Positions 1 through 64,000 of a stretch of 64,000 nucleotides of DNA are shown here, piece by piece. Each line of letters opens with the position of its first letter. The stretch's first letter is position 1. Source of the stretch: a virus; the IMG/VR virus record IMGVR_UViG_3300044797_000308, positions 5,850-69,849 of that record, one strand, 5' to 3'. Both the position numbers and the translations under genes were made by a program. The notes under the pieces are model-generated. The model made no database searches and had not been told where the DNA came from. It was given only the letters and a program-made list of their open reading frames with translations.

Positions 1-1561
1 TGTCAAACAGACTCCGGAAGTATATTCGCCATTATGGTTAAATAGCAACTTAAACCTACCACGTGATCGTGCCACTATTAACGCTTGGTGTCGTAGCTTT
101 TTTGCTTTGAATCCATTTGTTCATAATGCTATTAGTTTGCACAGCACCTATCCTATTAGTAAATTAGCTATTAAGTGCCCCAACAAAGATATCGAAAAGT
201 TTTTCGATGATATGATCGAGGAAATAGATCTAATGAATATCTGCGTGCAAATTGCACAAGAATATTGGTTATTGGGTGAAGCGTTTGTGTACGCAGAGTT
301 AGACGAGGGTAAAGGTAAATGGAGTCGTCTACACATTCAGAATCCAGATTTCATGATCGTCAAACGTACGGTAGTGGCTTCTGAGCCTATCATTATGTTG
401 CGCCCTGATGAAAATCTCAAAAAGATTATTTTCTCCAATCGTCCCACCGATATTGAACAGCGCAAACAACTCAATCAACATATCATTGATTCGGTCAGAC
501 GTGGTGAGAATATTCCACTCGACAATTTCCATGTGTCTCATTTAGCTCGTAGAATTAGTCCTTATGAAATTAGGGGCACCGGCCTGCCAGTCTGCATTTT
601 CCGTCAGTTGATGCTTTTCGATAAGCTTCGTGAATCTAAGTACGCCCAAGCCGATAATATGATCAATCCACTTACCGTAGTCAAGATCGGCTCCGCTGAT
701 TATAAGCCAACTTTTGCTGACTTGGAAGCCTGGAGAAGTGTCTTCGAGGAAGCACAGTACGATAAGGACTTCAAGATTTTTACTCATGAAGGCGTAGATG
801 TTACTAGGGTGGGTTATGGTCAAGGTATCTTCGATATCTCGGGCGACATTACTCAGTTAGTTAAGGAAATCTATGTTGGTTTGTTCGTTCCACAGGCCAT
901 GATGGATGGCGGTGCGGACACGACTTACGCTAATGCTGGTGTGGCTCTCGACGTGTTAAGACAGCGTTATATGCAATTCCGTAATATGATGTCGCAATGG
1001 TTGAAGACCAAAGTTTTCGCCCCCATTTCTAAGATTCAGGGTTTTTACGATTACTCGGGTGGTGAGAAGCAGCTTATCGTTCCAGAAATTGACTGGAATC
1101 ATATGTCGTTGTTTGATGCAGGTGATTATATCAACACCCTAGTTACTTTGACCCAAGGGACTGCCGATCAGAAGAGGGCCTCTTTGCATACTTTATATCG
1201 TTCCATGGGCCTAGAATTCGAGGATGAAACCAGAAAGATTCGTAAAGAAGCTATTCAGAACGCTATTGCTAAAAAAGAAGCGGCTGCTTTGGAAGCGTTA
1301 GATCTCAATTCACTTCGTGCTTTGGATGACGAAGATGAAATCCCAGAACCACAAGGACAACCTGCACAAGAACAGGCGGTGCCAGGCGAGACTCCAGGTG
1401 GTGCCCCTCCAGGTGGCGGCCTCCCAGATTTAGGATTGCCAGGAGGGCCACCACCCCCACCACCATCCGGAGGAGCAGGCGGACTTCCACCTCCTCCCCC
1501 ACCAGCCGGAGAAGCAGGAGGAGCTGGCGGACCTCCCCCTCCCCCACCACCACCAGGCTAA
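1..1561 (+). CDS. Phage portal protein (5'-truncated), with Pro/Gly-rich C-terminal tail
   Basis: Frame is open from nt 2 (VKQTPEVYSPLWL...). Portal-like segments EYWLLGEAFVY, HLARRISPYEIRGTG, NPLTVVKIG; lies upstream of protease and capsid genes. Confidence 0.85.
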   Translation, partial: VKQTPEVYSPLWLNSNLNLPRDRATINAWCRSFFALNPFVHNAISLHSTYPISKLAIKCPNKDIEKFFDDMIEEIDLMNICVQIAQEYWLLGEAFVYAELDEGKGKWSRLHIQNPDFMIVKRTVVASEPIIMLRPDENLKKIIFSNRPTDIEQRKQLNQHIIDSVRRGENIPLDNFHVSHLARRISPYEIRGTGLPVCIFRQLMLFDKLRESKYAQADNMINPLTVVKIGSADYKPTFADLEAWRSVFEEAQYDKDFKIFTHEGVDVTRVGYGQGIFDISGDITQLVKEIYVGLFVPQAMMDGGADTTYANAGVALDVLRQRYMQFRNMMSQWLKTKVFAPISKIQGFYDYSGGEKQLIVPEIDWNHMSLFDAGDYINTLVTLTQGTADQKRASLHTLYRSMGLEFEDETRKIRKEAIQNAIAKKEAAALEALDLNSLRALDDEDEIPEPQGQPAQEQAVPGETPGGAPPGGGLPDLGLPGGPPPPPPSGGAGGLPPPPPPAGEAGGAGGPPPPPPPPG

Positions 1562-1587
1562 TCCAAGGTGATATCCCACTACTTGTG

Positions 1588-1601
1588 AATAATCTCACAT
1601 A
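1588..1601 (+). promoter_or_regulatory. Putative late promoter AATA-N6-CATA
   Basis: AATAatctcaCATA in the intergenic gap; the same spaced motif recurs upstream of 8 other genes. Confidence 0.6.
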
Positions 1602-1634
1602 GTTTTAGCTATTACGCTCAAGTAGAGGGTTTCC

Positions 1635-2867
1635 ATGGATAAAATTGCTCAAGAACGCGGTGTTCTCAATAAGTTGAGAGAAAAAGTCAATATTCCTGGG
1701 TCTGTCATTGAAGGTTTCTTCAAGCCAGAACTCGATAGAATTATGAATGATCTCAGACAAACTGATGACAACATTCGATCAATTTTGACCGGTCAAAAAA
1801 TTGGCAAGTCGGATGTTGATGTGGGCGGCAAGTCTGTCAAAGATTTGCTCAAGTCGGCTCGTAGCAATTTCAATCGTCGTGAATATATGATGGGAGTAGC
1901 CGATCTCGGACAATTCCACAAGAAACTGGCAGACGTCACTAAGTTTATTGGCGTGCTAGACATGAGCATCAATAGAATTCATCATGATTTTTTGTTTCAA
2001 AATCTAAAAGACGATCAGAGAGAAAATATTCAAGGGCTCAGAGAATATATGGGTAAGACTTCTGAAGTCCAAAGTGATGATTTGACCAAAGAAGCTGGCA
2101 TTATGGATTTTTTCTATAACATTGGCACCAAGCGTGGCCGAGCCCTAGCTGTCTGGGAAAAGAAATATCCAAAGGTCGTTAAAGATTTAAGAGATGGTGG
2201 CAATCGTCTTCTCGACATGGCAGACTCTGCTTTGGCAAATATATTGGGGCTCCTAAAAGTGATGGCTGCTGCCCGCGCGACTCGTAAAGTAGATAGCTAT
2301 GTAGAGGCGGCTAATAAAATCAAAAATGAGTACGCTAAATTTGATAATGGCGATAAGGGTTTTCGTGCCTACTACACTAGCGTTATCAAACCGTATTTGG
2401 ATAGGCAAGATGAATTTGAAAGACAAGACGCGGCCAAAAATAAGCCGATAGAAGTGGCCACTCCAACTGGAACGGCACCCCCACCAGTTGTTGCCCCATC
2501 TTCTCCTACTCCTGCTCCCGGTGCCACTACCCCAGGTTTCAACTATGATCTGCCAATTCCAGCGTCACCCGACTCCCCTCCGGCACAACCTTCATTACCA
2601 TTAGCGGGACCACCCGGAGCTTCTCCACCTTTCCCCACACCTCCTCCCGAAGAGGCCGCCCCTGATACGGAAAGAGAGCCCGTTGTTTTCCCACTTAATA
2701 AGCCGAAAACCTCTCATCAAAATTTTTACGAGTCTCTACAATCTTTGAGCGACGAAAATCCTCATATCATAGCCAGATACATTGCCAAGTATGCCACTTC
2801 TATTGAGAAGTCAGATCCAGAAACAGCTATCGTGTTGTTCAACGTGATTAGAAAAATTAAGGGGTAA
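1635..2867 (+). CDS. Hypothetical protein, putative head-internal protein
   Basis: 410 aa, helical, Pro-rich linker, N-terminal MDKIAQ and internal LTKEAG sites; RBS AGAGGG. Confidence 0.7.
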   Translation: MDKIAQERGVLNKLREKVNIPGSVIEGFFKPELDRIMNDLRQTDDNIRSILTGQKIGKSDVDVGGKSVKDLLKSARSNFNRREYMMGVADLGQFHKKLADVTKFIGVLDMSINRIHHDFLFQNLKDDQRENIQGLREYMGKTSEVQSDDLTKEAGIMDFFYNIGTKRGRALAVWEKKYPKVVKDLRDGGNRLLDMADSALANILGLLKVMAAARATRKVDSYVEAANKIKNEYAKFDNGDKGFRAYYTSVIKPYLDRQDEFERQDAAKNKPIEVATPTGTAPPPVVAPSSPTPAPGATTPGFNYDLPIPASPDSPPAQPSLPLAGPPGASPPFPTPPPEEAAPDTEREPVVFPLNKPKTSHQNFYESLQSLSDENPHIIARYIAKYATSIEKSDPETAIVLFNVIRKIKG

Positions 2868-2870
2868 AGT

Positions 2871-3980
2871 ATGCCAGTTGGCAATTTAGGTCCTAATTTT
2901 TATCCCAAACTCGTTGAAATGACTACCGCTTTGGGAATGAAACCGGAAGACTTAATTTCCGTGATGACATCGGAGTCTGGTATGAACCCAGCGGCCTACA
3001 ATCCAAGTGGTGCTTCGGGTCTCATCCAATTTATGCCCGGCACTCTAAATTCTGTTGGATTTCCGGGAACCCCAGATCAGTTTAGGCAACTTTCCGGAGA
3101 AGAGCAACTCCCCTGGATCCAAAAACTAATCAAAAATCGTATGCGATATCAAGGTGGTAAAGCTTTTACTTCTGGCGGACAATACTACGTAGCTAATTTA
3201 TGGCCGGTGGCCCTTAAATTACCAGGTGTGGAGCAAGGCGATCCCGATACTGTTATACTTGAAAAATCACCACAAAGTGAAGGTGGGTATAGCAAAAAAT
3301 ATTTGGACATAGGCAGTAAAATAAAAGCTAGCGATGAAAGTGGGGCTTATAAAGCTAATCCACTCTTTGATAAAGAGAAGAAGGGGTACATCACCTTAGG
3401 AGATCTCAGTCGTCAAGTTAATCTCAATAAAAACACTCCCACTTATAAGCAAACTTTGGTATCCATGCAGCATGCCACTGGCTATCAACCAGGTACTGCG
3501 AATAAAGTTCCACCTTCTGCGGTGGCTCAAAACGATAACAGTTTGGAGGAAATCTTGAATAAATACATTCAAATGTTATCATCAGCTTCTCCTATTTCTC
3601 GCAAGAGATTATACAAGAAGGTGCTGCCTAACCACAATATTTTAATTAAAATTACTGCTCCCGACTATGCTAGTTCCGTGGAATTCTCTCGAGTGCTCTG
3701 TACAGCCTTAGATGAAGATTTGTTAGCCACTTCTTATCCACACACGGACGGCCAAGAAGTGGAAGTAGAATGTTGTATTGCCGGCCCATCGCAAGAGTGT
3801 TTTGCTGCGGTGGAACAAATGGCCCGAGCGTTAGCTGAAACTTTCAAAGATGCCACCACTAAAATTGGTGGGATTACAGTAAAAACTAAATGCAGTATGG
3901 ATAAAAAGTCATCTTATCAACCAATCAGCGTCAGAACTGCTGGTACTAACTACAGGAAGTTCCTGCTCAAATTTGTCTAA
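2871..3980 (+). CDS. Lytic transglycosylase (SLT-domain) protein with unrelated C-terminal domain
   Basis: ES catalytic motif (TSESGMNPAAYN) and ASGLIQFMPGT motif of the SLT family. Confidence 0.85.
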   Translation: MPVGNLGPNFYPKLVEMTTALGMKPEDLISVMTSESGMNPAAYNPSGASGLIQFMPGTLNSVGFPGTPDQFRQLSGEEQLPWIQKLIKNRMRYQGGKAFTSGGQYYVANLWPVALKLPGVEQGDPDTVILEKSPQSEGGYSKKYLDIGSKIKASDESGAYKANPLFDKEKKGYITLGDLSRQVNLNKNTPTYKQTLVSMQHATGYQPGTANKVPPSAVAQNDNSLEEILNKYIQMLSSASPISRKRLYKKVLPNHNILIKITAPDYASSVEFSRVLCTALDEDLLATSYPHTDGQEVEVECCIAGPSQECFAAVEQMARALAETFKDATTKIGGITVKTKCSMDKKSSYQPISVRTAGTNYRKFLLKFV

Positions 3981-3989
3981 GGAAACACA

Positions 3990-4394
3990 ATGGTATCGGA
4001 ACAACATCTTCTCAGCACTATCCAGCAGTTGCAAGGGTCCGGAAAAACCTTTGCCGAATTCTTAGCTGAAATCTTTAAAGATAAATTCATTGAGGTTTAT
4101 GTGGGTGATGCTTACGAAGATGTTAGCACCGAACAAATATCAACTACATACCCTGCTGTTTTTTGTGGAAAGGTCATAGCGGCCTATCGTGAATGTCTAA
4201 TTCTTAACTGCGCGTTTGTGTCTCAAAATAAGCACTTGACGCTGGGTAATTACATGTTCGTTAATGAAAGGGCTATCAGAGCTCTGAATGAAGTAGATGG
4301 CAATGGCACACTAGAAGATATGATGCTTCGTAGCAAAGAAACTTTGGATATAAGACAAGCTTTTGATAAGAAACCCAATGATAAAAACAAATGA
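3990..4394 (+). CDS. Hypothetical protein (possible Sm-like beta fold)
   Basis: 134 aa, RBS AAGGAA, in operon. Confidence 0.7.
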   Translation: MVSEQHLLSTIQQLQGSGKTFAEFLAEIFKDKFIEVYVGDAYEDVSTEQISTTYPAVFCGKVIAAYRECLILNCAFVSQNKHLTLGNYMFVNERAIRALNEVDGNGTLEDMMLRSKETLDIRQAFDKKPNDKNK

Positions 4395-4609
4395 TCGACG
4401 TAAACGCTATCCTACAATTGGCTATCACTTATGAAAATAAGTGTTCACAAGAACTGGTAAAACTTGCTAAAATACGCAAGATGCCAGATGGCAGCTATCG
4501 TGTGCTTTCTCAGACGGGTAAAAATTTAGGAAGCTATAAGTCTCGTAAAGGGGCTGAGCGCCGATTGCGAATGATTGAAATGTTTAAACATATGAAAGAG
4601 AAAGAATGA
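4391..4609 (+). CDS. Small basic hypothetical protein
   Basis: 72 aa, ATGA overlaps on both sides; LVKLAK site followed by YRVLSQTGKNLGSY...RLRMIEMFKH module. Confidence 0.7.
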   Translation: MIDVNAILQLAITYENKCSQELVKLAKIRKMPDGSYRVLSQTGKNLGSYKSRKGAERRLRMIEMFKHMKEKE

Positions 4610-5352
4610 TGTTTTATATTTATGCCATTCAAAATATGATAAATAATAAAATATATATTGGTCAAACAAAGAATCCAGAATATAGGTGGTATTGTCATAA
4701 AAATAATTCTTTTAATGAAAAAACGGCTTGCTATAATACTTATATTGCCAGAGCCATTAGAAAGTATGGCGTTGATAGTTTTCAGTTTGATATTATTGAA
4801 AATTATGATAATATAAATGATTGTAATAATGCCGAAGAGTTTTGGATTAAATTTCTCTTTTCACATAATTCTTCAATAGGATACAATATAAAATTGGGAG
4901 GAAACAATCATAGTATGAGCGAAGCAACTAAACAAAAGATTGGGGTGGCAAATAGTATTTCTTTAAAGGGAAAAAAGCTAACTGATAAGCATAAGTATAA
5001 CATATCATTATCTTTAAAAGGTAAAGATGTTTCACAAGAACATAGAGATAATTTATCAGTGGTTTTGTTGGGTAATCAAAATTGTTTAGGTAGAGAGGTA
5101 TCTCCAGAAACAAGAAATAAAATATCGGCTGCTAACAAAGGAAATAAAAGTGCTTTGGGAGTTAAGCATAATTTAAATACTAGAACTAATATGAGTCACT
5201 CTCGACTTGTCCTAAATGTTAGTGATGTTGAAAATATTATTAAAGATTTTGATAGCGGTATAAAAAAGAAGGATTTAGCTATTAAATATGGAGTTAGTAA
5301 AGATACTATTACAAGAGTTTTTAATGCAACTTATTTTAGTAGGGTTAAATGA
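4606..5352 (+). mobile_element. Free-standing GIY-YIG homing endonuclease with NUMOD3-like repeats and C-terminal HTH
   Basis: FYIYAIQN...KIYIGQT, GYNIKLGG, repeats SEATKQKIG and SPETRNKIS; AT-rich. Confidence 0.9.
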
Positions 5353-5993
5353 ATAATGATTATTTATTGGATAAAATATCTCAATATGAAATGGAGTGCC
5401 TTAAAATAGTGGCTAAAAAAAGAGTCTCTAAAAAACAATATATGAAGCACTTCGATCATTCTAAAGTGGAAGACGGCTCCCCAATTATTGATTTAACGGA
5501 TATTGATGAGTTCGCTTATTCCGCTATTATGCGCAAGATTCGTCAAAAGGGTACTCCTGAGCAAGTTAAGCAATTTTTAGCCATTTACAAACAACAGTTT
5601 GATAAGGCGGTCAAGGGCAAACTACATAAGCCAGAAAAGATAGCTTTACAAAATACGATGGTTAGATTTAATAAACTTCATAAAGTGAAACTTGATACCA
5701 AAATGATTAAGTGTGCAGCTGTGGCGGAATTAGGCAATGCTCAGTTGGTTGGTAAATATTTATCAGATATTGTTAAATTTACCTTGCAACGATTGCCTGC
5801 GGATAAGCAGCAACACGCTCTAGACAATTTGAAGAAAAAGTTTGCCGTGATGAGTGAGGGGGAAATAGCTTCCAAACAGCTACCGGAATCTTCTGCTTTG
5901 GGACAGGCTATCACCTTCGTTAAGCATGTGTTATTTAATCACGATGCTGCATATGTACGAGAAGTGCTCAATAGCTTAGTCAGGAGCCTCTAA
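5349..5993 (+). CDS. Hypothetical protein, putative head-internal protein
   Basis: 214 aa, overlapping stops/starts, MIKCAA site. Confidence 0.7.
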   Translation: MNNDYLLDKISQYEMECLKIVAKKRVSKKQYMKHFDHSKVEDGSPIIDLTDIDEFAYSAIMRKIRQKGTPEQVKQFLAIYKQQFDKAVKGKLHKPEKIALQNTMVRFNKLHKVKLDTKMIKCAAVAELGNAQLVGKYLSDIVKFTLQRLPADKQQHALDNLKKKFAVMSEGEIASKQLPESSALGQAITFVKHVLFNHDAAYVREVLNSLVRSL

Positions 5994-6760
5994 TGATAAA
6001 ACGATTCCGTGAGGTTGTTCCGGGTGTTTTATATCGAGGTTCTTCGCCTTCCCCTCTTGACGTCCAGACACTACAAAAAAAATTGGGCATTAAGAAAATT
6101 GTTAGTTTAGATCAAAAATCTGGCGAAAGAATAAGTCGCGCCTGCAAGCTCTTAGGCATCCAACACGTCAAATTGTATATTGAAGATGATAAAACCTCAC
6201 TCTTACGTTTCTTAACTCAAAATCTAAAAAAGCTATTCCTGCAAAATGGTCCCACCTTCGTTCATTGTAAAGAAGGAAAAGATAGGACTGGTTTAGCTTG
6301 CGCATTGGTTAAATGTAAATTTTTGGGCGTTAATCCAGACAAAGCTATCGAAGAGGCTAAATCCTTGGGCTTTGGCATAGGGATACCGCCACACGTAATG
6401 CATTTATACGAAAAGATCATTCGTTCTTGTAAACCAACCACAGATCAAAATAATGCCGATATAGTTTCTAATGAGAGAACTTATATAGGTGATAATCGTG
6501 ATAACACTTTGGATGGAGCGCAACAAGGATCTTTTTCGCCTTATTTAGACCCTACTTGGAAATGGCCTAATGACGCGGTGTACAATTATGTAGACGATCA
6601 GTCTCCGACTCGTGAAAACTACCCGGATAATGGAGCATTACAGAGTGTGCATGATTTTAGTGACATGAACGTGGTTCCTACGATAGGTGTTTACGACAAT
6701 GACGCCGGTGGAAGAGGTTTTGGACCCACCGATAATAACGGAGGCTTTATTTATGATTAA
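5993..6760 (+). CDS. Protein tyrosine / dual-specificity phosphatase family protein
   Basis: Catalytic P-loop VHCKEGKDRTG (HCX5R) and N-terminal FREVVPGVLYRGS. Confidence 0.88.
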   Translation: MIKRFREVVPGVLYRGSSPSPLDVQTLQKKLGIKKIVSLDQKSGERISRACKLLGIQHVKLYIEDDKTSLLRFLTQNLKKLFLQNGPTFVHCKEGKDRTGLACALVKCKFLGVNPDKAIEEAKSLGFGIGIPPHVMHLYEKIIRSCKPTTDQNNADIVSNERTYIGDNRDNTLDGAQQGSFSPYLDPTWKWPNDAVYNYVDDQSPTRENYPDNGALQSVHDFSDMNVVPTIGVYDNDAGGRGFGPTDNNGGFIYD

Positions 6761-7415
6761 GAAGGCGTACTCGGTACAAATGAGCTATGACGTGTCTGAT
6801 AGTGAAAAACATCAGGCCGAGCAAGCTCTATTGTCTTTCAAGGGCGCTGAAAAATTACTTCAACAAGCCGCAGATCATCTTAATATTATGAAAACTCCTT
6901 TTAAGGATAATCCAGATATGACGCCCGAGGACATAATGAAGGCGCGTGCTGTTATCCGTCGTTTCAGAGATAAGACCATTGAAAACTTTGATGAGTTCAA
7001 GAAGTCTGCTTTTCAATGCGTCAATTTGATGCAAACTTTTGCTACCGACACGCAAACACTCAAATTAATGAAGTCTTTTATTACCTCTATTGATGATTTG
7101 GAAGTTCAAGTAAATTCCCTTTCTGATTTATTCAATGACTTACAAGCTAATAATTTTTCCAAAGATGTTGTGACGCATATCGAAAGTATTCAGAAGCAGT
7201 GTGAAGATATTGATGAGATTATAGATGAAAGAATTAAAACTCATATTCAGACTAATATTCTTGCCACTAGCTGGGTAGACTCGATTAGTAATGATTTGCA
7301 AATGAAAATTGAGCATAAGACGCCACTTATTTTAGATCTTTTTAATAAAAGACAAGATCAATTGAATGACGCAGTAGAGGAGCGCAGTACGGTTGGGCCA
7401 GATTCTAAACCATAA
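6753..7415 (+). CDS. Hypothetical helical protein, putative head-internal protein
   Basis: Start reassigned to ATG 6753 behind GGAGG; begins MIKKAY. Confidence 0.72.
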   Translation: MIKKAYSVQMSYDVSDSEKHQAEQALLSFKGAEKLLQQAADHLNIMKTPFKDNPDMTPEDIMKARAVIRRFRDKTIENFDEFKKSAFQCVNLMQTFATDTQTLKLMKSFITSIDDLEVQVNSLSDLFNDLQANNFSKDVVTHIESIQKQCEDIDEIIDERIKTHIQTNILATSWVDSISNDLQMKIEHKTPLILDLFNKRQDQLNDAVEERSTVGPDSKP

Positions 7416-7422
7416 AAATGGT

Positions 7423-7436
7423 AATATCTCTACATA
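7423..7436 (+). promoter_or_regulatory. Putative late promoter AATA-N6-CATA
   Basis: AATAtctctaCATA; variant AATAatacctTATA at 7475-7488. Confidence 0.6.
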
Positions 7437-7519
7437 ATAGATGAAGTTTCGGTCATCACCCGAAAAATTGTAGCAATAATACCTTATACTGTATAGAGTC
7501 TCCTTAACAGAGAGAAAAT

Positions 7520-7681
7520 ATGCCATTTATTAAACACGGCGATGGAAAAATAGTAGACATACTTGACGAGAGTGAACTGACAGATGATCAGAAGCTAGCG
7601 GTCAACAAAATGTCGCAAGAGTTCGTTAAGCAATCAAGCGAGTTAACTGATTCTTCTCAACAGAAGAAGTCAGGGAGTTAA
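7520..7681 (+). CDS. Small hypothetical protein (53 aa, not in ORF track)
   Basis: MPFIKHGDGKIVDILDESELTDDQKLAVNKMSQEFVKQSS...; purine-rich RBS; fills the gap before the protease gene. Confidence 0.65.
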   Translation: MPFIKHGDGKIVDILDESELTDDQKLAVNKMSQEFVKQSSELTDSSQQKKSGS

Positions 7682-7684
7682 TAC

Positions 7685-10600
7685 ATGATAATAAAACTGG
7701 GTGAAGCACACGAAATTAGACTTGAGGATGCAGCATCTTGCATTCCCGAGGTTAGTGCTGAGGTCTTAGAAAATTTCAGAAAGTTTGCCAACAATCTAAA
7801 AAAGATTGCTCCCAAGGCCGAAGACTTTCTTTATTTCTCCGCTATTATGATGCATGCTGCGGAAGCTGCTGCCCTCAATGAAGATGGTACGCCTAAGCTA
7901 AATCTTAGGGGTGAGGCCGTTCAAGTGGGCTGGGATAAATCTGGCAACACTTGGAAATGGACCAGTAATGACCCCAGTGTTAAGCCGTATAAGAATTCTA
8001 ATGGCGATATTTTTCCAGAGGAAGAATTAACCAAAGCTTACAAAAAATGGAAGCATAAGCCTCTATGTGTGGATCATAAATCCAGTTCAGTTGACCACGT
8101 TAGAGGTTTCATTGTTGATACCTATTACGATCGTAATCTCAAAAGAGTAGTAGCCTTATGCGCCTTAGATAAGGCTGGATTTCCGCAATTAGCCAGACAA
8201 ATTTCTACTGGTGTTTCTAACTGCGTGTCTATGGGTACGGCAGTGGGTCGAGCAATTTGCTACGACTGTGGAAGGGTCGCTCGTGCAGAAGCCGATTTCT
8301 GCGGCCATATGAAAAACAAGACTTGCTACGGCGAAATCAACGTGGACCTCAATCCTATTGAGCTTTCTATTGTTATGAATGGTGCTGATCCAAGGGCCAA
8401 CATCAAACATATCATTGCCGCAGCTAATACCATGAACACTTATCTAGAAAATCGTGCTCTAGAACTACAAAAACTAGCCGATCTTCAATTTAGTGCTCAA
8501 GTAAATGTGTCAGATCCAAACGGTGATGAGGGTGGAGGAAGCGCCCAATTCAACGTTCAAGCAACCGATATAAATCAGTTCAAGTCTGAATTAGATGAAG
8601 CATTCCGTAAAGTGCAGGAATTTAAAAATGTAAAAATTTCTCCACAAGATACTAATTCTTCTGCATCTAATCAATCGTCGGGCTCCATTGCCATGGATGA
8701 AGGCACCCCTACGGATTCTGGATTGGCTCTCCAAACTCCGCAAACTCTCAGGTTTGCATCTGCCGATGTAGAGGCAGAGTCCATAGCCGAACTTCAACAG
8801 GTTACAGCCTCCATTGAAGCCAGGCTAAACCAAATGAAAAAGAGCTTGGATAAGTTAGCGAAATCTACTTCTATAAAACAAGAGGAAAATATGTCAGGAT
8901 CAGATAAACTCAATAAGTCAGCTTATTTTCAGGGTGCTGGTGGTGTAAACGAACCAACTCCGGGTCAAGTTAAATATCCAAAAGACCCACTAAACGAACA
9001 TCTTCGTGAAACCGAAGATAAGCAAATGGTAGGTCAACCTCCATTTCCAGAAGTGGGGCCAGTGGACGGAATGCATCCATCTCCAGGTTCTGTGGATCCT
9101 TCCAACGAGTTAGAGCGTAAGAAAATGCTCGCTCGTGCCGAAGTGGAAGACCGACAGGCTAAGCGCCAAGGTATTGTCCAAATGGCAAAAGACGCCTTAC
9201 AGTACAAGCAAGCTTATTGGCTAGGTGGTGGTGGTGTTAATGAGCCAACCCCAGGCAAGCCAAAGTATACAAAAGACAAGCTCAACGAAGAGTTGCGTGA
9301 ATATGAAGATAAGCAAATGGTAGGTCAACCTCCATTTCCAGGCGTTGGTCCAGTGGACGGCCTTCACCCCTCTCCATCCTCTGCTGATCCTAAGGATGAG
9401 TTGAAGCGTAAGGAAATGCTCGCTAGAGCCAACACCCTACGTGCTCGATTTGTTAAGGCTGCAAATGGCAACGGTTCCCAAAACAAAGCCAAGAGTGCTT
9501 GGGAAGTATTTTTGGGCGACAAGCTCATTCTTACCGCCTCTGTGGATGAGTTGTGTGGTGGTCGAGTAACTGACGTTCTATACGACAGTATCGCAACCAA
9601 GCCATTCGGTGTTCAGTTGATTGAAAAAGTCAAGGCAAACGGTGCTGAAGCTGTTAACAATCTAATAAAGAAGGCACAAGCTGCTCCTCCACCTCCAGGT
9701 GGTGACGCTGGTGGAACCTCTGCCCCTCCAGGCGGCGGTGATGCTGGACCTCCAGTAGAAGATGCTGGTAAGTCTGGTGATCCAAAGCAAAGTGCTTTGG
9801 AACTATCCGAGAAGGTCAGAGATCTCAGCTCCGATTTAGTAGAAGCCGTTCGTGCTCTAACTGGTGAACAAGTCGAAATGGGTGGTGCAGATGCTGCTCC
9901 AGCCGGTGGTGTTGGTGGTCCAGCAGGTGGACCAGCAGCTATGGCTGATGATTCCAAGAGTTCTACCGCTAGTTTCGGTACCTCTACCCTCAATACTTTG
10001 AGAGTGGAGCTAAATGGTGCCCTAACCCACGCTATGAAGGAGTCTATTGCAGAACTCAATGATCATCAACAAGAGTTAGAGATGATTTCTGGCATGTACG
10101 ACAAGGGCGCTGTCAACGAAGGTAACCAAGAGTTTGTTGGTACCGTCGTAGAAGACGCATTGAATGAAGCCAAGACTGCCGTAGCAGATGGATTCAAGTT
10201 AATGACCGCTTTCGTTAAGTATGCTCGTGGTACTAAGGCCATTGTCAAGCGTGCTGAAATTGAAGCAGAGCTACAATCACTAGCCGAAGGAGATTCTATG
10301 AGCGACAAGAAGGATAGTCACTCCGCAGATGGCGGTGACTTGATGGGACTAATCAGCGACACTAACGCAGATTTAGATGCCGTTAGTGAGATGATGGGCG
10401 ATGATGGACTAGGAGGACTAGAAGGTCTTCTCGAAGATCATCCAGAAGAACACGAGCACGAGGGTCTAGAAGGTCTAGGCGCCGATGATAATGACGGTAT
10501 CCAAGTCTCTACCCCAGCTCAAGCCGGTGAAGTTGCCAAGCTTGCTCCAGATGCTAACATTATGGTGGGTAAAGTAGCTTCTTATGATTCCAGACAAGGC

Positions 10601-11368
10601 CGTGCGGTTCTCAGAGCTAAGTTGGCTGCTGATGCTCTCGGTAAAGAAGAAACTGGCGAAATCCAAAGCGCTGAAAAGATTCAATTCAGTGATATGCTAG
10701 ATAAGTCCGATGGTTTGGCTGATGGTCAGACTCATTTGGATACCAAGCCATCCAGCAACACTGGTGAAGCTAAGTTCCCACTAGGTCTAGTTGAAACTCC
10801 AGAAGAGTCCCTCAAGGCTATGTTGGAAGTTGCTAGAATGCCACCAAAGGTTCGTAAAGAAGCCGAAGCTATTCAGAGACTTGTCTCCGAAGGTAAGCTA
10901 GATCCAAAGGACGTAGATGCTCTCGTGGCAGAAGGTCTTGACAAGGATGCAGTTGCTTACTGGAAGAAATTCTATGGTGAAGTTGATGGCGGAAGCGAAT
11001 TTGCTAGTGAGTTAGTCAAGGAGCACGTTAAGGCTGATATGGAAGAAGAACTTAACAAGTTCAGAGTCAAACTAGCCCGTTCTTTCGAGACTGCTTATGA
11101 CATGGCTGACCGTGGTATGTGCCGTAGTGATAGAAGCTCAATCTCTGCTCAAGTAGATGAGCTCATGAAATTCAGCGATGATAACTTCGAATCCCTCAAG
11201 AGAGTGATTGCACGTCATGAACCAACCCTCCGTAAGGAAGCTGGTCGTATTCCACAAGTTGGTCTCAGAGGCGATAGTGAAGTAACTTCACAAACCACCT
11301 CTCTAGTTGAAGAAGACGCATATGCCCAATTGTCTTCTATGTTCGGAACCAAAAAGGGTGTATTTTAA
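7685..11368 (+). CDS. Prohead maturation protease fused to long scaffold region
   Basis: N-terminal assemblin/HK97-type protease motifs NGDIFPEEEL, LCVDH (His), VSMG (Ser), CxxC...C-H, IELSIV...GADP; followed by acidic coiled-coil regions. Confidence 0.8.
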   Translation: MIIKLGEAHEIRLEDAASCIPEVSAEVLENFRKFANNLKKIAPKAEDFLYFSAIMMHAAEAAALNEDGTPKLNLRGEAVQVGWDKSGNTWKWTSNDPSVKPYKNSNGDIFPEEELTKAYKKWKHKPLCVDHKSSSVDHVRGFIVDTYYDRNLKRVVALCALDKAGFPQLARQISTGVSNCVSMGTAVGRAICYDCGRVARAEADFCGHMKNKTCYGEINVDLNPIELSIVMNGADPRANIKHIIAAANTMNTYLENRALELQKLADLQFSAQVNVSDPNGDEGGGSAQFNVQATDINQFKSELDEAFRKVQEFKNVKISPQDTNSSASNQSSGSIAMDEGTPTDSGLALQTPQTLRFASADVEAESIAELQQVTASIEARLNQMKKSLDKLAKSTSIKQEENMSGSDKLNKSAYFQGAGGVNEPTPGQVKYPKDPLNEHLRETEDKQMVGQPPFPEVGPVDGMHPSPGSVDPSNELERKKMLARAEVEDRQAKRQGIVQMAKDALQYKQAYWLGGGGVNEPTPGKPKYTKDKLNEELREYEDKQMVGQPPFPGVGPVDGLHPSPSSADPKDELKRKEMLARANTLRARFVKAANGNGSQNKAKSAWEVFLGDKLILTASVDELCGGRVTDVLYDSIATKPFGVQLIEKVKANGAEAVNNLIKKAQAAPPPPGGDAGGTSAPPGGGDAGPPVEDAGKSGDPKQSALELSEKVRDLSSDLVEAVRALTGEQVEMGGADAAPAGGVGGPAGGPAAMADDSKSSTASFGTSTLNTLRVELNGALTHAMKESIAELNDHQQELEMISGMYDKGAVNEGNQEFVGTVVEDALNEAKTAVADGFKLMTAFVKYARGTKAIVKRAEIEAELQSLAEGDSMSDKKDSHSADGGDLMGLISDTNADLDAVSEMMGDDGLGGLEGLLEDHPEEHEHEGLEGLGADDNDGIQVSTPAQAGEVAKLAPDANIMVGKVASYDSRQGRAVLRAKLAADALGKEETGEIQSAEKIQFSDMLDKSDGLADGQTHLDTKPSSNTGEAKFPLGLVETPEESLKAMLEVARMPPKVRKEAEAIQRLVSEGKLDPKDVDALVAEGLDKDAVAYWKKFYGEVDGGSEFASELVKEHVKADMEEELNKFRVKLARSFETAYDMADRGMCRSDRSSISAQVDELMKFSDDNFESLKRVIARHEPTLRKEAGRIPQVGLRGDSEVTSQTTSLVEEDAYAQLSSMFGTKKGVF
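8921..9430 (+). repeat. Two 73-codon direct repeats inside the protease/scaffold gene (8921-9139, 9212-9430)
   Basis: AY..G.GGVNEPTPG..KY.KD.LNE.LRE.EDKQMVGQPPFP.VGPVDG.HPSP.S.DP..EL.RK.MLARA occurs twice. Confidence 0.95.
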
Positions 11369-11407
11369 AGTTCAACTAAAAAACTCTACCAAAACCGAGG
11401 ATTCAGA

Positions 11408-12088
11408 ATGAAAAACCAAAGTGTATCAGATTTCGTAGCCGCAACAATGGATGCGGTACTAAACAGCAAAGAGCATAAGTCTTTGTTTGCCACACAATAC
11501 AAGACAGCTTCCGAACACTGTGCCAAATGCGGCAAGGATAAGGAAAATTGCGCCTGTGATTCTGCTATGGCAGATGACCAAGATGCCAAAAAGAAGAAGG
11601 AAGACTCTTCTGCTGCCGATGATCAAGATGCCAAGAAGAAGATGCCACCTTGGCTAAAGAAGAAGGATGACGAATCTTCTGCTGATGATCGTGGTGAATA
11701 CGACAATCACTTCGGTGATGATAATGATGCCAAGAAAAAGAAGAAGGAAGAAGACGAGAAGTCTTCCTCTGATTCTGACAAGGCCGAAGATTCTTCAATG
11801 GAATCATCTGCTGCCTTTGACGTAGCTATCGACAGTTTGCTTACTGCATCTGCCGCCATGGACGCCGTAGGTCTTGGTAGAGGTTCCGCCCTCACTTTGA
11901 AAATTGCCTCCTTGGTTGTAGAAGCTAAGAAGAAGGATAAGGATACTAAGAAGTCCAAGAAGTCTGACAAGAAGGATTCCAAGAAGAGCGATTCTCAGTC
12001 TGCCAAAGACAAGAAGAGTGATTCCAAGAAAGATTCCAAGAAGTCTGACAAGAAGGATGACAAAAAGTCCTCCTCTTCTAAGAAGTAA
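11408..12088 (+). CDS. Lys/Asp/Ser-rich low-complexity protein with CxxC-x5-CxC motif
   Basis: ADDQDAKKK repeats and KKSDKKDS tail; RBS GAGGA. Confidence 0.8.
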   Translation: MKNQSVSDFVAATMDAVLNSKEHKSLFATQYKTASEHCAKCGKDKENCACDSAMADDQDAKKKKEDSSAADDQDAKKKMPPWLKKKDDESSADDRGEYDNHFGDDNDAKKKKKEEDEKSSSDSDKAEDSSMESSAAFDVAIDSLLTASAAMDAVGLGRGSALTLKIASLVVEAKKKDKDTKKSKKSDKKDSKKSDSQSAKDKKSDSKKDSKKSDKKDDKKSSSSKK

Positions 12089-12109
12089 TTGGCTACAATT
12101 AGGTGAATA

Positions 12110-12325
12110 ATGTTTAAACAGTGCAGCGCAGAGGATGAGATCTATCGTGCCATGGAAACTGGTTTGGTCAAAAACCAAACCGAGGCTTGTCATGGTTTCG
12201 ATAAATTAGCTAAAGCTGCTGATTTTTTGAGTATGGCGGCTGAGATTTTTGATCAGGCTGGTATGCTTCAAGAATCCGAGGAAATCCTAGAAATCCTAAA
12301 GAACCTGTCCCAGGATTATCAATGA
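12110..12325 (+). CDS. Small helical protein, paralog of the N-terminus of the next gene
   Basis: EDEI..M...L.K and KAADFL..A.EIFD..G shared with 12322. Confidence 0.75.
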   Translation: MFKQCSAEDEIYRAMETGLVKNQTEACHGFDKLAKAADFLSMAAEIFDQAGMLQESEEILEILKNLSQDYQ

Positions 12326-13122
12326 TCACTAAAAAGATGTTTGAAGACGAGATTATTTCAGGCATGCAAGGAGAATTGCGTAAGCAAGCTTCGGATGACA
12401 CCCCGAATCTTGTCAAGGCCGCCGACTGCCTACATGCCGCTTTGGAAATTTTCGAAGAGGTGGGGTTGGCATCTAGAGCCGATGATGTACTCAAACTATT
12501 ACAAAAGATTGCCCAGCACCACACTACTAAATCCAAGCCAGCCGTTCAAATGCCATCCATCAATAAATTGATGGAGCTAGGAATGACTCAACGTGATTTG
12601 ATGGAATTTTCTAAGGGCAATCCCATCGCTAAGGCTAAGTTCAATTTGATTTTGCGTGGGATGGGATATTCAGAACATCAAATCGGTAAACTTCTAGGCC
12701 CCGCTAACGTTATGTCGGAACAAGATGCCAGACTTATATCAGACCCTAATCGTAGCATTAGTAAAATGTGGGAATGGATGAAAGATCCTGAAATGCCTAT
12801 CGATCCTAATAAAGTCAAGCCAGGAGAATCTATTAAGTTCAAGAGTATTGCGGATGATAGGCATACCAGAGGACTTACCTCCGAGAAACAGGTGCAAAAC
12901 CTAAAAAATCATGGAACACAATTTAATCTAGCTGATATTAATCAATCTAATAAATTGAACAAGTCAGAAGTAGATCCAGAATTAGCTGATTTGTTAGACG
13001 CCGATTCCTTCGATATCAATGCTTCCGATGATGAGTTATTTGGTATGGATATCAAAGACGACTCCCTAGAAGTGTTTGATCAAGAAGAAACTTTGTCCGA
13101 TTTTGAAGACGAACGAAGCTAA
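12322..13122 (+). CDS. Hypothetical protein, putative head-internal protein
   Basis: 266 aa; LRKQAS and LQKIAQ sites; acidic C-terminus. Confidence 0.75.
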   Translation: MITKKMFEDEIISGMQGELRKQASDDTPNLVKAADCLHAALEIFEEVGLASRADDVLKLLQKIAQHHTTKSKPAVQMPSINKLMELGMTQRDLMEFSKGNPIAKAKFNLILRGMGYSEHQIGKLLGPANVMSEQDARLISDPNRSISKMWEWMKDPEMPIDPNKVKPGESIKFKSIADDRHTRGLTSEKQVQNLKNHGTQFNLADINQSNKLNKSEVDPELADLLDADSFDINASDDELFGMDIKDDSLEVFDQEETLSDFEDERS

Positions 13123-13940
13123 TTGCTTTTCAGAAACTCTTGATATTTTTCGTATTTACGTGGCAAATAGATTGTAGCGTCTTGATATAGCCAGTCGAGG
13201 ACTTTACGCACTTGCAGATTGCCACCGACCGATAAGGTTGTGGTAATTTTGTTCGTTTGAGGGCGTGATAATGATTGTGAACAGTTGATATCTAATTCTT
13301 TTTTCAGTATCTTAGCAGTTTGTTCGCAGAATTGTTTGGTAGAGACGAACTTCCAAATCGTATTGATCGTCTTTTTATTCTTGAAGTGATTTTGATAAAT
13401 TGTCCCGTCACCATCACTATACCCACGCAGGAAGTGGCGCACAAGTTCCATAGGAATTGCCGTAGGAAATTGTAGGATGAGGGATTTGTTGGGAACGCAG
13501 CCCAAAGCGATTAGTTGGTCGCATACTTCTTTGCGATTGACGCGAAAATAGGAGTAGGTATTTGGGGAGCCTTTGTTTTGTGCCATTTTGATGGGAGATG
13601 ATGGCGACATGATGTCTCGAAATTTTTCCAGGATGCACTGATCGTTGGATTTGAGTTTGATAGTCATTGCATAGGCATTATTTTGCACGTTACCATCTGC
13701 ATATAGGAAGCCTAAAAAGTAGGCATTAGCCTCGCAATTTATCTCTTTGAAAAAAATGGTATTGACATCTGTGTAGGTGATCTTCTTGCCTACTCGTGTT
13801 TCAATATCGTTTCTTCTCAGCATACCAGAAACTGTTGTTTGCCTACAATTTAGTGTTTGAGCTATTTCACGTTGTTGTTTCCCCGCGTTATATAGATCGA
13901 TAGCTAACTTTATGTCTTGGGGAGTGAATATTTTTCGCAT
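13119..13940 (-). mobile_element. Free-standing LAGLIDADG homing endonuclease with N-terminal HTH
   Basis: Two motifs AYFLGFLYADG and HFLRGYSDGDG; C-terminal IYLPRKY. Confidence 0.9.
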
Positions 13941-14061
13941 AACAGGATATATATCAAGTGTGGAGATTGATGTGTTGAGTTTGGTTCATAAAATTGGAGA
14001 TGCAATGAAAATACAATCCATTCTTACAAGAGGCATTGGGAGAAAAACCCAATGAAATCAT

Positions 14062-14751
14062 ATCCTTAGGCTTGTGCAAGTTGGCAACACTTTGCCAGTA
14101 AGTTTCATCTGTGATCCTAGCGCTGAATTTCAGCCCGGTCAATTTGCAGAACTAATCGTAATCGGTAATCAAGTGATGGCTACCATTAGCAATGGTACCG
14201 CCCCCATTGGTGTTATTGACGATATCAAAACCAAAGCATTTACCAACGTTTCTTGGAATGAAACTGTGATTGTTCCTGCGGTGGGTGTGCCAGGACCTAA
14301 CAATACATTAGTTACTCCGGTCGATATTAAAGTAGAATTGAGAAGACCTAACATTATTCAGAGTAGTTTTAGTTCTACCGTTAATGTAGTACTCAATCCC
14401 ATAAATGGAATTATTACCTTCGTAGCAGGAACTCAATTAAATTTAGATATTCAAGGTTCTGGTATCCCTAATGCCATTAAAGCTATTGTCAATTATACTT
14501 ATATGGTAGCTAACATCCCTGGTGATGATAGTACGGCAGGCTCCGGTAGAATGACAGTTTGGTTTGAAAGAATGTTTTTTCAAACGGATCAATACGAGAC
14601 TAATCAACAATATCCTGTTCGTGCTAATGTGTATGTTAGTGAGACTGGATTTGCTACTACCAGAAGACCTAGTCCGATTCATCCGGCTGTGGGAATGATA
14701 ACTGCTCCCCCGACTCCGATGAATCCCATGTTGGAAATTTTATTTTTTTAA
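14062..14751 (+). CDS. Putative capsid decoration protein (start uncertain: ATC 14062 or GTG 14074)
   Basis: Beta-rich; shares N-terminal L.L.Q.G...P..F and T.GSG(R/K).T.W with 21064. Confidence 0.6.
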   Translation: MLRLVQVGNTLPVSFICDPSAEFQPGQFAELIVIGNQVMATISNGTAPIGVIDDIKTKAFTNVSWNETVIVPAVGVPGPNNTLVTPVDIKVELRRPNIIQSSFSSTVNVVLNPINGIITFVAGTQLNLDIQGSGIPNAIKAIVNYTYMVANIPGDDSTAGSGRMTVWFERMFFQTDQYETNQQYPVRANVYVSETGFATTRRPSPIHPAVGMITAPPTPMNPMLEILFF

Positions 14752-14906
14752 GCCCAGAAAAGGCTTGAAAAAGCCTACTAGGGATTTTGGCGTTACTTCC
14801 AAGGCGATCAAACGAGTAAGGTTGCAGGGTAGGTAAGTCCCAAATATTACGGTCTCATATGCAACATCACGCATAATATAGACAATCTACTTATTGAGGC
14901 CAACAT

Positions 14907-16370
14907 ATGTCTTTCAAGCACACAAAACACTGGGATTCGGAACTAATGCGCTCCTTGGAAAAGGTAGCACAAGAAAAGGGCCTGATCAAACCAGCTGCCC
15001 TTCAGAAGAATGCTGCCATTATTAAAAAAGCGGATATCACCCCTACTACTAATTTGATGGAGAATATTCTCAAACTTTGTAATGGAATGAGGGAGCAAGG
15101 TTTGGTGGTGGAAGCTAATGAGTTGGAAGAAAATTTCCTCAACTACAAACAAGCTCAAACTATGTATGAAGCCCATAAAGAGAAGGGTGAAGATCTGGTA
15201 GAACGCGCCCACCCAGAAGGTAGCCATAAACTAGAAGGTGTGGAAGGCGATGAAGCCACCTTCGAAGACATTCTTGACAGGCATACTAAGATGTTGCAAA
15301 TGATTGAGAAGAAGCCCAGTGGCAAACTGTCTTCCGCTAAATCGATCATCGAAGCAGTAAAGGTAGCTCTAGGTGCTCCCCCTTTAGTTTTTGACCCGGC
15401 AATGGGTTATTCTGCCGCTCCTAATCTTTGGAGTAGAGTGGTCAATATGTTTGGTTCTAATAGTTCCGGTATTGAAACTGCTTCCACAGCGGGAGAAGTG
15501 GGGGCCGGAGAAGCAGCAGGCGGTATAGCGGCCGGAACTGTGGCTGCGGTAGCAGCGGCAGCTGTCTCTGCTGCGGTGGGTGCCGTTGTAGGGTATGAAA
15601 TTTTCGAGAGCAAATTTTATGCTACCGATTTGGAGAAAGCTGGCAACAACGTTGTTTCTCAAGCCACTGACGTGGAGGCAGATATGCCACCCACTATGCA
15701 CGGAGAGCTAACATCGTTTCAAGCTAGCTTACATAAGACACTTAGCAGTGCAGGTAAGGCTATGGCCCTAACACAGGACGCCAATCCAGACAATTTGCAA
15801 GCCCTGCAAGATTATGCTAGCTCCGTTCAAGACACTAGTCAGCATGCTTATCAACTTATGTCCATGGCTCGAGAGCATGATCATCCTTCCAACTTAAAGC
15901 CTGGCCAATCTGGCAGCTCTCATCCTATTTGGGAAGATCTAACCAGCGTTTTTTCTGGTTTCCGTGATGTAGAGTTGGCAGCCGGCAATTTTATCAATGT
16001 AGCTCAAAAAGCTAACGTAGATGCTCGCTTGGCCATCAGTAAAATTATGGAAGTCATACAAGCTAAAGCTAAGGAACACACCTCTTCTCAAGGTGGAGGT
16101 GCAGCCGCTAAACTAATTAGTGATTATAAGGCTACCTACGAAAGAATTAAAGCTTTTATCACTAAAATCCAAGCTAACAGACCAGCCGATGCTTCCAGAC
16201 AAATTGGCTATCTACAAAATACTCTTTCCACTTATTTAGCCAAAGAATATAAAGAGTTTTCGCAAATTCCAGCCGCTAATAGAACTGCGGAAATAGTGCA
16301 ACCGTATGCTACTAGACTGAGTGCTGTCAATGATAGACTCAATGCTTTCCAGCAAGCCAAACTTACATGA
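14907..16370 (+). CDS. Putative ejection/internal virion protein with hydrophobic segment
   Basis: Several K-x-A sites, AHP domain shared with 19687, Ala/Gly/Val-rich TM-like stretch GIAAGTVAAVAAAAVSAAVGAVVGY. Confidence 0.6.
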   Translation: MSFKHTKHWDSELMRSLEKVAQEKGLIKPAALQKNAAIIKKADITPTTNLMENILKLCNGMREQGLVVEANELEENFLNYKQAQTMYEAHKEKGEDLVERAHPEGSHKLEGVEGDEATFEDILDRHTKMLQMIEKKPSGKLSSAKSIIEAVKVALGAPPLVFDPAMGYSAAPNLWSRVVNMFGSNSSGIETASTAGEVGAGEAAGGIAAGTVAAVAAAAVSAAVGAVVGYEIFESKFYATDLEKAGNNVVSQATDVEADMPPTMHGELTSFQASLHKTLSSAGKAMALTQDANPDNLQALQDYASSVQDTSQHAYQLMSMAREHDHPSNLKPGQSGSSHPIWEDLTSVFSGFRDVELAAGNFINVAQKANVDARLAISKIMEVIQAKAKEHTSSQGGGAAAKLISDYKATYERIKAFITKIQANRPADASRQIGYLQNTLSTYLAKEYKEFSQIPAANRTAEIVQPYATRLSAVNDRLNAFQQAKLT

Positions 16371-16377
16371 GATAATA

Positions 16378-17481
16378 ATGAGTAAATACTTAGTTGATCT
16401 AATCAAGAAAATAGCACAAGGAGTGCCTGACTTTTATGAAGGAACTGCGCCTGCTAAACCAGTAGCAGCAGCTCCACCTCCTAGTCCAGGCGCTCCAGCT
16501 CCAGTAGCTGCGGGTCCGCCTGTATTGACACCTACGCCTTCTTCTGGTGGAGGTGGCGGAATCCCTATTGTCAAAACCATGCAACAAGGATTAATCAATT
16601 TAGCTCAAGACGTGTTAGCTCAAATTAATCTACAAGACATTGCCAGTCCAGGTGCCGCTGCGGGGGAAGCCTCCGGTAGAAATTCCTTTGCTGATTTTAT
16701 TACTAAAAACTATCTCAGAAATTCCGATGTGCCAGGCGTGGAATTTGATCCCGATGCTAACAAAACAAATATGTCCGAGAAACAACCTACCGATCCTAGC
16801 CGAATGAATGTAGTGATGGATACTATGCGTAGAATAGGTAATCCTAAGTCGGGTGAGTTTGCAGTGGATGGTAAGTGGGGTCCTCGCACCAATGCAGCTT
16901 TGCATAACGCCTATGCTTATGCTTTTGCCTTGCTCAAATTAGCAGCAGACTTCCATCTTCACACTTCCTACACGGAAGATAATCTCAATGCTTTCAAAAA
17001 CGATATCCCACCAGAGTTCAATGATTTCAGCGCTACCCAGAAAGTGGCAGCGGCTGCTGATATCGTCAAACAAATAAGCGGCATTCGTAGACTATTCAAT
17101 GAAATCAAACAGGGTGTGTTAGAAAAGCCAGCTTATCGAGCTTATATTGAAGGAGATCAAGTCTTCCATACTTACAAGCACGAGGGACTGGATCCGCAAG
17201 CTATTTCTGGTTTACAAAATATGTTTGGTAACAGTCCCCAGAATTCTAAGCTTCGAGTTACCTTCAATGAGGGTGGTAAGCAACAGGAGCAGGTTATTAC
17301 TGTCAATGATTTATTGAATCCAGCAGCCTTTCAGAAGTGGATGGAAGAACATGCTCCGCATGCGTCACCTCAAGAAATACTAGCCTCTCTCAAACAAAAT
17401 ATTGGTTTGATGGAAGGTAGTGTTTCTTTAAGTGCCCCTCCAAGTACATACTCACCACAACACGGTAAGAAGGCGGTCTAA
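16378..17481 (+). CDS. Protein with peptidoglycan-binding-like motif
   Basis: VDGKWGPRTNAAL matches the DG.(W/F)GP.T..AL motif of PG_binding_1; begins MSKYLVDLIKKIAQ. Confidence 0.65.
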   Translation: MSKYLVDLIKKIAQGVPDFYEGTAPAKPVAAAPPPSPGAPAPVAAGPPVLTPTPSSGGGGGIPIVKTMQQGLINLAQDVLAQINLQDIASPGAAAGEASGRNSFADFITKNYLRNSDVPGVEFDPDANKTNMSEKQPTDPSRMNVVMDTMRRIGNPKSGEFAVDGKWGPRTNAALHNAYAYAFALLKLAADFHLHTSYTEDNLNAFKNDIPPEFNDFSATQKVAAAADIVKQISGIRRLFNEIKQGVLEKPAYRAYIEGDQVFHTYKHEGLDPQAISGLQNMFGNSPQNSKLRVTFNEGGKQQEQVITVNDLLNPAAFQKWMEEHAPHASPQEILASLKQNIGLMEGSVSLSAPPSTYSPQHGKKAV

Positions 17482-18644
17482 TGTCCTTTATCCACGACAA
17501 TCCATTTCTAATTCGAGATTTGTTACAAGCTGGTTTACAAGACGAACAAAAGTTTGCCAAGAAGGGCCAGGCTCAACCTCTCGATCCGGCCTACACTCAG
17601 CAGACTGCCAACTTTACTAACTTGCATCAACTGATTAGTAATCTAGAGAATAATCTAAACCCTAACGCAGAAGCTAATGTTTCTCACGAGGGAGATCCTT
17701 CCACTCAAGTTGCTATTAGAAGTGAAAATCTAAATAGCTTAGGTGCGCTAGCTAACTGGCTACTGACTAACAAAATTACTGTCAATGGACAAAGAATTGT
17801 TTATTCAGAAGGCGAAAATCCTCATAACGAAGATTACCAAGTATATAAGTTAGAGCCAGGTGGTGGTTTGATTGAAAGCACTAATCGCAGCCAGCCTTTC
17901 GGTGGTGCTATGACCACTTTCGTCATGAACAAAGATTTATTATCCGCTTATCTAGTCTCTTTACAAGTGCAACAAGAGAAAAAGCCCAACACCTTTTTGA
18001 AGGTTCAGCTCACCAAATTAATTCAAGAGACTAATAGACTATTGGATACCAATATCGGCGAGCTATATAAGCCACCTACTCAAGTAGCAGGAACCACGGG
18101 ACCAAACGCAGAACATCCAACCCCAGTAGGTCAAGGTGGCGCCGCTCAACAACGAGTTGCCTCCCTAGAACAATTAGCTAGTATGCTTCCTTTCAACAGC
18201 GAAGAAATCAATCCCCGAGAATTAAAAATGTTCGTGGATCAATATGCTTTGTTGGATCCAAGAATGGCCACCTTAGCTCAAACGGCTAATACCGATTTTC
18301 AGAATATCGATTCTTTTATGATTAACCCAGGCGCTCCTATTCAGTTGGATGAAACCACACTAACTCCTATGGGCTTCAATACTTTGGCTCGAGGCACTAA
18401 CGGCGGCATTAGATTGGCCACTGTTTTGTATAGTATGATCCAAACCGTGGGCAGAATGTATGAGTTGTTTGTGCGAGATCACTTGCAAGAAATCTCCAAC
18501 CCTAGAAGCGGTATGGGGCCTGGAGTAGCGCAAAGTGTGGAGCAACAAATTGCCCCAGGCGGTCCCGAGAAAACTAACTTGGGCGATCTTTTGCAATTGC
18601 TCAAAGATTTGCAAGCTGATTTTCAACACCAGAGGAGACGATAA
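17481..18644 (+). CDS. Hypothetical protein, putative internal virion protein
   Basis: 387 aa, TAATG coupled; FAKKGQ site near N-terminus. Confidence 0.7.
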   Translation: MSFIHDNPFLIRDLLQAGLQDEQKFAKKGQAQPLDPAYTQQTANFTNLHQLISNLENNLNPNAEANVSHEGDPSTQVAIRSENLNSLGALANWLLTNKITVNGQRIVYSEGENPHNEDYQVYKLEPGGGLIESTNRSQPFGGAMTTFVMNKDLLSAYLVSLQVQQEKKPNTFLKVQLTKLIQETNRLLDTNIGELYKPPTQVAGTTGPNAEHPTPVGQGGAAQQRVASLEQLASMLPFNSEEINPRELKMFVDQYALLDPRMATLAQTANTDFQNIDSFMINPGAPIQLDETTLTPMGFNTLARGTNGGIRLATVLYSMIQTVGRMYELFVRDHLQEISNPRSGMGPGVAQSVEQQIAPGGPEKTNLGDLLQLLKDLQADFQHQRRR

Positions 18645-19672
18645 TGTCCAGTGGTGAAATTAGCCTGTATGTCGATTTGCTACTAGTAGAGACGGTGTTA
18701 GCGGACCCGCGCCCCTATAAGAAGGCTAGTTTTGCTTCCGATTTGCTATCTAAAGTCAAAGATTATTTTGCTTCCAAAATTGACCCAGCCCACCCAGAGG
18801 CTAGCATTTTGAGAGAGTTAGCTCCTGGGGCTATTTCCATGTTGTTCAGTGCCATTGGTTTGGGCAAGTTGGGATTGTTGTTGGGATTTTTAGCTAGTAC
18901 TCTACATATCGATGTGCTAGGTATTTTGACTAATGTTTATGAGAAGGTAAAAGAGCTGGTTAGTTCGGGAGACAAAATATCTTCTGGTCAAGTGGATCAA
19001 GCAGTCAATGGTGTGACAGCACAACATACAGGGGGCATCACTACCTCTTCTTTGGATTTGATGTATGATGCCAAAATCATCAGTTTAGCTCTCATTGATT
19101 ATGAAAGAGACAGTCTGCGATTGACCAAGGAAGGAACTATTTTCAAGAGTAGCGCCCCTCGCTCAGCACAAGGTGTTAGTGTGCTAGGCAAACTTTTAAG
19201 TTTCATCATCAAGATTGCCCTAGCTTCGGCTGGTTTAATGGTAGCTGGAGATATAGCTAATAAGTTTTTGGGCCGCCCTAATTCCATAGACAAAACTTAT
19301 GATCCAGCTCACCCTACGGAAGAAGCTGCTTCTCCATCGGCACCTAGTGGCCCCACTTCGACACAAACCAAATACAAGCTCAAGGGCAATGCTCCCCTAC
19401 CTACCCAGATGCCGATTGAAAATAATTCATCCAATATTAGCAATATGATTATTCAGTTTGCTAAGGACACTTATGGTGGATTGGATGGCAAAGAAAATTT
19501 GATTGAACAGACCCCTGGTTTCCAAATGATAAGAGAAAAAATAGAATGGTATAATGCTCGTCATCCAGGTAGTACCGTTACTTTTCTACCACCTAATTGG
19601 GATACTAAAAAACAATTAGTAGACTATTTTATCGATGATGTGGCTAAAAGCGATACATCAGGTTCGGCATAA
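18644..19672 (+). CDS. Putative membrane-inserting internal virion protein
   Basis: Two hydrophobic segments (AISMLFSAIGLGKLGLLLGFLA; VLGKLLSFIIKIALASAGLMVAG) after a YKKAS site. Confidence 0.6.
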   Translation: MSSGEISLYVDLLLVETVLADPRPYKKASFASDLLSKVKDYFASKIDPAHPEASILRELAPGAISMLFSAIGLGKLGLLLGFLASTLHIDVLGILTNVYEKVKELVSSGDKISSGQVDQAVNGVTAQHTGGITTSSLDLMYDAKIISLALIDYERDSLRLTKEGTIFKSSAPRSAQGVSVLGKLLSFIIKIALASAGLMVAGDIANKFLGRPNSIDKTYDPAHPTEEAASPSAPSGPTSTQTKYKLKGNAPLPTQMPIENNSSNISNMIIQFAKDTYGGLDGKENLIEQTPGFQMIREKIEWYNARHPGSTVTFLPPNWDTKKQLVDYFIDDVAKSDTSGSA

Positions 19673-19686
19673 TGAGGAATAAAGAT

Positions 19687-20958
19687 ATGAGAAGCGATAT
19701 TTTTAGTGAATTTGTCAAAATAGCCCAACAGAAGGGACTTATTTCTCAAGGTGAGCACGCCGAGCATACGGAAAAAGACTTTCACGAGACTAACCCTCGA
19801 ATGGATTCTTTGTCTATTGAGCAAATTGGTAAGCTATACGATACCAAACCAGCTCCTCCTAAGGATATGGACTATAAGAATAATATTATGGAAATCGCTC
19901 ATCCTAAGCCCTTGGTGATTTCTCCTTCTTATGATCGACTCAACGGCCTAATCGAGAACGAAATAGAAGGCCAAAATATTCGTATTCATATTTCTCTGAA
20001 AGAGCCAGATGGTCATTTGACCAATCGTAAATATGCAGAGAAGCAATTACTACTTTCCTTGGTTAGAACCGCTAACCAATTGGATAGTCTGCAACAAGAC
20101 GAGCTATGTAAACTAGCCGATGTTTGCCTCCTTCAAGCCTCTAAAAAAAAAGCCTTCCATAAGGTAGCCCTAGTTCCCTTGCTCATTGGAATTGCAGCAG
20201 CCGTAGCTGCTTTGTATGCTAAACAGCATTTAGCTTTTCACAGCGATGGTTTCGAGGCCGACTTTCAGAAGGCTACCAATGAAATTAACGATCTGCTCAA
20301 CTCAGCCAACAGCATCCAAACCACCATTGGAGCTGGCTACGAGTACACCCCAGCTTTTTTGCAAATGGTCAATCAACTCAATGTGGAATTGAACAAATTG
20401 CACGCAGGAGTGGAGAAGGTATTGCCGGTGTTGCAGAAATTGGAGACCCCACGTACCGGTCAAGAATTGAAGGAACTAGCGCAACAACCAGAAACTATGG
20501 AAGTGCAAAACACTTTGGCAGAGTTCAAGGCTGTTTTCGATGAAGTCAGCCCTTTTATTATGACCGTTATCAATAATTTCAACAATGAGGGTTTCAAGCA
20601 ACGTGCCATTGCTCAAAAAGGGGTACTTTCCTCTATGGTGGATTCTGTGGAAGTTCTTCACGGTGGTATGGGATTGATTGCCGATGATTTTGACGATGTC
20701 AAGCATGCTTTGCAGACCTTACAGAAGGATATTAAGAATATTTCCGATAGTTTACAGTCTTATCAAAGCGTTAAGCAGCAAGTAATCCAAACTTTGACGG
20801 CTGCCCAAGCCAATTCTTCCGAAGTTTTCTCTCCACCTACTTCCGGCACTTCCCCATTAGCAGAGGTAGCCCCAGAGAACGCTCCCCCAGCTGCTCCGGA
20901 AGAGGATGTCACTGGTTTGAGTGATATTGATAAAGAATTTGGCAAGCTCGGATTATAA
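19687..20958 (+). CDS. Putative ejection protein, paralog of 14907
   Basis: FVKIAQQKGLI and EIAHP motifs; FHKVA followed directly by LVPLLIGIAAAVAALYA; coiled coil; start behind GAGGA. Confidence 0.6.
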   Translation: MRSDIFSEFVKIAQQKGLISQGEHAEHTEKDFHETNPRMDSLSIEQIGKLYDTKPAPPKDMDYKNNIMEIAHPKPLVISPSYDRLNGLIENEIEGQNIRIHISLKEPDGHLTNRKYAEKQLLLSLVRTANQLDSLQQDELCKLADVCLLQASKKKAFHKVALVPLLIGIAAAVAALYAKQHLAFHSDGFEADFQKATNEINDLLNSANSIQTTIGAGYEYTPAFLQMVNQLNVELNKLHAGVEKVLPVLQKLETPRTGQELKELAQQPETMEVQNTLAEFKAVFDEVSPFIMTVINNFNNEGFKQRAIAQKGVLSSMVDSVEVLHGGMGLIADDFDDVKHALQTLQKDIKNISDSLQSYQSVKQQVIQTLTAAQANSSEVFSPPTSGTSPLAEVAPENAPPAAPEEDVTGLSDIDKEFGKLGL

Positions 20959-20974
20959 TTTTCTCAAATCTGGT

Positions 20975-20988
20975 AATATCTCTTCATA
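20975..20988 (+). promoter_or_regulatory. Putative late promoter AATA-N6-CATA
   Basis: AATAtctcttCATA, intergenic. Confidence 0.6.
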
Positions 20989-21063
20989 TGTATATCGTAA
21001 GTTAAGGTGTAAGTCTTTATGTTGCAGACTTTTATGTCTCAACAGAATATAAGGAAAATTCAA

Positions 21064-21867
21064 ATGGCTCTAAAACTTTTGCAACCAGGCATTCAGCCTC
21101 TCGGTCAATTCGACGGTCTTGACATCGATGTTCTCACCCTCAAAGGCGGTGAAGTTGTTTCTTTCGGCGCTGTAGTAACTTCTGGTCAGCCAGGTGTCAC
21201 CACCTCCGGTCTTGATCACGCTGCTTACGATGTCTTCGATGGTTACGTCAATGTACTTGGTACTTTCTATCGTCCAGCTGTTACCAGACTTTGGAACGCT
21301 ACTCTTTCTACTCTTTCTTCTACTGGCACCACTCGTCCACTAATGCTTTCTGATGAAGGTATCCTTGGATACGGCACCCTCTTCGGAGCTGTCGTCGGTG
21401 GAACTGTCGGTCAGCAAGTCAACGGTCCAACCACCTTTACCGGTGCGGTTCTCGGACCTCACACTGCTACCGGCTCTGGCAAGTGCACTTGCTGGGATAA
21501 GCCAGGTCTCTATGCCGTCTCCCTAGACGCTGTGGATACCACTGTTGCTACTGGTTTGGTTCCAACCAACACCACTAACGGCTTGACTGTTGGATCTCCA
21601 TTGAGCTTTACCGCAGCTACCGCTGTTGGTAACGGTACTGGTGGTCTTTTGACCCCAAACCTTACTGGTAACACCAATGTTATTGGCGGTACTGGTGGTT
21701 CTGGCCCAACTGTTGGTCACTTTGTTGAGTTCAACACCAACCAATCCTTGGTAACTACACCTAACTATTTGGTCGCCGCACTTAATAGCCCAAGTGGAAA
21801 CGTCTCTTCTGTTGGCCCACGTGCCTTCCAGTTTGCGACTATCTACTTTGCTCCTCCAACCACCTAA
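21064..21867 (+). CDS. Putative major capsid decoration protein
   Basis: Strongly biased codon usage like the capsid gene, RBS AAGGAA, located just upstream of the capsid gene, Thr/Gly beta-rich, TGSGKCTCW motif. Confidence 0.65.
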   Translation: MALKLLQPGIQPLGQFDGLDIDVLTLKGGEVVSFGAVVTSGQPGVTTSGLDHAAYDVFDGYVNVLGTFYRPAVTRLWNATLSTLSSTGTTRPLMLSDEGILGYGTLFGAVVGGTVGQQVNGPTTFTGAVLGPHTATGSGKCTCWDKPGLYAVSLDAVDTTVATGLVPTNTTNGLTVGSPLSFTAATAVGNGTGGLLTPNLTGNTNVIGGTGGSGPTVGHFVEFNTNQSLVTTPNYLVAALNSPSGNVSSVGPRAFQFATIYFAPPTT

Positions 21868-21897
21868 TAACTAAATAGTTTTAGATAGTATACGAAT

Positions 21898-21930
21898 AAT
21901 GACTAAATCAGAAATGGTTTGGTCATTTTT
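21898..21930 (+). terminator. Rho-independent terminator
   Basis: AATGACTAAATCA-GAAA-TGGTTTGGTCATT stem (with G-U pairs) and T run. Confidence 0.75.
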
Positions 21931-21985
21931 CATTGGTGCTATATCAATATTTTGGAATATTATAAATTGAATTAGGGAGGGAAAT

Positions 21986-22921
21986 ATGGCATCAGATATC
22001 AACGGAACAGTCGAGGGAATTCAAGGTAATGCAGTAGAGGCTGGAACTCTTGGTTCCACCGAAGACGGTTATGTGCTAACTTGGGTAAATGCTAATAGCG
22101 AATGGCAACCATTACCAGTCACAGTTCCAACATCCGGTTTGACAACTGATTATTTCACTTCCAGCGGCACTTGGACTTGCCCCGCTGGCATTACTAATGT
22201 ATTGGTAATCGGTGCTGGGGGAGGCGGTGGTGGTGCTGGAGGTGGGAGTCAAGCTAATGGTACTGGCGCTGGAGGTGGCGGAGGTGGATCACTTCAACAA
22301 ACATCATATATGTTGGTTACTCCGGGAAACGAATACACTATAACTATTGGTGCTGGTGGTTCGGGTGGATCTGGTGGTAGTCATTTTGGAAATAGTGGAG
22401 ATGATGGTACTGCAACTACTATTGTTTATAGTTCGACAACTTTATTTTATGCTCTTGGCGGTGGTGGGGCTGGTGGCAATGCAGATGGGGGCGAAAGCAT
22501 AATATTTGTTTGTGGTACTTCTTATGCCAATAATCAATCGCAAAATAATGGATGGGTTGGGTATTATAGCGGTTCTGTAGTAACCTTACCATCTATGCCA
22601 GGATTTGGTGGAAATGGTATAGAATCAAATGGAACTGGATCACAGTCTGGAATGCAAAATTATGTGGGTGGATTTTCTGGTGGCTCTGCTGGCGCTAATG
22701 CTACGGGAGTGAGTGCTGGTGGAGGGGGCGGGGGTGGTGCTGGGCCACAAGGAGCTGGTGGAAATGGTGGTAACGGTTCCACAGGTGGTGCTGGTAGTGC
22801 CGGCTCAAATGGCGGAAGCAATACTGCTGCTGGTGGTGGTGGAGGAGGATCTGGTAATGATAACGGCAATGGTGGAGCTGGTGGTAACGGTGGTTCAGGC
22901 TATCTTTACATTATCTACTAA
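21986..22921 (+). CDS. Glycine-rich domain virion fibre-like protein
   Basis: FTSSGTWTCPAGITNVLVIGAGGGGGG...GGSGYLYIIY, the typical phage glycine-rich domain; RBS AGGGAGG. Confidence 0.8.
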   Translation: MASDINGTVEGIQGNAVEAGTLGSTEDGYVLTWVNANSEWQPLPVTVPTSGLTTDYFTSSGTWTCPAGITNVLVIGAGGGGGGAGGGSQANGTGAGGGGGGSLQQTSYMLVTPGNEYTITIGAGGSGGSGGSHFGNSGDDGTATTIVYSSTTLFYALGGGGAGGNADGGESIIFVCGTSYANNQSQNNGWVGYYSGSVVTLPSMPGFGGNGIESNGTGSQSGMQNYVGGFSGGSAGANATGVSAGGGGGGGAGPQGAGGNGGNGSTGGAGSAGSNGGSNTAAGGGGGGSGNDNGNGGAGGNGGSGYLYIIY

Positions 22922-24064
22922 TTTGCTTTTCTGAAAGTCTTGAACTCGTCTTATCCAAGCTTGAAACTCGGGTAGGGCGAGTTTGCTTTTAGTATGATTG
23001 CAGTAATAGCAACACGGCACCACATTGTTTTTGTTATGCGGTTGTGATCGATCTATACGATCAATGCCGTTGTAAATATATTCTCCGTTTTGCTTGGCTT
23101 TATCGGAGGATTTTTTATCAGTTTTGGCACGATTGAAAGTATTATTTGGCTTGCCATTGCAGTAAAAACAGCTCATTTGAGAAATAGAATAATATTCTTC
23201 TACTGACATATCAGTATCGTTTTTGTGATTGTAAAAAACGCACTTAATTGATGTGGCTAATGAGCCATTTTCTGGAAACAGTATTTGAGGTATAATGAGC
23301 GGATGAAAGTCAGTAATAGTTAGTCGTAATATCCATTCTAAAAAATCTTTTTGTGTTCTATCACTTTTAGCCCTATTACAAATTGGGCAACATGCTACTA
23401 CATTATCTATGGTATGTGATTTGGTGTTATCTACACGATCCATACCGTTGTAAATAAATAATCCCTCTGCCTCTGATTTTTTAGAACTATAAGTTGATGT
23501 TGCGGCAAAAAAGTTGTATTTAGTATTTGGTTCTATTCCACAATAAAAACAATTTTGTTGTGAAACATTCATAAATTGCTCGAATGAAATAGTATTTTCA
23601 TCACGATATAAATAAGTATTTTGCCAAACTCTACGAGCAGAGGCGATATGAGGTTCGTTTTTTCTTCTGCCAGCAATAAGTTTATCAGATTTTGTTTTGC
23701 TAATTTCTATTTTGAGACATCCGCAAGATTTGGTATTATCATTTGCTAATTTATAGGATGAAACCTCTACATATTCACCACAATCACATAAGCACGACCA
23801 TTTGTTATCCTTGTATATAATAGTAGTTAGGCGCCCGAATTTTTGACCAGCCGATAAGGTAGTTCTGCCTTCTTTTACTATACATCCACACGATTGAACA
23901 GTTCCCCTATTGAGATGAACTGTGGCTACAATTTTTATTTTTCCACAATTACATAAACACTCCCATGCTCCATATTCTCGTTTTTTCCCAACAATATTAG
24001 GGGCTTTTTTAATGACGGTAAGGCGACCGAATGTTTGTCCGATCAAATCGTATTTTATAGACAT
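22895..24064 (-). mobile_element. HNH-type (His-Me finger) endonuclease with duplicated nuclease domain
   Basis: Two GQ.FGRLT..W.C.C.CG...SCGC repeats, then two CFYC...YNG.DR.D....H...NVV.CC..CN..K domains. Confidence 0.82.
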
Positions 24065-24154
24065 TTTATCTCCGAATGGTGCATACTATTATATATCGTG
24101 ATATGCACGGCGTTTGCATAAAAGAAAATAGTAATAATTTCATATCTATTCATC

Positions 24155-24188
24155 GCACGATTACTCGTGTGGCTGACATTTAGTCGGC
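24155..24188 (+). promoter_or_regulatory. Two small 5'-UTR hairpins before the capsid gene
   Basis: GCACGA-ttac-TCGTGT and GCTGAC-attta-GTCGGC, downstream of a variant late-promoter motif at 24133. Confidence 0.45.
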
Positions 24189-24221
24189 AAATTATTCTAA
24201 TAATAGATGTGGAGATAACAT

Positions 24222-25235
24222 ATGAATATGTTCAACGATAAAGGACAAGTAAATGGCTCTTCTTTTAGAGACACTTTACAGCAACTAGTTCGCTACGCTG
24301 CAATTCTTGAAGAGAATGTCCCAGCAAACCAAGGTCTCGCTGGTCAACCTGCCTTGTCTGACGACAAGAGAGATGAGCTTATCACCAGAGCAATTCAAAC
24401 ACAAGATGGTAAAATCGCTTTGGCCCAAGCAATGGCCAATCCGATTCGCAGAAATCTCGATTACCATGGTATCGCTCGTCGTGCCCTAGTAGTTGATCCA
24501 TTGCCACAAGGTGCAATGCCAACTTACGATAGAGATATCGATGTTGCCGCTGTTGTTATTTCTAGCAACGGTACTGGCCCAGAGTCCAGAGTATTCGGTG
24601 ACAGAGTAGTTGTTCCTGAATTCGAAGTCTACGCTAACCCAACCGTTAGAATCGCAGAAGTTAAGCGTCGTAGATTCAACGTTATCGACAGAGCTGTCCA
24701 GAAGGCTCGTCAAGAAATCATGGCCCAAGAAGATGCCAACATCTTCGCAGCCTTGGATGCCGCAGCTTCTGTGGAAAACACTCTCACTGACATCGCAGAT
24801 GCCGGTCTTCTCAAGAGAGACTTGGTCGAGATCAAGCAACAAATTGATCGTTGGGACTTAGTGACTACTAAGTACTTCATGAACATCAATGAGTTCACTG
24901 ATATCTTGAAGTGGGGCTCCGGTGGTGGACAAGGCGTGGGTGGTGGTGATTTCGATCCAGTAACCATGCGTGAAGTTCTACAAACTGGTTTGTATGCTCA
25001 TATCTGGGGAACTGACATTATGGTCAGCAAGATTGTGCCTCCCGGTACGATCTACGGTGTGGCAGACCCTGAGTTCGTAGGAGTCATGCCAATTAGACAA
25101 GACATCGAAGTACTTCCTGCTGATGAACCAAAGCAACTCAAGTTGGGTTGGGTTATTTCTGAGATTATCGGAATTGCTATAGTGAACCCTCGCGGATGCG
25201 CTGCGGGCCGTAAATCAGTAATCATCGGTGCATAA
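24222..25235 (+). CDS. Major capsid protein (HK97 fold)
   Basis: 337 aa; ALAQAMANPIRRNLDY.GIARRALVVDPLPQG, FNVIDRAVQKARQEIMAQED, C-terminal E.IG.AIVNPRG; strong RBS, biased codons, terminator follows. Confidence 0.88.
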   Translation: MNMFNDKGQVNGSSFRDTLQQLVRYAAILEENVPANQGLAGQPALSDDKRDELITRAIQTQDGKIALAQAMANPIRRNLDYHGIARRALVVDPLPQGAMPTYDRDIDVAAVVISSNGTGPESRVFGDRVVVPEFEVYANPTVRIAEVKRRRFNVIDRAVQKARQEIMAQEDANIFAALDAAASVENTLTDIADAGLLKRDLVEIKQQIDRWDLVTTKYFMNINEFTDILKWGSGGGQGVGGGDFDPVTMREVLQTGLYAHIWGTDIMVSKIVPPGTIYGVADPEFVGVMPIRQDIEVLPADEPKQLKLGWVISEIIGIAIVNPRGCAAGRKSVIIGA

Positions 25236-25261
25236 TAAGTCGTAACTAAATAAAGATACAG

Positions 25262-25291
25262 AAGAAGCTCATAGGAAACTATGAGCTTTTT
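25262..25291 (+). terminator. Rho-independent terminator after capsid gene
   Basis: AGAAGCTCATAG-GAAA-CTATGAGCTTTT plus T run. Confidence 0.85.
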
Positions 25292-25328
25292 CGCTTTTGT
25301 AGGGTGCCACTTTTTTGACATATCCAGT

Positions 25329-25898
25329 ATGGATCCCAAAAAACTCCGCAAACAGTATATGCAGGTGGTGCCCAAGTTGAAGCACGCCATGCAATATGTG
25401 CAATCGCAATTATCTGATTTGCCACCTTCCGATTTTGAGTTGCAAACCAACATCAAGCCCTACCCCAGCGTCAAACGCAAGATGGAGGCCGATCGTGTCA
25501 AGGATCCAGCAGAACTATCGGACTTGGTGAGGGGTCGTCTCTTTTTCTCCCCGCAATTTCAACACGAGGATGTGCTGGACATTCTGCATCAATTATTTGG
25601 CAAGAAGATTGCTAAAATTGATAAGCATATGGATCGTTCGACAGAACACGGCCTGGAATACCACGGCATTGTCCATCTTGATTTAGATTGCGATGGAGTG
25701 CATTTTGAGTTGCAACTGATGCCGCAAGAGTTCAAGCCATTCAAGGAGTTCTTGCATCAAATTTATGACAAGTTTCGCAACCCCAAATCTTTGGACAAAC
25801 TATCCGATAAGCAAAAGACATTCTTGCGCAAAACTCATAATAATCTATATAAAAAGATCAACCAACAAGCCCATACTAATAGAGCAAGCGATCTCTGA
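25329..25898 (+). CDS. RelA/SpoT-like (small alarmone synthetase fold) nucleotidyltransferase
   Basis: Ordered motifs IKPYPSVKRK, DLVRGR, YHGIVH, FELQL, HQIY; start moved to ATG 25329 (beyond the terminator). Confidence 0.7.
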   Translation: MDPKKLRKQYMQVVPKLKHAMQYVQSQLSDLPPSDFELQTNIKPYPSVKRKMEADRVKDPAELSDLVRGRLFFSPQFQHEDVLDILHQLFGKKIAKIDKHMDRSTEHGLEYHGIVHLDLDCDGVHFELQLMPQEFKPFKEFLHQIYDKFRNPKSLDKLSDKQKTFLRKTHNNLYKKINQQAHTNRASDL

Positions 25899-27111
25899 TA
25901 AACTGAATAAGTTTTCCTTTACTATTTTGCTTATGATTGCGTAAGATTTCGGCATAACAAGCGTCCAAAGCTTTTTTGATTTTGGGGCCCGGTGCCATTC
26001 CAATAGCTAACAGATCATCTCCATTGATTTCCATTTCTCTACGAGCATATACCACTTCCTCTTGGTGGATCTCCAACCATTCTTGGATGGGCTGGCCCAT
26101 GGCCTCGCACAACTTTATAAATTGTTCCAAGGTAGAGGGGCAGTCGTCTATGGATCGGTTCTTGATAATGCTCATAATGGACTTGTAGGGTTCGGAACCG
26201 ACCTTCCGCTTGGCGTGTAGGTATCGGCCAAACAACTCTTGCAGCAACATAATTTTCTTGATCTCTCGACCGGAAAACTTCAAGTTATTCAATTCTTGCT
26301 CCACCATGATCATTGGGTGATGAATATACAGACAAGCTATCCTAGTTTCTAACTCTCCCGACCAAGGAAAGGCTCCTGCTGAAGGATGGTAATTCAATAT
26401 GGGAGAAGCTATTTTGAGTGCTCCCGAAGAAGACAAGATGCGCAAGCCTATATCTGGGTTGCTGGCCATCAAAGTTTTGCATAATTCATCACGCATGCGT
26501 TCTTTAGAAACTTTTTGGAGCGTTTCTAGGCTGAGAGTCATACCCCTGAAAGTATCTGGATCGATGACATAGTTGAAACGAGCTGCAAAGCGGGCCACTC
26601 GCATAATACGCAATCCGTCTTCTTGAAATCTGGCGGTAGCATTCCCTACCGTTTTGATCAAGCCAGTCTGGAGATCATCCATACCGTGAAAGGGATCGAA
26701 AATACGCTCCGTCATAGGATTGTAGGCTATGGCATTGATGGTCAAGTCACGGCGAGCTAAATCTTGTTCTACATTTGCCACAAACAAAACAGTATCCGGC
26801 CTGCGACCGTCTGAATATTCTCCTTCAATACGGAAGGTAGTCACCTCAAACTGATTTTCTGTGCCTTCTCCCATACAGACGGTGACCGTTCCGTGTTGCA
26901 AGCCAGTGGGAATGGTTTTGGGGAATAGTTGGATAACAGTTTCAGGATGGGCATCGGAAGTGATATCCCAATCCTTGGGTTTCTGCCCCAACAGAAGGTC
27001 TCGCACACAACCGCCCACAATAAAAGCCTGGTATCCGTTCTTATGGAGGGTGTGGCAGACCTCTATGGCAGAGGGGTGGATTAGGTGTGGGGAGATGGCT
27101 AATTTTTGCAT
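25876..27111 (-). CDS. cca: CCA tRNA nucleotidyltransferase (class II)
   Basis: VGGCVRDLLLG..PKDWDI, EVTTFR, DLARRDLTINA, RFQEDGLRIMR..RF, VSKER..EL.K. Confidence 0.92.
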   Translation of the reverse strand: MQKLAISPHLIHPSAIEVCHTLHKNGYQAFIVGGCVRDLLLGQKPKDWDITSDAHPETVIQLFPKTIPTGLQHGTVTVCMGEGTENQFEVTTFRIEGEYSDGRRPDTVLFVANVEQDLARRDLTINAIAYNPMTERIFDPFHGMDDLQTGLIKTVGNATARFQEDGLRIMRVARFAARFNYVIDPDTFRGMTLSLETLQKVSKERMRDELCKTLMASNPDIGLRILSSSGALKIASPILNYHPSAGAFPWSGELETRIACLYIHHPMIMVEQELNNLKFSGREIKKIMLLQELFGRYLHAKRKVGSEPYKSIMSIIKNRSIDDCPSTLEQFIKLCEAMGQPIQEWLEIHQEEVVYARREMEINGDDLLAIGMAPGPKIKKALDACYAEILRNHKQNSKGKLIQFIRDRLLY

Positions 27112-27119
27112 AATGTCTC

Positions 27120-27147
27120 AACCTAAATTATAAAAATTACTTGTCAA
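27120..27147 (-). promoter_or_regulatory. Possible sigma70-type promoter for cca
   Basis: Minus strand TTGACA-N16-TAGGTT just upstream of the start. Confidence 0.4.
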
Positions 27148-27210
27148 GGGCTTGGGCGTATAATAAAGTGGTATAATGATTAGGGTATCACCAATAGGTA
27201 TAGGAATATA

Positions 27211-27918
27211 ATGTTATTAGAAGCTTCCGAGCTGTACAATTTGATTTCTAGGGGTTCCGAGCATGTTCCTGCTAGGAAACAGGCTAGATTACTAAGAAAA
27301 GTAGCCCTCTCTTCTTTGATCCCCAATTCAGGATTTAAGAAAGTAGCTTTTGACACTCGTTTTATTGATCAAGAGACAGAATTTAATCCACGTAGAGGTT
27401 TACAGAATTATAATCGTAGTGAAGCATTTATTACAGAAGCTATCTCTCAAAAAGTAAAAAGTTTTGCTAAGCTGCGTAAGGTGCTCAATGAGTTGAAAGA
27501 AACTTATGGCAAAGAGCATGAGTGGCAAGACAGTAACGCTCGTGTGTTACTTTCCACCATAGATAATGGTTTGCGCACTATTGCCCAAGATGAAAATTTT
27601 TCTACCAATCAACCAGGGGTGGGCAGTTTTGATTATATCGAAGAGTTATTGAATGTTAGATATCGTTTGACTTTTGATAATCTTACTAAAATGGGAGAAA
27701 CCGACCTCAAAAGAGTTATATTAGCTAAGGATGAGGAATTGATCCGTAAGGATGTCAAGCAAGCCTTGGAGATTACCAAACACGATGTAGCTACAAAAGG
27801 CTATGACACCTTGATGGAAAAATTATTCACTATTAGTGCCCCTACGGAGGGACAGCGCACGGTAGAGCGTAGCATAACGATTGTCATTAGAGATAGTTTT
27901 CCCGACCAGAAAGAGTAA
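27211..27918 (+). CDS. Hypothetical protein, putative head-internal protein
   Basis: 235 aa; LRKVAL and FKKVAF sites; variant late motif AATAaagtggTATA at 27162. Confidence 0.7.
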   Translation: MLLEASELYNLISRGSEHVPARKQARLLRKVALSSLIPNSGFKKVAFDTRFIDQETEFNPRRGLQNYNRSEAFITEAISQKVKSFAKLRKVLNELKETYGKEHEWQDSNARVLLSTIDNGLRTIAQDENFSTNQPGVGSFDYIEELLNVRYRLTFDNLTKMGETDLKRVILAKDEELIRKDVKQALEITKHDVATKGYDTLMEKLFTISAPTEGQRTVERSITIVIRDSFPDQKE

Positions 27919-27953
27919 TTTATGATAGTTAGCTTTGAGATAGGAAGTATATA

Positions 27954-28589
27954 ATGGGAATGAAATTTTGTAAAAAATGCGGGATAATAAAGGACATAAC
28001 AGAATTTTATAGAAGCTCGAAAAAACGTGATGGACATGCTTCTGCCTGCAAAAAATGTCAAAATGCGGTAAATAAAGCGTATAAAATAAAGAATGAAGAA
28101 AAAATTATGACTTATCAAGAAAATTATAGAAAAGAACATAAGGAAAAGATGAGTTCTTATTTTAAAGAGCGCTACGAGGCAACGAGAGACGAACAATTGG
28201 AATATAGAAAACAGCATTATGCTAGCAACAAAGAGCAATATGCTAAATCGGCTAAAAATTATTATATCAGTAATAAAGAGACAATACTAAATAGTGTTAA
28301 AGCGTGGGCCAAAATAATAAAAAATAAAAGAAATGAGTATAAGAGACGTAGAAGGGCGTTAAAACGTAATTCTATTGTTGAAAATTTTTCATTAGAAGAG
28401 GTGTTTAATAAATATGGTAATCAATGTTTTTATTGTAAGATGAAAAATTTTGAGCACCTAGATCATTTTGTTCCATTATCTAAGGGTGGCGCCCACACAT
28501 TGGAAAATGTCAGGCCGTCGTGTGCAGAGTGTAATATGAAAAAACATACACTTATGCCAGATGAGTTTTATTTAAGATACGGAAAGTAA
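27954..28589 (+). mobile_element. HNH homing endonuclease
   Basis: N-terminal CKKC...CKKC; C-terminal CFYC...HLDHFVPLSKGGAHTLENVRPSCAECN. Confidence 0.9.
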
Positions 28590-28592
28590 ATT

Positions 28593-29201
28593 ATGGGTTT
28601 TGATTCATTTGCTCCTGGCACTAATGTCAACGGTTGTTTCGTAGTTCAAAATGTCAGTCCACAAGTCAAAACCATTAGTATCTTTACCTATCCAATTAAC
28701 TATCATTGTCTTCGAGATTTAATACAAATCCCAGGAGTATCAGAAAGTAGTATTCGCGCTTCCTTACTCAAAGGGGAATTGCGTAATAAAATTAGAGTTG
28801 GTGATATTACAGTTGTATGTAGTGATATTGATCTATTACAATTCAACCCTGTTCAGAAAGCATTTTTACAAGCAGCTGGTATTGTCAATGGATTGAGTGT
28901 CACGGGAACTGGCTTTCCATATTTATTTAGAGATGATCGGCCTTTGATTGGTATGCAAGATGGGGTTAATAGAACATTTACTGTACCCTCCCCAGATAAG
29001 TTTTTGGATGGAACACAATCAGATGGAAACGAATTTACCATTTTCATTACTCATAATGGATTAAAACAACAAGAAAATATAGATTTTATAGTATCTCAAT
29101 CTGGAGGGGCTGGAACTGGTTTTGATACCATCAATTTTATTAGCAAAACACCTAAACCCGATGCCATATTACGTGCCTGGTACGTAATAGACGCTCCCTA
29201 A
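28593..29201 (+). CDS. Hypothetical virion-associated protein
   Basis: C-terminal G..DGVN.TF...NGL.Q...DF Ig-like module typical of phage structural proteins. Confidence 0.65.
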   Translation: MGFDSFAPGTNVNGCFVVQNVSPQVKTISIFTYPINYHCLRDLIQIPGVSESSIRASLLKGELRNKIRVGDITVVCSDIDLLQFNPVQKAFLQAAGIVNGLSVTGTGFPYLFRDDRPLIGMQDGVNRTFTVPSPDKFLDGTQSDGNEFTIFITHNGLKQQENIDFIVSQSGGAGTGFDTINFISKTPKPDAILRAWYVIDAP

Positions 29202-29223
29202 TCTTGAGATATAAGTAGGGAAG

Positions 29224-30543
29224 ATGACAGTCTTACGTACCGCAGCCGATCAGTTAAATGACATAAATGGTTCCGATGATCAAAACTCCAATCTAGATAT
29301 TGCGGACGAACCGCAACAGTTAGGGGCGCCACTCGGACCTATGGGCAGCAACGCGTCCATTATTTCTATGAACGGTTCCGAATTAACTATTGTTGGATTG
29401 AGTGAAATGACGCTCGACTCCATTGGTTGTGTGTTGCAATTATTAGATGCTAATACGCCCGCTAATAACGGAGCCTTTACCATTAGCAATTACATTGCAC
29501 CTGATACCGTGAGTATTCTCAATGGTGGTGGTGGTAGTGCCCCAGATGCTAACAATGGCAATATCTCTTGGATCGAGCGTAATCCATACAGCCTTCGGGA
29601 CGATCTCAATTATGAACGTTCGGATCGTAAAATTATCAAGGGTGTGGATTATGACCAACTGCCGCCCACTTATCAACAGCCTATCGCCATCGGTACGGAT
29701 GTTCCTACTAATTTAGCTAATATTTCCGGTAACACCTTAGATGCCATTGCTTATCTAGGCAATCGTCAAGTGTTTGGTATTGATATTTTGGCGGGACAAT
29801 CTTTTATCACTTTGTTTGGTGCAGGTATGCTCAAGCACACCGATCCCATCAACACTTTAGGTATCCCTTGTTTTGATATGGCTCCTTATGTTGGTGATTT
29901 TAATTCGTGTTTCGTTAAGGTATTAGACGGTTATGTTACGGGTGCCGAAATACAAGTTATTCAGGGACCTCATGCCGGCGAAAGAATTTTCGGAGTCACC
30001 AGTAATGGCTCTTCTGTTTCTCCTAATTCTGTGGAAATATTTTTTTATTCCTGTCCACCTTGGCAAGATATTACAATTGGGTCCTCCCCATATACTTGGG
30101 AAGTGGGGCAACCCAATGCTATCAATTTAATCTATGTTTACAATCAAATAGGTAATAATTTAGATACAAATATTTTTATATTACCCACTCTCACCCCTGC
30201 TTCCGGAACAGGTGGCAGTGGTATTACTTCTTCTGAACATGAAACTTTACGACAACTCATTCATTTTATTGATGAAGGACCGGGCGATGGCTTCTTATCA
30301 GGGGCTTACAAAGTTATTTTACCGCAGTCCTCCCCTTTCCCCACTTCTGTTATTTGGTATGAAGATGATACCATGTCTCAAATAATAATCTCCAAAATGT
30401 TAGTTTGGTCTGGCCCAGTCCCAACAAATATTATATGGCAGATATATAATACCGATGGTGTTACAGTGGCGCATACAGTAAGTGACAGTATCGCGTACAA
30501 TAACATGATATTTGAATCAACGAGAGTAAGGACGATTTCATAA
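29224..30543 (+). CDS. Hypothetical virion structural protein
   Basis: 439 aa beta-rich; ANNGAFTI module also present in the sheath; HETLRQLIHFID segment. Confidence 0.65.
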   Translation: MTVLRTAADQLNDINGSDDQNSNLDIADEPQQLGAPLGPMGSNASIISMNGSELTIVGLSEMTLDSIGCVLQLLDANTPANNGAFTISNYIAPDTVSILNGGGGSAPDANNGNISWIERNPYSLRDDLNYERSDRKIIKGVDYDQLPPTYQQPIAIGTDVPTNLANISGNTLDAIAYLGNRQVFGIDILAGQSFITLFGAGMLKHTDPINTLGIPCFDMAPYVGDFNSCFVKVLDGYVTGAEIQVIQGPHAGERIFGVTSNGSSVSPNSVEIFFYSCPPWQDITIGSSPYTWEVGQPNAINLIYVYNQIGNNLDTNIFILPTLTPASGTGGSGITSSEHETLRQLIHFIDEGPGDGFLSGAYKVILPQSSPFPTSVIWYEDDTMSQIIISKMLVWSGPVPTNIIWQIYNTDGVTVAHTVSDSIAYNNMIFESTRVRTIS

Positions 30544-33416
30544 TGGCTAATGATTCACCAGCGGCAATTTTATTTGATCAATATGGCAATCCTATTGGGG
30601 ATAGTCTCGATCAAGACGGCTATTATCGCCTTAAAGTTGAAAGTATTGTTGATAAAGTAATCCCAACATTTTCTGTCAATAATAGTACTACCACGCCCCT
30701 TGCAGCCTTTGGTGTTTTCCAGGGGACTAGCGAAGACATTACTGGTTTCGTGTCTACAGACGTGACGGTACTCTCCGATGTCACTAGTGCTGTTGACGGA
30801 TTATTGTTTGAGTGGAGTCAAGATAATATTAATTGGAATTATTCAGATGGTACTTCCTTTACTATTACCGGTGGGGTAGGCCAAAATTACTCTTTATCTC
30901 CCAGAGCCAAATATTTTAGACTTTCTTATACTAATGGTGTTTCTAATCAAACTAATTTTGCTTTATCAGTTAGTCATTATCCTATCGATAGGTCGCCAGT
31001 ACTTTCTAATTTATCTACTGATGTTTTAGCACAACGATCTACCGAAGTGGTTAGATCTATCTTGGCTGCCCAGAAACAAGGCGGTGCGGCTCAAACAAAT
31101 AATTATACTAATTTGCAAGCCACCACTGTTGGATTTCTTAAAGTGTCAGTGGATACGGTGGTTACACCTCCAGTTATTATTCCTACTGTTGTACAAGCTC
31201 AGCCCACCGCGCCTAGCCTAGGGACTACTTTTTTTGATACTTTTGATAATGATACCGCCATTAATAACGCTATCATTGCTCTTGTTATACAGGGAGCAGG
31301 CTCTTCTGGTGTCACATATACCTTCTCTGACTCTCAGGGAAATTTATATGTAAAAGGCGCTAGTTTTGCCAGTCCAGGTGTCGGGCAAATTGATTTGTGG
31401 TATACTAACGCTATTGGCGGTCCCCTCACGGTTGCCGCAACTAATTTTAGTACGCCCACTACCGTTGCCTTACAAATCTATGAAGTCAATGGTTTATTGG
31501 TGGGTGCTACTATTTTGGATAAGGCAATTGTAGGCCTGGGAAATAGCACTAATTTATCTGCCGGTCCTATTCTTACCAATCACGATACTGAGTTTTGTAT
31601 TTCTGCTTTCGTTACCAATGGGACACCTACCATCACACCGGATGTGGGCTGGAATGTTAATCTTAGTGCGCCTGGATTTTTTGCCCAAAGCCAAACGCAA
31701 GCTGTCGCTGGCACTATCACCGGACTAGCCACTGCTTCTGTAGCTGAATCATATCTTGGTATTTTGGTTACTTTTCTTCCCGCCCTTGTTAGCCGTCCAT
31801 TGGTGCAAGATGCTTCTGGTAGATTACAAACTGTTATTCCATATGTTCTCCCTACCGTTTCTGCCCTCAATAGCACTACCATCCCACTAGGATCTAACGA
31901 TACCTTTGTGGGAGTAGGAGAAGATGTTAGTACCTTTAATACTATTGACGTCACTGTTTTAAGTGATGTGGTTAGCGCTATCAATGGATTACTTTTCGAG
32001 TGGTCACAAGATAATATTACCTATAATTATCCAGAGTCTTTTACCATTCAAGCTAATGTTGGACAATACTATTCTATTACGCCTCGTGCCAAATACTTCA
32101 GAATAACCTATACCAATGGCGCTATCGCCCAAACCAATTTTGATTTATCTGTTGTTTATTATCCCTTGACCAGAGGTTCTTGGACACAGAATTTAGATAC
32201 TGATGTTCCTTCCCAAAAAGCTACCGAAGTAGTTAGATCAGTTTTGGCTGCTCAAAAACAAGGTGGAGCAGCTCAATCCAATGACTACACTAACTTACAG
32301 GCTACTACTGGAGGATTTCTTAAGGTCTCTCTAGACACTGTGGTTAGTCCGCCTATCATAACGCCTACGGTTGTTCAACGAAACAATACACCACCAACTA
32401 CTGGCAATTTATTTTCTATTAGTTTTGGTGATGATACCACTATCAACAATGCTGTTATCGTATTGGTTATGCAAGGACAAGGAACTAGTTCTGCTGCCTA
32501 TACTTTAACTGATACTCAGGGAAATCTTTATGTAGAGGGAGCCTCTGTAATTAATGATGGTTATGGTCAAATTGATTTATGGTACACCACAAGTATCGGC
32601 GGTTCTGATCCTGATATCATTGCTAATTTCGTTAACCCTGCTACCGTCTCTTTGCAAATTTATGAAGTCAGTGGATTATTAATTGGCAGCCCCATCTTAG
32701 ATCAGTTTATTTTTGGTGTGGGATCTGGAACATCGCTTACTACCCAATCTATTCTTACTAATCATGATGGAGAATTCTGTATTGCCGCTTTTGCTGGTGC
32801 AGGTACTTCGATTATTCTAGCTGGCGATGATTGGACTCAAGATTTGAGTGCCATCGGTTTTGGTGCGGAACATCAAATACAAAATGCTGCTGGTCTAATC
32901 ACTGGTACGGCCACTGCCGCTTCCTCCGTTACTTATGTTAGCCTCTTAGCCACTTTTTTCCCGGCTCTTGTCAGCCGTCCAATAGTACAAGATCCTACTG
33001 GCAGATTAATAGTAATATCACAAATTACAGATGGATATTATGGGCCAGTCTCCGTGGCACCGCCTTTGACAGCTGCTATGGCTACGGATTCTGCTTTAGT
33101 AGTAGCTATTTCACCTAATACCCCTATCACTACTACTGCGGCTCGCCCTTCTACTAATGATACTTTTAGCGTAGCCGCTTCCACTACTAACACCATATTG
33201 CTTCCTTCTAATACATTAAGGTTGGGGGCCACTATTTATAATGATGCTTCGGCTTTGTTATATGTAAAGCTAGGAGTTAGTGCTAGTTTATCAGACTTTA
33301 CCGTTAAGTTATTTCCTCTCAGTTATTATGAGGTTCCATTTGGTTATACGGGAGAAATAGACGGTATTTGGTCAAACACCGGAGGTTTTGCTAGAATCGG
33401 TGAATTGACATTATAA
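30543..33416 (+). CDS. Fibre/spike-like structural protein with internal duplication
   Basis: Shares N-terminus and ALVVAISPN with 33498 and 35306, and its C-terminal domain with 33498. Confidence 0.65.
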   Translation: MANDSPAAILFDQYGNPIGDSLDQDGYYRLKVESIVDKVIPTFSVNNSTTTPLAAFGVFQGTSEDITGFVSTDVTVLSDVTSAVDGLLFEWSQDNINWNYSDGTSFTITGGVGQNYSLSPRAKYFRLSYTNGVSNQTNFALSVSHYPIDRSPVLSNLSTDVLAQRSTEVVRSILAAQKQGGAAQTNNYTNLQATTVGFLKVSVDTVVTPPVIIPTVVQAQPTAPSLGTTFFDTFDNDTAINNAIIALVIQGAGSSGVTYTFSDSQGNLYVKGASFASPGVGQIDLWYTNAIGGPLTVAATNFSTPTTVALQIYEVNGLLVGATILDKAIVGLGNSTNLSAGPILTNHDTEFCISAFVTNGTPTITPDVGWNVNLSAPGFFAQSQTQAVAGTITGLATASVAESYLGILVTFLPALVSRPLVQDASGRLQTVIPYVLPTVSALNSTTIPLGSNDTFVGVGEDVSTFNTIDVTVLSDVVSAINGLLFEWSQDNITYNYPESFTIQANVGQYYSITPRAKYFRITYTNGAIAQTNFDLSVVYYPLTRGSWTQNLDTDVPSQKATEVVRSVLAAQKQGGAAQSNDYTNLQATTGGFLKVSLDTVVSPPIITPTVVQRNNTPPTTGNLFSISFGDDTTINNAVIVLVMQGQGTSSAAYTLTDTQGNLYVEGASVINDGYGQIDLWYTTSIGGSDPDIIANFVNPATVSLQIYEVSGLLIGSPILDQFIFGVGSGTSLTTQSILTNHDGEFCIAAFAGAGTSIILAGDDWTQDLSAIGFGAEHQIQNAAGLITGTATAASSVTYVSLLATFFPALVSRPIVQDPTGRLIVISQITDGYYGPVSVAPPLTAAMATDSALVVAISPNTPITTTAARPSTNDTFSVAASTTNTILLPSNTLRLGATIYNDASALLYVKLGVSASLSDFTVKLFPLSYYEVPFGYTGEIDGIWSNTGGFARIGELTL
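30657..33008 (+). repeat. Two ~390-codon tandem repeats (30657-31826, 31845-33008)
   Basis: NSTT.PL...GLLFEWSQDNI...PRAKYFR..YTNG...EVVRS.LAAQKQGGAAQ...ALVSRP.VQD..GRL occurs twice. Confidence 0.95.
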
Positions 33417-33497
33417 CTATGGCTAACAACACATAAAAGAAGATAAGGTTTAACAAGGGCGCGAAAATTCGGCGACTTTTTATTTCAGGAGTAATAC

Positions 33498-35201
33498 ATG
33501 AGTAGCATATCCCCAGCAGTAGTCTTATACAGTTCTGATGGTACCGAATTAACCGTAGTCAGTGGTAGCGTTGTTCCAGCTAGCACTAGAGCCCTTCTCA
33601 TCTCGGGTCAAAACCCAAGCGGTGATGCTCTCTACGTCCCTTCCGCAGCTCAAGGCGCGCTAGGTATCGTCAATATGAGCAATGATTATATTGTTCAATC
33701 TAACGCGACAGTAACTACCAGTGGTTCTACTTTTGTTACGGCTAACTACTACGGTACGCAAGAAATTGCCATCATTGTCAATGTCGGAACTGTCACTGGT
33801 ACTGGTTCTATCACTTACACTATTCAAGAAGTAGATCCTGGCAATAACACCACTTTGTTTGGTAACTCTGCTAGCACTAGTGCTATCAGCACCGGAAACG
33901 CTCCTGCGGTTTTCACTGCGGTACTGAATAGTACCACCAGCCCTGTCGTTCGGGTTTCTTGGGTTGTTACTGGCACTTTCAGCGCTAGCATTTATACCAC
34001 CGTGGTTAGCAAAACTACCCCAGTCACTCAGGCTGTCAGCGGTACCGTTACTGCTAACAACGCCTCAGTATCTACTACTGGAACTGCCGTTCCTGCCTCT
34101 GCTACTTTCGTGGGTGGATTGGTAACTACTGCTGCTGAGTCTGGTTTGACTAACGGTGACTTGTACTCCCTCAATCTTACTACTGCCGGACAACTTCGTA
34201 TCGATGGTGTTTATCCAACTGCTGCTGCCGCCCCTTCCACTGATGCTATGTATGTGGCTGGTGCTGTAACTACTGCTGCTCCCACCTACACCACTGGCCA
34301 AATGGATCCGCTTTCTATGGATACTTCTGGCAATTTGCGTGTTCTCGCCACTCAAAGTCTAGCAGGAACTCTTGCTCAAAGCTGGTATACTCGGATCTCC
34401 GATGGTACCAACGGCCCAGTTGCTGTTAAGCCGGCCTCTACCGCCGCTGTAGCAACTGATCCTGCTTTGGTAGTGGCCATCAGCCCAAACAACACTGTCA
34501 CTACTTCTAACAGTGCTAATGGTAATACGGCCGCAGCTCCTCCAGCCCAAGCTACTTATGTGGGTGCTCTAGTGACTACCGCTGCTGAGTCCGGTTTGAC
34601 CAGCGGTGATATGTATCCATTCAATCTTACTACTACTGGTCAGCTACGTATTGATAGCGCATATCCACTAGCAACCGCTGTGGCTACTGCGGTTGATATG
34701 ACTCAAGTAGGTGGCGTGGTTACTACTTCCGCTCCATCTGGGTATGCCAACAATACCATTAATGCTTTATCTCTAAGTACTGCCGGAAATCTACGTGTTG
34801 ATGGTTCGACAGTTACCCAACCTGTTACTGGTACCGGTACTGCTGGTACCCCAGCTACTGGTGTGGTAACTGTGCAAGGTATCTCTGGTGGCACCGCTAT
34901 TCCAGTCTCTGGCACTTTTACCACGGATAAGTCTTCCACTTCGTCTCTAACACAAGTAACAGCCGCTACTTCTAGCACCTCCATTTTGGCTTCTAATGCT
35001 AACAGAGTAAGCGCCACTTTTTACAACAACAGTACGGCAATTTTGTTCTTAGCTTTCGGTGCCACTGCCTCTACCACCGCTTTCACGGTGAGAGTAATGC
35101 CAAACAGCTACTATGATCTTCCAATCACATATACTGGTGCTATCAGCGGTATTTGGAATGCAGTTAACGGAAACGTTTGCGTTACAGAGCTTACACCTTG
35201 A
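33498..35201 (+). CDS. Thr/Ala-rich modular fibre-like protein
   Basis: Repeats VTTAAESGLT.GD.Y..NLTT.GQLRID and VTTAAPTY; RBS AGGAG. Confidence 0.7.
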   Translation: MSSISPAVVLYSSDGTELTVVSGSVVPASTRALLISGQNPSGDALYVPSAAQGALGIVNMSNDYIVQSNATVTTSGSTFVTANYYGTQEIAIIVNVGTVTGTGSITYTIQEVDPGNNTTLFGNSASTSAISTGNAPAVFTAVLNSTTSPVVRVSWVVTGTFSASIYTTVVSKTTPVTQAVSGTVTANNASVSTTGTAVPASATFVGGLVTTAAESGLTNGDLYSLNLTTAGQLRIDGVYPTAAAAPSTDAMYVAGAVTTAAPTYTTGQMDPLSMDTSGNLRVLATQSLAGTLAQSWYTRISDGTNGPVAVKPASTAAVATDPALVVAISPNNTVTTSNSANGNTAAAPPAQATYVGALVTTAAESGLTSGDMYPFNLTTTGQLRIDSAYPLATAVATAVDMTQVGGVVTTSAPSGYANNTINALSLSTAGNLRVDGSTVTQPVTGTGTAGTPATGVVTVQGISGGTAIPVSGTFTTDKSSTSSLTQVTAATSSTSILASNANRVSATFYNNSTAILFLAFGATASTTAFTVRVMPNSYYDLPITYTGAISGIWNAVNGNVCVTELTP

Positions 35202-35305
35202 ACCGAACAATCTGATATGGTTGTGGTTTGCGAGAAATTGTTAAGGTGCTCCATATTGGTAGGCCTGCATTTAGTAGAGAATTAAAAAAGTTAGGCTGAA
35301 ATAAT

Positions 35306-37687
35306 ATGTCAAGTGAATCGCCAGTAGTAGAATTATATAGTTCGGATGGTTATGAATTAAGCATCCAGAATAATAATACCCTACCAGCGAATCCACGAGC
35401 TTTATTTGCTGCCGGATCTGACGGAACCAATTCTAGAATCATTTTAATGGATGGTTCCAGCAGGCAAATCATTGCTGGAGCTGGTACAGCCGGCACACCT
35501 ACTGGTGGCGTTCTTTCTATTCAAGGTGTTTCTGGTGGCACTGCGGTCCCTGTTTCGGGCACAGTGACGGCTACTAATCCATCCGTCTCTACCACTGCTG
35601 CTGCTGTCCCCACCTCTGCTACTTTCGTAGGTGGTGAAGTACAGGCTCTTCAGTCTGGTTTGACGACTGGAGATTTATACCCATTATCTATGACTACAGC
35701 CGGACTGCTTCGTGTGGACGGATCTAACGTTACACAGCCAGTTTCAGGTACAGTGACGGCCAACGCAGGAACCGGAAATTTTACGGTCATACAAGCTACT
35801 GCTTCCAATCTCCTAGCCGAAGTTGGAGGATTAGGTGCTGCGGGATCTGCCCTGGTAGGTAATCCAGTTCTCAACGCAGGGTCCGATGGTACCGACACAA
35901 GAACACTTTTGACAGATACTTCTGGTAGACAAATCGTAGCGGGTGCTGCCGCTGCTGGCTCTGCTATCGCAGGTAATCCAGTTTTAGTAGGTGGCTCCGA
36001 TGGTACAGACGCCCGAGCCCTTGCTACTGATACTTCTGGCCATATGGTCGTTGTGGGCACCGCCTCGGATAATACTGCCAACTCTACTGCTAAATTGCCT
36101 GTTATAGCAGCTGTAGCCAATACTTCCGCCCCCACTTATACTACTGGAGATATGGTCCCGCTCTCCACTGATACTTCCGGTAATCTAAGAATTACTGGTT
36201 CTATTAGCGCTTCCAATCCGTCTGTGTCTACCACGGCTGCTGCCGTTCCTACTTCCGCTACCTTTGTAGGTGGTGAAGTGCAAGCCCTTCAGTCTGGTTT
36301 GACTGCTGGGGATCTGTATCCGCTTTCCTTGACCACGGCTGGCTTGCTTCGTGTCGATGGATCCAATGTTACTCAGCCTGTTTCAGGCACAGTCACGGCC
36401 AATCAAGGCACCGCCAATACCTTAGCCAATGCATGGACAACTGAAATTACTGACGGCACCCATGGCCCTGCTGCTGTCAAAGCCGCCTCTACTGCGGCTG
36501 TCGCAACCGATTCTGCTTTGGTAGTGGCCATCAGCCCTAATAACTCTCTATCTTTATCTGCGCAAGATGTCACTGCTACTGGTGCTCTTGGCGCCTTGAA
36601 TGCTACTGTCTCAGTAACTACGGCGGGTTTATCTTCCATAGGTATGCAGTTGGCCGCAGGAACTTTGATCGGAACCATTATACCGGAAATATCTTTTGAT
36701 GGCGGTACTACTTGGAACGCAACTTACTTTGATGCTGTCAATACTGGAAATATTGTTTCCAGTTTTGTATTTGCCTCGTCTAACACCGCTACTGCCGCTA
36801 CTATTGTGGGAGCGGGTGGTTCCGGTATGACACGTGTTCGAGTATCGGCCTATACTTCCGGCACAGCCAATATTACTGTCAGAGCCTCTGATATCTCTGA
36901 TCCTTCTAGTCTCTCGGAAGGCGTTCCTGGTCAGGTGCTTCCCCCTGTAGCCACTCTCAAAGGTTTATCGGATGGCACTGATATTCGTGCAGTGTTGGGC
37001 GATACTTCGGGGCGCACTATGGTAATAGGAGCAGCGGCAGCTGGTTCAGCCGTTACGGGTAATCCAGTTCTTATTGGTGGATCAGATGGTACTGATGCTC
37101 GTGTATTAGCAACTGATACTTCTGGACATCAAATCGTAGTTGGAGATGGCACGGCCGGAACTCCTGCTGGTGGTGTTGTTTCCATACAAGGAGTTTCGGG
37201 CGGAACAGCTGTTCCGATTTCTGGATCTTTCAGTCTCACTCCTTCCTATGGAACTAGTAATCAATCAATCACTTGTACTATTAATAGCTTAGCCAGTGCT
37301 GGTCAGAGAGGATCTACCTCCGTTACTAACTCTACTCCTTTTAGAGATGCATTAGTGCAAATTACAATAGTATCCGCCAGTACTGGCGTATCCACTACTG
37401 GAATTGTTAACGTGTATGCATATGGTTCTGCTAATGGTGGTACCACCTACGGTGATACAGCTACCGGTTCAGATGCTGGTATCACACTAACTTCTCCTCC
37501 TAACTTGAAGTTAATTGGTACTCTCAACGTGGTGGCTGATTCTGTTACATATCACTCTAATCCACTTTCTGTGGCAGCCGCTTTCAATGGAAGGCTGCCA
37601 CAACAATGGGGTATCGTGGTAGAAAATAAGACTGGTGCTGCTCTGGCCGCCAGTGGTAATAGTGCTTGGTACCAAGGAATTAGTTAA
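35306..37687 (+). CDS. Thr/Ala/Gly-rich modular fibre-like protein
   Basis: Repeats GNPVL.GSDGTD.R...DTSG (3-4x), LRVDGSNVTQPVSGTV (2x), GTAGTP.GGV.SIQGVSGGTAVP (2x). Confidence 0.7.
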   Translation: MSSESPVVELYSSDGYELSIQNNNTLPANPRALFAAGSDGTNSRIILMDGSSRQIIAGAGTAGTPTGGVLSIQGVSGGTAVPVSGTVTATNPSVSTTAAAVPTSATFVGGEVQALQSGLTTGDLYPLSMTTAGLLRVDGSNVTQPVSGTVTANAGTGNFTVIQATASNLLAEVGGLGAAGSALVGNPVLNAGSDGTDTRTLLTDTSGRQIVAGAAAAGSAIAGNPVLVGGSDGTDARALATDTSGHMVVVGTASDNTANSTAKLPVIAAVANTSAPTYTTGDMVPLSTDTSGNLRITGSISASNPSVSTTAAAVPTSATFVGGEVQALQSGLTAGDLYPLSLTTAGLLRVDGSNVTQPVSGTVTANQGTANTLANAWTTEITDGTHGPAAVKAASTAAVATDSALVVAISPNNSLSLSAQDVTATGALGALNATVSVTTAGLSSIGMQLAAGTLIGTIIPEISFDGGTTWNATYFDAVNTGNIVSSFVFASSNTATAATIVGAGGSGMTRVRVSAYTSGTANITVRASDISDPSSLSEGVPGQVLPPVATLKGLSDGTDIRAVLGDTSGRTMVIGAAAAGSAVTGNPVLIGGSDGTDARVLATDTSGHQIVVGDGTAGTPAGGVVSIQGVSGGTAVPISGSFSLTPSYGTSNQSITCTINSLASAGQRGSTSVTNSTPFRDALVQITIVSASTGVSTTGIVNVYAYGSANGGTTYGDTATGSDAGITLTSPPNLKLIGTLNVVADSVTYHSNPLSVAAAFNGRLPQQWGIVVENKTGAALAASGNSAWYQGIS

Positions 37688-38463
37688 TGAGCTCCTCTAT
37701 TACTTTTGGCGCTACGTCTCTTGGTGGGCTTGGAATCAACCAAGCAGTAACGATCAAACCAGGTGGACTCATCGGTTATCATACATGGTGCTGTTTTACT
37801 AAGCTAACAACTCTTTCTGGCGGCCAACAAGTCTTATGGCAGCCAATGTTGACTCTTCATGTTTCATGGTTTCAGATTTTGTATGACACTGCTTCAACCA
37901 AGATTGGATTGTTTGGTGGTCCAACACCTGCTGTTTTAGTAACGACGATCACCCCCACTCTGGGACAGTGGTACTTCATTGCTTATACGTTGTCTGCAAG
38001 TGGTACCGGTTCTTCAGCTACAACTACATGGACGATTTACATCAAACCAGTTGGTGCCGCAACCTGCCGCGTGTTTTCTTTTACTGGAACAGGAACTACT
38101 TACCCTGCACAACAACCTGATTTTTTGGGATTAGGTAATGTGGCTAGTTGGTCTGGTAGCACTACGTCTACTGAACCATGGGAGGGCAGCATCTGTGGTG
38201 TAAAGTATTGGAACGGCGTATCTCTTACTCAGGAAGAAATTGAAAGAGAGAGTGAGCAGATTGCGCCAGTTCGTAGATCCGATCTCTTCTGGTATTTCCC
38301 ACTAACACATCCTCTCGATTTGTATCCTCAGCAATTTGTTGAAGGGGGCCAAACTCCTTGGGTTGCATTCACTCCCGCAAATTTAAGCCAAGGATCTGGT
38401 CCCCCTATTCCTGAGTACAAAGATGCTGGCTTTATTGATAATACGGCGGTCTGGGGTTACTAA
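37687..38463 (+). CDS. LamG/concanavalin-A-like domain protein (possible receptor-binding partner)
   Basis: GQWYFIAYT and WEGSICGVKYWN..LTQEEI pattern. Confidence 0.6.
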   Translation: MSSSITFGATSLGGLGINQAVTIKPGGLIGYHTWCCFTKLTTLSGGQQVLWQPMLTLHVSWFQILYDTASTKIGLFGGPTPAVLVTTITPTLGQWYFIAYTLSASGTGSSATTTWTIYIKPVGAATCRVFSFTGTGTTYPAQQPDFLGLGNVASWSGSTTSTEPWEGSICGVKYWNGVSLTQEEIERESEQIAPVRRSDLFWYFPLTHPLDLYPQQFVEGGQTPWVAFTPANLSQGSGPPIPEYKDAGFIDNTAVWGY

Positions 38464-38489
38464 TATTATATTTGTCGGACGCGACAATC

Positions 38490-38503
38490 AATAACATGTC
38501 ATA
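38490..38503 (+). promoter_or_regulatory. Putative late promoter AATA-N6-CATA
   Basis: AATAacatgtCATA, intergenic. Confidence 0.6.
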
Positions 38504-38523
38504 GTAAGCATGGGGGCTAACTT

Positions 38524-39972
38524 ATGACTTATCAAATTATTCTTATCAGTGCGATTACCAATCCAGATAACAGTTTTAGTGTAAATGGCGTTTTCTGGTT
38601 GACAGCTAACTCCAATAATATAGTTCCAGCACCGGGGTTTCAGAGTCAAGTTCCCTTTATTGATTCCTCTGATGCAAATTTATTGCAGATGGGAGATATT
38701 GTCGAGCAATCATTCAATAGTGGTAATTTCCCGTCTGGAACTTCCTTAGCTACCGTGCAATCCACTTTGCAATCACAATATTCTGTTGCACAGTCAAACT
38801 TATCTGCTTTAAATCCGGCACTTAGCCAAATGGTAGGGACTGTTTATAATGGTTCCACGTGGACTACCTCTAGCCCTTTTACACCGGCCTTTACGGACTC
38901 TACGGTAGGAACTTTTGCCGCCCTTAATAGCATTGTTCAGATCTCTATGCTAGGCAACGAATCCGTTGGGTTTCAAATTGCTGCCGGAACTTTCATTGGA
39001 GATTTACTTCCTGAAACTTCTTTTGATAATGGTCTCACTTGGAATCAAACATATTTTTCCATGGCTAGTACCTTTACCAAACAAGCAGTCATTGGATTTG
39101 CCTCTGCTAATACAGCTACTGCGGGCACTATCGTTGTACCAGGTGGCACTAATTTAGTTCGTATTCGTGCCTTTGTTTATACTTCCGGTACTTGTAGTAT
39201 CACCATCAATGCCTCTAAATCTGATGATCCAACATTAGCCACCTTCATTACGCCTTCCGCCAACCCAATGCCACCAAGCTTGGCTATTATGGGTGGCTCT
39301 GTAACAACTGCGGCTCCAACCTATACCACCGCTTTGGCCAATGCACTATCCCTCAATACTTCGGGTGGTTTAAGAGTAGATGGCTCTGGCGTTACTCAAC
39401 CAGTTAGTGGTACCGTAGCTACTACGCAGAGCACCTCTCCTTGGGCGGATAACATCACTGAAATTGGTGGTGTGGCAGTAGCCGCTGTGGCTAAGGGTGT
39501 TCAAGCTACCAATGCTTTGGGAGTACAAGAATTAAAAGATTCAGGTCGTACTCCATTAGTATATGAGATTAGTGCTGTAGCTGGTGTAACTACCGAAGCC
39601 TTGTTGTCACTAACCCCATTAACTGGGTTTGTGGCCGGTGCTGCCGCTACTACTTTCACCATTACTAGCGGAAAAACATTTAGAATTCAAGCCATGACTC
39701 TAACTGTTAGAACTACCACCACGGTCGCGGCTGGTGCTGTTGTCAGATTGAGAATAACAAGTACGGGAACTCCAACCACTTCAACGCCAGTCACAGCCAC
39801 GGTAGGCGCTACAAGTGGCTCAGGTACGACAGTTTCTGGCTGGGCAAACAGCGCTACCGTAACATTTCCAGATGGTTTAGAGCTATCTGGAACCATGGAG
39901 TTTGCTATATCAACTTTGGCTTCATCTACTTCTTGTACTTTGGATGTTTCTTTGATTGGGTTTATTTACTAA
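38524..39972 (+). CDS. Modular fibre-like protein
   Basis: Shares AAGT.IG...PE.SFD.G.TWN.TYF domain with 35306, and VTTAAPTY / LRVDGS.VTQPV modules with 33498. Confidence 0.68.
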   Translation: MTYQIILISAITNPDNSFSVNGVFWLTANSNNIVPAPGFQSQVPFIDSSDANLLQMGDIVEQSFNSGNFPSGTSLATVQSTLQSQYSVAQSNLSALNPALSQMVGTVYNGSTWTTSSPFTPAFTDSTVGTFAALNSIVQISMLGNESVGFQIAAGTFIGDLLPETSFDNGLTWNQTYFSMASTFTKQAVIGFASANTATAGTIVVPGGTNLVRIRAFVYTSGTCSITINASKSDDPTLATFITPSANPMPPSLAIMGGSVTTAAPTYTTALANALSLNTSGGLRVDGSGVTQPVSGTVATTQSTSPWADNITEIGGVAVAAVAKGVQATNALGVQELKDSGRTPLVYEISAVAGVTTEALLSLTPLTGFVAGAAATTFTITSGKTFRIQAMTLTVRTTTTVAAGAVVRLRITSTGTPTTSTPVTATVGATSGSGTTVSGWANSATVTFPDGLELSGTMEFAISTLASSTSCTLDVSLIGFIY

Positions 39973-40029
39973 GAGTGGGGCACTATTCTGATATATTGAG
40001 TAAGAGACCCTCAGAAGAAAGAGTCATGG

Positions 40030-40773
40030 ATGCTTGGCAAAATTTATTTAATTACAAACCTTGTTGACGGTAAGAAATACGTGGGACAGACCGTTAAACC
40101 CATAGAAAAAAGGTTAAAAGAGCATTTTAAGGCTGCGTTCGTAGAGAACAGACGTGCCATTATTTGTAGCGCTATCAGAAAGTACGGTAAAGACAGTTTT
40201 AGTATCGAATGCCTGCAAGATAATATATCTATTGATAATTTAGATGCGGCAGAGCAATATTGGATTAAGTATTGTGATACCTTCGGAAAGAACGGTTATA
40301 ACGCCACAACGGGTGGTAACCAATGTCGTATTTCAGACGAAACTAAGCTGAAGATATCAATTGCTCTTATGGGACATCCTGTTTCAGAAGAATCACGAAA
40401 AAAAATGTCAGAGTCACAAAAAGGAAAAGTTGGGGCATTAAATTCTTTCTATGGACGAACTCATTCGGAGGAGACGATAGCACAGATTAAAAAGACACTA
40501 ACTGGTAAAATGTCCGGTGAGAAGAATCCATTTTACGGCAAACATCACTCCAAGGAGTCAAAGAAAAAATTGAGTGAAAGTCTCAAAGGCAAGAATATTG
40601 GAGTAAAAGCAGGCATCAAACATCATAATGCAAGACTTATAGAGTCAGAAGTTCTAGAAATTAGAAAACTGGCTTTAGAAGGATACTTACATTTAGAGTT
40701 AGCAAAAATGTTTAGGGTTGCACGACAAACTATCACTAAGATAGTTAATAGACGTATTTGGAGACATATATGA
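40030..40773 (+). mobile_element. GIY-YIG homing endonuclease with NUMOD3 repeats
   Basis: KIYLITN...KYVGQT, GYNATTGG, NSFYGRTHSEET and NPFYGKHHSKES. Confidence 0.9.
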
Positions 40774-41633
40774 CTCGTGCTCTCGTACACAGTGGCGGAG
40801 CCGCCAAAGGTGCTTGGGCAACCGGAGTTATTCGATATTTATTGGGAGATTTGGGTATCAGTTATGATATTTATACGGGCACTTCGGTAGGCGCTATTAA
40901 TGTAGCTTTTCTAGCTATGTTCAAGTCAGGAGAGGAACAGGCAGCCCTCCAACTACTGACCGATTGGTGGCTCAAACTGGATAGTTCTAAAATATATAAG
41001 CCCTGGCCCTTTTGGGGAAGAATTGCGGCAGCTTGGCGTAAATCCTTCTATGATAGCTCCCCCTTGCATGAAATCATTAGGCAGAACGTTAGCCTAGAAA
41101 AGATTAGGGCTTCTGGCAAAAAAATTTCTGTGGGAGCCCTTAATCTGCATACTGGCAAGTATACTGTCTTCAATCAGGATAGCGATAATTTTATTGATGC
41201 CGTCTTAGCCTCCTCAGCTTTCCCGGCCATGCTTTCTCCTATTAAAATCAATAACGATCTTTACATCGATGGTGGAATGAAGACCCTATCCCCTATTAAG
41301 ATGGCTATTGAAATGGGAGCAGATGAAATTGATGTCATTACCACCTCCCCCGATGTGAGAGACAAAAAGTTTATGGAAGACCCTAACATTATAGATATTG
41401 TTAGGCGTGCTTTCGATGTAGCTACCGATAAAATACTATCCAATGATATAGAGTTGGCCATGATGTATAACCAGTTAGCAGAAGCGGGTCTGTCTAACAA
41501 AAAACCCATCAAACTTCGTATTATTAAGCCACACTACAATTTATTAGATAATGTGTTAGATTTCGATCCTCGGAAAATCAGAGAAATGATGGAGCTGGGC
41601 TACAAAGATGCTCGCCTTAGATACATAATGTGA
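40770..41633 (+). CDS. Patatin-like phospholipase
   Basis: SGGAAKG oxyanion loop, GTSVG nucleophile elbow, ASSAFP, DGG. Confidence 0.9.
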   Translation: MTRALVHSGGAAKGAWATGVIRYLLGDLGISYDIYTGTSVGAINVAFLAMFKSGEEQAALQLLTDWWLKLDSSKIYKPWPFWGRIAAAWRKSFYDSSPLHEIIRQNVSLEKIRASGKKISVGALNLHTGKYTVFNQDSDNFIDAVLASSAFPAMLSPIKINNDLYIDGGMKTLSPIKMAIEMGADEIDVITTSPDVRDKKFMEDPNIIDIVRRAFDVATDKILSNDIELAMMYNQLAEAGLSNKKPIKLRIIKPHYNLLDNVLDFDPRKIREMMELGYKDARLRYIM

Positions 41634-41646
41634 ATATTTCTACATA
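41633..41646 (+). promoter_or_regulatory. Putative late promoter AATA-N6-CATA
   Basis: AATAtttctaCATA upstream of RBS GAGGAG. Confidence 0.6.
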
Positions 41647-41664
41647 GAAAGAGGAGTATAATTC

Positions 41665-42015
41665 ATGGGTGCATATCCAAACGATCGATCTAACGACCCA
41701 AAGGGGCCGATTACTTACGGTAGAGATTTCAATTTCTTTGCCAATGTGACACCTACTATCAGCATAAGTACTGCCTTCAATTTTGATGCGGATGTTGTTA
41801 TTCTTTTTCCTAGTTATACGGTTACTTTTACAACTGCGGCAACAGGTGGTGCAGTTGCTCAATATTCATTTAACGGCAATACTGTGCATGGAGATATAGG
41901 TGCTGTTTCGGGTGGTGTAGGAGTTACTTCACTTGTTTTCGAGAACCGACAAATATCTAAAATATGGTTTAGAGGCACCGGTATAATTAGGGTTGAAGCC
42001 TGGGGTATTAGATAA
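41665..42015 (+). CDS. Small beta-sandwich hypothetical protein (possible virion accessory)
   Basis: YSFNG...HG and SKIWFRG..IRVEAW; strong RBS. Confidence 0.7.
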   Translation: MGAYPNDRSNDPKGPITYGRDFNFFANVTPTISISTAFNFDADVVILFPSYTVTFTTAATGGAVAQYSFNGNTVHGDIGAVSGGVGVTSLVFENRQISKIWFRGTGIIRVEAWGIR

Positions 42016-42044
42016 TTTGATGTAGCAAGTGTAAGGAGTAAGAT

Positions 42045-42395
42045 ATGAGCGAAGATTTCAGTAAAATTATAATCGACTCGACCAATCCAGACGATGTTAG
42101 TCAGAAAGTGACTAGCGAAAAAGAAACGCGTATCAAGTTTCTGACTGTGGCTCGTTGGGCTGGTCGTGAAAAAGATATGTTGCTGCTTTTTGCTAAGTTT
42201 GATAAGTTGATGCGTGCTGCCACCAACGAAGATAAAAGAAAAGACGTTAGTAAAATAGGCGCCATAGAAGTGTATAAATTATTGGGAGATTGTTTTGCTT
42301 CTCTGAAATCAAGCAATGCCCTACAAATTCCAGGCCTCGACTCTCATAGGGGCGAATTGTGGGTTGACGGTGAGTTGATCTATAAAGATAAGTAA
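42045..42395 (+). CDS. Hypothetical protein
   Basis: 116 aa, RBS AAGGAG. Confidence 0.72.
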   Translation: MSEDFSKIIIDSTNPDDVSQKVTSEKETRIKFLTVARWAGREKDMLLLFAKFDKLMRAATNEDKRKDVSKIGAIEVYKLLGDCFASLKSSNALQIPGLDSHRGELWVDGELIYKDK

Positions 42396-42405
42396 AGTAA
42401 GTAAT

Positions 42406-43113
42406 ATGAAATTATGTAAGAAATGTTATATTGAGAAAAATGAAAACGAATTTTGTAAGTGTAAAAGAATGATTGATGGACTATATTGTTATTGCAAGGC
42501 ATGCGAATCGATAAACAAGAAAGAATACTATCAACAAAATAAAGCAAAATTAATTGTAAACGCTCAAAATAATTATCGTAAAAATAAAGATCGTAAGAAG
42601 GCGTACGATAAAAAGAGATATCAGAAAAATATCGAAAAACATCAAGAAAGTAGCAGATTATACTACCAAAAGAATAAGCGGATTTATGCTGATAGAAATC
42701 GTAAAAATTCAGCAGAAAAATATAAAAATAATCCAGTTTTCAAGATAAGAAACAGAGTATCCTGCGAAATAAAAAGGGCATTAAAGAAAAATAATTCATC
42801 CAAAAACGGACACTCAGTTCTCGACTTCATTCCATATTCTATACGAGATTTAAAAGTTTATTTGGAAAATCAGTTTGAGCCGTGGATGACTTGGAATAAT
42901 TGGGGGAAATATGACCCAAAAATATGGAATGACAACGATCAATCAACTTGGACATGGCAAATTGATCATATAATACCACAGAGCAAATTACCATATACTA
43001 CAATGACCGACAATAATTTTCAGATATGTTGGGCATTAAGTAATCTGCGACCATTAAGTGCTAAACAAAATTTGCTTGATGGAGTATATAGAAAGAGACA
43101 TATCAATGAGTGA
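42406..43113 (+). mobile_element. HNH-type endonuclease
   Basis: CKKC...CKAC N-terminus; WQIDHIIPQS...WALSNLRPLSAKQN; AT-rich. Confidence 0.85.
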
Positions 43114-43351
43114 AGATAATGTTAAAATAACATATTACGGAGAGGTAGTCTGGTTTGATCCCAAAAGAGGTTATGGCTTCATTTTTTGGGAGATAGATGG
43201 CGTCAAACAAAAAGATCTTTTTGTCCATTTTTCTGACGTTTCCTGTGAGGGTTTTAAGACACTTTATAAGGGTCAAAAAGTAAAATTTGGTCTAGGTATC
43301 AATAAGCATGGTGACCCCAAAGCCACCAGTGTTGAAATCATGAAGAACTAA
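43106..43351 (+). CDS. csp: Cold-shock domain protein
   Basis: G.VVWFDPKRGYGFI (RNP1), DLFVHFS (RNP2), GFKTL..GQKV.F. Confidence 0.92.
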   Translation: MSEDNVKITYYGEVVWFDPKRGYGFIFWEIDGVKQKDLFVHFSDVSCEGFKTLYKGQKVKFGLGINKHGDPKATSVEIMKN

Positions 43352-43642
43352 TTATTTCTTGAAATAAATTTCAATAATCTGAGCAGCCAAGGCTAACAAA
43401 CCGCTGACATACAATACTTTAATCCTAAACATGTCCTTGGATAGTTCGTCTACCTGTTCGACTAATTTATCTGCCGTATCTTCAATTCTATCTTGTTGAA
43501 GTTTGCCGGCGGTTAGCTTCTCGAAAATTTCTTCTCGCTCTTCTGCGGCAATAGTCTCTATTTCAACAGCTTTTCTATTGACTTCTAGAATAATTTGCAA
43601 GTCTTTTCTGTTGAATTGTTCCGGCATTTTTGTGGTCTCCAT
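43352..43642 (-). CDS. Coiled-coil protein with C-terminal transmembrane segment
   Basis: Heptad region, then VLYVSGLLALAAQIIEIYF. Confidence 0.65.
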   Translation of the reverse strand: METTKMPEQFNRKDLQIILEVNRKAVEIETIAAEEREEIFEKLTAGKLQQDRIEDTADKLVEQVDELSKDMFRIKVLYVSGLLALAAQIIEIYFKK

Positions 43643-43650
43643 TTATCAAA

Positions 43651-43815
43651 TTAGTTAGTCTGTTGTTTGCGTTTTTTTGCCCTTTCTAAAATCCTACTGC
43701 ATTTATTGTCCAATTTTTTGTACTCTTCTACGGTAGTTTGTTCAACGTCAGCAGCCTCTTCATCTTGCTCAAAAATTTGATCAATAACTTCTGCTAGTTG
43801 TTTACGCGAATGCAT
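43651..43815 (-). CDS. Small hypothetical protein
   Basis: Start MHSRKQ behind AAGAGG. Confidence 0.6.
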   Translation of the reverse strand: MHSRKQLAEVIDQIFEQDEEAADVEQTTVEEYKKLDNKCSRILERAKKRKQQTN

Positions 43816-43825
43816 GTTTGACCTC

Positions 43826-44254
43826 TTATTTGTGGGAAATGACGAGTTTCTGAGTATCAGCATCGGCTAATTCAGCATTCTCTCTGGCGTAGTCTTCGTC
43901 CAATTTTTTCTGCATCGATAGATCGTCCGAAATTTTGAGCTCATCATATTCAACCTGCTCAATGCTTAGTATAGATCGTCCTCTAGATGGGATAGCCGAC
44001 TCTCTCAAAAATGGTATTCTTTCTTTATCGATAGCTGGCGGTGGTAGGTCTCGCACCAATATTTTATCTCGTTTCTTGAAAATAGAACCGGACTCTCTGG
44101 ACTTAATTAGTTGTTCCAAGGTAAAATCATAGTGTTTTTTATCCAATAAATTCACCGTCCTAAACGCCTTAATGTTGATAGCTAAGTCAGCTAACGTGAC
44201 ATTTCTATCAGAAGCATTGGTGACCCAAAATTCTGGTTTTGGAGGAGTTTTCAT
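43826..44254 (-). CDS. Hypothetical protein, weakly similar to N-terminus of 28593
   Basis: F.V.N.S...S...G pattern; late-promoter motif directly upstream. Confidence 0.65.
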   Translation of the reverse strand: MKTPPKPEFWVTNASDRNVTLADLAINIKAFRTVNLLDKKHYDFTLEQLIKSRESGSIFKKRDKILVRDLPPPAIDKERIPFLRESAIPSRGRSILSIEQVEYDELKISDDLSMQKKLDEDYARENAELADADTQKLVISHK

Positions 44255-44261
44255 ACACTCT

Positions 44262-44275
44262 AATGTAAGTATATT
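44262..44275 (-). promoter_or_regulatory. Putative late promoter AATA-N6-CATT
   Basis: Minus strand AATAtacttaCATT, 7 nt before ATG 44254. Confidence 0.55.
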
Positions 44276-44303
44276 CATAATTAGTCATAATAGCAGAGGA
44301 ACA

Positions 44304-44864
44304 ATGACATACTGCTTTAATTATACTCCTGGCCAACTAGTTACTTTCTATCAGGAAGTTAAGGACGGCTATGATCAGCGCACGGATGACGGATATATCC
44401 CAGTCGTAACCAGAATTATTGTTCCTGGTTTCACTTTGGCTTGCGATTACCCGCGAACCATGACTCGCATAGATGTAGGTCTGTTTTACTTCCAATTTTT
44501 GCTTCCTAATGGGGCTTCCGCAGTGGGAACTTATTTTGTAGATATTATTTATATGAATCCAGATACGGGACTATTGGTCAATGCGTCTCGTCAGATTGTG
44601 GTAACGGCACCTTTCGGTAATTTTGGCTTGACTCCGGGCGGTTTGGGCGGCCCGCCAATTCATCCGCCACCACCTTGCCATTTCCCTCCAGAACCAGATT
44701 GCCATCATGATCACCATGAGCGTCCCGATCCTTACGATCGTCATGAACATCATGATCCGTGTCCGCCCCCTTGTCCCGCGCCATATCCTCATGAACCGCT
44801 GCCTCTTGGTCCCCGTGGTTTCGTTAGAAATCCACATCGTCCTTTCCGAGGCGGTGGAAGATAA
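44304..44864 (+). CDS. Ig-like virion protein with His/Pro/Cys-rich tail
   Basis: ATG behind AGAGGA; N-terminal domain resembles the N-terminus of 45718. Confidence 0.7.
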   Translation: MTYCFNYTPGQLVTFYQEVKDGYDQRTDDGYIPVVTRIIVPGFTLACDYPRTMTRIDVGLFYFQFLLPNGASAVGTYFVDIIYMNPDTGLLVNASRQIVVTAPFGNFGLTPGGLGGPPIHPPPPCHFPPEPDCHHDHHERPDPYDRHEHHDPCPPPCPAPYPHEPLPLGPRGFVRNPHRPFRGGGR

Positions 44865-45675
44865 ATTTTTCTCTTTTCCTGTCCAACCATATGGTGGCAT
44901 CTTTATATAAAAAATCATATATTTTTTTAACTACTTTATTGCCACTATACGACAGTGAAAAAACATTATTTTTTACCACCGTTTTATTATAATGTAGCTG
45001 ACAATTTTTTATTAAAATATTGCGATATTCTTCAACAAAATTTTGTGTTCCCAGTATATTAAAATGTAATTGTTTAATTGTTCTTCCCGCACTGAGTCCA
45101 CAATAAGAAATCGAACCATCCCCATCAAAATATCCCCTCATAAAATGGTGCACTAATGGATGATTGACTAACCACCCTGGCATCATGTATGTGAAAGTTT
45201 TATTTGGAACGATGTTAAATCGTTCCAAATCATCATAAATTTTATCACTTACTATTTGTATTTCTACGCACTTATGTGGTGTTTTTATTAGTTTACCTGG
45301 TTTGATATTATATTTTTTAATAGGATGATTGCTATTAAAAGATATTTTTATTTTTTCTAAATGTGCTAAATCTACGTTTGATAAACATATTTTTAATATT
45401 TTTGAGTATTGTCGTTTTTGCAATGAGCCATCAGCGGCAATAAAACCAGCTAAATAAAAACTTTCAGCATTATCACTATCAAAAATGTTTTCGTTGCACT
45501 CATAAATTCCAGTAAAATGTTTGTCATATGATAGTCCATATAATTTCATATATTTGTAAACACTATCAATAGATACGGACAATTTATTTGCAATTTTTTG
45601 CATACTACCGAGCGTTTTGTATTCATATTCCAGTATTTCTTTGGTTAGTTTGTTTTGTAGACGATTTTTGTTCAT
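44824..45675 (-). mobile_element. LAGLIDADG homing endonuclease
   Basis: FYLAGFIAADG and HFMRGYFDGDG. Confidence 0.9.
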
Positions 45676-45717
45676 ATCTACTATATATCACGATAGCAAT
45701 ATATTTGGAGACGATAC

Positions 45718-46617
45718 ATGGTTATTAAAGCCAGGGGCGAGCTTATTGAACCGACCGAACAGGTTAGGTTAACTGTAAAATTTAAGGATGCCATGGGCCA
45801 TCCCATCGACACGGATGCCTTTCCTACAATTTCTATAGTTCAGCCGAGTGGTTTAGTGGCGCTCGTCCAGTCCTCTTCGGGCGTACATCAATTATCGGTT
45901 GGAGAGTATGAGTATACTTTCACTGCTCCTATCAATGGCCCGCTTGGTGTATGGAACGATATTTGGACAGGTTATATTAATGGATTTTTAGTGCAAACTA
46001 CTTTTAGTTTTGTGATAATACATACACAAATACCAGCTATCAATAGTGATGATAAAATTCATTTAGGTGATGATCCTGGTTTTCATTATTCTGAGTGTGC
46101 CCTGCATAACATCAATAAGCTAATGAAGTCTCTCAAAGCCAGGCTTAATAGCTCGGGTAAAGCCAAATCCTCGGATGCTTACGGCAACACTATTTATGTG
46201 GATTGCGATATTTTTTCTGTGGATACCCTAGCCACTTTTATTGCCACTGCCCTGTGGGACTTCAACCAAGTTCCTTATTTCACTTGGTTTACTTTTGACG
46301 AAGACAGCTTCGTAGATCAATTCGGAGAGGTATTGGTAGAAGGTGCTACTTTATATGCACTAGCTTCTATTGCCTTGATTGAAAGAGGAAGAGAATTTCA
46401 ACTAACTGATAATGGGTTAAATTTCAATCCTCCGACTGTTAGTGAATTGCTACAAACTCAATATAGCACTTTGTTAAGTCACTATTGGGAAAAGCTTAAA
46501 TACATTAAGAATTCACTCAGACCAAGTCCACGCGGTCTTGGAGTATTCTCAATGACAAGTGGTATGAACCCACAGTGGGCACGTTTACGCCACGTCCGTG
46601 CTCGTAGATTGTACTGA
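45718..46617 (+). CDS. Putative neck / head-tail adaptor protein
   Basis: Ig-like N-terminus, then helical domain AL.DFNQVP...E.GREF...DNG..F; position between head and tail modules. Confidence 0.55.
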   Translation: MVIKARGELIEPTEQVRLTVKFKDAMGHPIDTDAFPTISIVQPSGLVALVQSSSGVHQLSVGEYEYTFTAPINGPLGVWNDIWTGYINGFLVQTTFSFVIIHTQIPAINSDDKIHLGDDPGFHYSECALHNINKLMKSLKARLNSSGKAKSSDAYGNTIYVDCDIFSVDTLATFIATALWDFNQVPYFTWFTFDEDSFVDQFGEVLVEGATLYALASIALIERGREFQLTDNGLNFNPPTVSELLQTQYSTLLSHYWEKLKYIKNSLRPSPRGLGVFSMTSGMNPQWARLRHVRARRLY

Positions 46618-46669
46618 GGGCACGAAGGTTTTTCTAAGTGCTGTTATATAAGTCAGCACGAGGACAAAC

Positions 46670-47686
46670 ATGAAAAACAAGCTACTCTCAAAAATTACGC
46701 CCGAACAACTCATTCAAGATTTTCAAGAATTAGGTTCAGCAGGTAAAATTGGTGCTAAATATGGTATCAATACGCAAACTGTTTATACGGCCTTCAAGAT
46801 TATAAATTATGATTGTCGTACCAGGCAAGATGTTGCATCGGTGGTGACCAAAGAAATTCTAGAAGAAGCTTACGGCCGTCTTGGCACGCTCAAAGCAGTT
46901 GGTCGCGAACTAAAAATAGACCCCGAAAGCGTTAGTCGCTATATGGAAAAATTTGACCTTAATTATCAGCATCAAATTATCTATAATTGTGATCAAGAAT
47001 TCTTTTCAAGAGATAATGAAGAGACATTTTATGTGGCTGGTTTCATTGCTGCCGATGGTTGTGTGAAAAATAGAAAAAATACCTCTGGAAATATAAGATA
47101 TGAACTTGGAATTGGATTATCAAGAGAAGATAAGGATTTTCTTGAACAACTTCGACAGATAATGAAAGCTGAAACTCCTGTTAGAGATTTTTTGGTTAAA
47201 AACTCAAAACGTAATCCAAAATGGAATGATTGTTGGAAAAGTGAAATCATTATCACCTCCAAGCAAATGTGTGATGATCTATTTCGTTTCGATGTGATCC
47301 CGCGCAAAAGCCTTATTTATACGTTTCCTAAATGGATGAAAACGCATCCTCTCAAACATCATTTTCTCCGTGGGTATAATGACGGAGATGGCAGTTTTTT
47401 CATTCCCGAATTACCCGATGGAAAAAAGACCGAACAAGTCCATTTTTCTATGCGTGGAACACCCAGTTTTCTCACAGATGCTCGATATATATTGGAACAA
47501 GAATGCGATCTCGAAGAACGAGAAAAGGATATTAGAATTTCCAGCGGACAAGGCGTTCTCGAATATGGTGGAAACGGCGTTACATCCAAAATTGCTGATT
47601 ACCTCTACCGAGACGCCACCATTTATCTTCCGCGCAAACGAGAGATTGCAATGATGGCAAAACAATTTCAGGGACTATTGAAATGA
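46670..47686 (+). mobile_element. LAGLIDADG homing endonuclease with tandem HTH
   Basis: FYVAGFIAADG and HFLRGYNDGDG; close paralog of 44824. Confidence 0.9.
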
Positions 47687-47850
47687 CCACCAAAACACAA
47701 TACGAAGAACCCTGTTCCCACGACAATCAACCCTGCACTTGGGACAGCGATTATTTTTACAGCGTGGAAGAAGACGATGAAATGAGAACGGATCTCTTTT
47801 GCGCCAAATGCGGTCGTTTTCGCGATTGGTCAAAAGAGGAACTGCCTTAA
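47683..47850 (+). CDS. Small putative zinc-ribbon protein (55 aa, not in ORF track)
   Basis: ATGA-coupled; MTTKTQYEEPCSH...FCAKCGRF. Confidence 0.5.
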   Translation: MTTKTQYEEPCSHDNQPCTWDSDYFYSVEEDDEMRTDLFCAKCGRFRDWSKEELP

Positions 47851-48470
47851 CGATCTGTCTTCCTGCGTTCGTAAGAAGGTGTTAGAAAATCTTGTAATGG
47901 ATTACCGGCAATTTTCTCAAAGACCTCTACCTGCTGTAATAACAAGGCATTCTTTCTTTTTCTGGTCGGCCCTTTGAGGGGGAAAGTAATGAAGATACGA
48001 TCATCGGCATGATCTCCGCCCCACAGCACCACTTCATTGGCCACGAACTCTAACTTGGGTTCAATCTTGAAGTCATCGTGGTCTTCTTTGGAGAAAGCCA
48101 ATGTGATGTGCGGCTTATATTCCTTGAAGGTTTTCTTGTAATCTATTTTGGCCTTGTCGAAACTCTTGCATAACTTCTTGTGCAGCTCATGTAGCTCTTT
48201 GGAATCGATGGGGGCGATGATGGGGATAGGCCCGTCATTGTGTGGCGGGAAATGAGAGACCTTGGAGGCCTTCACCAGAAATGGTTTAATATCTACAATG
48301 GCCTCGAAGGTGGTTTCGGTGGCCTTACTAATTTCTGAGATAGGCCAGTTATCCTCAAAACATAAAATAGTAATATGATATTCAGAAGTGGATTCTCTTT
48401 CACCCGGCACTTCTAAGCCTGTGATAAGTCTGCCAACTTCCTGTGGTACGCGAATTCCCAAAAACGCCAT
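47847..48470 (-). CDS. 2H phosphoesterase (ThpR/LigT or Acb1-like)
   Basis: Two HxT motifs YHITIL and YKPHITLA; RBS GAGG. Confidence 0.85.
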   Translation of the reverse strand: MAFLGIRVPQEVGRLITGLEVPGERESTSEYHITILCFEDNWPISEISKATETTFEAIVDIKPFLVKASKVSHFPPHNDGPIPIIAPIDSKELHELHKKLCKSFDKAKIDYKKTFKEYKPHITLAFSKEDHDDFKIEPKLEFVANEVVLWGGDHADDRIFITFPLKGPTRKRKNALLLQQVEVFEKIAGNPLQDFLTPSYERRKTDR

Positions 48471-48513
48471 AATTTAACCTCTATCTATAATATGGTTATT
48501 TAGCCATATCTAC

Positions 48514-49080
48514 ATGGGTTCCAGTGACAAAGAGAAAATTCCACTTTCTCAAGTAAAAAAACTACCTTACAAGTCCTTGAACAGGATGATCAAAAAGATG
48601 CGCGAGTATCTCAAACACAATGAGACCGTCCAAAATATGTTCAAGGAGTATGAAGTGGATATTTCAGAAATAGACTTTATTCCTATGATGTTTGGCAACC
48701 TAGATGTGTCTGCTAAAACGGACCACGCAATAATTATATTCAGCTATAAATTATTATGTGATGGTGATTTTTTTAAAGATTTTTCTTATGGGGTCCATGA
48801 GATAAATCACTGGCTCCAACAAACGACCGGCAAAGAGGCAACTAAAAGTTCCGATGATGGTGAATATCTTGAAAATCCATTCGAACAAGAGGCATTTACA
48901 CATCAAGTAGAATATATTAGCGATCAATTCGGCAAGGATGAGGCGGAAAAATATGTAGATGATCTTCTTGAACACCACGATGTAGATGATAAAAAAGAAA
49001 TCGAAGAAAAAAAAGAACTTTTCATGTCCAAGGCTAAAAATATTAAATCTTTATTGATCAAGTATCAATCAAATATTTGA
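48514..49080 (+). CDS. Putative zincin metallopeptidase
   Basis: VHEINHWLQ (HExxH) and downstream YLENPFEQEAF. Confidence 0.65.
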   Translation: MGSSDKEKIPLSQVKKLPYKSLNRMIKKMREYLKHNETVQNMFKEYEVDISEIDFIPMMFGNLDVSAKTDHAIIIFSYKLLCDGDFFKDFSYGVHEINHWLQQTTGKEATKSSDDGEYLENPFEQEAFTHQVEYISDQFGKDEAEKYVDDLLEHHDVDDKKEIEEKKELFMSKAKNIKSLLIKYQSNI

Positions 49081-49906
49081 TTAAATCATATTTTCGATCT
49101 AAATACGTATTTGTAGTGTGATTTTTGTAAAGCCAATGAATTAATAATACGGCTTCTTTACCATTATATTCTAGATCATAAATTGTCCTATTTTTGAATG
49201 GGATATGTAATGATATATCGCAATTTTGATTGATAATTTGCCCAATTCTTGTTAGACACGAAAGTGTACCATAAAAATTAATTCGGAGATATTCTTTTTT
49301 AAATGATATGCTTCCGTCACCATCTAAATACCCCCTGATAAAATCACTAATATATGGACTATTGGTTATAGTTTCTGGAAAAGTATATATTAGTGATTTT
49401 GCCGGAATAATGTTGAAAGTAGTTAATGAATTAACCAAATATTTGGAGTGAAACACAATGACGCTATCTAAACTATCTTTCCAAATTTTTCCGCACCTAA
49501 TACCACCCTTATTTATTTCTTGTTTAATTTTGGCATCCGATGATAGGCATGTTCGAAGTTTTATTAGATGATTTTCATCACCTCTCTCTAATCTAACAGT
49601 TAAAAAATAACTTCTTGAACTGGATTTGTTCATCACATTACCGTCTGCTGCAATAAATCCCGCCCAATATAATATTTCGGAAGCATAGGTGGGATTATTA
49701 TATCGGTCAAAATATTGTTCATCGAGTTTTACTTTTCGTGTAGGTTTGTGAGAGATCTGATTATCATCAGGAATACGAATTACTTGTCTTGTGGTAATAC
49801 TATATTTTTGTGATATTTTCTCGATTGATAGCGGCGCCAGATAGTCACGAACAATATTGTCCTGAAAATCCTGGCTGTATATTTTTTTTATCCATTTTTG
49901 TCCCAT
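49058..49906 (-). mobile_element. LAGLIDADG homing endonuclease
   Basis: YWAGFIAADG and DFIRGYLDGDG; start moved to ATG 49906, downstream of its promoter. Confidence 0.88.
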
Positions 49907-49916
49907 GATACCTAAA

Positions 49917-49945
49917 ATTATAGTCACGATCGCGCCTGATGTCAA
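49917..49945 (-). promoter_or_regulatory. Perfect sigma70 consensus promoter
   Basis: Minus strand TTGACA-tcaggcgcgatcgtgac(17)-TATAAT. Confidence 0.85.
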
Positions 49946-49953
49946 GGTTTGCT

Positions 49954-49967
49954 AATAAAATTGCATT
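49954..49967 (+). promoter_or_regulatory. Putative late promoter AATA-N6-CATT
   Basis: AATAaaattgCATT, 8 nt before ATG 49976. Confidence 0.55.
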
Positions 49968-49975
49968 TCAGCACT

Positions 49976-51955
49976 ATGGTAAAATACGCTAATCCGAGTA
50001 TGTCTGGTCTCGATCGAGTCGCCTCCTTGGGCGATGGCTATAGTATCAATATGAAGTGGTTTCAAGCCTACCCAGAGATTTTCACTAACAAAATCGCTTA
50101 TCATCTCTATTACTCTACTGCCGAGCTGGATGTTTTTAAGGAAGGCGTTAAGTATGTCATTATTGAGGGCGGTTGCCTCAGTGCGGATATTATTGATTTG
50201 ACACCGGGACAAGATTATTGGTTCTCTGTTAGGCCGGTGGAGTATGATCCGGCCGTTATCACCTTTCTTCCTCAGCTGCCTCGCGCCTATCACAGTGTTA
50301 GGTATTATCCTACTAGTATGTTAAGGGAAAACATTAGTGCGACAGATTTAGTTATTCCACTATTATGCACAGAAGGATTTACCGCCCCCTATGGTATTGT
50401 TAAAATTGGTATAGAACTAATTGAGTATTTGGCCATAGATACCGTCAATAATACTTTGATTGTTCCACCAGCTAATAGTTCAGGGGCTCATTTGGAATTA
50501 CAATCCAATGGAAAATATTATTTGCCCGGCCCTAATAATATAGGGCAAGGCAGTTTGGCTTCTTTGACTTTGGTGACTGATAGCGCGGTGGATGAAACTT
50601 GGAGTATCAAGTGCGTAGAGAGTAGGGAAGATGGATACGGCAATCAAGTGCCCGCCCGATTTGAGGCTATTGGTTCTATCTCGGGTAATCCCACCGATCC
50701 TCATGGCAACTATTATATTTGGGAAGCTAACGGACCTATCATCTCTAATGGTATTTTGAGTTTCTCGGTGGTGGAAACATCTCCTATTTTCAGGCCCTTT
50801 ATCGTCGATAGTTCTGACTTTGGCGATTATTTTACTGTCCAAACTATTGGTGCCACTAGCACACCGGGAGGTCGTGGTTTCAATAACACCCCCATCACTG
50901 AGCACACCGTTTCTGGTTTTGATGGGTACCAGTGTTGGAGCCCTATTGTTAGTGAGTTTATTTTTCAAGAAGATTCTGGCTGGGATCAAATCTATGCCTG
51001 CCAATCTCGTTTTGAGTATCCGCATTTCCCATTTACTGTGTTAGAAGGATATCATCAGGTAGCTCAGGATTATTTGTCTACCAACGACACCGCTGCGGAC
51101 GCAGCCAATGTTACTTTCCCAGAATACGATTATGCCGGCTATCATAGAACTGACCCTGTTCAACTGCTCAATGGGACTTGTGTGGGTAGCTATATCGGCG
51201 GTCAAATGGGCTGTATTGATGGTTATGGTAATTATAGCATCTATCGTGGTCTTTCCCTAGAAAACCAGAACACCCAGAGGCAAGATGTTCTGTTATCAGT
51301 AACTGGACAGCCTGCTTGTTTGATTAGAAGGGAGCAAACTGGTATCACCTGCTCTTGTTACTTGGCTTCTAGCGAATATCCAGATGATCGTTGTCCCTTC
51401 TGTTATGGCACCAAATTTGTTTTTGGCTATACTCAATATTTCAATCCGCGTATGTCGGATGGTCGTATTAAAATTAGATTGGGCCCTACTGCTGAAAACC
51501 TTAAAATGTATGAGGCAGGTATGGAATCCGAGTTTCCGGTAGACATGTGGACTTTGACCGTACCTACCATTAAGACCAGAGATATTATTGTGACATTTGA
51601 TCAAGATGATAATGAAAGTTTCCGATATGAAGTGGCTAATGTCACCAGAAACAACACTATTCTCGGTTTGGATGGTGGCCAAAAAATGACTACTTTCAGA
51701 ATTAGAAAGACGGACCCAGCCTATCAAATACGTATCTTCCGAGATACCTCCGATTTCCCGCAAACTCTCACCACTAGTCTGGCTTTTGCAGTAGGTTTGC
51801 CGCCTCATAATCACACTATTCAAGTAAACGAAAAAGTTTTGTCGGTTTGTCAAGTCAATCAAACCACGGGTGTAGCACAAGGCCATAATCACCCTATCGT
51901 TGCGGGGGTCGTTATGCCAGTTTTGTCGCATACCCACGCAATAATCTTACCGTAA
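49976..51955 (+). CDS. Putative neck/head-closure protein with FN3-like N-terminus
   Basis: DLTPGQDYWFSVR (FN3-like); CSC...CPFCYGT.F.GY; WTL..P.I..RDII; His-rich C-terminus. Confidence 0.55.
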   Translation: MVKYANPSMSGLDRVASLGDGYSINMKWFQAYPEIFTNKIAYHLYYSTAELDVFKEGVKYVIIEGGCLSADIIDLTPGQDYWFSVRPVEYDPAVITFLPQLPRAYHSVRYYPTSMLRENISATDLVIPLLCTEGFTAPYGIVKIGIELIEYLAIDTVNNTLIVPPANSSGAHLELQSNGKYYLPGPNNIGQGSLASLTLVTDSAVDETWSIKCVESREDGYGNQVPARFEAIGSISGNPTDPHGNYYIWEANGPIISNGILSFSVVETSPIFRPFIVDSSDFGDYFTVQTIGATSTPGGRGFNNTPITEHTVSGFDGYQCWSPIVSEFIFQEDSGWDQIYACQSRFEYPHFPFTVLEGYHQVAQDYLSTNDTAADAANVTFPEYDYAGYHRTDPVQLLNGTCVGSYIGGQMGCIDGYGNYSIYRGLSLENQNTQRQDVLLSVTGQPACLIRREQTGITCSCYLASSEYPDDRCPFCYGTKFVFGYTQYFNPRMSDGRIKIRLGPTAENLKMYEAGMESEFPVDMWTLTVPTIKTRDIIVTFDQDDNESFRYEVANVTRNNTILGLDGGQKMTTFRIRKTDPAYQIRIFRDTSDFPQTLTTSLAFAVGLPPHNHTIQVNEKVLSVCQVNQTTGVAQGHNHPIVAGVVMPVLSHTHAIILP

Positions 51956-51969
51956 AATAGCCTATCATA
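51956..51969 (+). promoter_or_regulatory. Putative late promoter AATA-N6-CATA
   Basis: AATAgcctatCATA, intergenic. Confidence 0.55.
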
Positions 51970-51990
51970 GGCATAATTAACCATTCAACT

Positions 51991-52911
51991 ATGACCTTTT
52001 ATCTATACAAGATAGCTAACATTAAAAATAATAAAGTTTATATTGGTAAAACAGTTGATTTTGTTCGTCGTTGGAACTCTCATAAAAATTTGGCAGCAAG
52101 TGATGCTAGGCATTTCTACATACATAATGCTATTAATAAATATGGTATAGATAATTTTATTTTTGAAATAATTTCAGAACATATCGATGAAAATGAGGCG
52201 TATGAAGAAGAAGTGTTGCTAATTGCAAAATATAAATCAAATAATGCTAAATTTGGATATAATTTGACTATCGGTGGTAAAGGGGTTTTGACCGATAAGC
52301 CAGTTTCTTTGGAAACCAGGAAAAAGATATCTGAAGCACAAATAGGTATCAAGAGAAGAAAATCTTTTGAGGTAACAGAGTTTACGAGACAAAAATTAAG
52401 TGCAACAATCAAGTATCGTGGCAATTTATCCGTTGAAAAGAAAAAAGAAATTTTAGAGTTATTTGATAGCGGAAATTATACCAAAAAACAATTAGCGGAG
52501 ATGTTTAATATTAGATTCGAGACGGTAAGAAATGTAATTATTTATTACAAAAAAAATGGGTTCAAATCAAATGAGGAAAAACGAAAAAATAGATCAAAAG
52601 CAAAAATTGGACGGACCCTTTCAAAAGAGACGAAAAATAAAATATCAGAGGCTCTTAAGGGGACGGTATTTACTGAAGAAAGAAAAAATAATATATCTAA
52701 CTCTCTTATTGGAAAAGTGCCTTCTACTGAAACTAGGGAAAAAATAGCAGCAAGCATATCTGGTAAAAACAATTATTTGGAGATAAAAAAGAATATTATT
52801 GAATTATTTGAAACTGGTAATTATAGCAAAATTGAATTAGCTAAAAAATTTGAGCTCAACAGAAAAACTGTTGAAAAGATAATAAAAAGACATAATGATG
52901 GAAACACATGA
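51991..52911 (+). mobile_element. GIY-YIG homing endonuclease with NUMOD3 and HTH repeats
   Basis: FYLYKIAN...KVYIGKT, GYNLTIGG, S.ETRKKIS repeats. Confidence 0.9.
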
Positions 52912-54467
52912 CTAATAATCCGCCACTAACACCTAATTTCAATTCGCAATCACCGGGCCGTCTTGTGACTGACCGATATGATTTTCAATCTCATGTTGAT
53001 GGGGCTTCTTTTAGACATAACGCCACTATGATTGATTTGTCGCCTTCTTTGACGGTCAATGCGGTAACTTATACGGATGTGCAAGACGCCCTAACAGCTA
53101 TAATAGCTGGTCTATCTCCGCCCCCTGTTTATGCCACTGCTACTGTCCCAGGTTTGGTTCAGCTTTCAACTGCTGGTGACGTGCAAGGTGCCTATAATGC
53201 GATGAAAGTGACGGGTTTGCGAGGCTACCCTATTACTACTTCTCCGCCTTCTACCAACAATGTTTTAGGCTGGAATGGTGTCGCTTGGACACCCACCACG
53301 CTTTCCTTTGGACTTATTCCGGGTGGTACGCCGGGTCAAGTACTAGTCAGCAACGCTTCGTCTGTCCCCACTTGGACTACTATTTCCGGTGATGCCACTG
53401 TATCTAGTGGTGGTGCGTTAAATGTTGCTCAAGCACAATCAGGTGTCCTGGTGTTTGGAGAGAATGGTGCTATTACCGCTTCCTCGGGTTCCCTAACGGG
53501 AGGAGCATATTCCATTTCTAGCAACGGTACCAATACTATTGTTAATGCTCGAAGCGGATTGATTGAGTTAGATATCGATAATGTTGTACAAATAGCTGCG
53601 GGTATACAGACTTCGTATACCAACCCGCTTCCCGCTTTATGGTTCAATCCACAAAGTGGAACCTTTACGCCCACTAATAATAACTGGAATATTTCTATTG
53701 ATGCTAATAATAATACTTATATTAATGGCCCCGGTGGTTTCGTGACTTTGTCTGTAGGCAGCGTTACTGACTCTTTCCCGAATGGCTTCGGTGCTTCTTT
53801 GGCCGCTGGTTTCTTTAGCGTAATAGGCAATATGGTTATTGGTAGTATAGAACCAGGAAGCACGGGTGGAGTCGGATCCAGTCAAACAGGATTATTGCAA
53901 ATACTACCAGTTTATTCTCCACCTACTGCATCTCCTCCGGCAGGACAAGGGTGTTTTGTTTATCAAGATAATGGCTCTGGCTCTGTTAGTACCGGATTGA
54001 AATATACTGGCCCCAATTCTTCTAATGCTTTGACGGTACAACAAATTGCCGCTAATTGGCAAGGTACAAGTGCTTCTTTAACCTCACAAGCCTGTCAAAT
54101 TTTGCAATATATTGGCGCTGCTCAATCGACTAGCACATCTCCCGTCACTATTCTTACTATTCCGGTGCCCTCAAATCATTTGATGGGTATTTGGGTTAGG
54201 TCTGTATGTGTAGCCCCTCTTAGTTTTGGCGGTTTATTTACTGAGGGTGCCACTTTTGAGGAGACTTTTCAAATACAAAATGATGGGGGAACTCTTTTTT
54301 TCCCATCCGGTGTAGCTAGTTCAGGCGGTATTCAAACCCATGATACCGCATTAGCTTCGTGTACTTTAACTGCCTCTATATCTGGCACCAATATACTAAT
54401 TAAAGTTACTGGTCTTGGCGGTAGTACTATCAATTGGACGGCTAAGGCCGAAGTATTCGTTTCCTAA
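52908..54467 (+). CDS. Tail-fibre-like protein
   Basis: AT...PG.VQL, V.GL.G.PI...NVL.WNG..W.P (also in 21986), GT.GQVL.S modules. Confidence 0.65.
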   Translation: MTNNPPLTPNFNSQSPGRLVTDRYDFQSHVDGASFRHNATMIDLSPSLTVNAVTYTDVQDALTAIIAGLSPPPVYATATVPGLVQLSTAGDVQGAYNAMKVTGLRGYPITTSPPSTNNVLGWNGVAWTPTTLSFGLIPGGTPGQVLVSNASSVPTWTTISGDATVSSGGALNVAQAQSGVLVFGENGAITASSGSLTGGAYSISSNGTNTIVNARSGLIELDIDNVVQIAAGIQTSYTNPLPALWFNPQSGTFTPTNNNWNISIDANNNTYINGPGGFVTLSVGSVTDSFPNGFGASLAAGFFSVIGNMVIGSIEPGSTGGVGSSQTGLLQILPVYSPPTASPPAGQGCFVYQDNGSGSVSTGLKYTGPNSSNALTVQQIAANWQGTSASLTSQACQILQYIGAAQSTSTSPVTILTIPVPSNHLMGIWVRSVCVAPLSFGGLFTEGATFEETFQIQNDGGTLFFPSGVASSGGIQTHDTALASCTLTASISGTNILIKVTGLGGSTINWTAKAEVFVS

Positions 54468-54505
54468 ACATATCACTTCTTTCGTATATCTGGGAGGAGT
54501 TTTAT

Positions 54506-54931
54506 ATGGATCCAATTCTAACTATTTTGCTAAGCTGGCAATTTATTCTGTTTGGATTGGCTGTGGCTGGCATTGTTTATGTCGTTCGTATTTTAGTCGA
54601 GTACTTCCTACAACTGGCTAAAAAAGATCCTAAAACATCCAAGTTTTGGAGCGAATTAGTACTGCCTATTTTGCCAGTGGTGTTAGGGGCGGTAGCTGCT
54701 GTCAAGTTCAAAAGCTTTCCGTATCCAGATGGTTTGGTGACCAGAGGAGACAGAATTATTTTCGGACTAGTAGCAGGACTACTATCAACTCTATTGTATA
54801 GAGTAGTCAAGGGCTTACTTAGTGCCAAAGAAAGCTCTCAACAAACTATCAATGTGGTTATTGAAAATAAAGATAATAGTATCGTGACCACTACAACCAC
54901 TAAAGTTGTGGAAGTCAATCAGGGAGAATAA
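54506..54931 (+). CDS. Holin-like membrane protein (3 predicted TM)
   Basis: Three hydrophobic segments and a charged C-terminus; RBS GGAGG. Confidence 0.55.
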   Translation: MDPILTILLSWQFILFGLAVAGIVYVVRILVEYFLQLAKKDPKTSKFWSELVLPILPVVLGAVAAVKFKSFPYPDGLVTRGDRIIFGLVAGLLSTLLYRVVKGLLSAKESSQQTINVVIENKDNSIVTTTTTKVVEVNQGE

Positions 54932-54932
54932 G

Positions 54933-55403
54933 ATGAGTTTTGAAGTAACTGTTATACAAAGAGAGCAGCAAGTTCTTAATGATATTACTAAACTAGGACT
55001 ATATAAACTCCTATTTTCAGCCAAAGTAGCTTTTTGTTTTGTTATATTACTCATTACTACCTGTTTCATGACTTTTTCTGCTTGGGCAGTCTGTAAACAC
55101 GTTCTTGATAGTACTACTTTTGGAGTTTGTTTTGGTGTGTTTGGCGGAATTATGGCTACTATCGCTGGTGTATACAACATAGTTCATAGTATGAATGATC
55201 GTGCAGCTATACAAGCCGCCGTTGATGCTGGCGCAGCCACTCCCCCTCCAGCCAATGTCACCGTTGTTAATACTACGAATACACTACCTCCACCAGCTCC
55301 ACCGCCTCCTCCAGCCGATCCAGATACTTCGGGAGACGACAGCACCGATAATCTAACAACTCCACCACCTGACGCTAACTTGCCACCCTCAGGAACCTTG
55401 TAA
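54933..55403 (+). CDS. Two-TM membrane protein with Pro-rich tail
   Basis: Two hydrophobic segments, then a Pro-rich tail (LPPPAPPPPPADP). Confidence 0.6.
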   Translation: MSFEVTVIQREQQVLNDITKLGLYKLLFSAKVAFCFVILLITTCFMTFSAWAVCKHVLDSTTFGVCFGVFGGIMATIAGVYNIVHSMNDRAAIQAAVDAGAATPPPANVTVVNTTNTLPPPAPPPPPADPDTSGDDSTDNLTTPPPDANLPPSGTL

Positions 55404-58400
55404 TGAGCAATTACCCATATGATTACGATGATGATGCCTCCTTACCTCCCGTCAATGACAACATTGATCAGATAGGTAGCGAGGCCATCAATGCTGCTCG
55501 AGACGCTATTATCAATATTGAAATGGCTTTGGGCACTAATATTGCTGGAGTAATGCCTAATTTGGCCGATCGTCTTGGAATTTTCATAAATCCAGACGGC
55601 ACCCCTAATGCCTCTATTATTTATAATTTAGGTCTAGTCACTCTCCCAGTCACTAATACTCAAATTGCAGAGGCCGCTGGCATTCCTGAGTCCAAATTGA
55701 CTTTGGATTTCCCAACGCTCAGTTTGTATAACTATATTAGAGACTTATCTAACAATGTTAATACGGCTCTTGGATGGCAGTCCGTTAGCGGCTCTAAGCT
55801 AGAACCACATCTTATTGGTTTGATTTATCGTCATGACTTGGCTCAAATCGATGTAGCGGAAGTTTCTTCTCAATTTCTCAATAACGTGTTTCGTGCCAAT
55901 AGAGATAATACCAACTCCTATACACTAATCAACGATATGAATAACGAACTATTGGCTCATCAATGGGCTGATGGATCACCATTTGGTACGGGTGCAAACA
56001 TTACCACCAATAATGGTTCTGAGTATTCTTCTTATTACGCTCACGTAGCTAGTGGTATTTTCCTCGACACCAGCAGATTTGTGGTTATTCCCGAAACCGC
56101 TACTGACGTTCAGTCTTTTGCTGAGTTTTTTGATAGTTCCAGCATTTTAGCCCTTGGTACCAGAGTGCAAAACTTATATGCCAACGGTATTTCTGTTAAC
56201 TCTGCTTCTTCCAGCCTAACTACTGATGGTTATGGTTCTCCAGTAGTTCCAGTCACCCCAGCTATTGCCTTCCTTAGAGGAGATGGTAATAGTAGTATTC
56301 CAGTAGATGATATTGCTATTGGTGATGACATTATTCAGTTTATGCCAACTGATGACGGGTATTCTTTTGATGAGCAATTTGCTTTGGTGAGACCAGGCGA
56401 CATTGTCAGAGTCAATTATGCTAATGACGGTTATTTCGTGGAAGTCCCTTATGTTATTTCCGAAAAGAAATACATCCAAGGTAGCACTAGCGCTTTTAGC
56501 ACTTTCATCGTTAGAATTTTAGGTAAGAATATTGCTTATGCACCTAATGCCCTTGCTAGAATTGATCGACCACTTTTCAACAATAATAAGTATGGAGTTC
56601 TCTCTACTGCTGGCGTCAATTCACCTAACTATCCAAATCCTCCTAGCTTAATTATTGGTACAGCTCGTGGTGCAGAATGCACCGGTATCAATTTTAGCCC
56701 TGACCAGTTCAATGAAACGCACTACCTACTTCACTTAGCTCTCTACCCAGACGGTAATCCACTAGACGGATATACTTTTTTGCCAGGTATTGACGTCACT
56801 GGAAACCAAGGTACTACACCTGGTTCCTATACGTTAGATGGAATTGTAGACTCGACCAATATTGCTTTTAGACAAGCTGGCTACAACTATCGATTTATCG
56901 CCTTCCATTTTCAGGGACAGTTCGGTATAATGATTGCCGACTCTTATAACAACGCTTCTTTCTCTGTGGTTAGTGGCGTAGTCAGTCCTTTGGGAGTTTA
57001 CGATCCAACCAATACGGCCGTCAATTTCCCTAACAACGTTATTGATGTTTTCCCATCTAACGGTAGTACCGCACCTGATCCTCTCGGATTCGGACCCTTC
57101 AATGCTAACTTAGCGAGCCCCCCATTCTTGACCTCGTATGGTTCAGCGCAATCCGCTCTTTTCCCAACCATCTTGTTTGCCCCACTCAAGCGCAATAACT
57201 ACTACGTCAATGGCGCAGAACGTGAAACTTTCAATCTAGATGTTGGGCAAGCGTTGGATATGTACGGTGATGGTTATTGGGTAGCTACTGTCACGGGAGC
57301 TAGTGCAAACGCAGGCCCACCAGGACACATGGTGGTCTCTTACAACATTCCACTCGACTTGTCTGCCTCTAATTTGAAGTCTGGTAAAACTATTGTGGTG
57401 CAACAAGTACCAGGCGGCCCTAACCTTGGCTTAGTCAACTACGGAAGATTTATTATTCAAAGCGTCACCTTCTCGTGTTGTCCACCCGTAGAAACGCAAA
57501 TTGTTGTGTATGACGGTGTCCACGCCCAAGGCAGCACGCCATATCCCGTGCTTGCTGTTGGTTCGCAAGTAGCTATTTATTTCGACAATGACTCTGTGTC
57601 TTTTGATGCAGAAACCGCAACAGACTTTTCTCCGGTGAGTGCCACCTTCAAGAGATTTTTTGAAGTGTATGTGGATTCCAATGGTAATACTTATACGCAC
57701 GAAAGAGGCAGACTTAGTATTTCCTCTCCAACTCTTGTCAACGGTATTCCGCTATACACTAGTGTGCCATCCATAGCTCAATTGGATATCGTTAGTATCT
57801 CTCCTAAGTTGAGAGGCTACCAATTTGCTTCAGTAACTAAAATTACCTTATCATTAGCTAGTTATAATCCAGTCACCGGATTGTTCACTGGAAATCTAGC
57901 CTCTTACAATGGGGTTTCCTTTACCAATGCCGGCCCAGTTACCACTGGACGTATAGGTGAGGTAACCAGATTTTATGATGTTAGCAATATAGACTACATT
58001 GATATTATTTTCGACTTTGGAAATACAGTTCCGGTTCTAACCAATCAATATATTGATTTCCAGCTTTTCCCAAGTTTGCAGTTAGACGAAGAAATTATGG
58101 TACTCGCTTCCTGTCAACAAAGAACGGATACCAATGCAGTCAGTCAATTCACCGATCTTCGACAGTTCGGAAATACCAGCGAGCAACAACTAACCACCTC
58201 AGCTTTGGATTACATCGCTCTACCAGAAAGACTATTGCATTTCAATGGCGTTATTAGAGGATTTGATGCCACCATAGTATCCGGTGGATATGGTAGTGAT
58301 GCCCTCCTCTCCTTAACAGGTGGATTGGCTTTGGTCAATGGAAGTTTTGAGGCAGTCAATAACCAAATCTTCACCATACCACCACTACAAGAATCGTATT

Positions 58401-61315
58401 TATCTGCTATTTATCCCATCAACTATGGTCTCTGTGTGGATGATGGTGGCGATTTAGTAACTATTGTATTGACAGATTATGACGCTGTTAATGGTACGCC
58501 TAACGCACCTAATAGAGTGGTCACTGTTAATAACGTAGTGTCTTCTACTTCATACCAAATAGATTCCGCCACCTTCTCTTACATCTTGAACGATCGAAAA
58601 GATTTAACGCTACTTTATATCGTTACTGCTGTTGTTAGTGGTACCGGAACCGGCGCAACCACTGCTATTACTATCCGTGATGTGAGAAGATTTGCCAAGG
58701 ATTCCGATTCCAGTATTCCGGCTGTTCTTACCAATGATAAGTCGCAGGGTAATTTCCTGACTTTTGCATCCGCTATTACCTGGCTCGAGTTCAACAGTGA
58801 CTTCCAAAACACTTTACAAATCAAAGGCGCTTATACTATTGCCACTGATCCTGGCTTGAACTCCGCAATCTTTATCGAAGGAGCAAGCGCTATTGCCTCT
58901 TTGACTTTTAGCTCCAATGTAGTTATGTCGGAAGTGACATTTGAGAACCTTACCCTAGTTTTCAACGGCATCTTAAACGCTACTAATGTTACTTTCACCA
59001 ATTGTAATATTACTTTCAATGGCGCCACTACTTTTACTGGTGTTGTTATCGATCCATCTACTGTTGCCGTGAATGCCTTGATTGTAACCGGGCAATCTTC
59101 TTTCTTAAACTCTACATTTAATGTCCCCATAACCGTAGCTTTTTCTTTGGAAAGTGACAGTACTTTTGTGGGCAATACCTTTAATTACTCAGCCAATCCA
59201 GTAGGAGACGGCTATTATCGAACGGGTGATTTAGTCAATTCTGGTAAGGCTATGATGTATAGTGATGTATCAAGTACCTTGACTAATTTAACTATCACTG
59301 GCAATACTTTCAATACTGCTTTAACAGATCATTACGCCTTTCTTAGCTTGCAATTGTCTACCCAGTCGGCTATTGTGCAAAACGCCAATATTTCTAACAA
59401 CCAGTTTATTAGTTCAGCCACTTCTGATGATCATAGGGCGGTGATTGCCATCACTTCCACCGTGACTACTCTTGCATTCAACCCTCCTATTTGGCCTTTG
59501 TATCCAACCGTAGTGGATATGCACATCGATAATAATTTATGCAATTACGATCAGATGATTTTGTTTTCCACAGATCGTGTTCCAGGCACCGCCATTAATG
59601 GTGCTATGATAGTTGCTACCAATTGTAGTATTAGCAGAAATACCTGTGGCACTATCGGTTTTATTACGGCAGAAAGTCAGACATCGGATTCTGATGATTC
59701 TAATCCAGCCAATGGTGGTTTCGTTAGAAACAAAAAAGGTCAATTAGTGATCGAAGGTAATGCATGCAAGTTTATTTCTAATATTGATTCCTTGGGAGAC
59801 TATATTGCCTTTTATCCCGTCTTTTCAGGCACGCCCACTGCTTGGGTAACGGCGGGTACCGGCCCATGTGCCATCATCAATAACACGGCCAACTGGATTT
59901 CAGTAGGTGCTTGTGCGGGCGGAACTAATGATGGTATGCTAATTTCTGGCAACAGATTGAGCCCTAATAATTCGTCTTACCTCAGCTTGTATGCGGACAC
60001 GCCACAAAGTGGTTGGACGCCAGATAATGTCGGTATTTTGCTCCGAGGAGAAACTGTTGGTTCTGGCACTCAGTTTGGTGGTTTTACTAATAGTATTATT
60101 ACGGGAAACACTATCTCTCAAAATTACACCCGCATTGTTAGTGGTGGAGGGGGAGCTAATATCTATTACTATGCGGCTGCCATTGCGTGTTACAATAATG
60201 CTCTTATTACTAACAATTCTATTTGTGGCGTCATTAATTCTAGCACTACACCAATAATATTCTTATGGGGAACCAATGCCGGCTCTTTTGCCCCAAGAAT
60301 TAGAGTGTCAGATAATATACTAAGCAGACTTGATATCATATATATGACTACCAATAATATACAGGCCTATGTGGCTGGACCAACAGTTAGTCCTATCAAT
60401 CCCGTTAGTATTGTTAATAATAGTTTTGATACTCAGTGGGTAGATAATGCTAATACTAATAATCAAACCGGCCTCAATATTCCAGATTTTTGGGAATTTA
60501 GAAATAACACTAATCAAACTTTCTATGTTGAATTCCCCTTGGTAGATGACTCGGCTATGTTGAGCGTTGGTATTTCAGGTGGCGTGCCAGGTCCACCAAC
60601 ATCGGGTGTTGGGGTAGTTGGTGGAGTTACGCCACAAGGTGTTATTTTGACTACCGGTACAAATGGAGTTAATTTCGAGAGAGTACTTAATCTTGCGTCT
60701 GGAAGTACTTTTATTCCTAATACTCAGTATACGGTTATCGCCGATTTGCAAAATTCGAGCCCAGAAGTTACTGCGTTTGGCAAGACTTTCAGTTTAGATC
60801 AAAAAATACCTCCAAATTGTAAACTAACTAATGTGGCAATAGGTTTGGGTATGATTACCCCCACTTTGTCAACATCGCCATTTCAACAGGCCTTGAATTG
60901 GAATCAGATTTCGTCCGAAACTGGTAGTACCTGGAACTGTATGACATTGACCTTAATGAAATATTCCCCCACCAATAATAATCAAACTTTCGGTTCTGTC
61001 TTAGATGTTTTTGCCAATGTTTCGTATGATGGTTCTACTAGCCCGCCTTCTGTTGTTGGTGACCCTACACAAGAAGGAAATTTGATTTACAATATCTTTG
61101 TTCCTAACTCTACGGTAGGTGGTAGTCAAACTGCCGAGACTGCTTGGAGAACAAGCACACAATACGCTATTATTCCAATAAGCTCGTTTGATTATCGCAC
61201 TGGTCAAAGTTACAGAATAGCTATCTCAGTAGATGCAAGCTTCTTGAAATCTACTAATGCTGCGGCGTACTTATGTCTATCGCCTGTGGTTGTGACCTGT
61301 GTGTATGGAGCTTAA
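55403..61315 (+). CDS. Large baseplate/fibre protein with beta-helix region
   Basis: 1970 aa; MSNYP...D...N...DAI.NIE..LG N-terminus typical of phage tail proteins; parallel beta-helix repeats (ITGNTF, ISNNQF, ISGNRL). Confidence 0.65.
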   Translation: MSNYPYDYDDDASLPPVNDNIDQIGSEAINAARDAIINIEMALGTNIAGVMPNLADRLGIFINPDGTPNASIIYNLGLVTLPVTNTQIAEAAGIPESKLTLDFPTLSLYNYIRDLSNNVNTALGWQSVSGSKLEPHLIGLIYRHDLAQIDVAEVSSQFLNNVFRANRDNTNSYTLINDMNNELLAHQWADGSPFGTGANITTNNGSEYSSYYAHVASGIFLDTSRFVVIPETATDVQSFAEFFDSSSILALGTRVQNLYANGISVNSASSSLTTDGYGSPVVPVTPAIAFLRGDGNSSIPVDDIAIGDDIIQFMPTDDGYSFDEQFALVRPGDIVRVNYANDGYFVEVPYVISEKKYIQGSTSAFSTFIVRILGKNIAYAPNALARIDRPLFNNNKYGVLSTAGVNSPNYPNPPSLIIGTARGAECTGINFSPDQFNETHYLLHLALYPDGNPLDGYTFLPGIDVTGNQGTTPGSYTLDGIVDSTNIAFRQAGYNYRFIAFHFQGQFGIMIADSYNNASFSVVSGVVSPLGVYDPTNTAVNFPNNVIDVFPSNGSTAPDPLGFGPFNANLASPPFLTSYGSAQSALFPTILFAPLKRNNYYVNGAERETFNLDVGQALDMYGDGYWVATVTGASANAGPPGHMVVSYNIPLDLSASNLKSGKTIVVQQVPGGPNLGLVNYGRFIIQSVTFSCCPPVETQIVVYDGVHAQGSTPYPVLAVGSQVAIYFDNDSVSFDAETATDFSPVSATFKRFFEVYVDSNGNTYTHERGRLSISSPTLVNGIPLYTSVPSIAQLDIVSISPKLRGYQFASVTKITLSLASYNPVTGLFTGNLASYNGVSFTNAGPVTTGRIGEVTRFYDVSNIDYIDIIFDFGNTVPVLTNQYIDFQLFPSLQLDEEIMVLASCQQRTDTNAVSQFTDLRQFGNTSEQQLTTSALDYIALPERLLHFNGVIRGFDATIVSGGYGSDALLSLTGGLALVNGSFEAVNNQIFTIPPLQESYLSAIYPINYGLCVDDGGDLVTIVLTDYDAVNGTPNAPNRVVTVNNVVSSTSYQIDSATFSYILNDRKDLTLLYIVTAVVSGTGTGATTAITIRDVRRFAKDSDSSIPAVLTNDKSQGNFLTFASAITWLEFNSDFQNTLQIKGAYTIATDPGLNSAIFIEGASAIASLTFSSNVVMSEVTFENLTLVFNGILNATNVTFTNCNITFNGATTFTGVVIDPSTVAVNALIVTGQSSFLNSTFNVPITVAFSLESDSTFVGNTFNYSANPVGDGYYRTGDLVNSGKAMMYSDVSSTLTNLTITGNTFNTALTDHYAFLSLQLSTQSAIVQNANISNNQFISSATSDDHRAVIAITSTVTTLAFNPPIWPLYPTVVDMHIDNNLCNYDQMILFSTDRVPGTAINGAMIVATNCSISRNTCGTIGFITAESQTSDSDDSNPANGGFVRNKKGQLVIEGNACKFISNIDSLGDYIAFYPVFSGTPTAWVTAGTGPCAIINNTANWISVGACAGGTNDGMLISGNRLSPNNSSYLSLYADTPQSGWTPDNVGILLRGETVGSGTQFGGFTNSIITGNTISQNYTRIVSGGGGANIYYYAAAIACYNNALITNNSICGVINSSTTPIIFLWGTNAGSFAPRIRVSDNILSRLDIIYMTTNNIQAYVAGPTVSPINPVSIVNNSFDTQWVDNANTNNQTGLNIPDFWEFRNNTNQTFYVEFPLVDDSAMLSVGISGGVPGPPTSGVGVVGGVTPQGVILTTGTNGVNFERVLNLASGSTFIPNTQYTVIADLQNSSPEVTAFGKTFSLDQKIPPNCKLTNVAIGLGMITPTLSTSPFQQALNWNQISSETGSTWNCMTLTLMKYSPTNNNQTFGSVLDVFANVSYDGSTSPPSVVGDPTQEGNLIYNIFVPNSTVGGSQTAETAWRTSTQYAIIPISSFDYRTGQSYRIAISVDASFLKSTNAAAYLCLSPVVVTCVYGA

Positions 61316-62142
61316 TGAGTTCTAACAACTTTTTCAAATCGGATCTTTTCGGAATATACAACATCGTTCAAGCTTCGATGATTGTCTATCCCAAAGAAAT
61401 TATCATAGCCACCTTGCGAGATTTTTTTTCGCAGGATAGCTATTATCATTTTTCCAAAGACCAATGGGGTTTTCCTAATACCACAGACCATACTGATTTG
61501 CCACCAGGAGCGGATTTGCCCTATGGACCAGGTTCCCACCCACAGCTCAATCCTAATCCAGTATTACCCACTCGTCTTTTCATCGGTGAAAATTATAGAT
61601 ATGACAGCATTTTCTATCCTGCTATTCTGGTGAAAAGCGGTGGAACACGTTATGTCCCCATCTCTATCAATCGCAATCAAGGCGAAATTAAATATGATAA
61701 AAAAATATACACCGATGGTTACGGCAATGAAACCATTGTACGCACTCCGGTTTCTTTTCTAACAGCTGGGGCTTGGGAGGGCTCTATTATGGTAGATATA
61801 ATGACCAGAAGTTTGCGAGCCCGTGATGATTTGGTAGAATTGGTGGGTATGTGCTTTACCGAAGTTCATTTTGAGACTTTACATCAAATAGGAATAATTG
61901 TCAAGCCTATCTCGATTAGCGGACCTTCCGAGACAGACGATCGAAATGATAAGTTGTTTAGGCAAACTCTCACATTAGATATAAGAACGGAATGGAAAAG
62001 AGAAATTCCTATTGGTAATACCATCGATGCCATTCTTTTCACAGCTAGTTTCGCAGATTTGTCCAAACCAGATAGCCCAGTAGCCGCGAACCTAACTATT
62101 AATACAGAGGTTAGCATTGCAGATATGCTAATAAAACTGTAA
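61315..62142 (+). CDS. Putative tail completion/terminator protein
   Basis: YPAILVK...DI.TRS...RD.L.E pattern; immediately upstream of the sheath gene. Confidence 0.55.
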   Translation: MSSNNFFKSDLFGIYNIVQASMIVYPKEIIIATLRDFFSQDSYYHFSKDQWGFPNTTDHTDLPPGADLPYGPGSHPQLNPNPVLPTRLFIGENYRYDSIFYPAILVKSGGTRYVPISINRNQGEIKYDKKIYTDGYGNETIVRTPVSFLTAGAWEGSIMVDIMTRSLRARDDLVELVGMCFTEVHFETLHQIGIIVKPISISGPSETDDRNDKLFRQTLTLDIRTEWKREIPIGNTIDAILFTASFADLSKPDSPVAANLTINTEVSIADMLIKL

Positions 62143-62226
62143 AATACTGGAATAGGACGGGTTCAAAATAGAAAGTTTAAGGCTCAGCAGTTAATAAAAT
62201 ATGCTAATAGGGCCTCCAAGGATAGC

Positions 62227-62240
62227 AATATTACTACATT
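62227..62240 (+). promoter_or_regulatory. Putative late promoter AATA-N6-CATT
   Basis: AATAttactaCATT upstream of the sheath gene. Confidence 0.6.
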
Positions 62241-62280
62241 TTAGTAATGCAATCCACAAATCGAGTGAGAAGGATTTAAC

Positions 62281-64000
62281 ATGGCAAACATACCAGGAGC
62301 TACAAACGCACTTCCAGGCGTATTTACAGACGTCATAACACAGTCTAGTGGTGTTGCGATACCTGGAGGCTCTAGAGTCACGGCTATGATTGGCCAAGGC
62401 ACAACTCAGCAAACCATCATTTCCCAAGCTATCGGTGGCGGTGTAGACGGATTAGATCCAACTTTTACAACCAGTACTGGTGCGGATGGTCGACATTTCA
62501 TCATCAACAACGCTCCTCTAATTCAAAATCGTACTACCGTTTTCAAGAACGGTGTCCCTCTAGTTCTACTGGAGCTCGGCCCTATTACCCCCACTACTAC
62601 TTTTAGTTTCAGTTATGACGCTCAGCTAGATCCAACCACGGGCGATCTTCTTTTGCAAGCTGCCCACATCGAAAATCAGGGTGGTGCATTCTACATCCCA
62701 CTCAACACTAACGTCGGCTTAGGTTCTATCAATAGCTTGCAGCTATTAGACCAAGATGCTCCACCAGAAACCTGGACCATTCGTTGTGTCGGTGTTCAAA
62801 GAAACGCTATGAACCAACCAATCGGTGGCACTGCTCAGTTCGAGGCATTTGGTTCTGTGTCTGGTTCTCCGCTAGATGCTAATGGCAATCCAATCATTTG
62901 GGTGGCTAACGGTCAAGTGGTCAGCAACGGTATCCTCAGCTTCTCTATCACCGAAACTACAGTGTCCTCCGTGGTTGTTTCCCCATTCCGTCAAGGCGAT
63001 GGTTTTACTATTATCGTGCAAAGCGGAGTTTTAGTTCGTGGAGACACCTTAACTTCTACTCAAATTCCACAAGCTAATATTAACGCTCCCACACTTTGTT
63101 TGGGCATTACTGACGTGTTCAATCTCTGTGGCGCAGCCAGCGTTACTAACAACTTGGCTTTGGGTGGTCAGCTCTTTTTTGCTAATAACGCTTCCTCTCT
63201 AATTGCTTTGCAAGCAGCCCCTCCTCTCCCAAGAAGAACCTCTTATGTTTTGGATCCAAGTGTAGATTCTACTTCCAAAAATCCAGACGATTATATTTTC
63301 CCCTTCCCACTAGGAGTTGTGCCAGCTATTGGTGATGATATCCACGTGTTCGTAACCAATCCAGCTACCCAAGTGGAAAGTCAACTTCTACCTAACCAAT
63401 ATCCTTTCTACACCATCAGTACTCCACAAAATCCAATCTTCGGAGCCCCTTCTGAACCTGAGTTTATTTTCAGTCCTCAACAACCACCTGGTGGATATTC
63501 TTACAGCTACAGCGTGGTTAATGGATATGAAGTTACTTTCACCCAATTCGACGGATACATCGCTAGATTACCAGCCTTCCAAACACAGGCCCTTTTCTCC
63601 TCCGCCTCTATTGAATTCGACAATACTTTCGTTGGTCAATTACTACAAACATTCGATCCTAAGAATGCGGCCAACAATGGTATCTTCAACATCACAGCCG
63701 TTTCTAACGGGCAACTATCTATTCAGACTATTACCACTGGTGAACCTGGCGATCCAATTCCATTCGAGAGTACTTCTGGATTCCCAGATTTTACCTCTGA
63801 AAATCCTGTGACTTTCGAGCTCATTTATGTTCCAACTGGACTTCCAGCGACTGGTGGCGATGGTACAGATGGTACTTTGATCGCTTTCTTGAATACTGCT
63901 ACTGCTACCTTAACTAGCAGTCAGGTGGATTTCAGCGATTTTGCAGCCATCACACAAGATTATAGATTACAAATCAATGGTTCTGTGGCTGTCAATCCTA
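62281..64000 (+). CDS. Tail sheath protein (3'-truncated, absent from ORF track)
   Basis: Hand translation is open to the window end: MANIPGATNALPGVFTDVITQSSG...AMIGQG and LALGGQLFFANNA, typical of sheath N-terminal domains; RBS GAAGGA. Confidence 0.8.
   Translation, partial: MANIPGATNALPGVFTDVITQSSGVAIPGGSRVTAMIGQGTTQQTIISQAIGGGVDGLDPTFTTSTGADGRHFIINNAPLIQNRTTVFKNGVPLVLLELGPITPTTTFSFSYDAQLDPTTGDLLLQAAHIENQGGAFYIPLNTNVGLGSINSLQLLDQDAPPETWTIRCVGVQRNAMNQPIGGTAQFEAFGSVSGSPLDANGNPIIWVANGQVVSNGILSFSITETTVSSVVVSPFRQGDGFTIIVQSGVLVRGDTLTSTQIPQANINAPTLCLGITDVFNLCGAASVTNNLALGGQLFFANNASSLIALQAAPPLPRRTSYVLDPSVDSTSKNPDDYIFPFPLGVVPAIGDDIHVFVTNPATQVESQLLPNQYPFYTISTPQNPIFGAPSEPEFIFSPQQPPGGYSYSYSVVNGYEVTFTQFDGYIARLPAFQTQALFSSASIEFDNTFVGQLLQTFDPKNAANNGIFNITAVSNGQLSIQTITTGEPGDPIPFESTSGFPDFTSENPVTFELIYVPTGLPATGGDGTDGTLIAFLNTATATLTSSQVDFSDFAAITQDYRLQINGSVAVNP

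What the first reader, a model, noticed from the sequence alone, without database searches (positions are those of the whole stretch)
21238..63558. Asp-Gly-Tyr (DGY) recurs 21 times, only in predicted virion-exterior proteins: candidate modification or docking sequon
Seen: in-frame DGY codons start at 21238, 22064, 29926, 30615, 32556, 33030, 35345, 44364, 44388, 50033, 50630, 50921, 51218, 56225, 56354, 56426, 56765, 57269, 59207, 61714 and 63550. These fall in 10 mostly unrelated proteins (decoration, fibres, neck, baseplate, tail completion, sheath). I found none in the portal, protease, capsid, K-x-A-rich internal proteins, enzymes or endonucleases. By-eye controls: DGF about 4, EGY about 2. 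Codons vary (GAT/GAC, all four GGN, TAT/TAC), so this is not a DNA motif. Paralogs show gain or loss at equivalent turns: ITDGYYGPV vs ISDGTNGPV vs ITDGTHGPA; YSSDGYEL vs YSSDGTEL; INDGYGQIDLW vs ASPGVGQIDLW. Established: some phage virions are glycosylated, and Tyr O-glycosylation occurs on bacterial S-layers. Inference: DGY is a signal recognised by a phage or host enzyme or binding protein that coats the particle (Tyr glycosylation, phosphorylation or cross-linking). Alternatives are a metal-binding turn or simple beta-turn preference.
Basis: partly seen in the sequence, partly recalled or inferred. Interest (0 to 1): 0.85.

Follow-up and report, generated by a model that had tools for sequence, protein, structure and literature searches.

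The report
Asp-Gly-Tyr motif on megaphage tail proteins
The three-residue motif Asp-Gly-Tyr is strongly over-represented, conserved and repeatedly re-created in the fibre, baseplate and decoration-type proteins of a clade of giant phages related to Bacillus phage G, which suggests that another molecule reads it, possibly a sugar-adding enzyme, although no modification has been shown.

Summary
All 21 in-frame DGY sites exist, in 10 of 64 ORFs. DGY is the most over-represented of all tripeptides in the window: 21 observed against 4.3 expected, P 7e-9. The window is part of a 70-kb fragment of a megaphage related to Bacillus phage G. In a complete 480-kb relative, DGY is again the top tripeptide (80 vs 30.1), and 75 of 79 copies lie in beta-rich proteins. 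Eight phages outside the clade give only 1.3x pooled, and phage G gives 1.9x. NGY, EGY, DGF, DGW and all permutations are not enriched. Paralogy explains few sites. Sites are conserved islands between variable flanks, and new DGYs arise at more alignment columns than any other tripeptide in two of four virion-protein families tested. Modelled sites lie in loops. A cassette of GT4, GT2 and dTDP-glucose 4,6-dehydratase genes follows the DGY-rich fibre genes. No kinase was found. The sequon reading is therefore plausible but unproven, and a lineage-specific structural turn remains a serious rival.

The parts
21019..21867 (+). 282-aa Gly-rich protein just upstream of the major head gene; DGY at 21238 (residue 74)
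   Evidence: In 63 distinct homologs from related contigs this column is DGY in 62, and five further columns carry sporadic DGY. No PHROG or Pfam hit.
21986..22921 (+). 311-aa glycine-rich fibre-like protein; DGY at 22064 (residue 27), within a DGYVLTW hairpin-like motif
   Evidence: Pfam Gly_rich_2 3.7e-10; PHROG 863 tail fibre assembly 1.4e-14. Of the 37 of 120 homologs that carry the N-terminal motif, 32 have Y after DG; the others have Q or D.
29224..30543 (+). 439-aa protein of the post-capsid fibre block; DGY at 29926 (residue 235)
   Evidence: The family of 15 homologs carries 55 DGY at 20 alignment columns (about 15 distinct places), rank 1 of 2145 tripeptides for sporadic columns.
30543..33416 (+). 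957-aa fibre-like protein; DGY at 30615, 32556, 33030 (residues 25, 672, 830)
Evidence: Only a short stretch aligns to relative G001.
35306..37687 (+). 793-aa Gly-rich fibre-like protein; DGY at 35345 (residue 14)
   Evidence: Its paralog 33498-35201 has DGT at the same N-terminal place.
44172..44864 (+). 230-aa protein; tandem DGY at 44364 and 44388 (residues 65, 73)
   Evidence: In five relatives the loop keeps one or two DGY at shifting positions.
49949..51955 (+). 668-aa protein with three FN3-like domains and C-terminal HxH repeats; DGY at 50033, 50630, 50921, 51218 (residues 29, 228, 325, 424)
   Evidence: Alignment A1 of 58 homologs: DGY in 53, 8, 49 and 36 of 58 at these places. AF2 model pLDDT 74.7; sites 29, 228 and 325 lie in loops of well-modelled domains. 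Foldseek finds FN3 arrays and lambda gpJ at E about 5e-4.
51044..51052 (+). EGY in the window at a column that is DGY in 55 of 58 homologs: a near-miss copy of a fifth family site
   Evidence: reference position 366.
55403..61315 (+). 1970-aa giant structural-module protein; DGY at 56225, 56354, 56426, 56765, 57269, 59207 (residues 275, 318, 342, 455, 623, 1269)
   Evidence: 120 homologs: 683 DGY vs 115.5 expected, median 6 per protein (range 2-11), 36 alignment columns of which 4 are conserved. D275-G-Y is invariant in 51 of 51 sequences. AF2 of residues 241-700: sites 318, 342, 455 and 623 lie in turns or at strand/helix starts. No fold match.
61273..62142 (+). 289-aa protein; DGY at 61714 (residue 148)
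   Evidence: DGY in 4 of 5 relatives, DEF in the fifth.
62281..63999 (+). 573-aa open-ended ORF (ortholog 942 aa in G001); DGY at 63550 (residue 424)
   Evidence: DGY in 5 of 5 relatives with variable flanks.

Best explanation
DGY is a real short motif of a clade of phage-G-related megaphages. It sits in turns and loops of beta-rich fibre, baseplate and decoration-type proteins encoded in the structural gene block. It is kept by purifying selection and is repeatedly created at new positions.

Both the carboxylate (D, not N or E) and the phenol (Y, not F, W or H) are required, the order is fixed, and the enrichment is lineage-specific. From this I infer that the motif is read in trans by a factor these phages (or their hosts) possess.

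The leading concrete candidate is O-glycosylation of the Tyr in the cytoplasm during assembly. The candidate enzymes are the conserved phage cassette (GT4, an unknown 330-aa protein, dTDP-glucose 4,6-dehydratase, and GT2 enzymes in some genomes) that lies directly downstream of the DGY-rich fibre genes.

Shown: enrichment, specificity, conservation, recurrent gain, loop location, and presence and synteny of the cassette. Inferred: trans recognition, glycosylation, and Tyr as the acceptor.
For: Enrichment:
- Window 21 vs 4.3 expected, the top tripeptide.
- G001, whole 480 kb: 80 vs 30.1, the top tripeptide. Its beta-like stratum: 75 vs 16.1, P 1e-26.
- Structural regions of G002-G005: 16/5.5, 22/6.8, 19/4.7, 19/5.5.
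- G005 beta-like stratum: 32 vs 10.0.

Lineage specificity:
- Phage G 1.9x, T4 2.1x, SPO1 1.4x, phiKZ 1.0x.
- Eight phages outside the clade, pooled: 43 vs 32.0.

Chemical specificity:
- NGY, EGY, DGF, DGW, DGH, DAY, DSY and all five permutations are at or below expectation.
- In 120 homologs of the 1970-aa protein: DGY 683, against DGF 18, EGY 1, DGW 1.

Independence of sites:
- About 1 of 21 (window) and about 6 of 80 (G001) sites align in register with another site.

Selection:
- DGY is identical in 0.73 of orthologs (n=11). The controls are DG[^Y] 0.40 (n=48, P 0.011), [^D]GY 0.27 (n=20, P 0.001) and all tripeptides 0.22.
- Cores are 0.9-1.0 identical next to flanks at 0.3-0.5.
- DGY ranks first for both conserved and sporadic columns in the 668-aa family (4 and 13 columns, of 4192 tripeptides).
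- DGY ranks first for sporadic columns in the 29224 family (20 columns in 15 sequences).
- Control families carry 0-1 DGY. These are the head protein, four head-region proteins without a family match, the tRNA nucleotidyltransferase and two others.

Location:
- 7 of 7 sites in model blocks with pLDDT of 75 or more lie in coil or at element boundaries.

Candidate enzymes:
- G001 327544-333693 encodes GT4, GT2, GT2 and a dTDP-glucose 4,6-dehydratase-like protein (355 bits), directly after a 1341-aa protein with 7 DGY.
- Orthologs of the GT4, the 330-aa protein and the dehydratase are present in G005.
- Glycos_transf_1 is over its cut-off in 5 of 5 clade genomes and in 0 of 5 outgroups, including phage G.
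- In G003 and G004, DGY codon clusters end just upstream of the GT genes.

Precedent: glycans on capsid and tail-tube subunits of mycobacteriophages, as cited in passages of PMC12619734.
Against: - There is no direct evidence of any modification.
- No known sequon or enzyme specificity for D-G-Y was found. Searches for 'DGY motif' + phage and DGY + 'tail fiber' gave 0 papers, and 'Asp-Gly-Tyr' gave 18 papers (15 listed, none of them on phage).
- The glycosyltransferases could serve DNA or host-envelope modification instead. A DNA glycosylase gene sits inside the cassette.
- The contrast in GT presence between clade and outgroups is a single evolutionary event.
- GT2 is over its cut-off in only 3 of 5 clade genomes.
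- The major head protein has no DGY in 60 homologs, unlike the known mycobacteriophage case.
- Depletion in non-virion proteins is not robust: G001 4 vs 11.9 (P 0.008), but G005 10 vs 13.7.
- Some sites belong to larger fold motifs (DGYVLTW hairpin, Kelch DGYIYxFGG, FN3 A-B turn). T4 and phage G show about 2x enrichment. Part of the signal is therefore structural.
- Exposure of the Tyr side chain was not measurable.
Confidence: 0.35

Rival explanations
1. DGY is a lineage-specific structural idiom. In this view it is a particularly stable exposed turn: Asp caps or hydrogen-bonds, Gly takes the left-handed conformation, and Tyr anchors the following strand. The structural protein families of this clade have adopted it and keep re-evolving it for virion robustness. 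No reader molecule is involved.
For: - There is baseline enrichment in beta-rich proteins of unrelated phages: T4 8 vs 3.8, phage G 20 vs 10.5, Tunturi_5 10 vs 5.0, and 1.34x pooled.
- Sites sit at turns just before strands or helices.
- Several sites are embedded in recognisable fold motifs. Examples are Kelch blades in G001 98306-99553, the FN3 A-B turn and DGYVLTW.
- +1 is enriched for V/I, as expected at a strand start.
- The strength of enrichment varies continuously, from 7.4x to 3.2x, across the clade.
Against: - A turn idiom should tolerate N for D and F for Y, yet NGY and DGF are at or below expectation.
- The physics is universal, but the enrichment is 3-7x only in this clade.
- DGY is absent from the clade's non-structural proteins that do contain DG turns: G001 mid and helix-like strata have 334 DG and only 4 DGY.
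- Recurrent gain at many variable, gap-rich columns is unusual for a purely structural element.
Confidence: 0.3
2. DGY turns are direct ligand-binding microsites on the particle surface. An Asp carboxylate plus a Tyr ring would contact host cell-wall glycans or a metal ion such as Fe(III). This would give weak multivalent adhesion along fibres and baseplate.
For: - The motif is restricted to fibre, baseplate and decoration-type proteins of the structural block.
- Tandem DGYxDGY pairs are common.
- The 668-aa protein also has C-terminal HxH repeats, a motif known from memory to bind iron in T4 gp37.
- D and Y specificity fits ligand chemistry.
Against: - Three residues in varied folds are unlikely to form a defined site.
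- There is no co-enrichment of other binding-loop compositions or of permutations such as YGD or GDY.
- Receptor-binding surfaces usually vary between relatives, whereas many DGY sites are invariant in 51-58 homologs.
Confidence: 0.15
3. DGY marks tyrosines for phosphorylation or oxidative cross-linking.
For: Only the general point that the phenol is required.
Against: - Pkinase is over its cut-off in 0 of 5 clade genomes, and CotH in 0 of 5.
- No oxidase was searched for.
- Isolated tyrosines spread over monomeric domains are poorly placed for dityrosine links.
Confidence: 0.05
4. The signal is an artefact: chance, amino-acid composition, repeated domains, a DNA-level motif, or selection bias by the first reader.
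For: The window was chosen because DGY looked frequent, so its 7.4x is probably inflated compared with the relatives (3.2-4.7x).
Against: - DGY is the top tripeptide in an independently fetched 480-kb genome.
- The result is replicated in four more genomes.
- Markov expectations condition on DG and GY counts.
- A composition index without G and Y gives the same split.
- There is little paralogy.
- Codons vary, and there are 0 antisense matches.
Confidence: 0.01

Closest known systems
Mycobacteriophage virion glycosylation (Freeman et al. 2023, seen only as cited in passages of PMC12619734; the paper itself was not held)
   Same: Phage-encoded glycosyltransferases lie next to structural genes, and virion proteins are the proposed targets.
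   Different: There the glycans sit at C-termini of capsid and tail-tube subunits. Here the head protein lacks the motif. The putative acceptor is an internal Tyr in a D-G-Y turn spread over 30 or more proteins, and nothing has been shown biochemically.
Bacterial short glycosylation sequons with an upstream acidic residue (Campylobacter D/E-X-N-X-S/T; Bacteroidetes D-S/T-hydrophobic; recalled, not from a call)
   Same: A three-to-five-residue motif with an acidic residue two positions before, or next to, the acceptor. Such motifs are enriched in surface proteins.
   Different: Those systems act outside the cytoplasmic membrane through oligosaccharyltransferases. No Wzy_C-type enzyme was found here. 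Tyr is not their acceptor, and no DGY sequon is described.
Tyrosine O-glycosylation of S-layer proteins in Paenibacillus and Thermoanaerobacter (review PMC2943079, passages read)
   Same: Tyr is a glycan acceptor in Firmicutes surface proteins. The only named host among this phage's kin is a Bacillus-group bacterium (phage G record).
   Different: No site consensus is given in the passages read. Transfer is thought to be co-secretional by an O-oligosaccharyltransferase, which does not fit virions assembled in the cytoplasm.
Two-residue Asp/Asn-Gly beta-turns (type I' and G1-bulge hairpins; recalled textbook knowledge)
   Same: A DG pair at the turn is followed by the first strand residue. Modelled sites lie in turns.
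   Different: The generic preference includes NG and does not single out Tyr. Here NGY and DGF are not enriched, and the effect is lineage-specific.

Membership tests
Protein glycosylation sequon | A short fixed motif containing the acceptor residue, enriched in target proteins | tested here: met
   DGY is 3-7x enriched in beta-rich proteins of the structural gene blocks, with strict residue and order specificity.
Protein glycosylation sequon | A cognate glycosyltransferase encoded by the phage or its host | tested here: inconclusive
   A GT4/GT2/dTDP-glucose dehydratase cassette follows the DGY-rich genes. Its substrate is unknown.
Protein glycosylation sequon | Motif avoided in non-target proteins exposed to the enzyme | tested here: inconclusive
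   G001 rest-stratum 4 vs 11.9 (P 0.008); G005 10 vs 13.7 (not significant); phage G 11 vs 16.4.
Protein glycosylation sequon | Glycan detected on the acceptor residue | not testable with these tools
   This needs virion mass spectrometry.
Mycobacteriophage-type virion glycosylation | Glycosyltransferase genes adjacent to structural genes | tested here: met
   G001 327544-332500 lies directly after the fibre gene 322721-326746. The arrangement is similar in G003, G004 and G005.
Mycobacteriophage-type virion glycosylation | Targets are the C-termini of the major capsid and tail-tube subunits | tested here: not met
   The major head protein family has 0 DGY in 60 sequences. DGY sites are internal.
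Generic D/N-G beta-turn preference | Asn at least as good as Asp; effect present in beta-rich proteins of any phage | tested here: not met
   NGY ratios are 0.29 and 0.71. The pooled outgroup ratio is 1.34.
DxDxDG calcium-binding loop | Asp/Asn at positions -2 and -4 from the Asp of DG | tested here: not met
   0 of 21 window sites and 0 of 80 G001 sites.
Repeated domain or paralog motif | Sites align in register with each other within wider sequence similarity | tested here: not met
   About 1 of 21 and about 6 of 80 sites do so. The main exception is the Kelch repeats of G001 98306-99553.
Tyrosine phosphorylation site | A protein kinase encoded by the phage | tested here: not met
   Pkinase 0 of 5 and CotH 0 of 5 over their cut-offs. 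Host kinases were not testable.

The most novel reading that the evidence does not exclude
DGY is the sequon of a phage-encoded, cytoplasmic, general tyrosine O-glycosylation system. The system would decorate on the order of a hundred sites on thirty or more tail, baseplate, fibre and decoration proteins of megaphage virions. The GT4 would initiate and the GT2 enzymes would extend a glycan containing a 6-deoxyhexose.
Probability: 0.22. Interest if true: 0.9.

Novelty: new variant of a known kind. Interest (0 to 1): 0.66.

Why it matters
If a modifying enzyme or binding partner reads DGY, this would be the first defined tyrosine-centred sequon. It would also be the first proteome-wide modification code on a phage particle. 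It would predict which proteins of hundreds of uncultured megaphages are on the virion surface. It would also give a compact tag for engineering. Even if the motif is purely structural, it is of interest to protein design. A three-residue turn that one viral lineage re-invents dozens of times, while its one-atom-different neighbours (NGY, DGF) are avoided, is an unusually clean natural experiment in local sequence-structure selection.

Tried and rejected
- **Chance or multiple testing:** rejected. DGY ranks first of all tripeptides in the window and in G001.
- **DNA motif:** rejected. Codons vary, the pattern occurs only on the coding strand and mostly in frame, and there are 0 antisense matches. 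The crude DNA pattern against the reversed-pattern control across genomes was too noisy to use.
- **Paralogy:** rejected for most sites.
- **Extended consensus around DGY:** none beyond weak V/I at +1 and V at -4.
- **Y/S/G/D 'binding-loop' composition:** rejected, because permutations are not enriched.
- **DxDxDG loops:** rejected.
- **Phage G as a guide to function:** too distant. Only about ten window proteins hit its ORFs, among them the portal, the head protein, a protease domain and homing endonucleases. Of the ten DGY proteins only 61273-62142 hit, and weakly.
- **The 668-aa protein:** no tblastn hit in cultured phages.
- **Megablast of the head region against cultured phages:** no match.
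- **Fold of the 1970-aa fragment:** no PDB match at E <= 0.001.
- **The 330-aa cassette protein:** no Pfam family, no meaningful NCBIfam or PDB match, and no named cluster in the ESM Atlas.
- **Solvent exposure:** not computable, because model coordinates are not delivered to the script box.
- **Depletion in non-virion proteins:** not reproducible.
- **Literature:** no DGY phage motif found. 'Asp-Gly-Tyr' gave 18 papers; the 15 listed were not on phage. The S-layer review passages give no Tyr-site consensus. The phage G multi-omics paper passages mention no virion modification.
- **Supplementary files:** not consulted. The supplementary tables of PMC12484599 may list phage G virion proteins that bear on which orthologs are structural.

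Full report
**What the window is.** The window is bases 5850-69849 of a single 69,849-base viral contig. IMG/VR rates the contig 16% complete.

PHROG scans identify these genes:
- a portal (2-1561)
- a lytic-transglycosylase-like protein (2871-3980)
- a 1227-aa protein with a prohead-protease domain (7685-11368)
- the major head protein (24222-25235, phrog_2522, 2e-78)
- a tRNA nucleotidyltransferase (25876-27111, minus strand)
- several HNH/GIY-YIG homing endonucleases

The head protein's best match among cultured phages is Bacillus phage G, at 53.7% identity. In IMG/VR, 317 contigs encode a head-protein relative; the 80 best kept are 89-100% identical. They include complete genomes of 430-480 kb, given handles G001-G005. 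The window is therefore part of the structural gene block of an uncultured megaphage related to phage G.

**The observation.**
- All 21 coordinates encode DGY in frame.
- In a greedy longest-ORF gene set (64 ORFs, 20,769 aa) they lie in 10 ORFs. The other 54 have none.
- With DG = 120 and GY = 59, the first-order Markov expectation is 4.31 (P 6.9e-9). DGY is the most over-represented of all tripeptides, ahead of PPP.
- After DG, Tyr is the commonest residue (21, then T 17, S 13). Before GY, Asp accounts for 21 of 59.
- The degenerate DNA pattern occurs 26 times, all on the coding strand: 21 in frame and none antisense.

**Is it peculiar to this window?** No, it is a property of the clade.
- In the whole 480-kb genome G001 (701 ORFs, 151,648 aa), DGY is again the top tripeptide: 80 vs 30.1, P 3.5e-14. 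Of the 80 copies, 62 lie in the 260-400 kb block.
- I stratified proteins of at least 100 aa by a crude composition index, G,T,S,N,V,Y,W,P minus E,K,L,R,A,M,Q. In the beta-like stratum the window has 21 vs 2.9 and G001 has 75 vs 16.1 (P 1e-26). In the other strata the window has 0 and G001 has 4.
- An index without G and Y gives the same split.
- The equivalent 80-kb regions of G002-G005 give 16/5.5, 22/6.8, 19/4.7 and 19/5.5.
- The whole genome G005 gives 32 vs 10.0 in the beta-like stratum.

**Is it generic to beta-rich phage proteins?** Only weakly.

| Genome, beta-like stratum | DGY observed | Expected |
|---|---|---|
| Phage G | 20 | 10.5 |
| T4 | 8 | 3.8 |
| SPO1 | 4 | 2.9 |
| phiKZ | 8 | 8.1 |
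| Myrna (first 100 kb) | 1 | 0.8 |
| LR745208 | 9 | 8.3 |
| Tunturi_5 | 10 | 5.0 |
| Rctr197k | 0 | 1.6 |
| Lu11 (first 200 kb) | 3 | 2.8 |

Pooled without phage G, the eight give 43 vs 32.0, or 1.34x. There is thus a small general preference, and this clade amplifies it to 3-7x. The window's 7.4x is probably somewhat inflated, because the window was picked for this feature.

**Specificity.**
- In the beta-like strata of the window and G001, none of the five permutations of D, G, Y is enriched. Nor are DAY, DSY, DNY, DGF, DGW, DGH, NGY, EGY, SGY, TGY or GGY.
- In 120 homologs of the 1970-aa protein (233,068 aa) there are 683 DGY (115.5 expected). The neighbours are far rarer: DGF 18, NGY 45, EGY 1, DGW 1, DGH 2.
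- So the carboxylate, the glycine and the phenol are each required, in that order.
- No extended consensus surrounds the motif. The only trend is a modest excess of V/I at +1 and of V at -4.
- None of the sites has D/N at both -2 and -4, so they are not DxDxDG calcium loops.

**Independence.** BLASTP of windows of 40 aa either side of each site shows that only about 1 of 21 sites in the window aligns in register with another site. In G001 the figure is about 6 of 80, mainly the Kelch blades of 98306-99553. Tandem pairs such as DGYxDGY are frequent. The motif occurs in different folds:
- FN3-like domains
- Kelch repeats and a Baseplate_J protein in G001
- a Gly_rich_2 fibre
- beta-helix-like repeats

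**Selection.**
- Against G001 alone, 11 of 17 alignable window sites are still DGY, at 62% overall identity.
- Over five relatives, DGY is identical in 0.73 of orthologs (n = 11). The comparisons are DG[^Y] 0.40 (n = 48, Mann-Whitney P 0.011), [^D]GY 0.27 (n = 20, P 0.001) and all tripeptides of the same proteins 0.22 (P 6e-6).
- In deep alignments the cores are 0.9-1.0 identical, while the residues at -1, -2, +1 and +2 are often 0.3-0.5.
- In the 58-sequence family of the 668-aa protein, DGY has the most conserved columns (4) of 4192 tripeptides. It also has the most sporadic columns: 13, or about 10 places after merging neighbours. DGF has 3, NGY 1, EGY 2 and DGT 6.
- The window itself has EGY where 55 of 58 homologs have DGY.
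- In the 29224 family, 15 sequences carry 55 DGY at 20 columns, rank 1 of 2145.
- In the 1970-aa family there are 36 DGY columns in 60 sequences, 4 of them conserved. That is again the most conserved columns of any tripeptide. The sporadic rank is only 269 of 6069, because Ser-rich low-complexity tripeptides dominate.
- The 21019 family has one conserved DGY column (62 of 63 sequences) and five sporadic columns, sporadic rank 109 of 1966.
- Eight families without a DGY in the window protein, run the same way, have 0 or 1 DGY in 13-60 sequences each; a ninth, 28593 (25 sequences), has 9 at 2 columns. The eight are the head protein, 19672, 18644, 16321, 14074, 27211, the tRNA nucleotidyltransferase and 13119.
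- These sequences are related, so raw counts are not independent. The number of distinct columns is the relevant figure.

**Structure.**
- AF2 of the 668-aa protein (58-sequence alignment, pLDDT 74.7) models residues 1-350 well, as beta-sandwich domains. Foldseek matches them to FN3 arrays and, weakly, to lambda gpJ.
- AF2 of residues 241-700 of the 1970-aa protein gives pLDDT 74.9 and no fold match.
- Seven sites lie in 10-residue blocks with pLDDT of at least 75: sites 29, 228 and 325 of the first protein and 318, 342, 455 and 623 of the second. All seven are in DSSP coil or at the boundary just before a strand or helix.
- Two further sites fall in low-confidence stretches.
Exposure is suggested only indirectly, by variable flanks and by the V/I at +1.

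**Candidate reader.**
- In G001 a 1341-aa protein with 7 DGY (322721-326746) is followed in order by these genes:
  - a 233-aa unknown
  - a GT4-type glycosyltransferase
  - a GT2
  - an Fpg-type DNA glycosylase
  - a 330-aa unknown
  - a second GT2
  - a dTDP-glucose 4,6-dehydratase-like enzyme (355 bits, just under the equivalog cut-off)
  - a TubZ-like tubulin
  - a GH25 lysozyme
- G005 has orthologs of the GT4, the 330-aa protein and the dehydratase at 359-364 kb, just after its DGY-rich bins.
- In G003 and G004 the GT genes also follow DGY clusters.
- Glycos_transf_1 is over its cut-off in 5 of 5 clade genomes and in 0 of 5 outgroups. Glycos_transf_2 is over its cut-off in 3 of 5 clade genomes and 1 of 5 outgroups.
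- Phage G has no BLAST homolog of the cassette.
- Pkinase, CotH, GT8 and Wzy_C are over their cut-offs in 0 of 5 clade genomes.
- The window's own contig ends before this region, so I cannot say whether this phage has the cassette.

**Weighing.**
- Against chance, composition, paralogy and generic turn preference, the evidence is strong.
- The choice between a motif read in trans and a lineage-specific structural idiom is open.
- Favouring recognition: the requirement for carboxylate and phenol, the avoidance of one-atom neighbours, the recurrent gain, the restriction to structural-module proteins, the lineage specificity, and the adjacent glycosylation genes.
- Favouring structure: the roughly 2x baseline elsewhere, the embedding of some sites in fold motifs, the absence from the head protein, and the non-reproducible depletion in other proteins.
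- I therefore put trans recognition, with Tyr glycosylation as the concrete form, at about 0.35, the structural idiom at 0.30 and direct ligand binding at 0.15.

**Limits.**
- Gene sets are longest-ORF calls, not curated.
- Relatives share ancestry.
- Functional labels for most DGY proteins are inferred from position and composition.
- No host is known.

Noticed in passing
window 22895-24064 (-), 40030-40773, 46670-47686, 51991-52911, 4606-5352: HNH and GIY-YIG homing endonuclease genes are scattered through the structural block. At least three (4606, 40030, 51991) are paralogs of one G001 gene at 221770. They are absent from the syntenic positions in G001, so they look like recent mobile insertions.
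   Followed up: partly
homologs P0005, P0008, P0067, P0087, P0091, P0096 of window 49949-51955: Some homologs of the 668-aa protein are about 1070 aa long. They carry Hint/intein domains (PF14890, PF13403, PF07591, PF14528), that is, inteins inside a tail or fibre structural gene.
   Followed up: no
window 50483-50854 (residues 179-302 of the 668-aa protein): This FN3-like domain is missing from the orthologs in G001-G005 (526-563 aa). It matches instead a domain of a different protein of about 930 aa in those genomes at 40-43% identity. This points to domain shuffling between structural proteins.
   Followed up: no
window about 51800-51955 (C-terminus of the 668-aa protein): There are three conserved His-x-His repeats (family consensus PPHSHTIV, GHNHPIV, GHTHxIILP) and a Cys-rich stretch with near-invariant cysteines. 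From memory, HxH repeats bind iron in the T4 gp37 fibre tip.
   Followed up: no
window 2-1561 and 54906-55403: PPP is the second most over-represented tripeptide (29 vs 10.7). It is concentrated in the portal ORF (14) and in a 165-aa ORF (6).
   Followed up: no
L090:18306-19553 (G001 98306-99553): A 415-aa Kelch-repeat protein lies outside the main structural block. It carries DGY at the blade turn in 6 places, as DGYIYxFGG.
   Followed up: partly
L102:13719-15077 (G001 333719-335077): A TubZ/PhuZ-like tubulin gene lies next to the glycosyltransferase cassette and a GH25 lysozyme. An Fpg-type DNA glycosylase gene sits inside the cassette.
   Followed up: no
phage G record NC_023719 (loci L115-L139): In phage G the most over-represented tripeptides are PIC (37 vs 4.4) and CPI (37 vs 7.9). 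This suggests a repeated Cys-Pro-Ile-Cys-type motif or a paralog family.
   Followed up: no
window 25876-27111 (-): A tRNA nucleotidyltransferase gene lies on the opposite strand, immediately after the major head gene, inside the structural block. It is conserved there in G001.
   Followed up: no
G005 whole genome (loci L187-L210): The top tripeptide genome-wide in G005 is RSR (52 vs 21.3), not DGY. This is unexplained.
   Followed up: no
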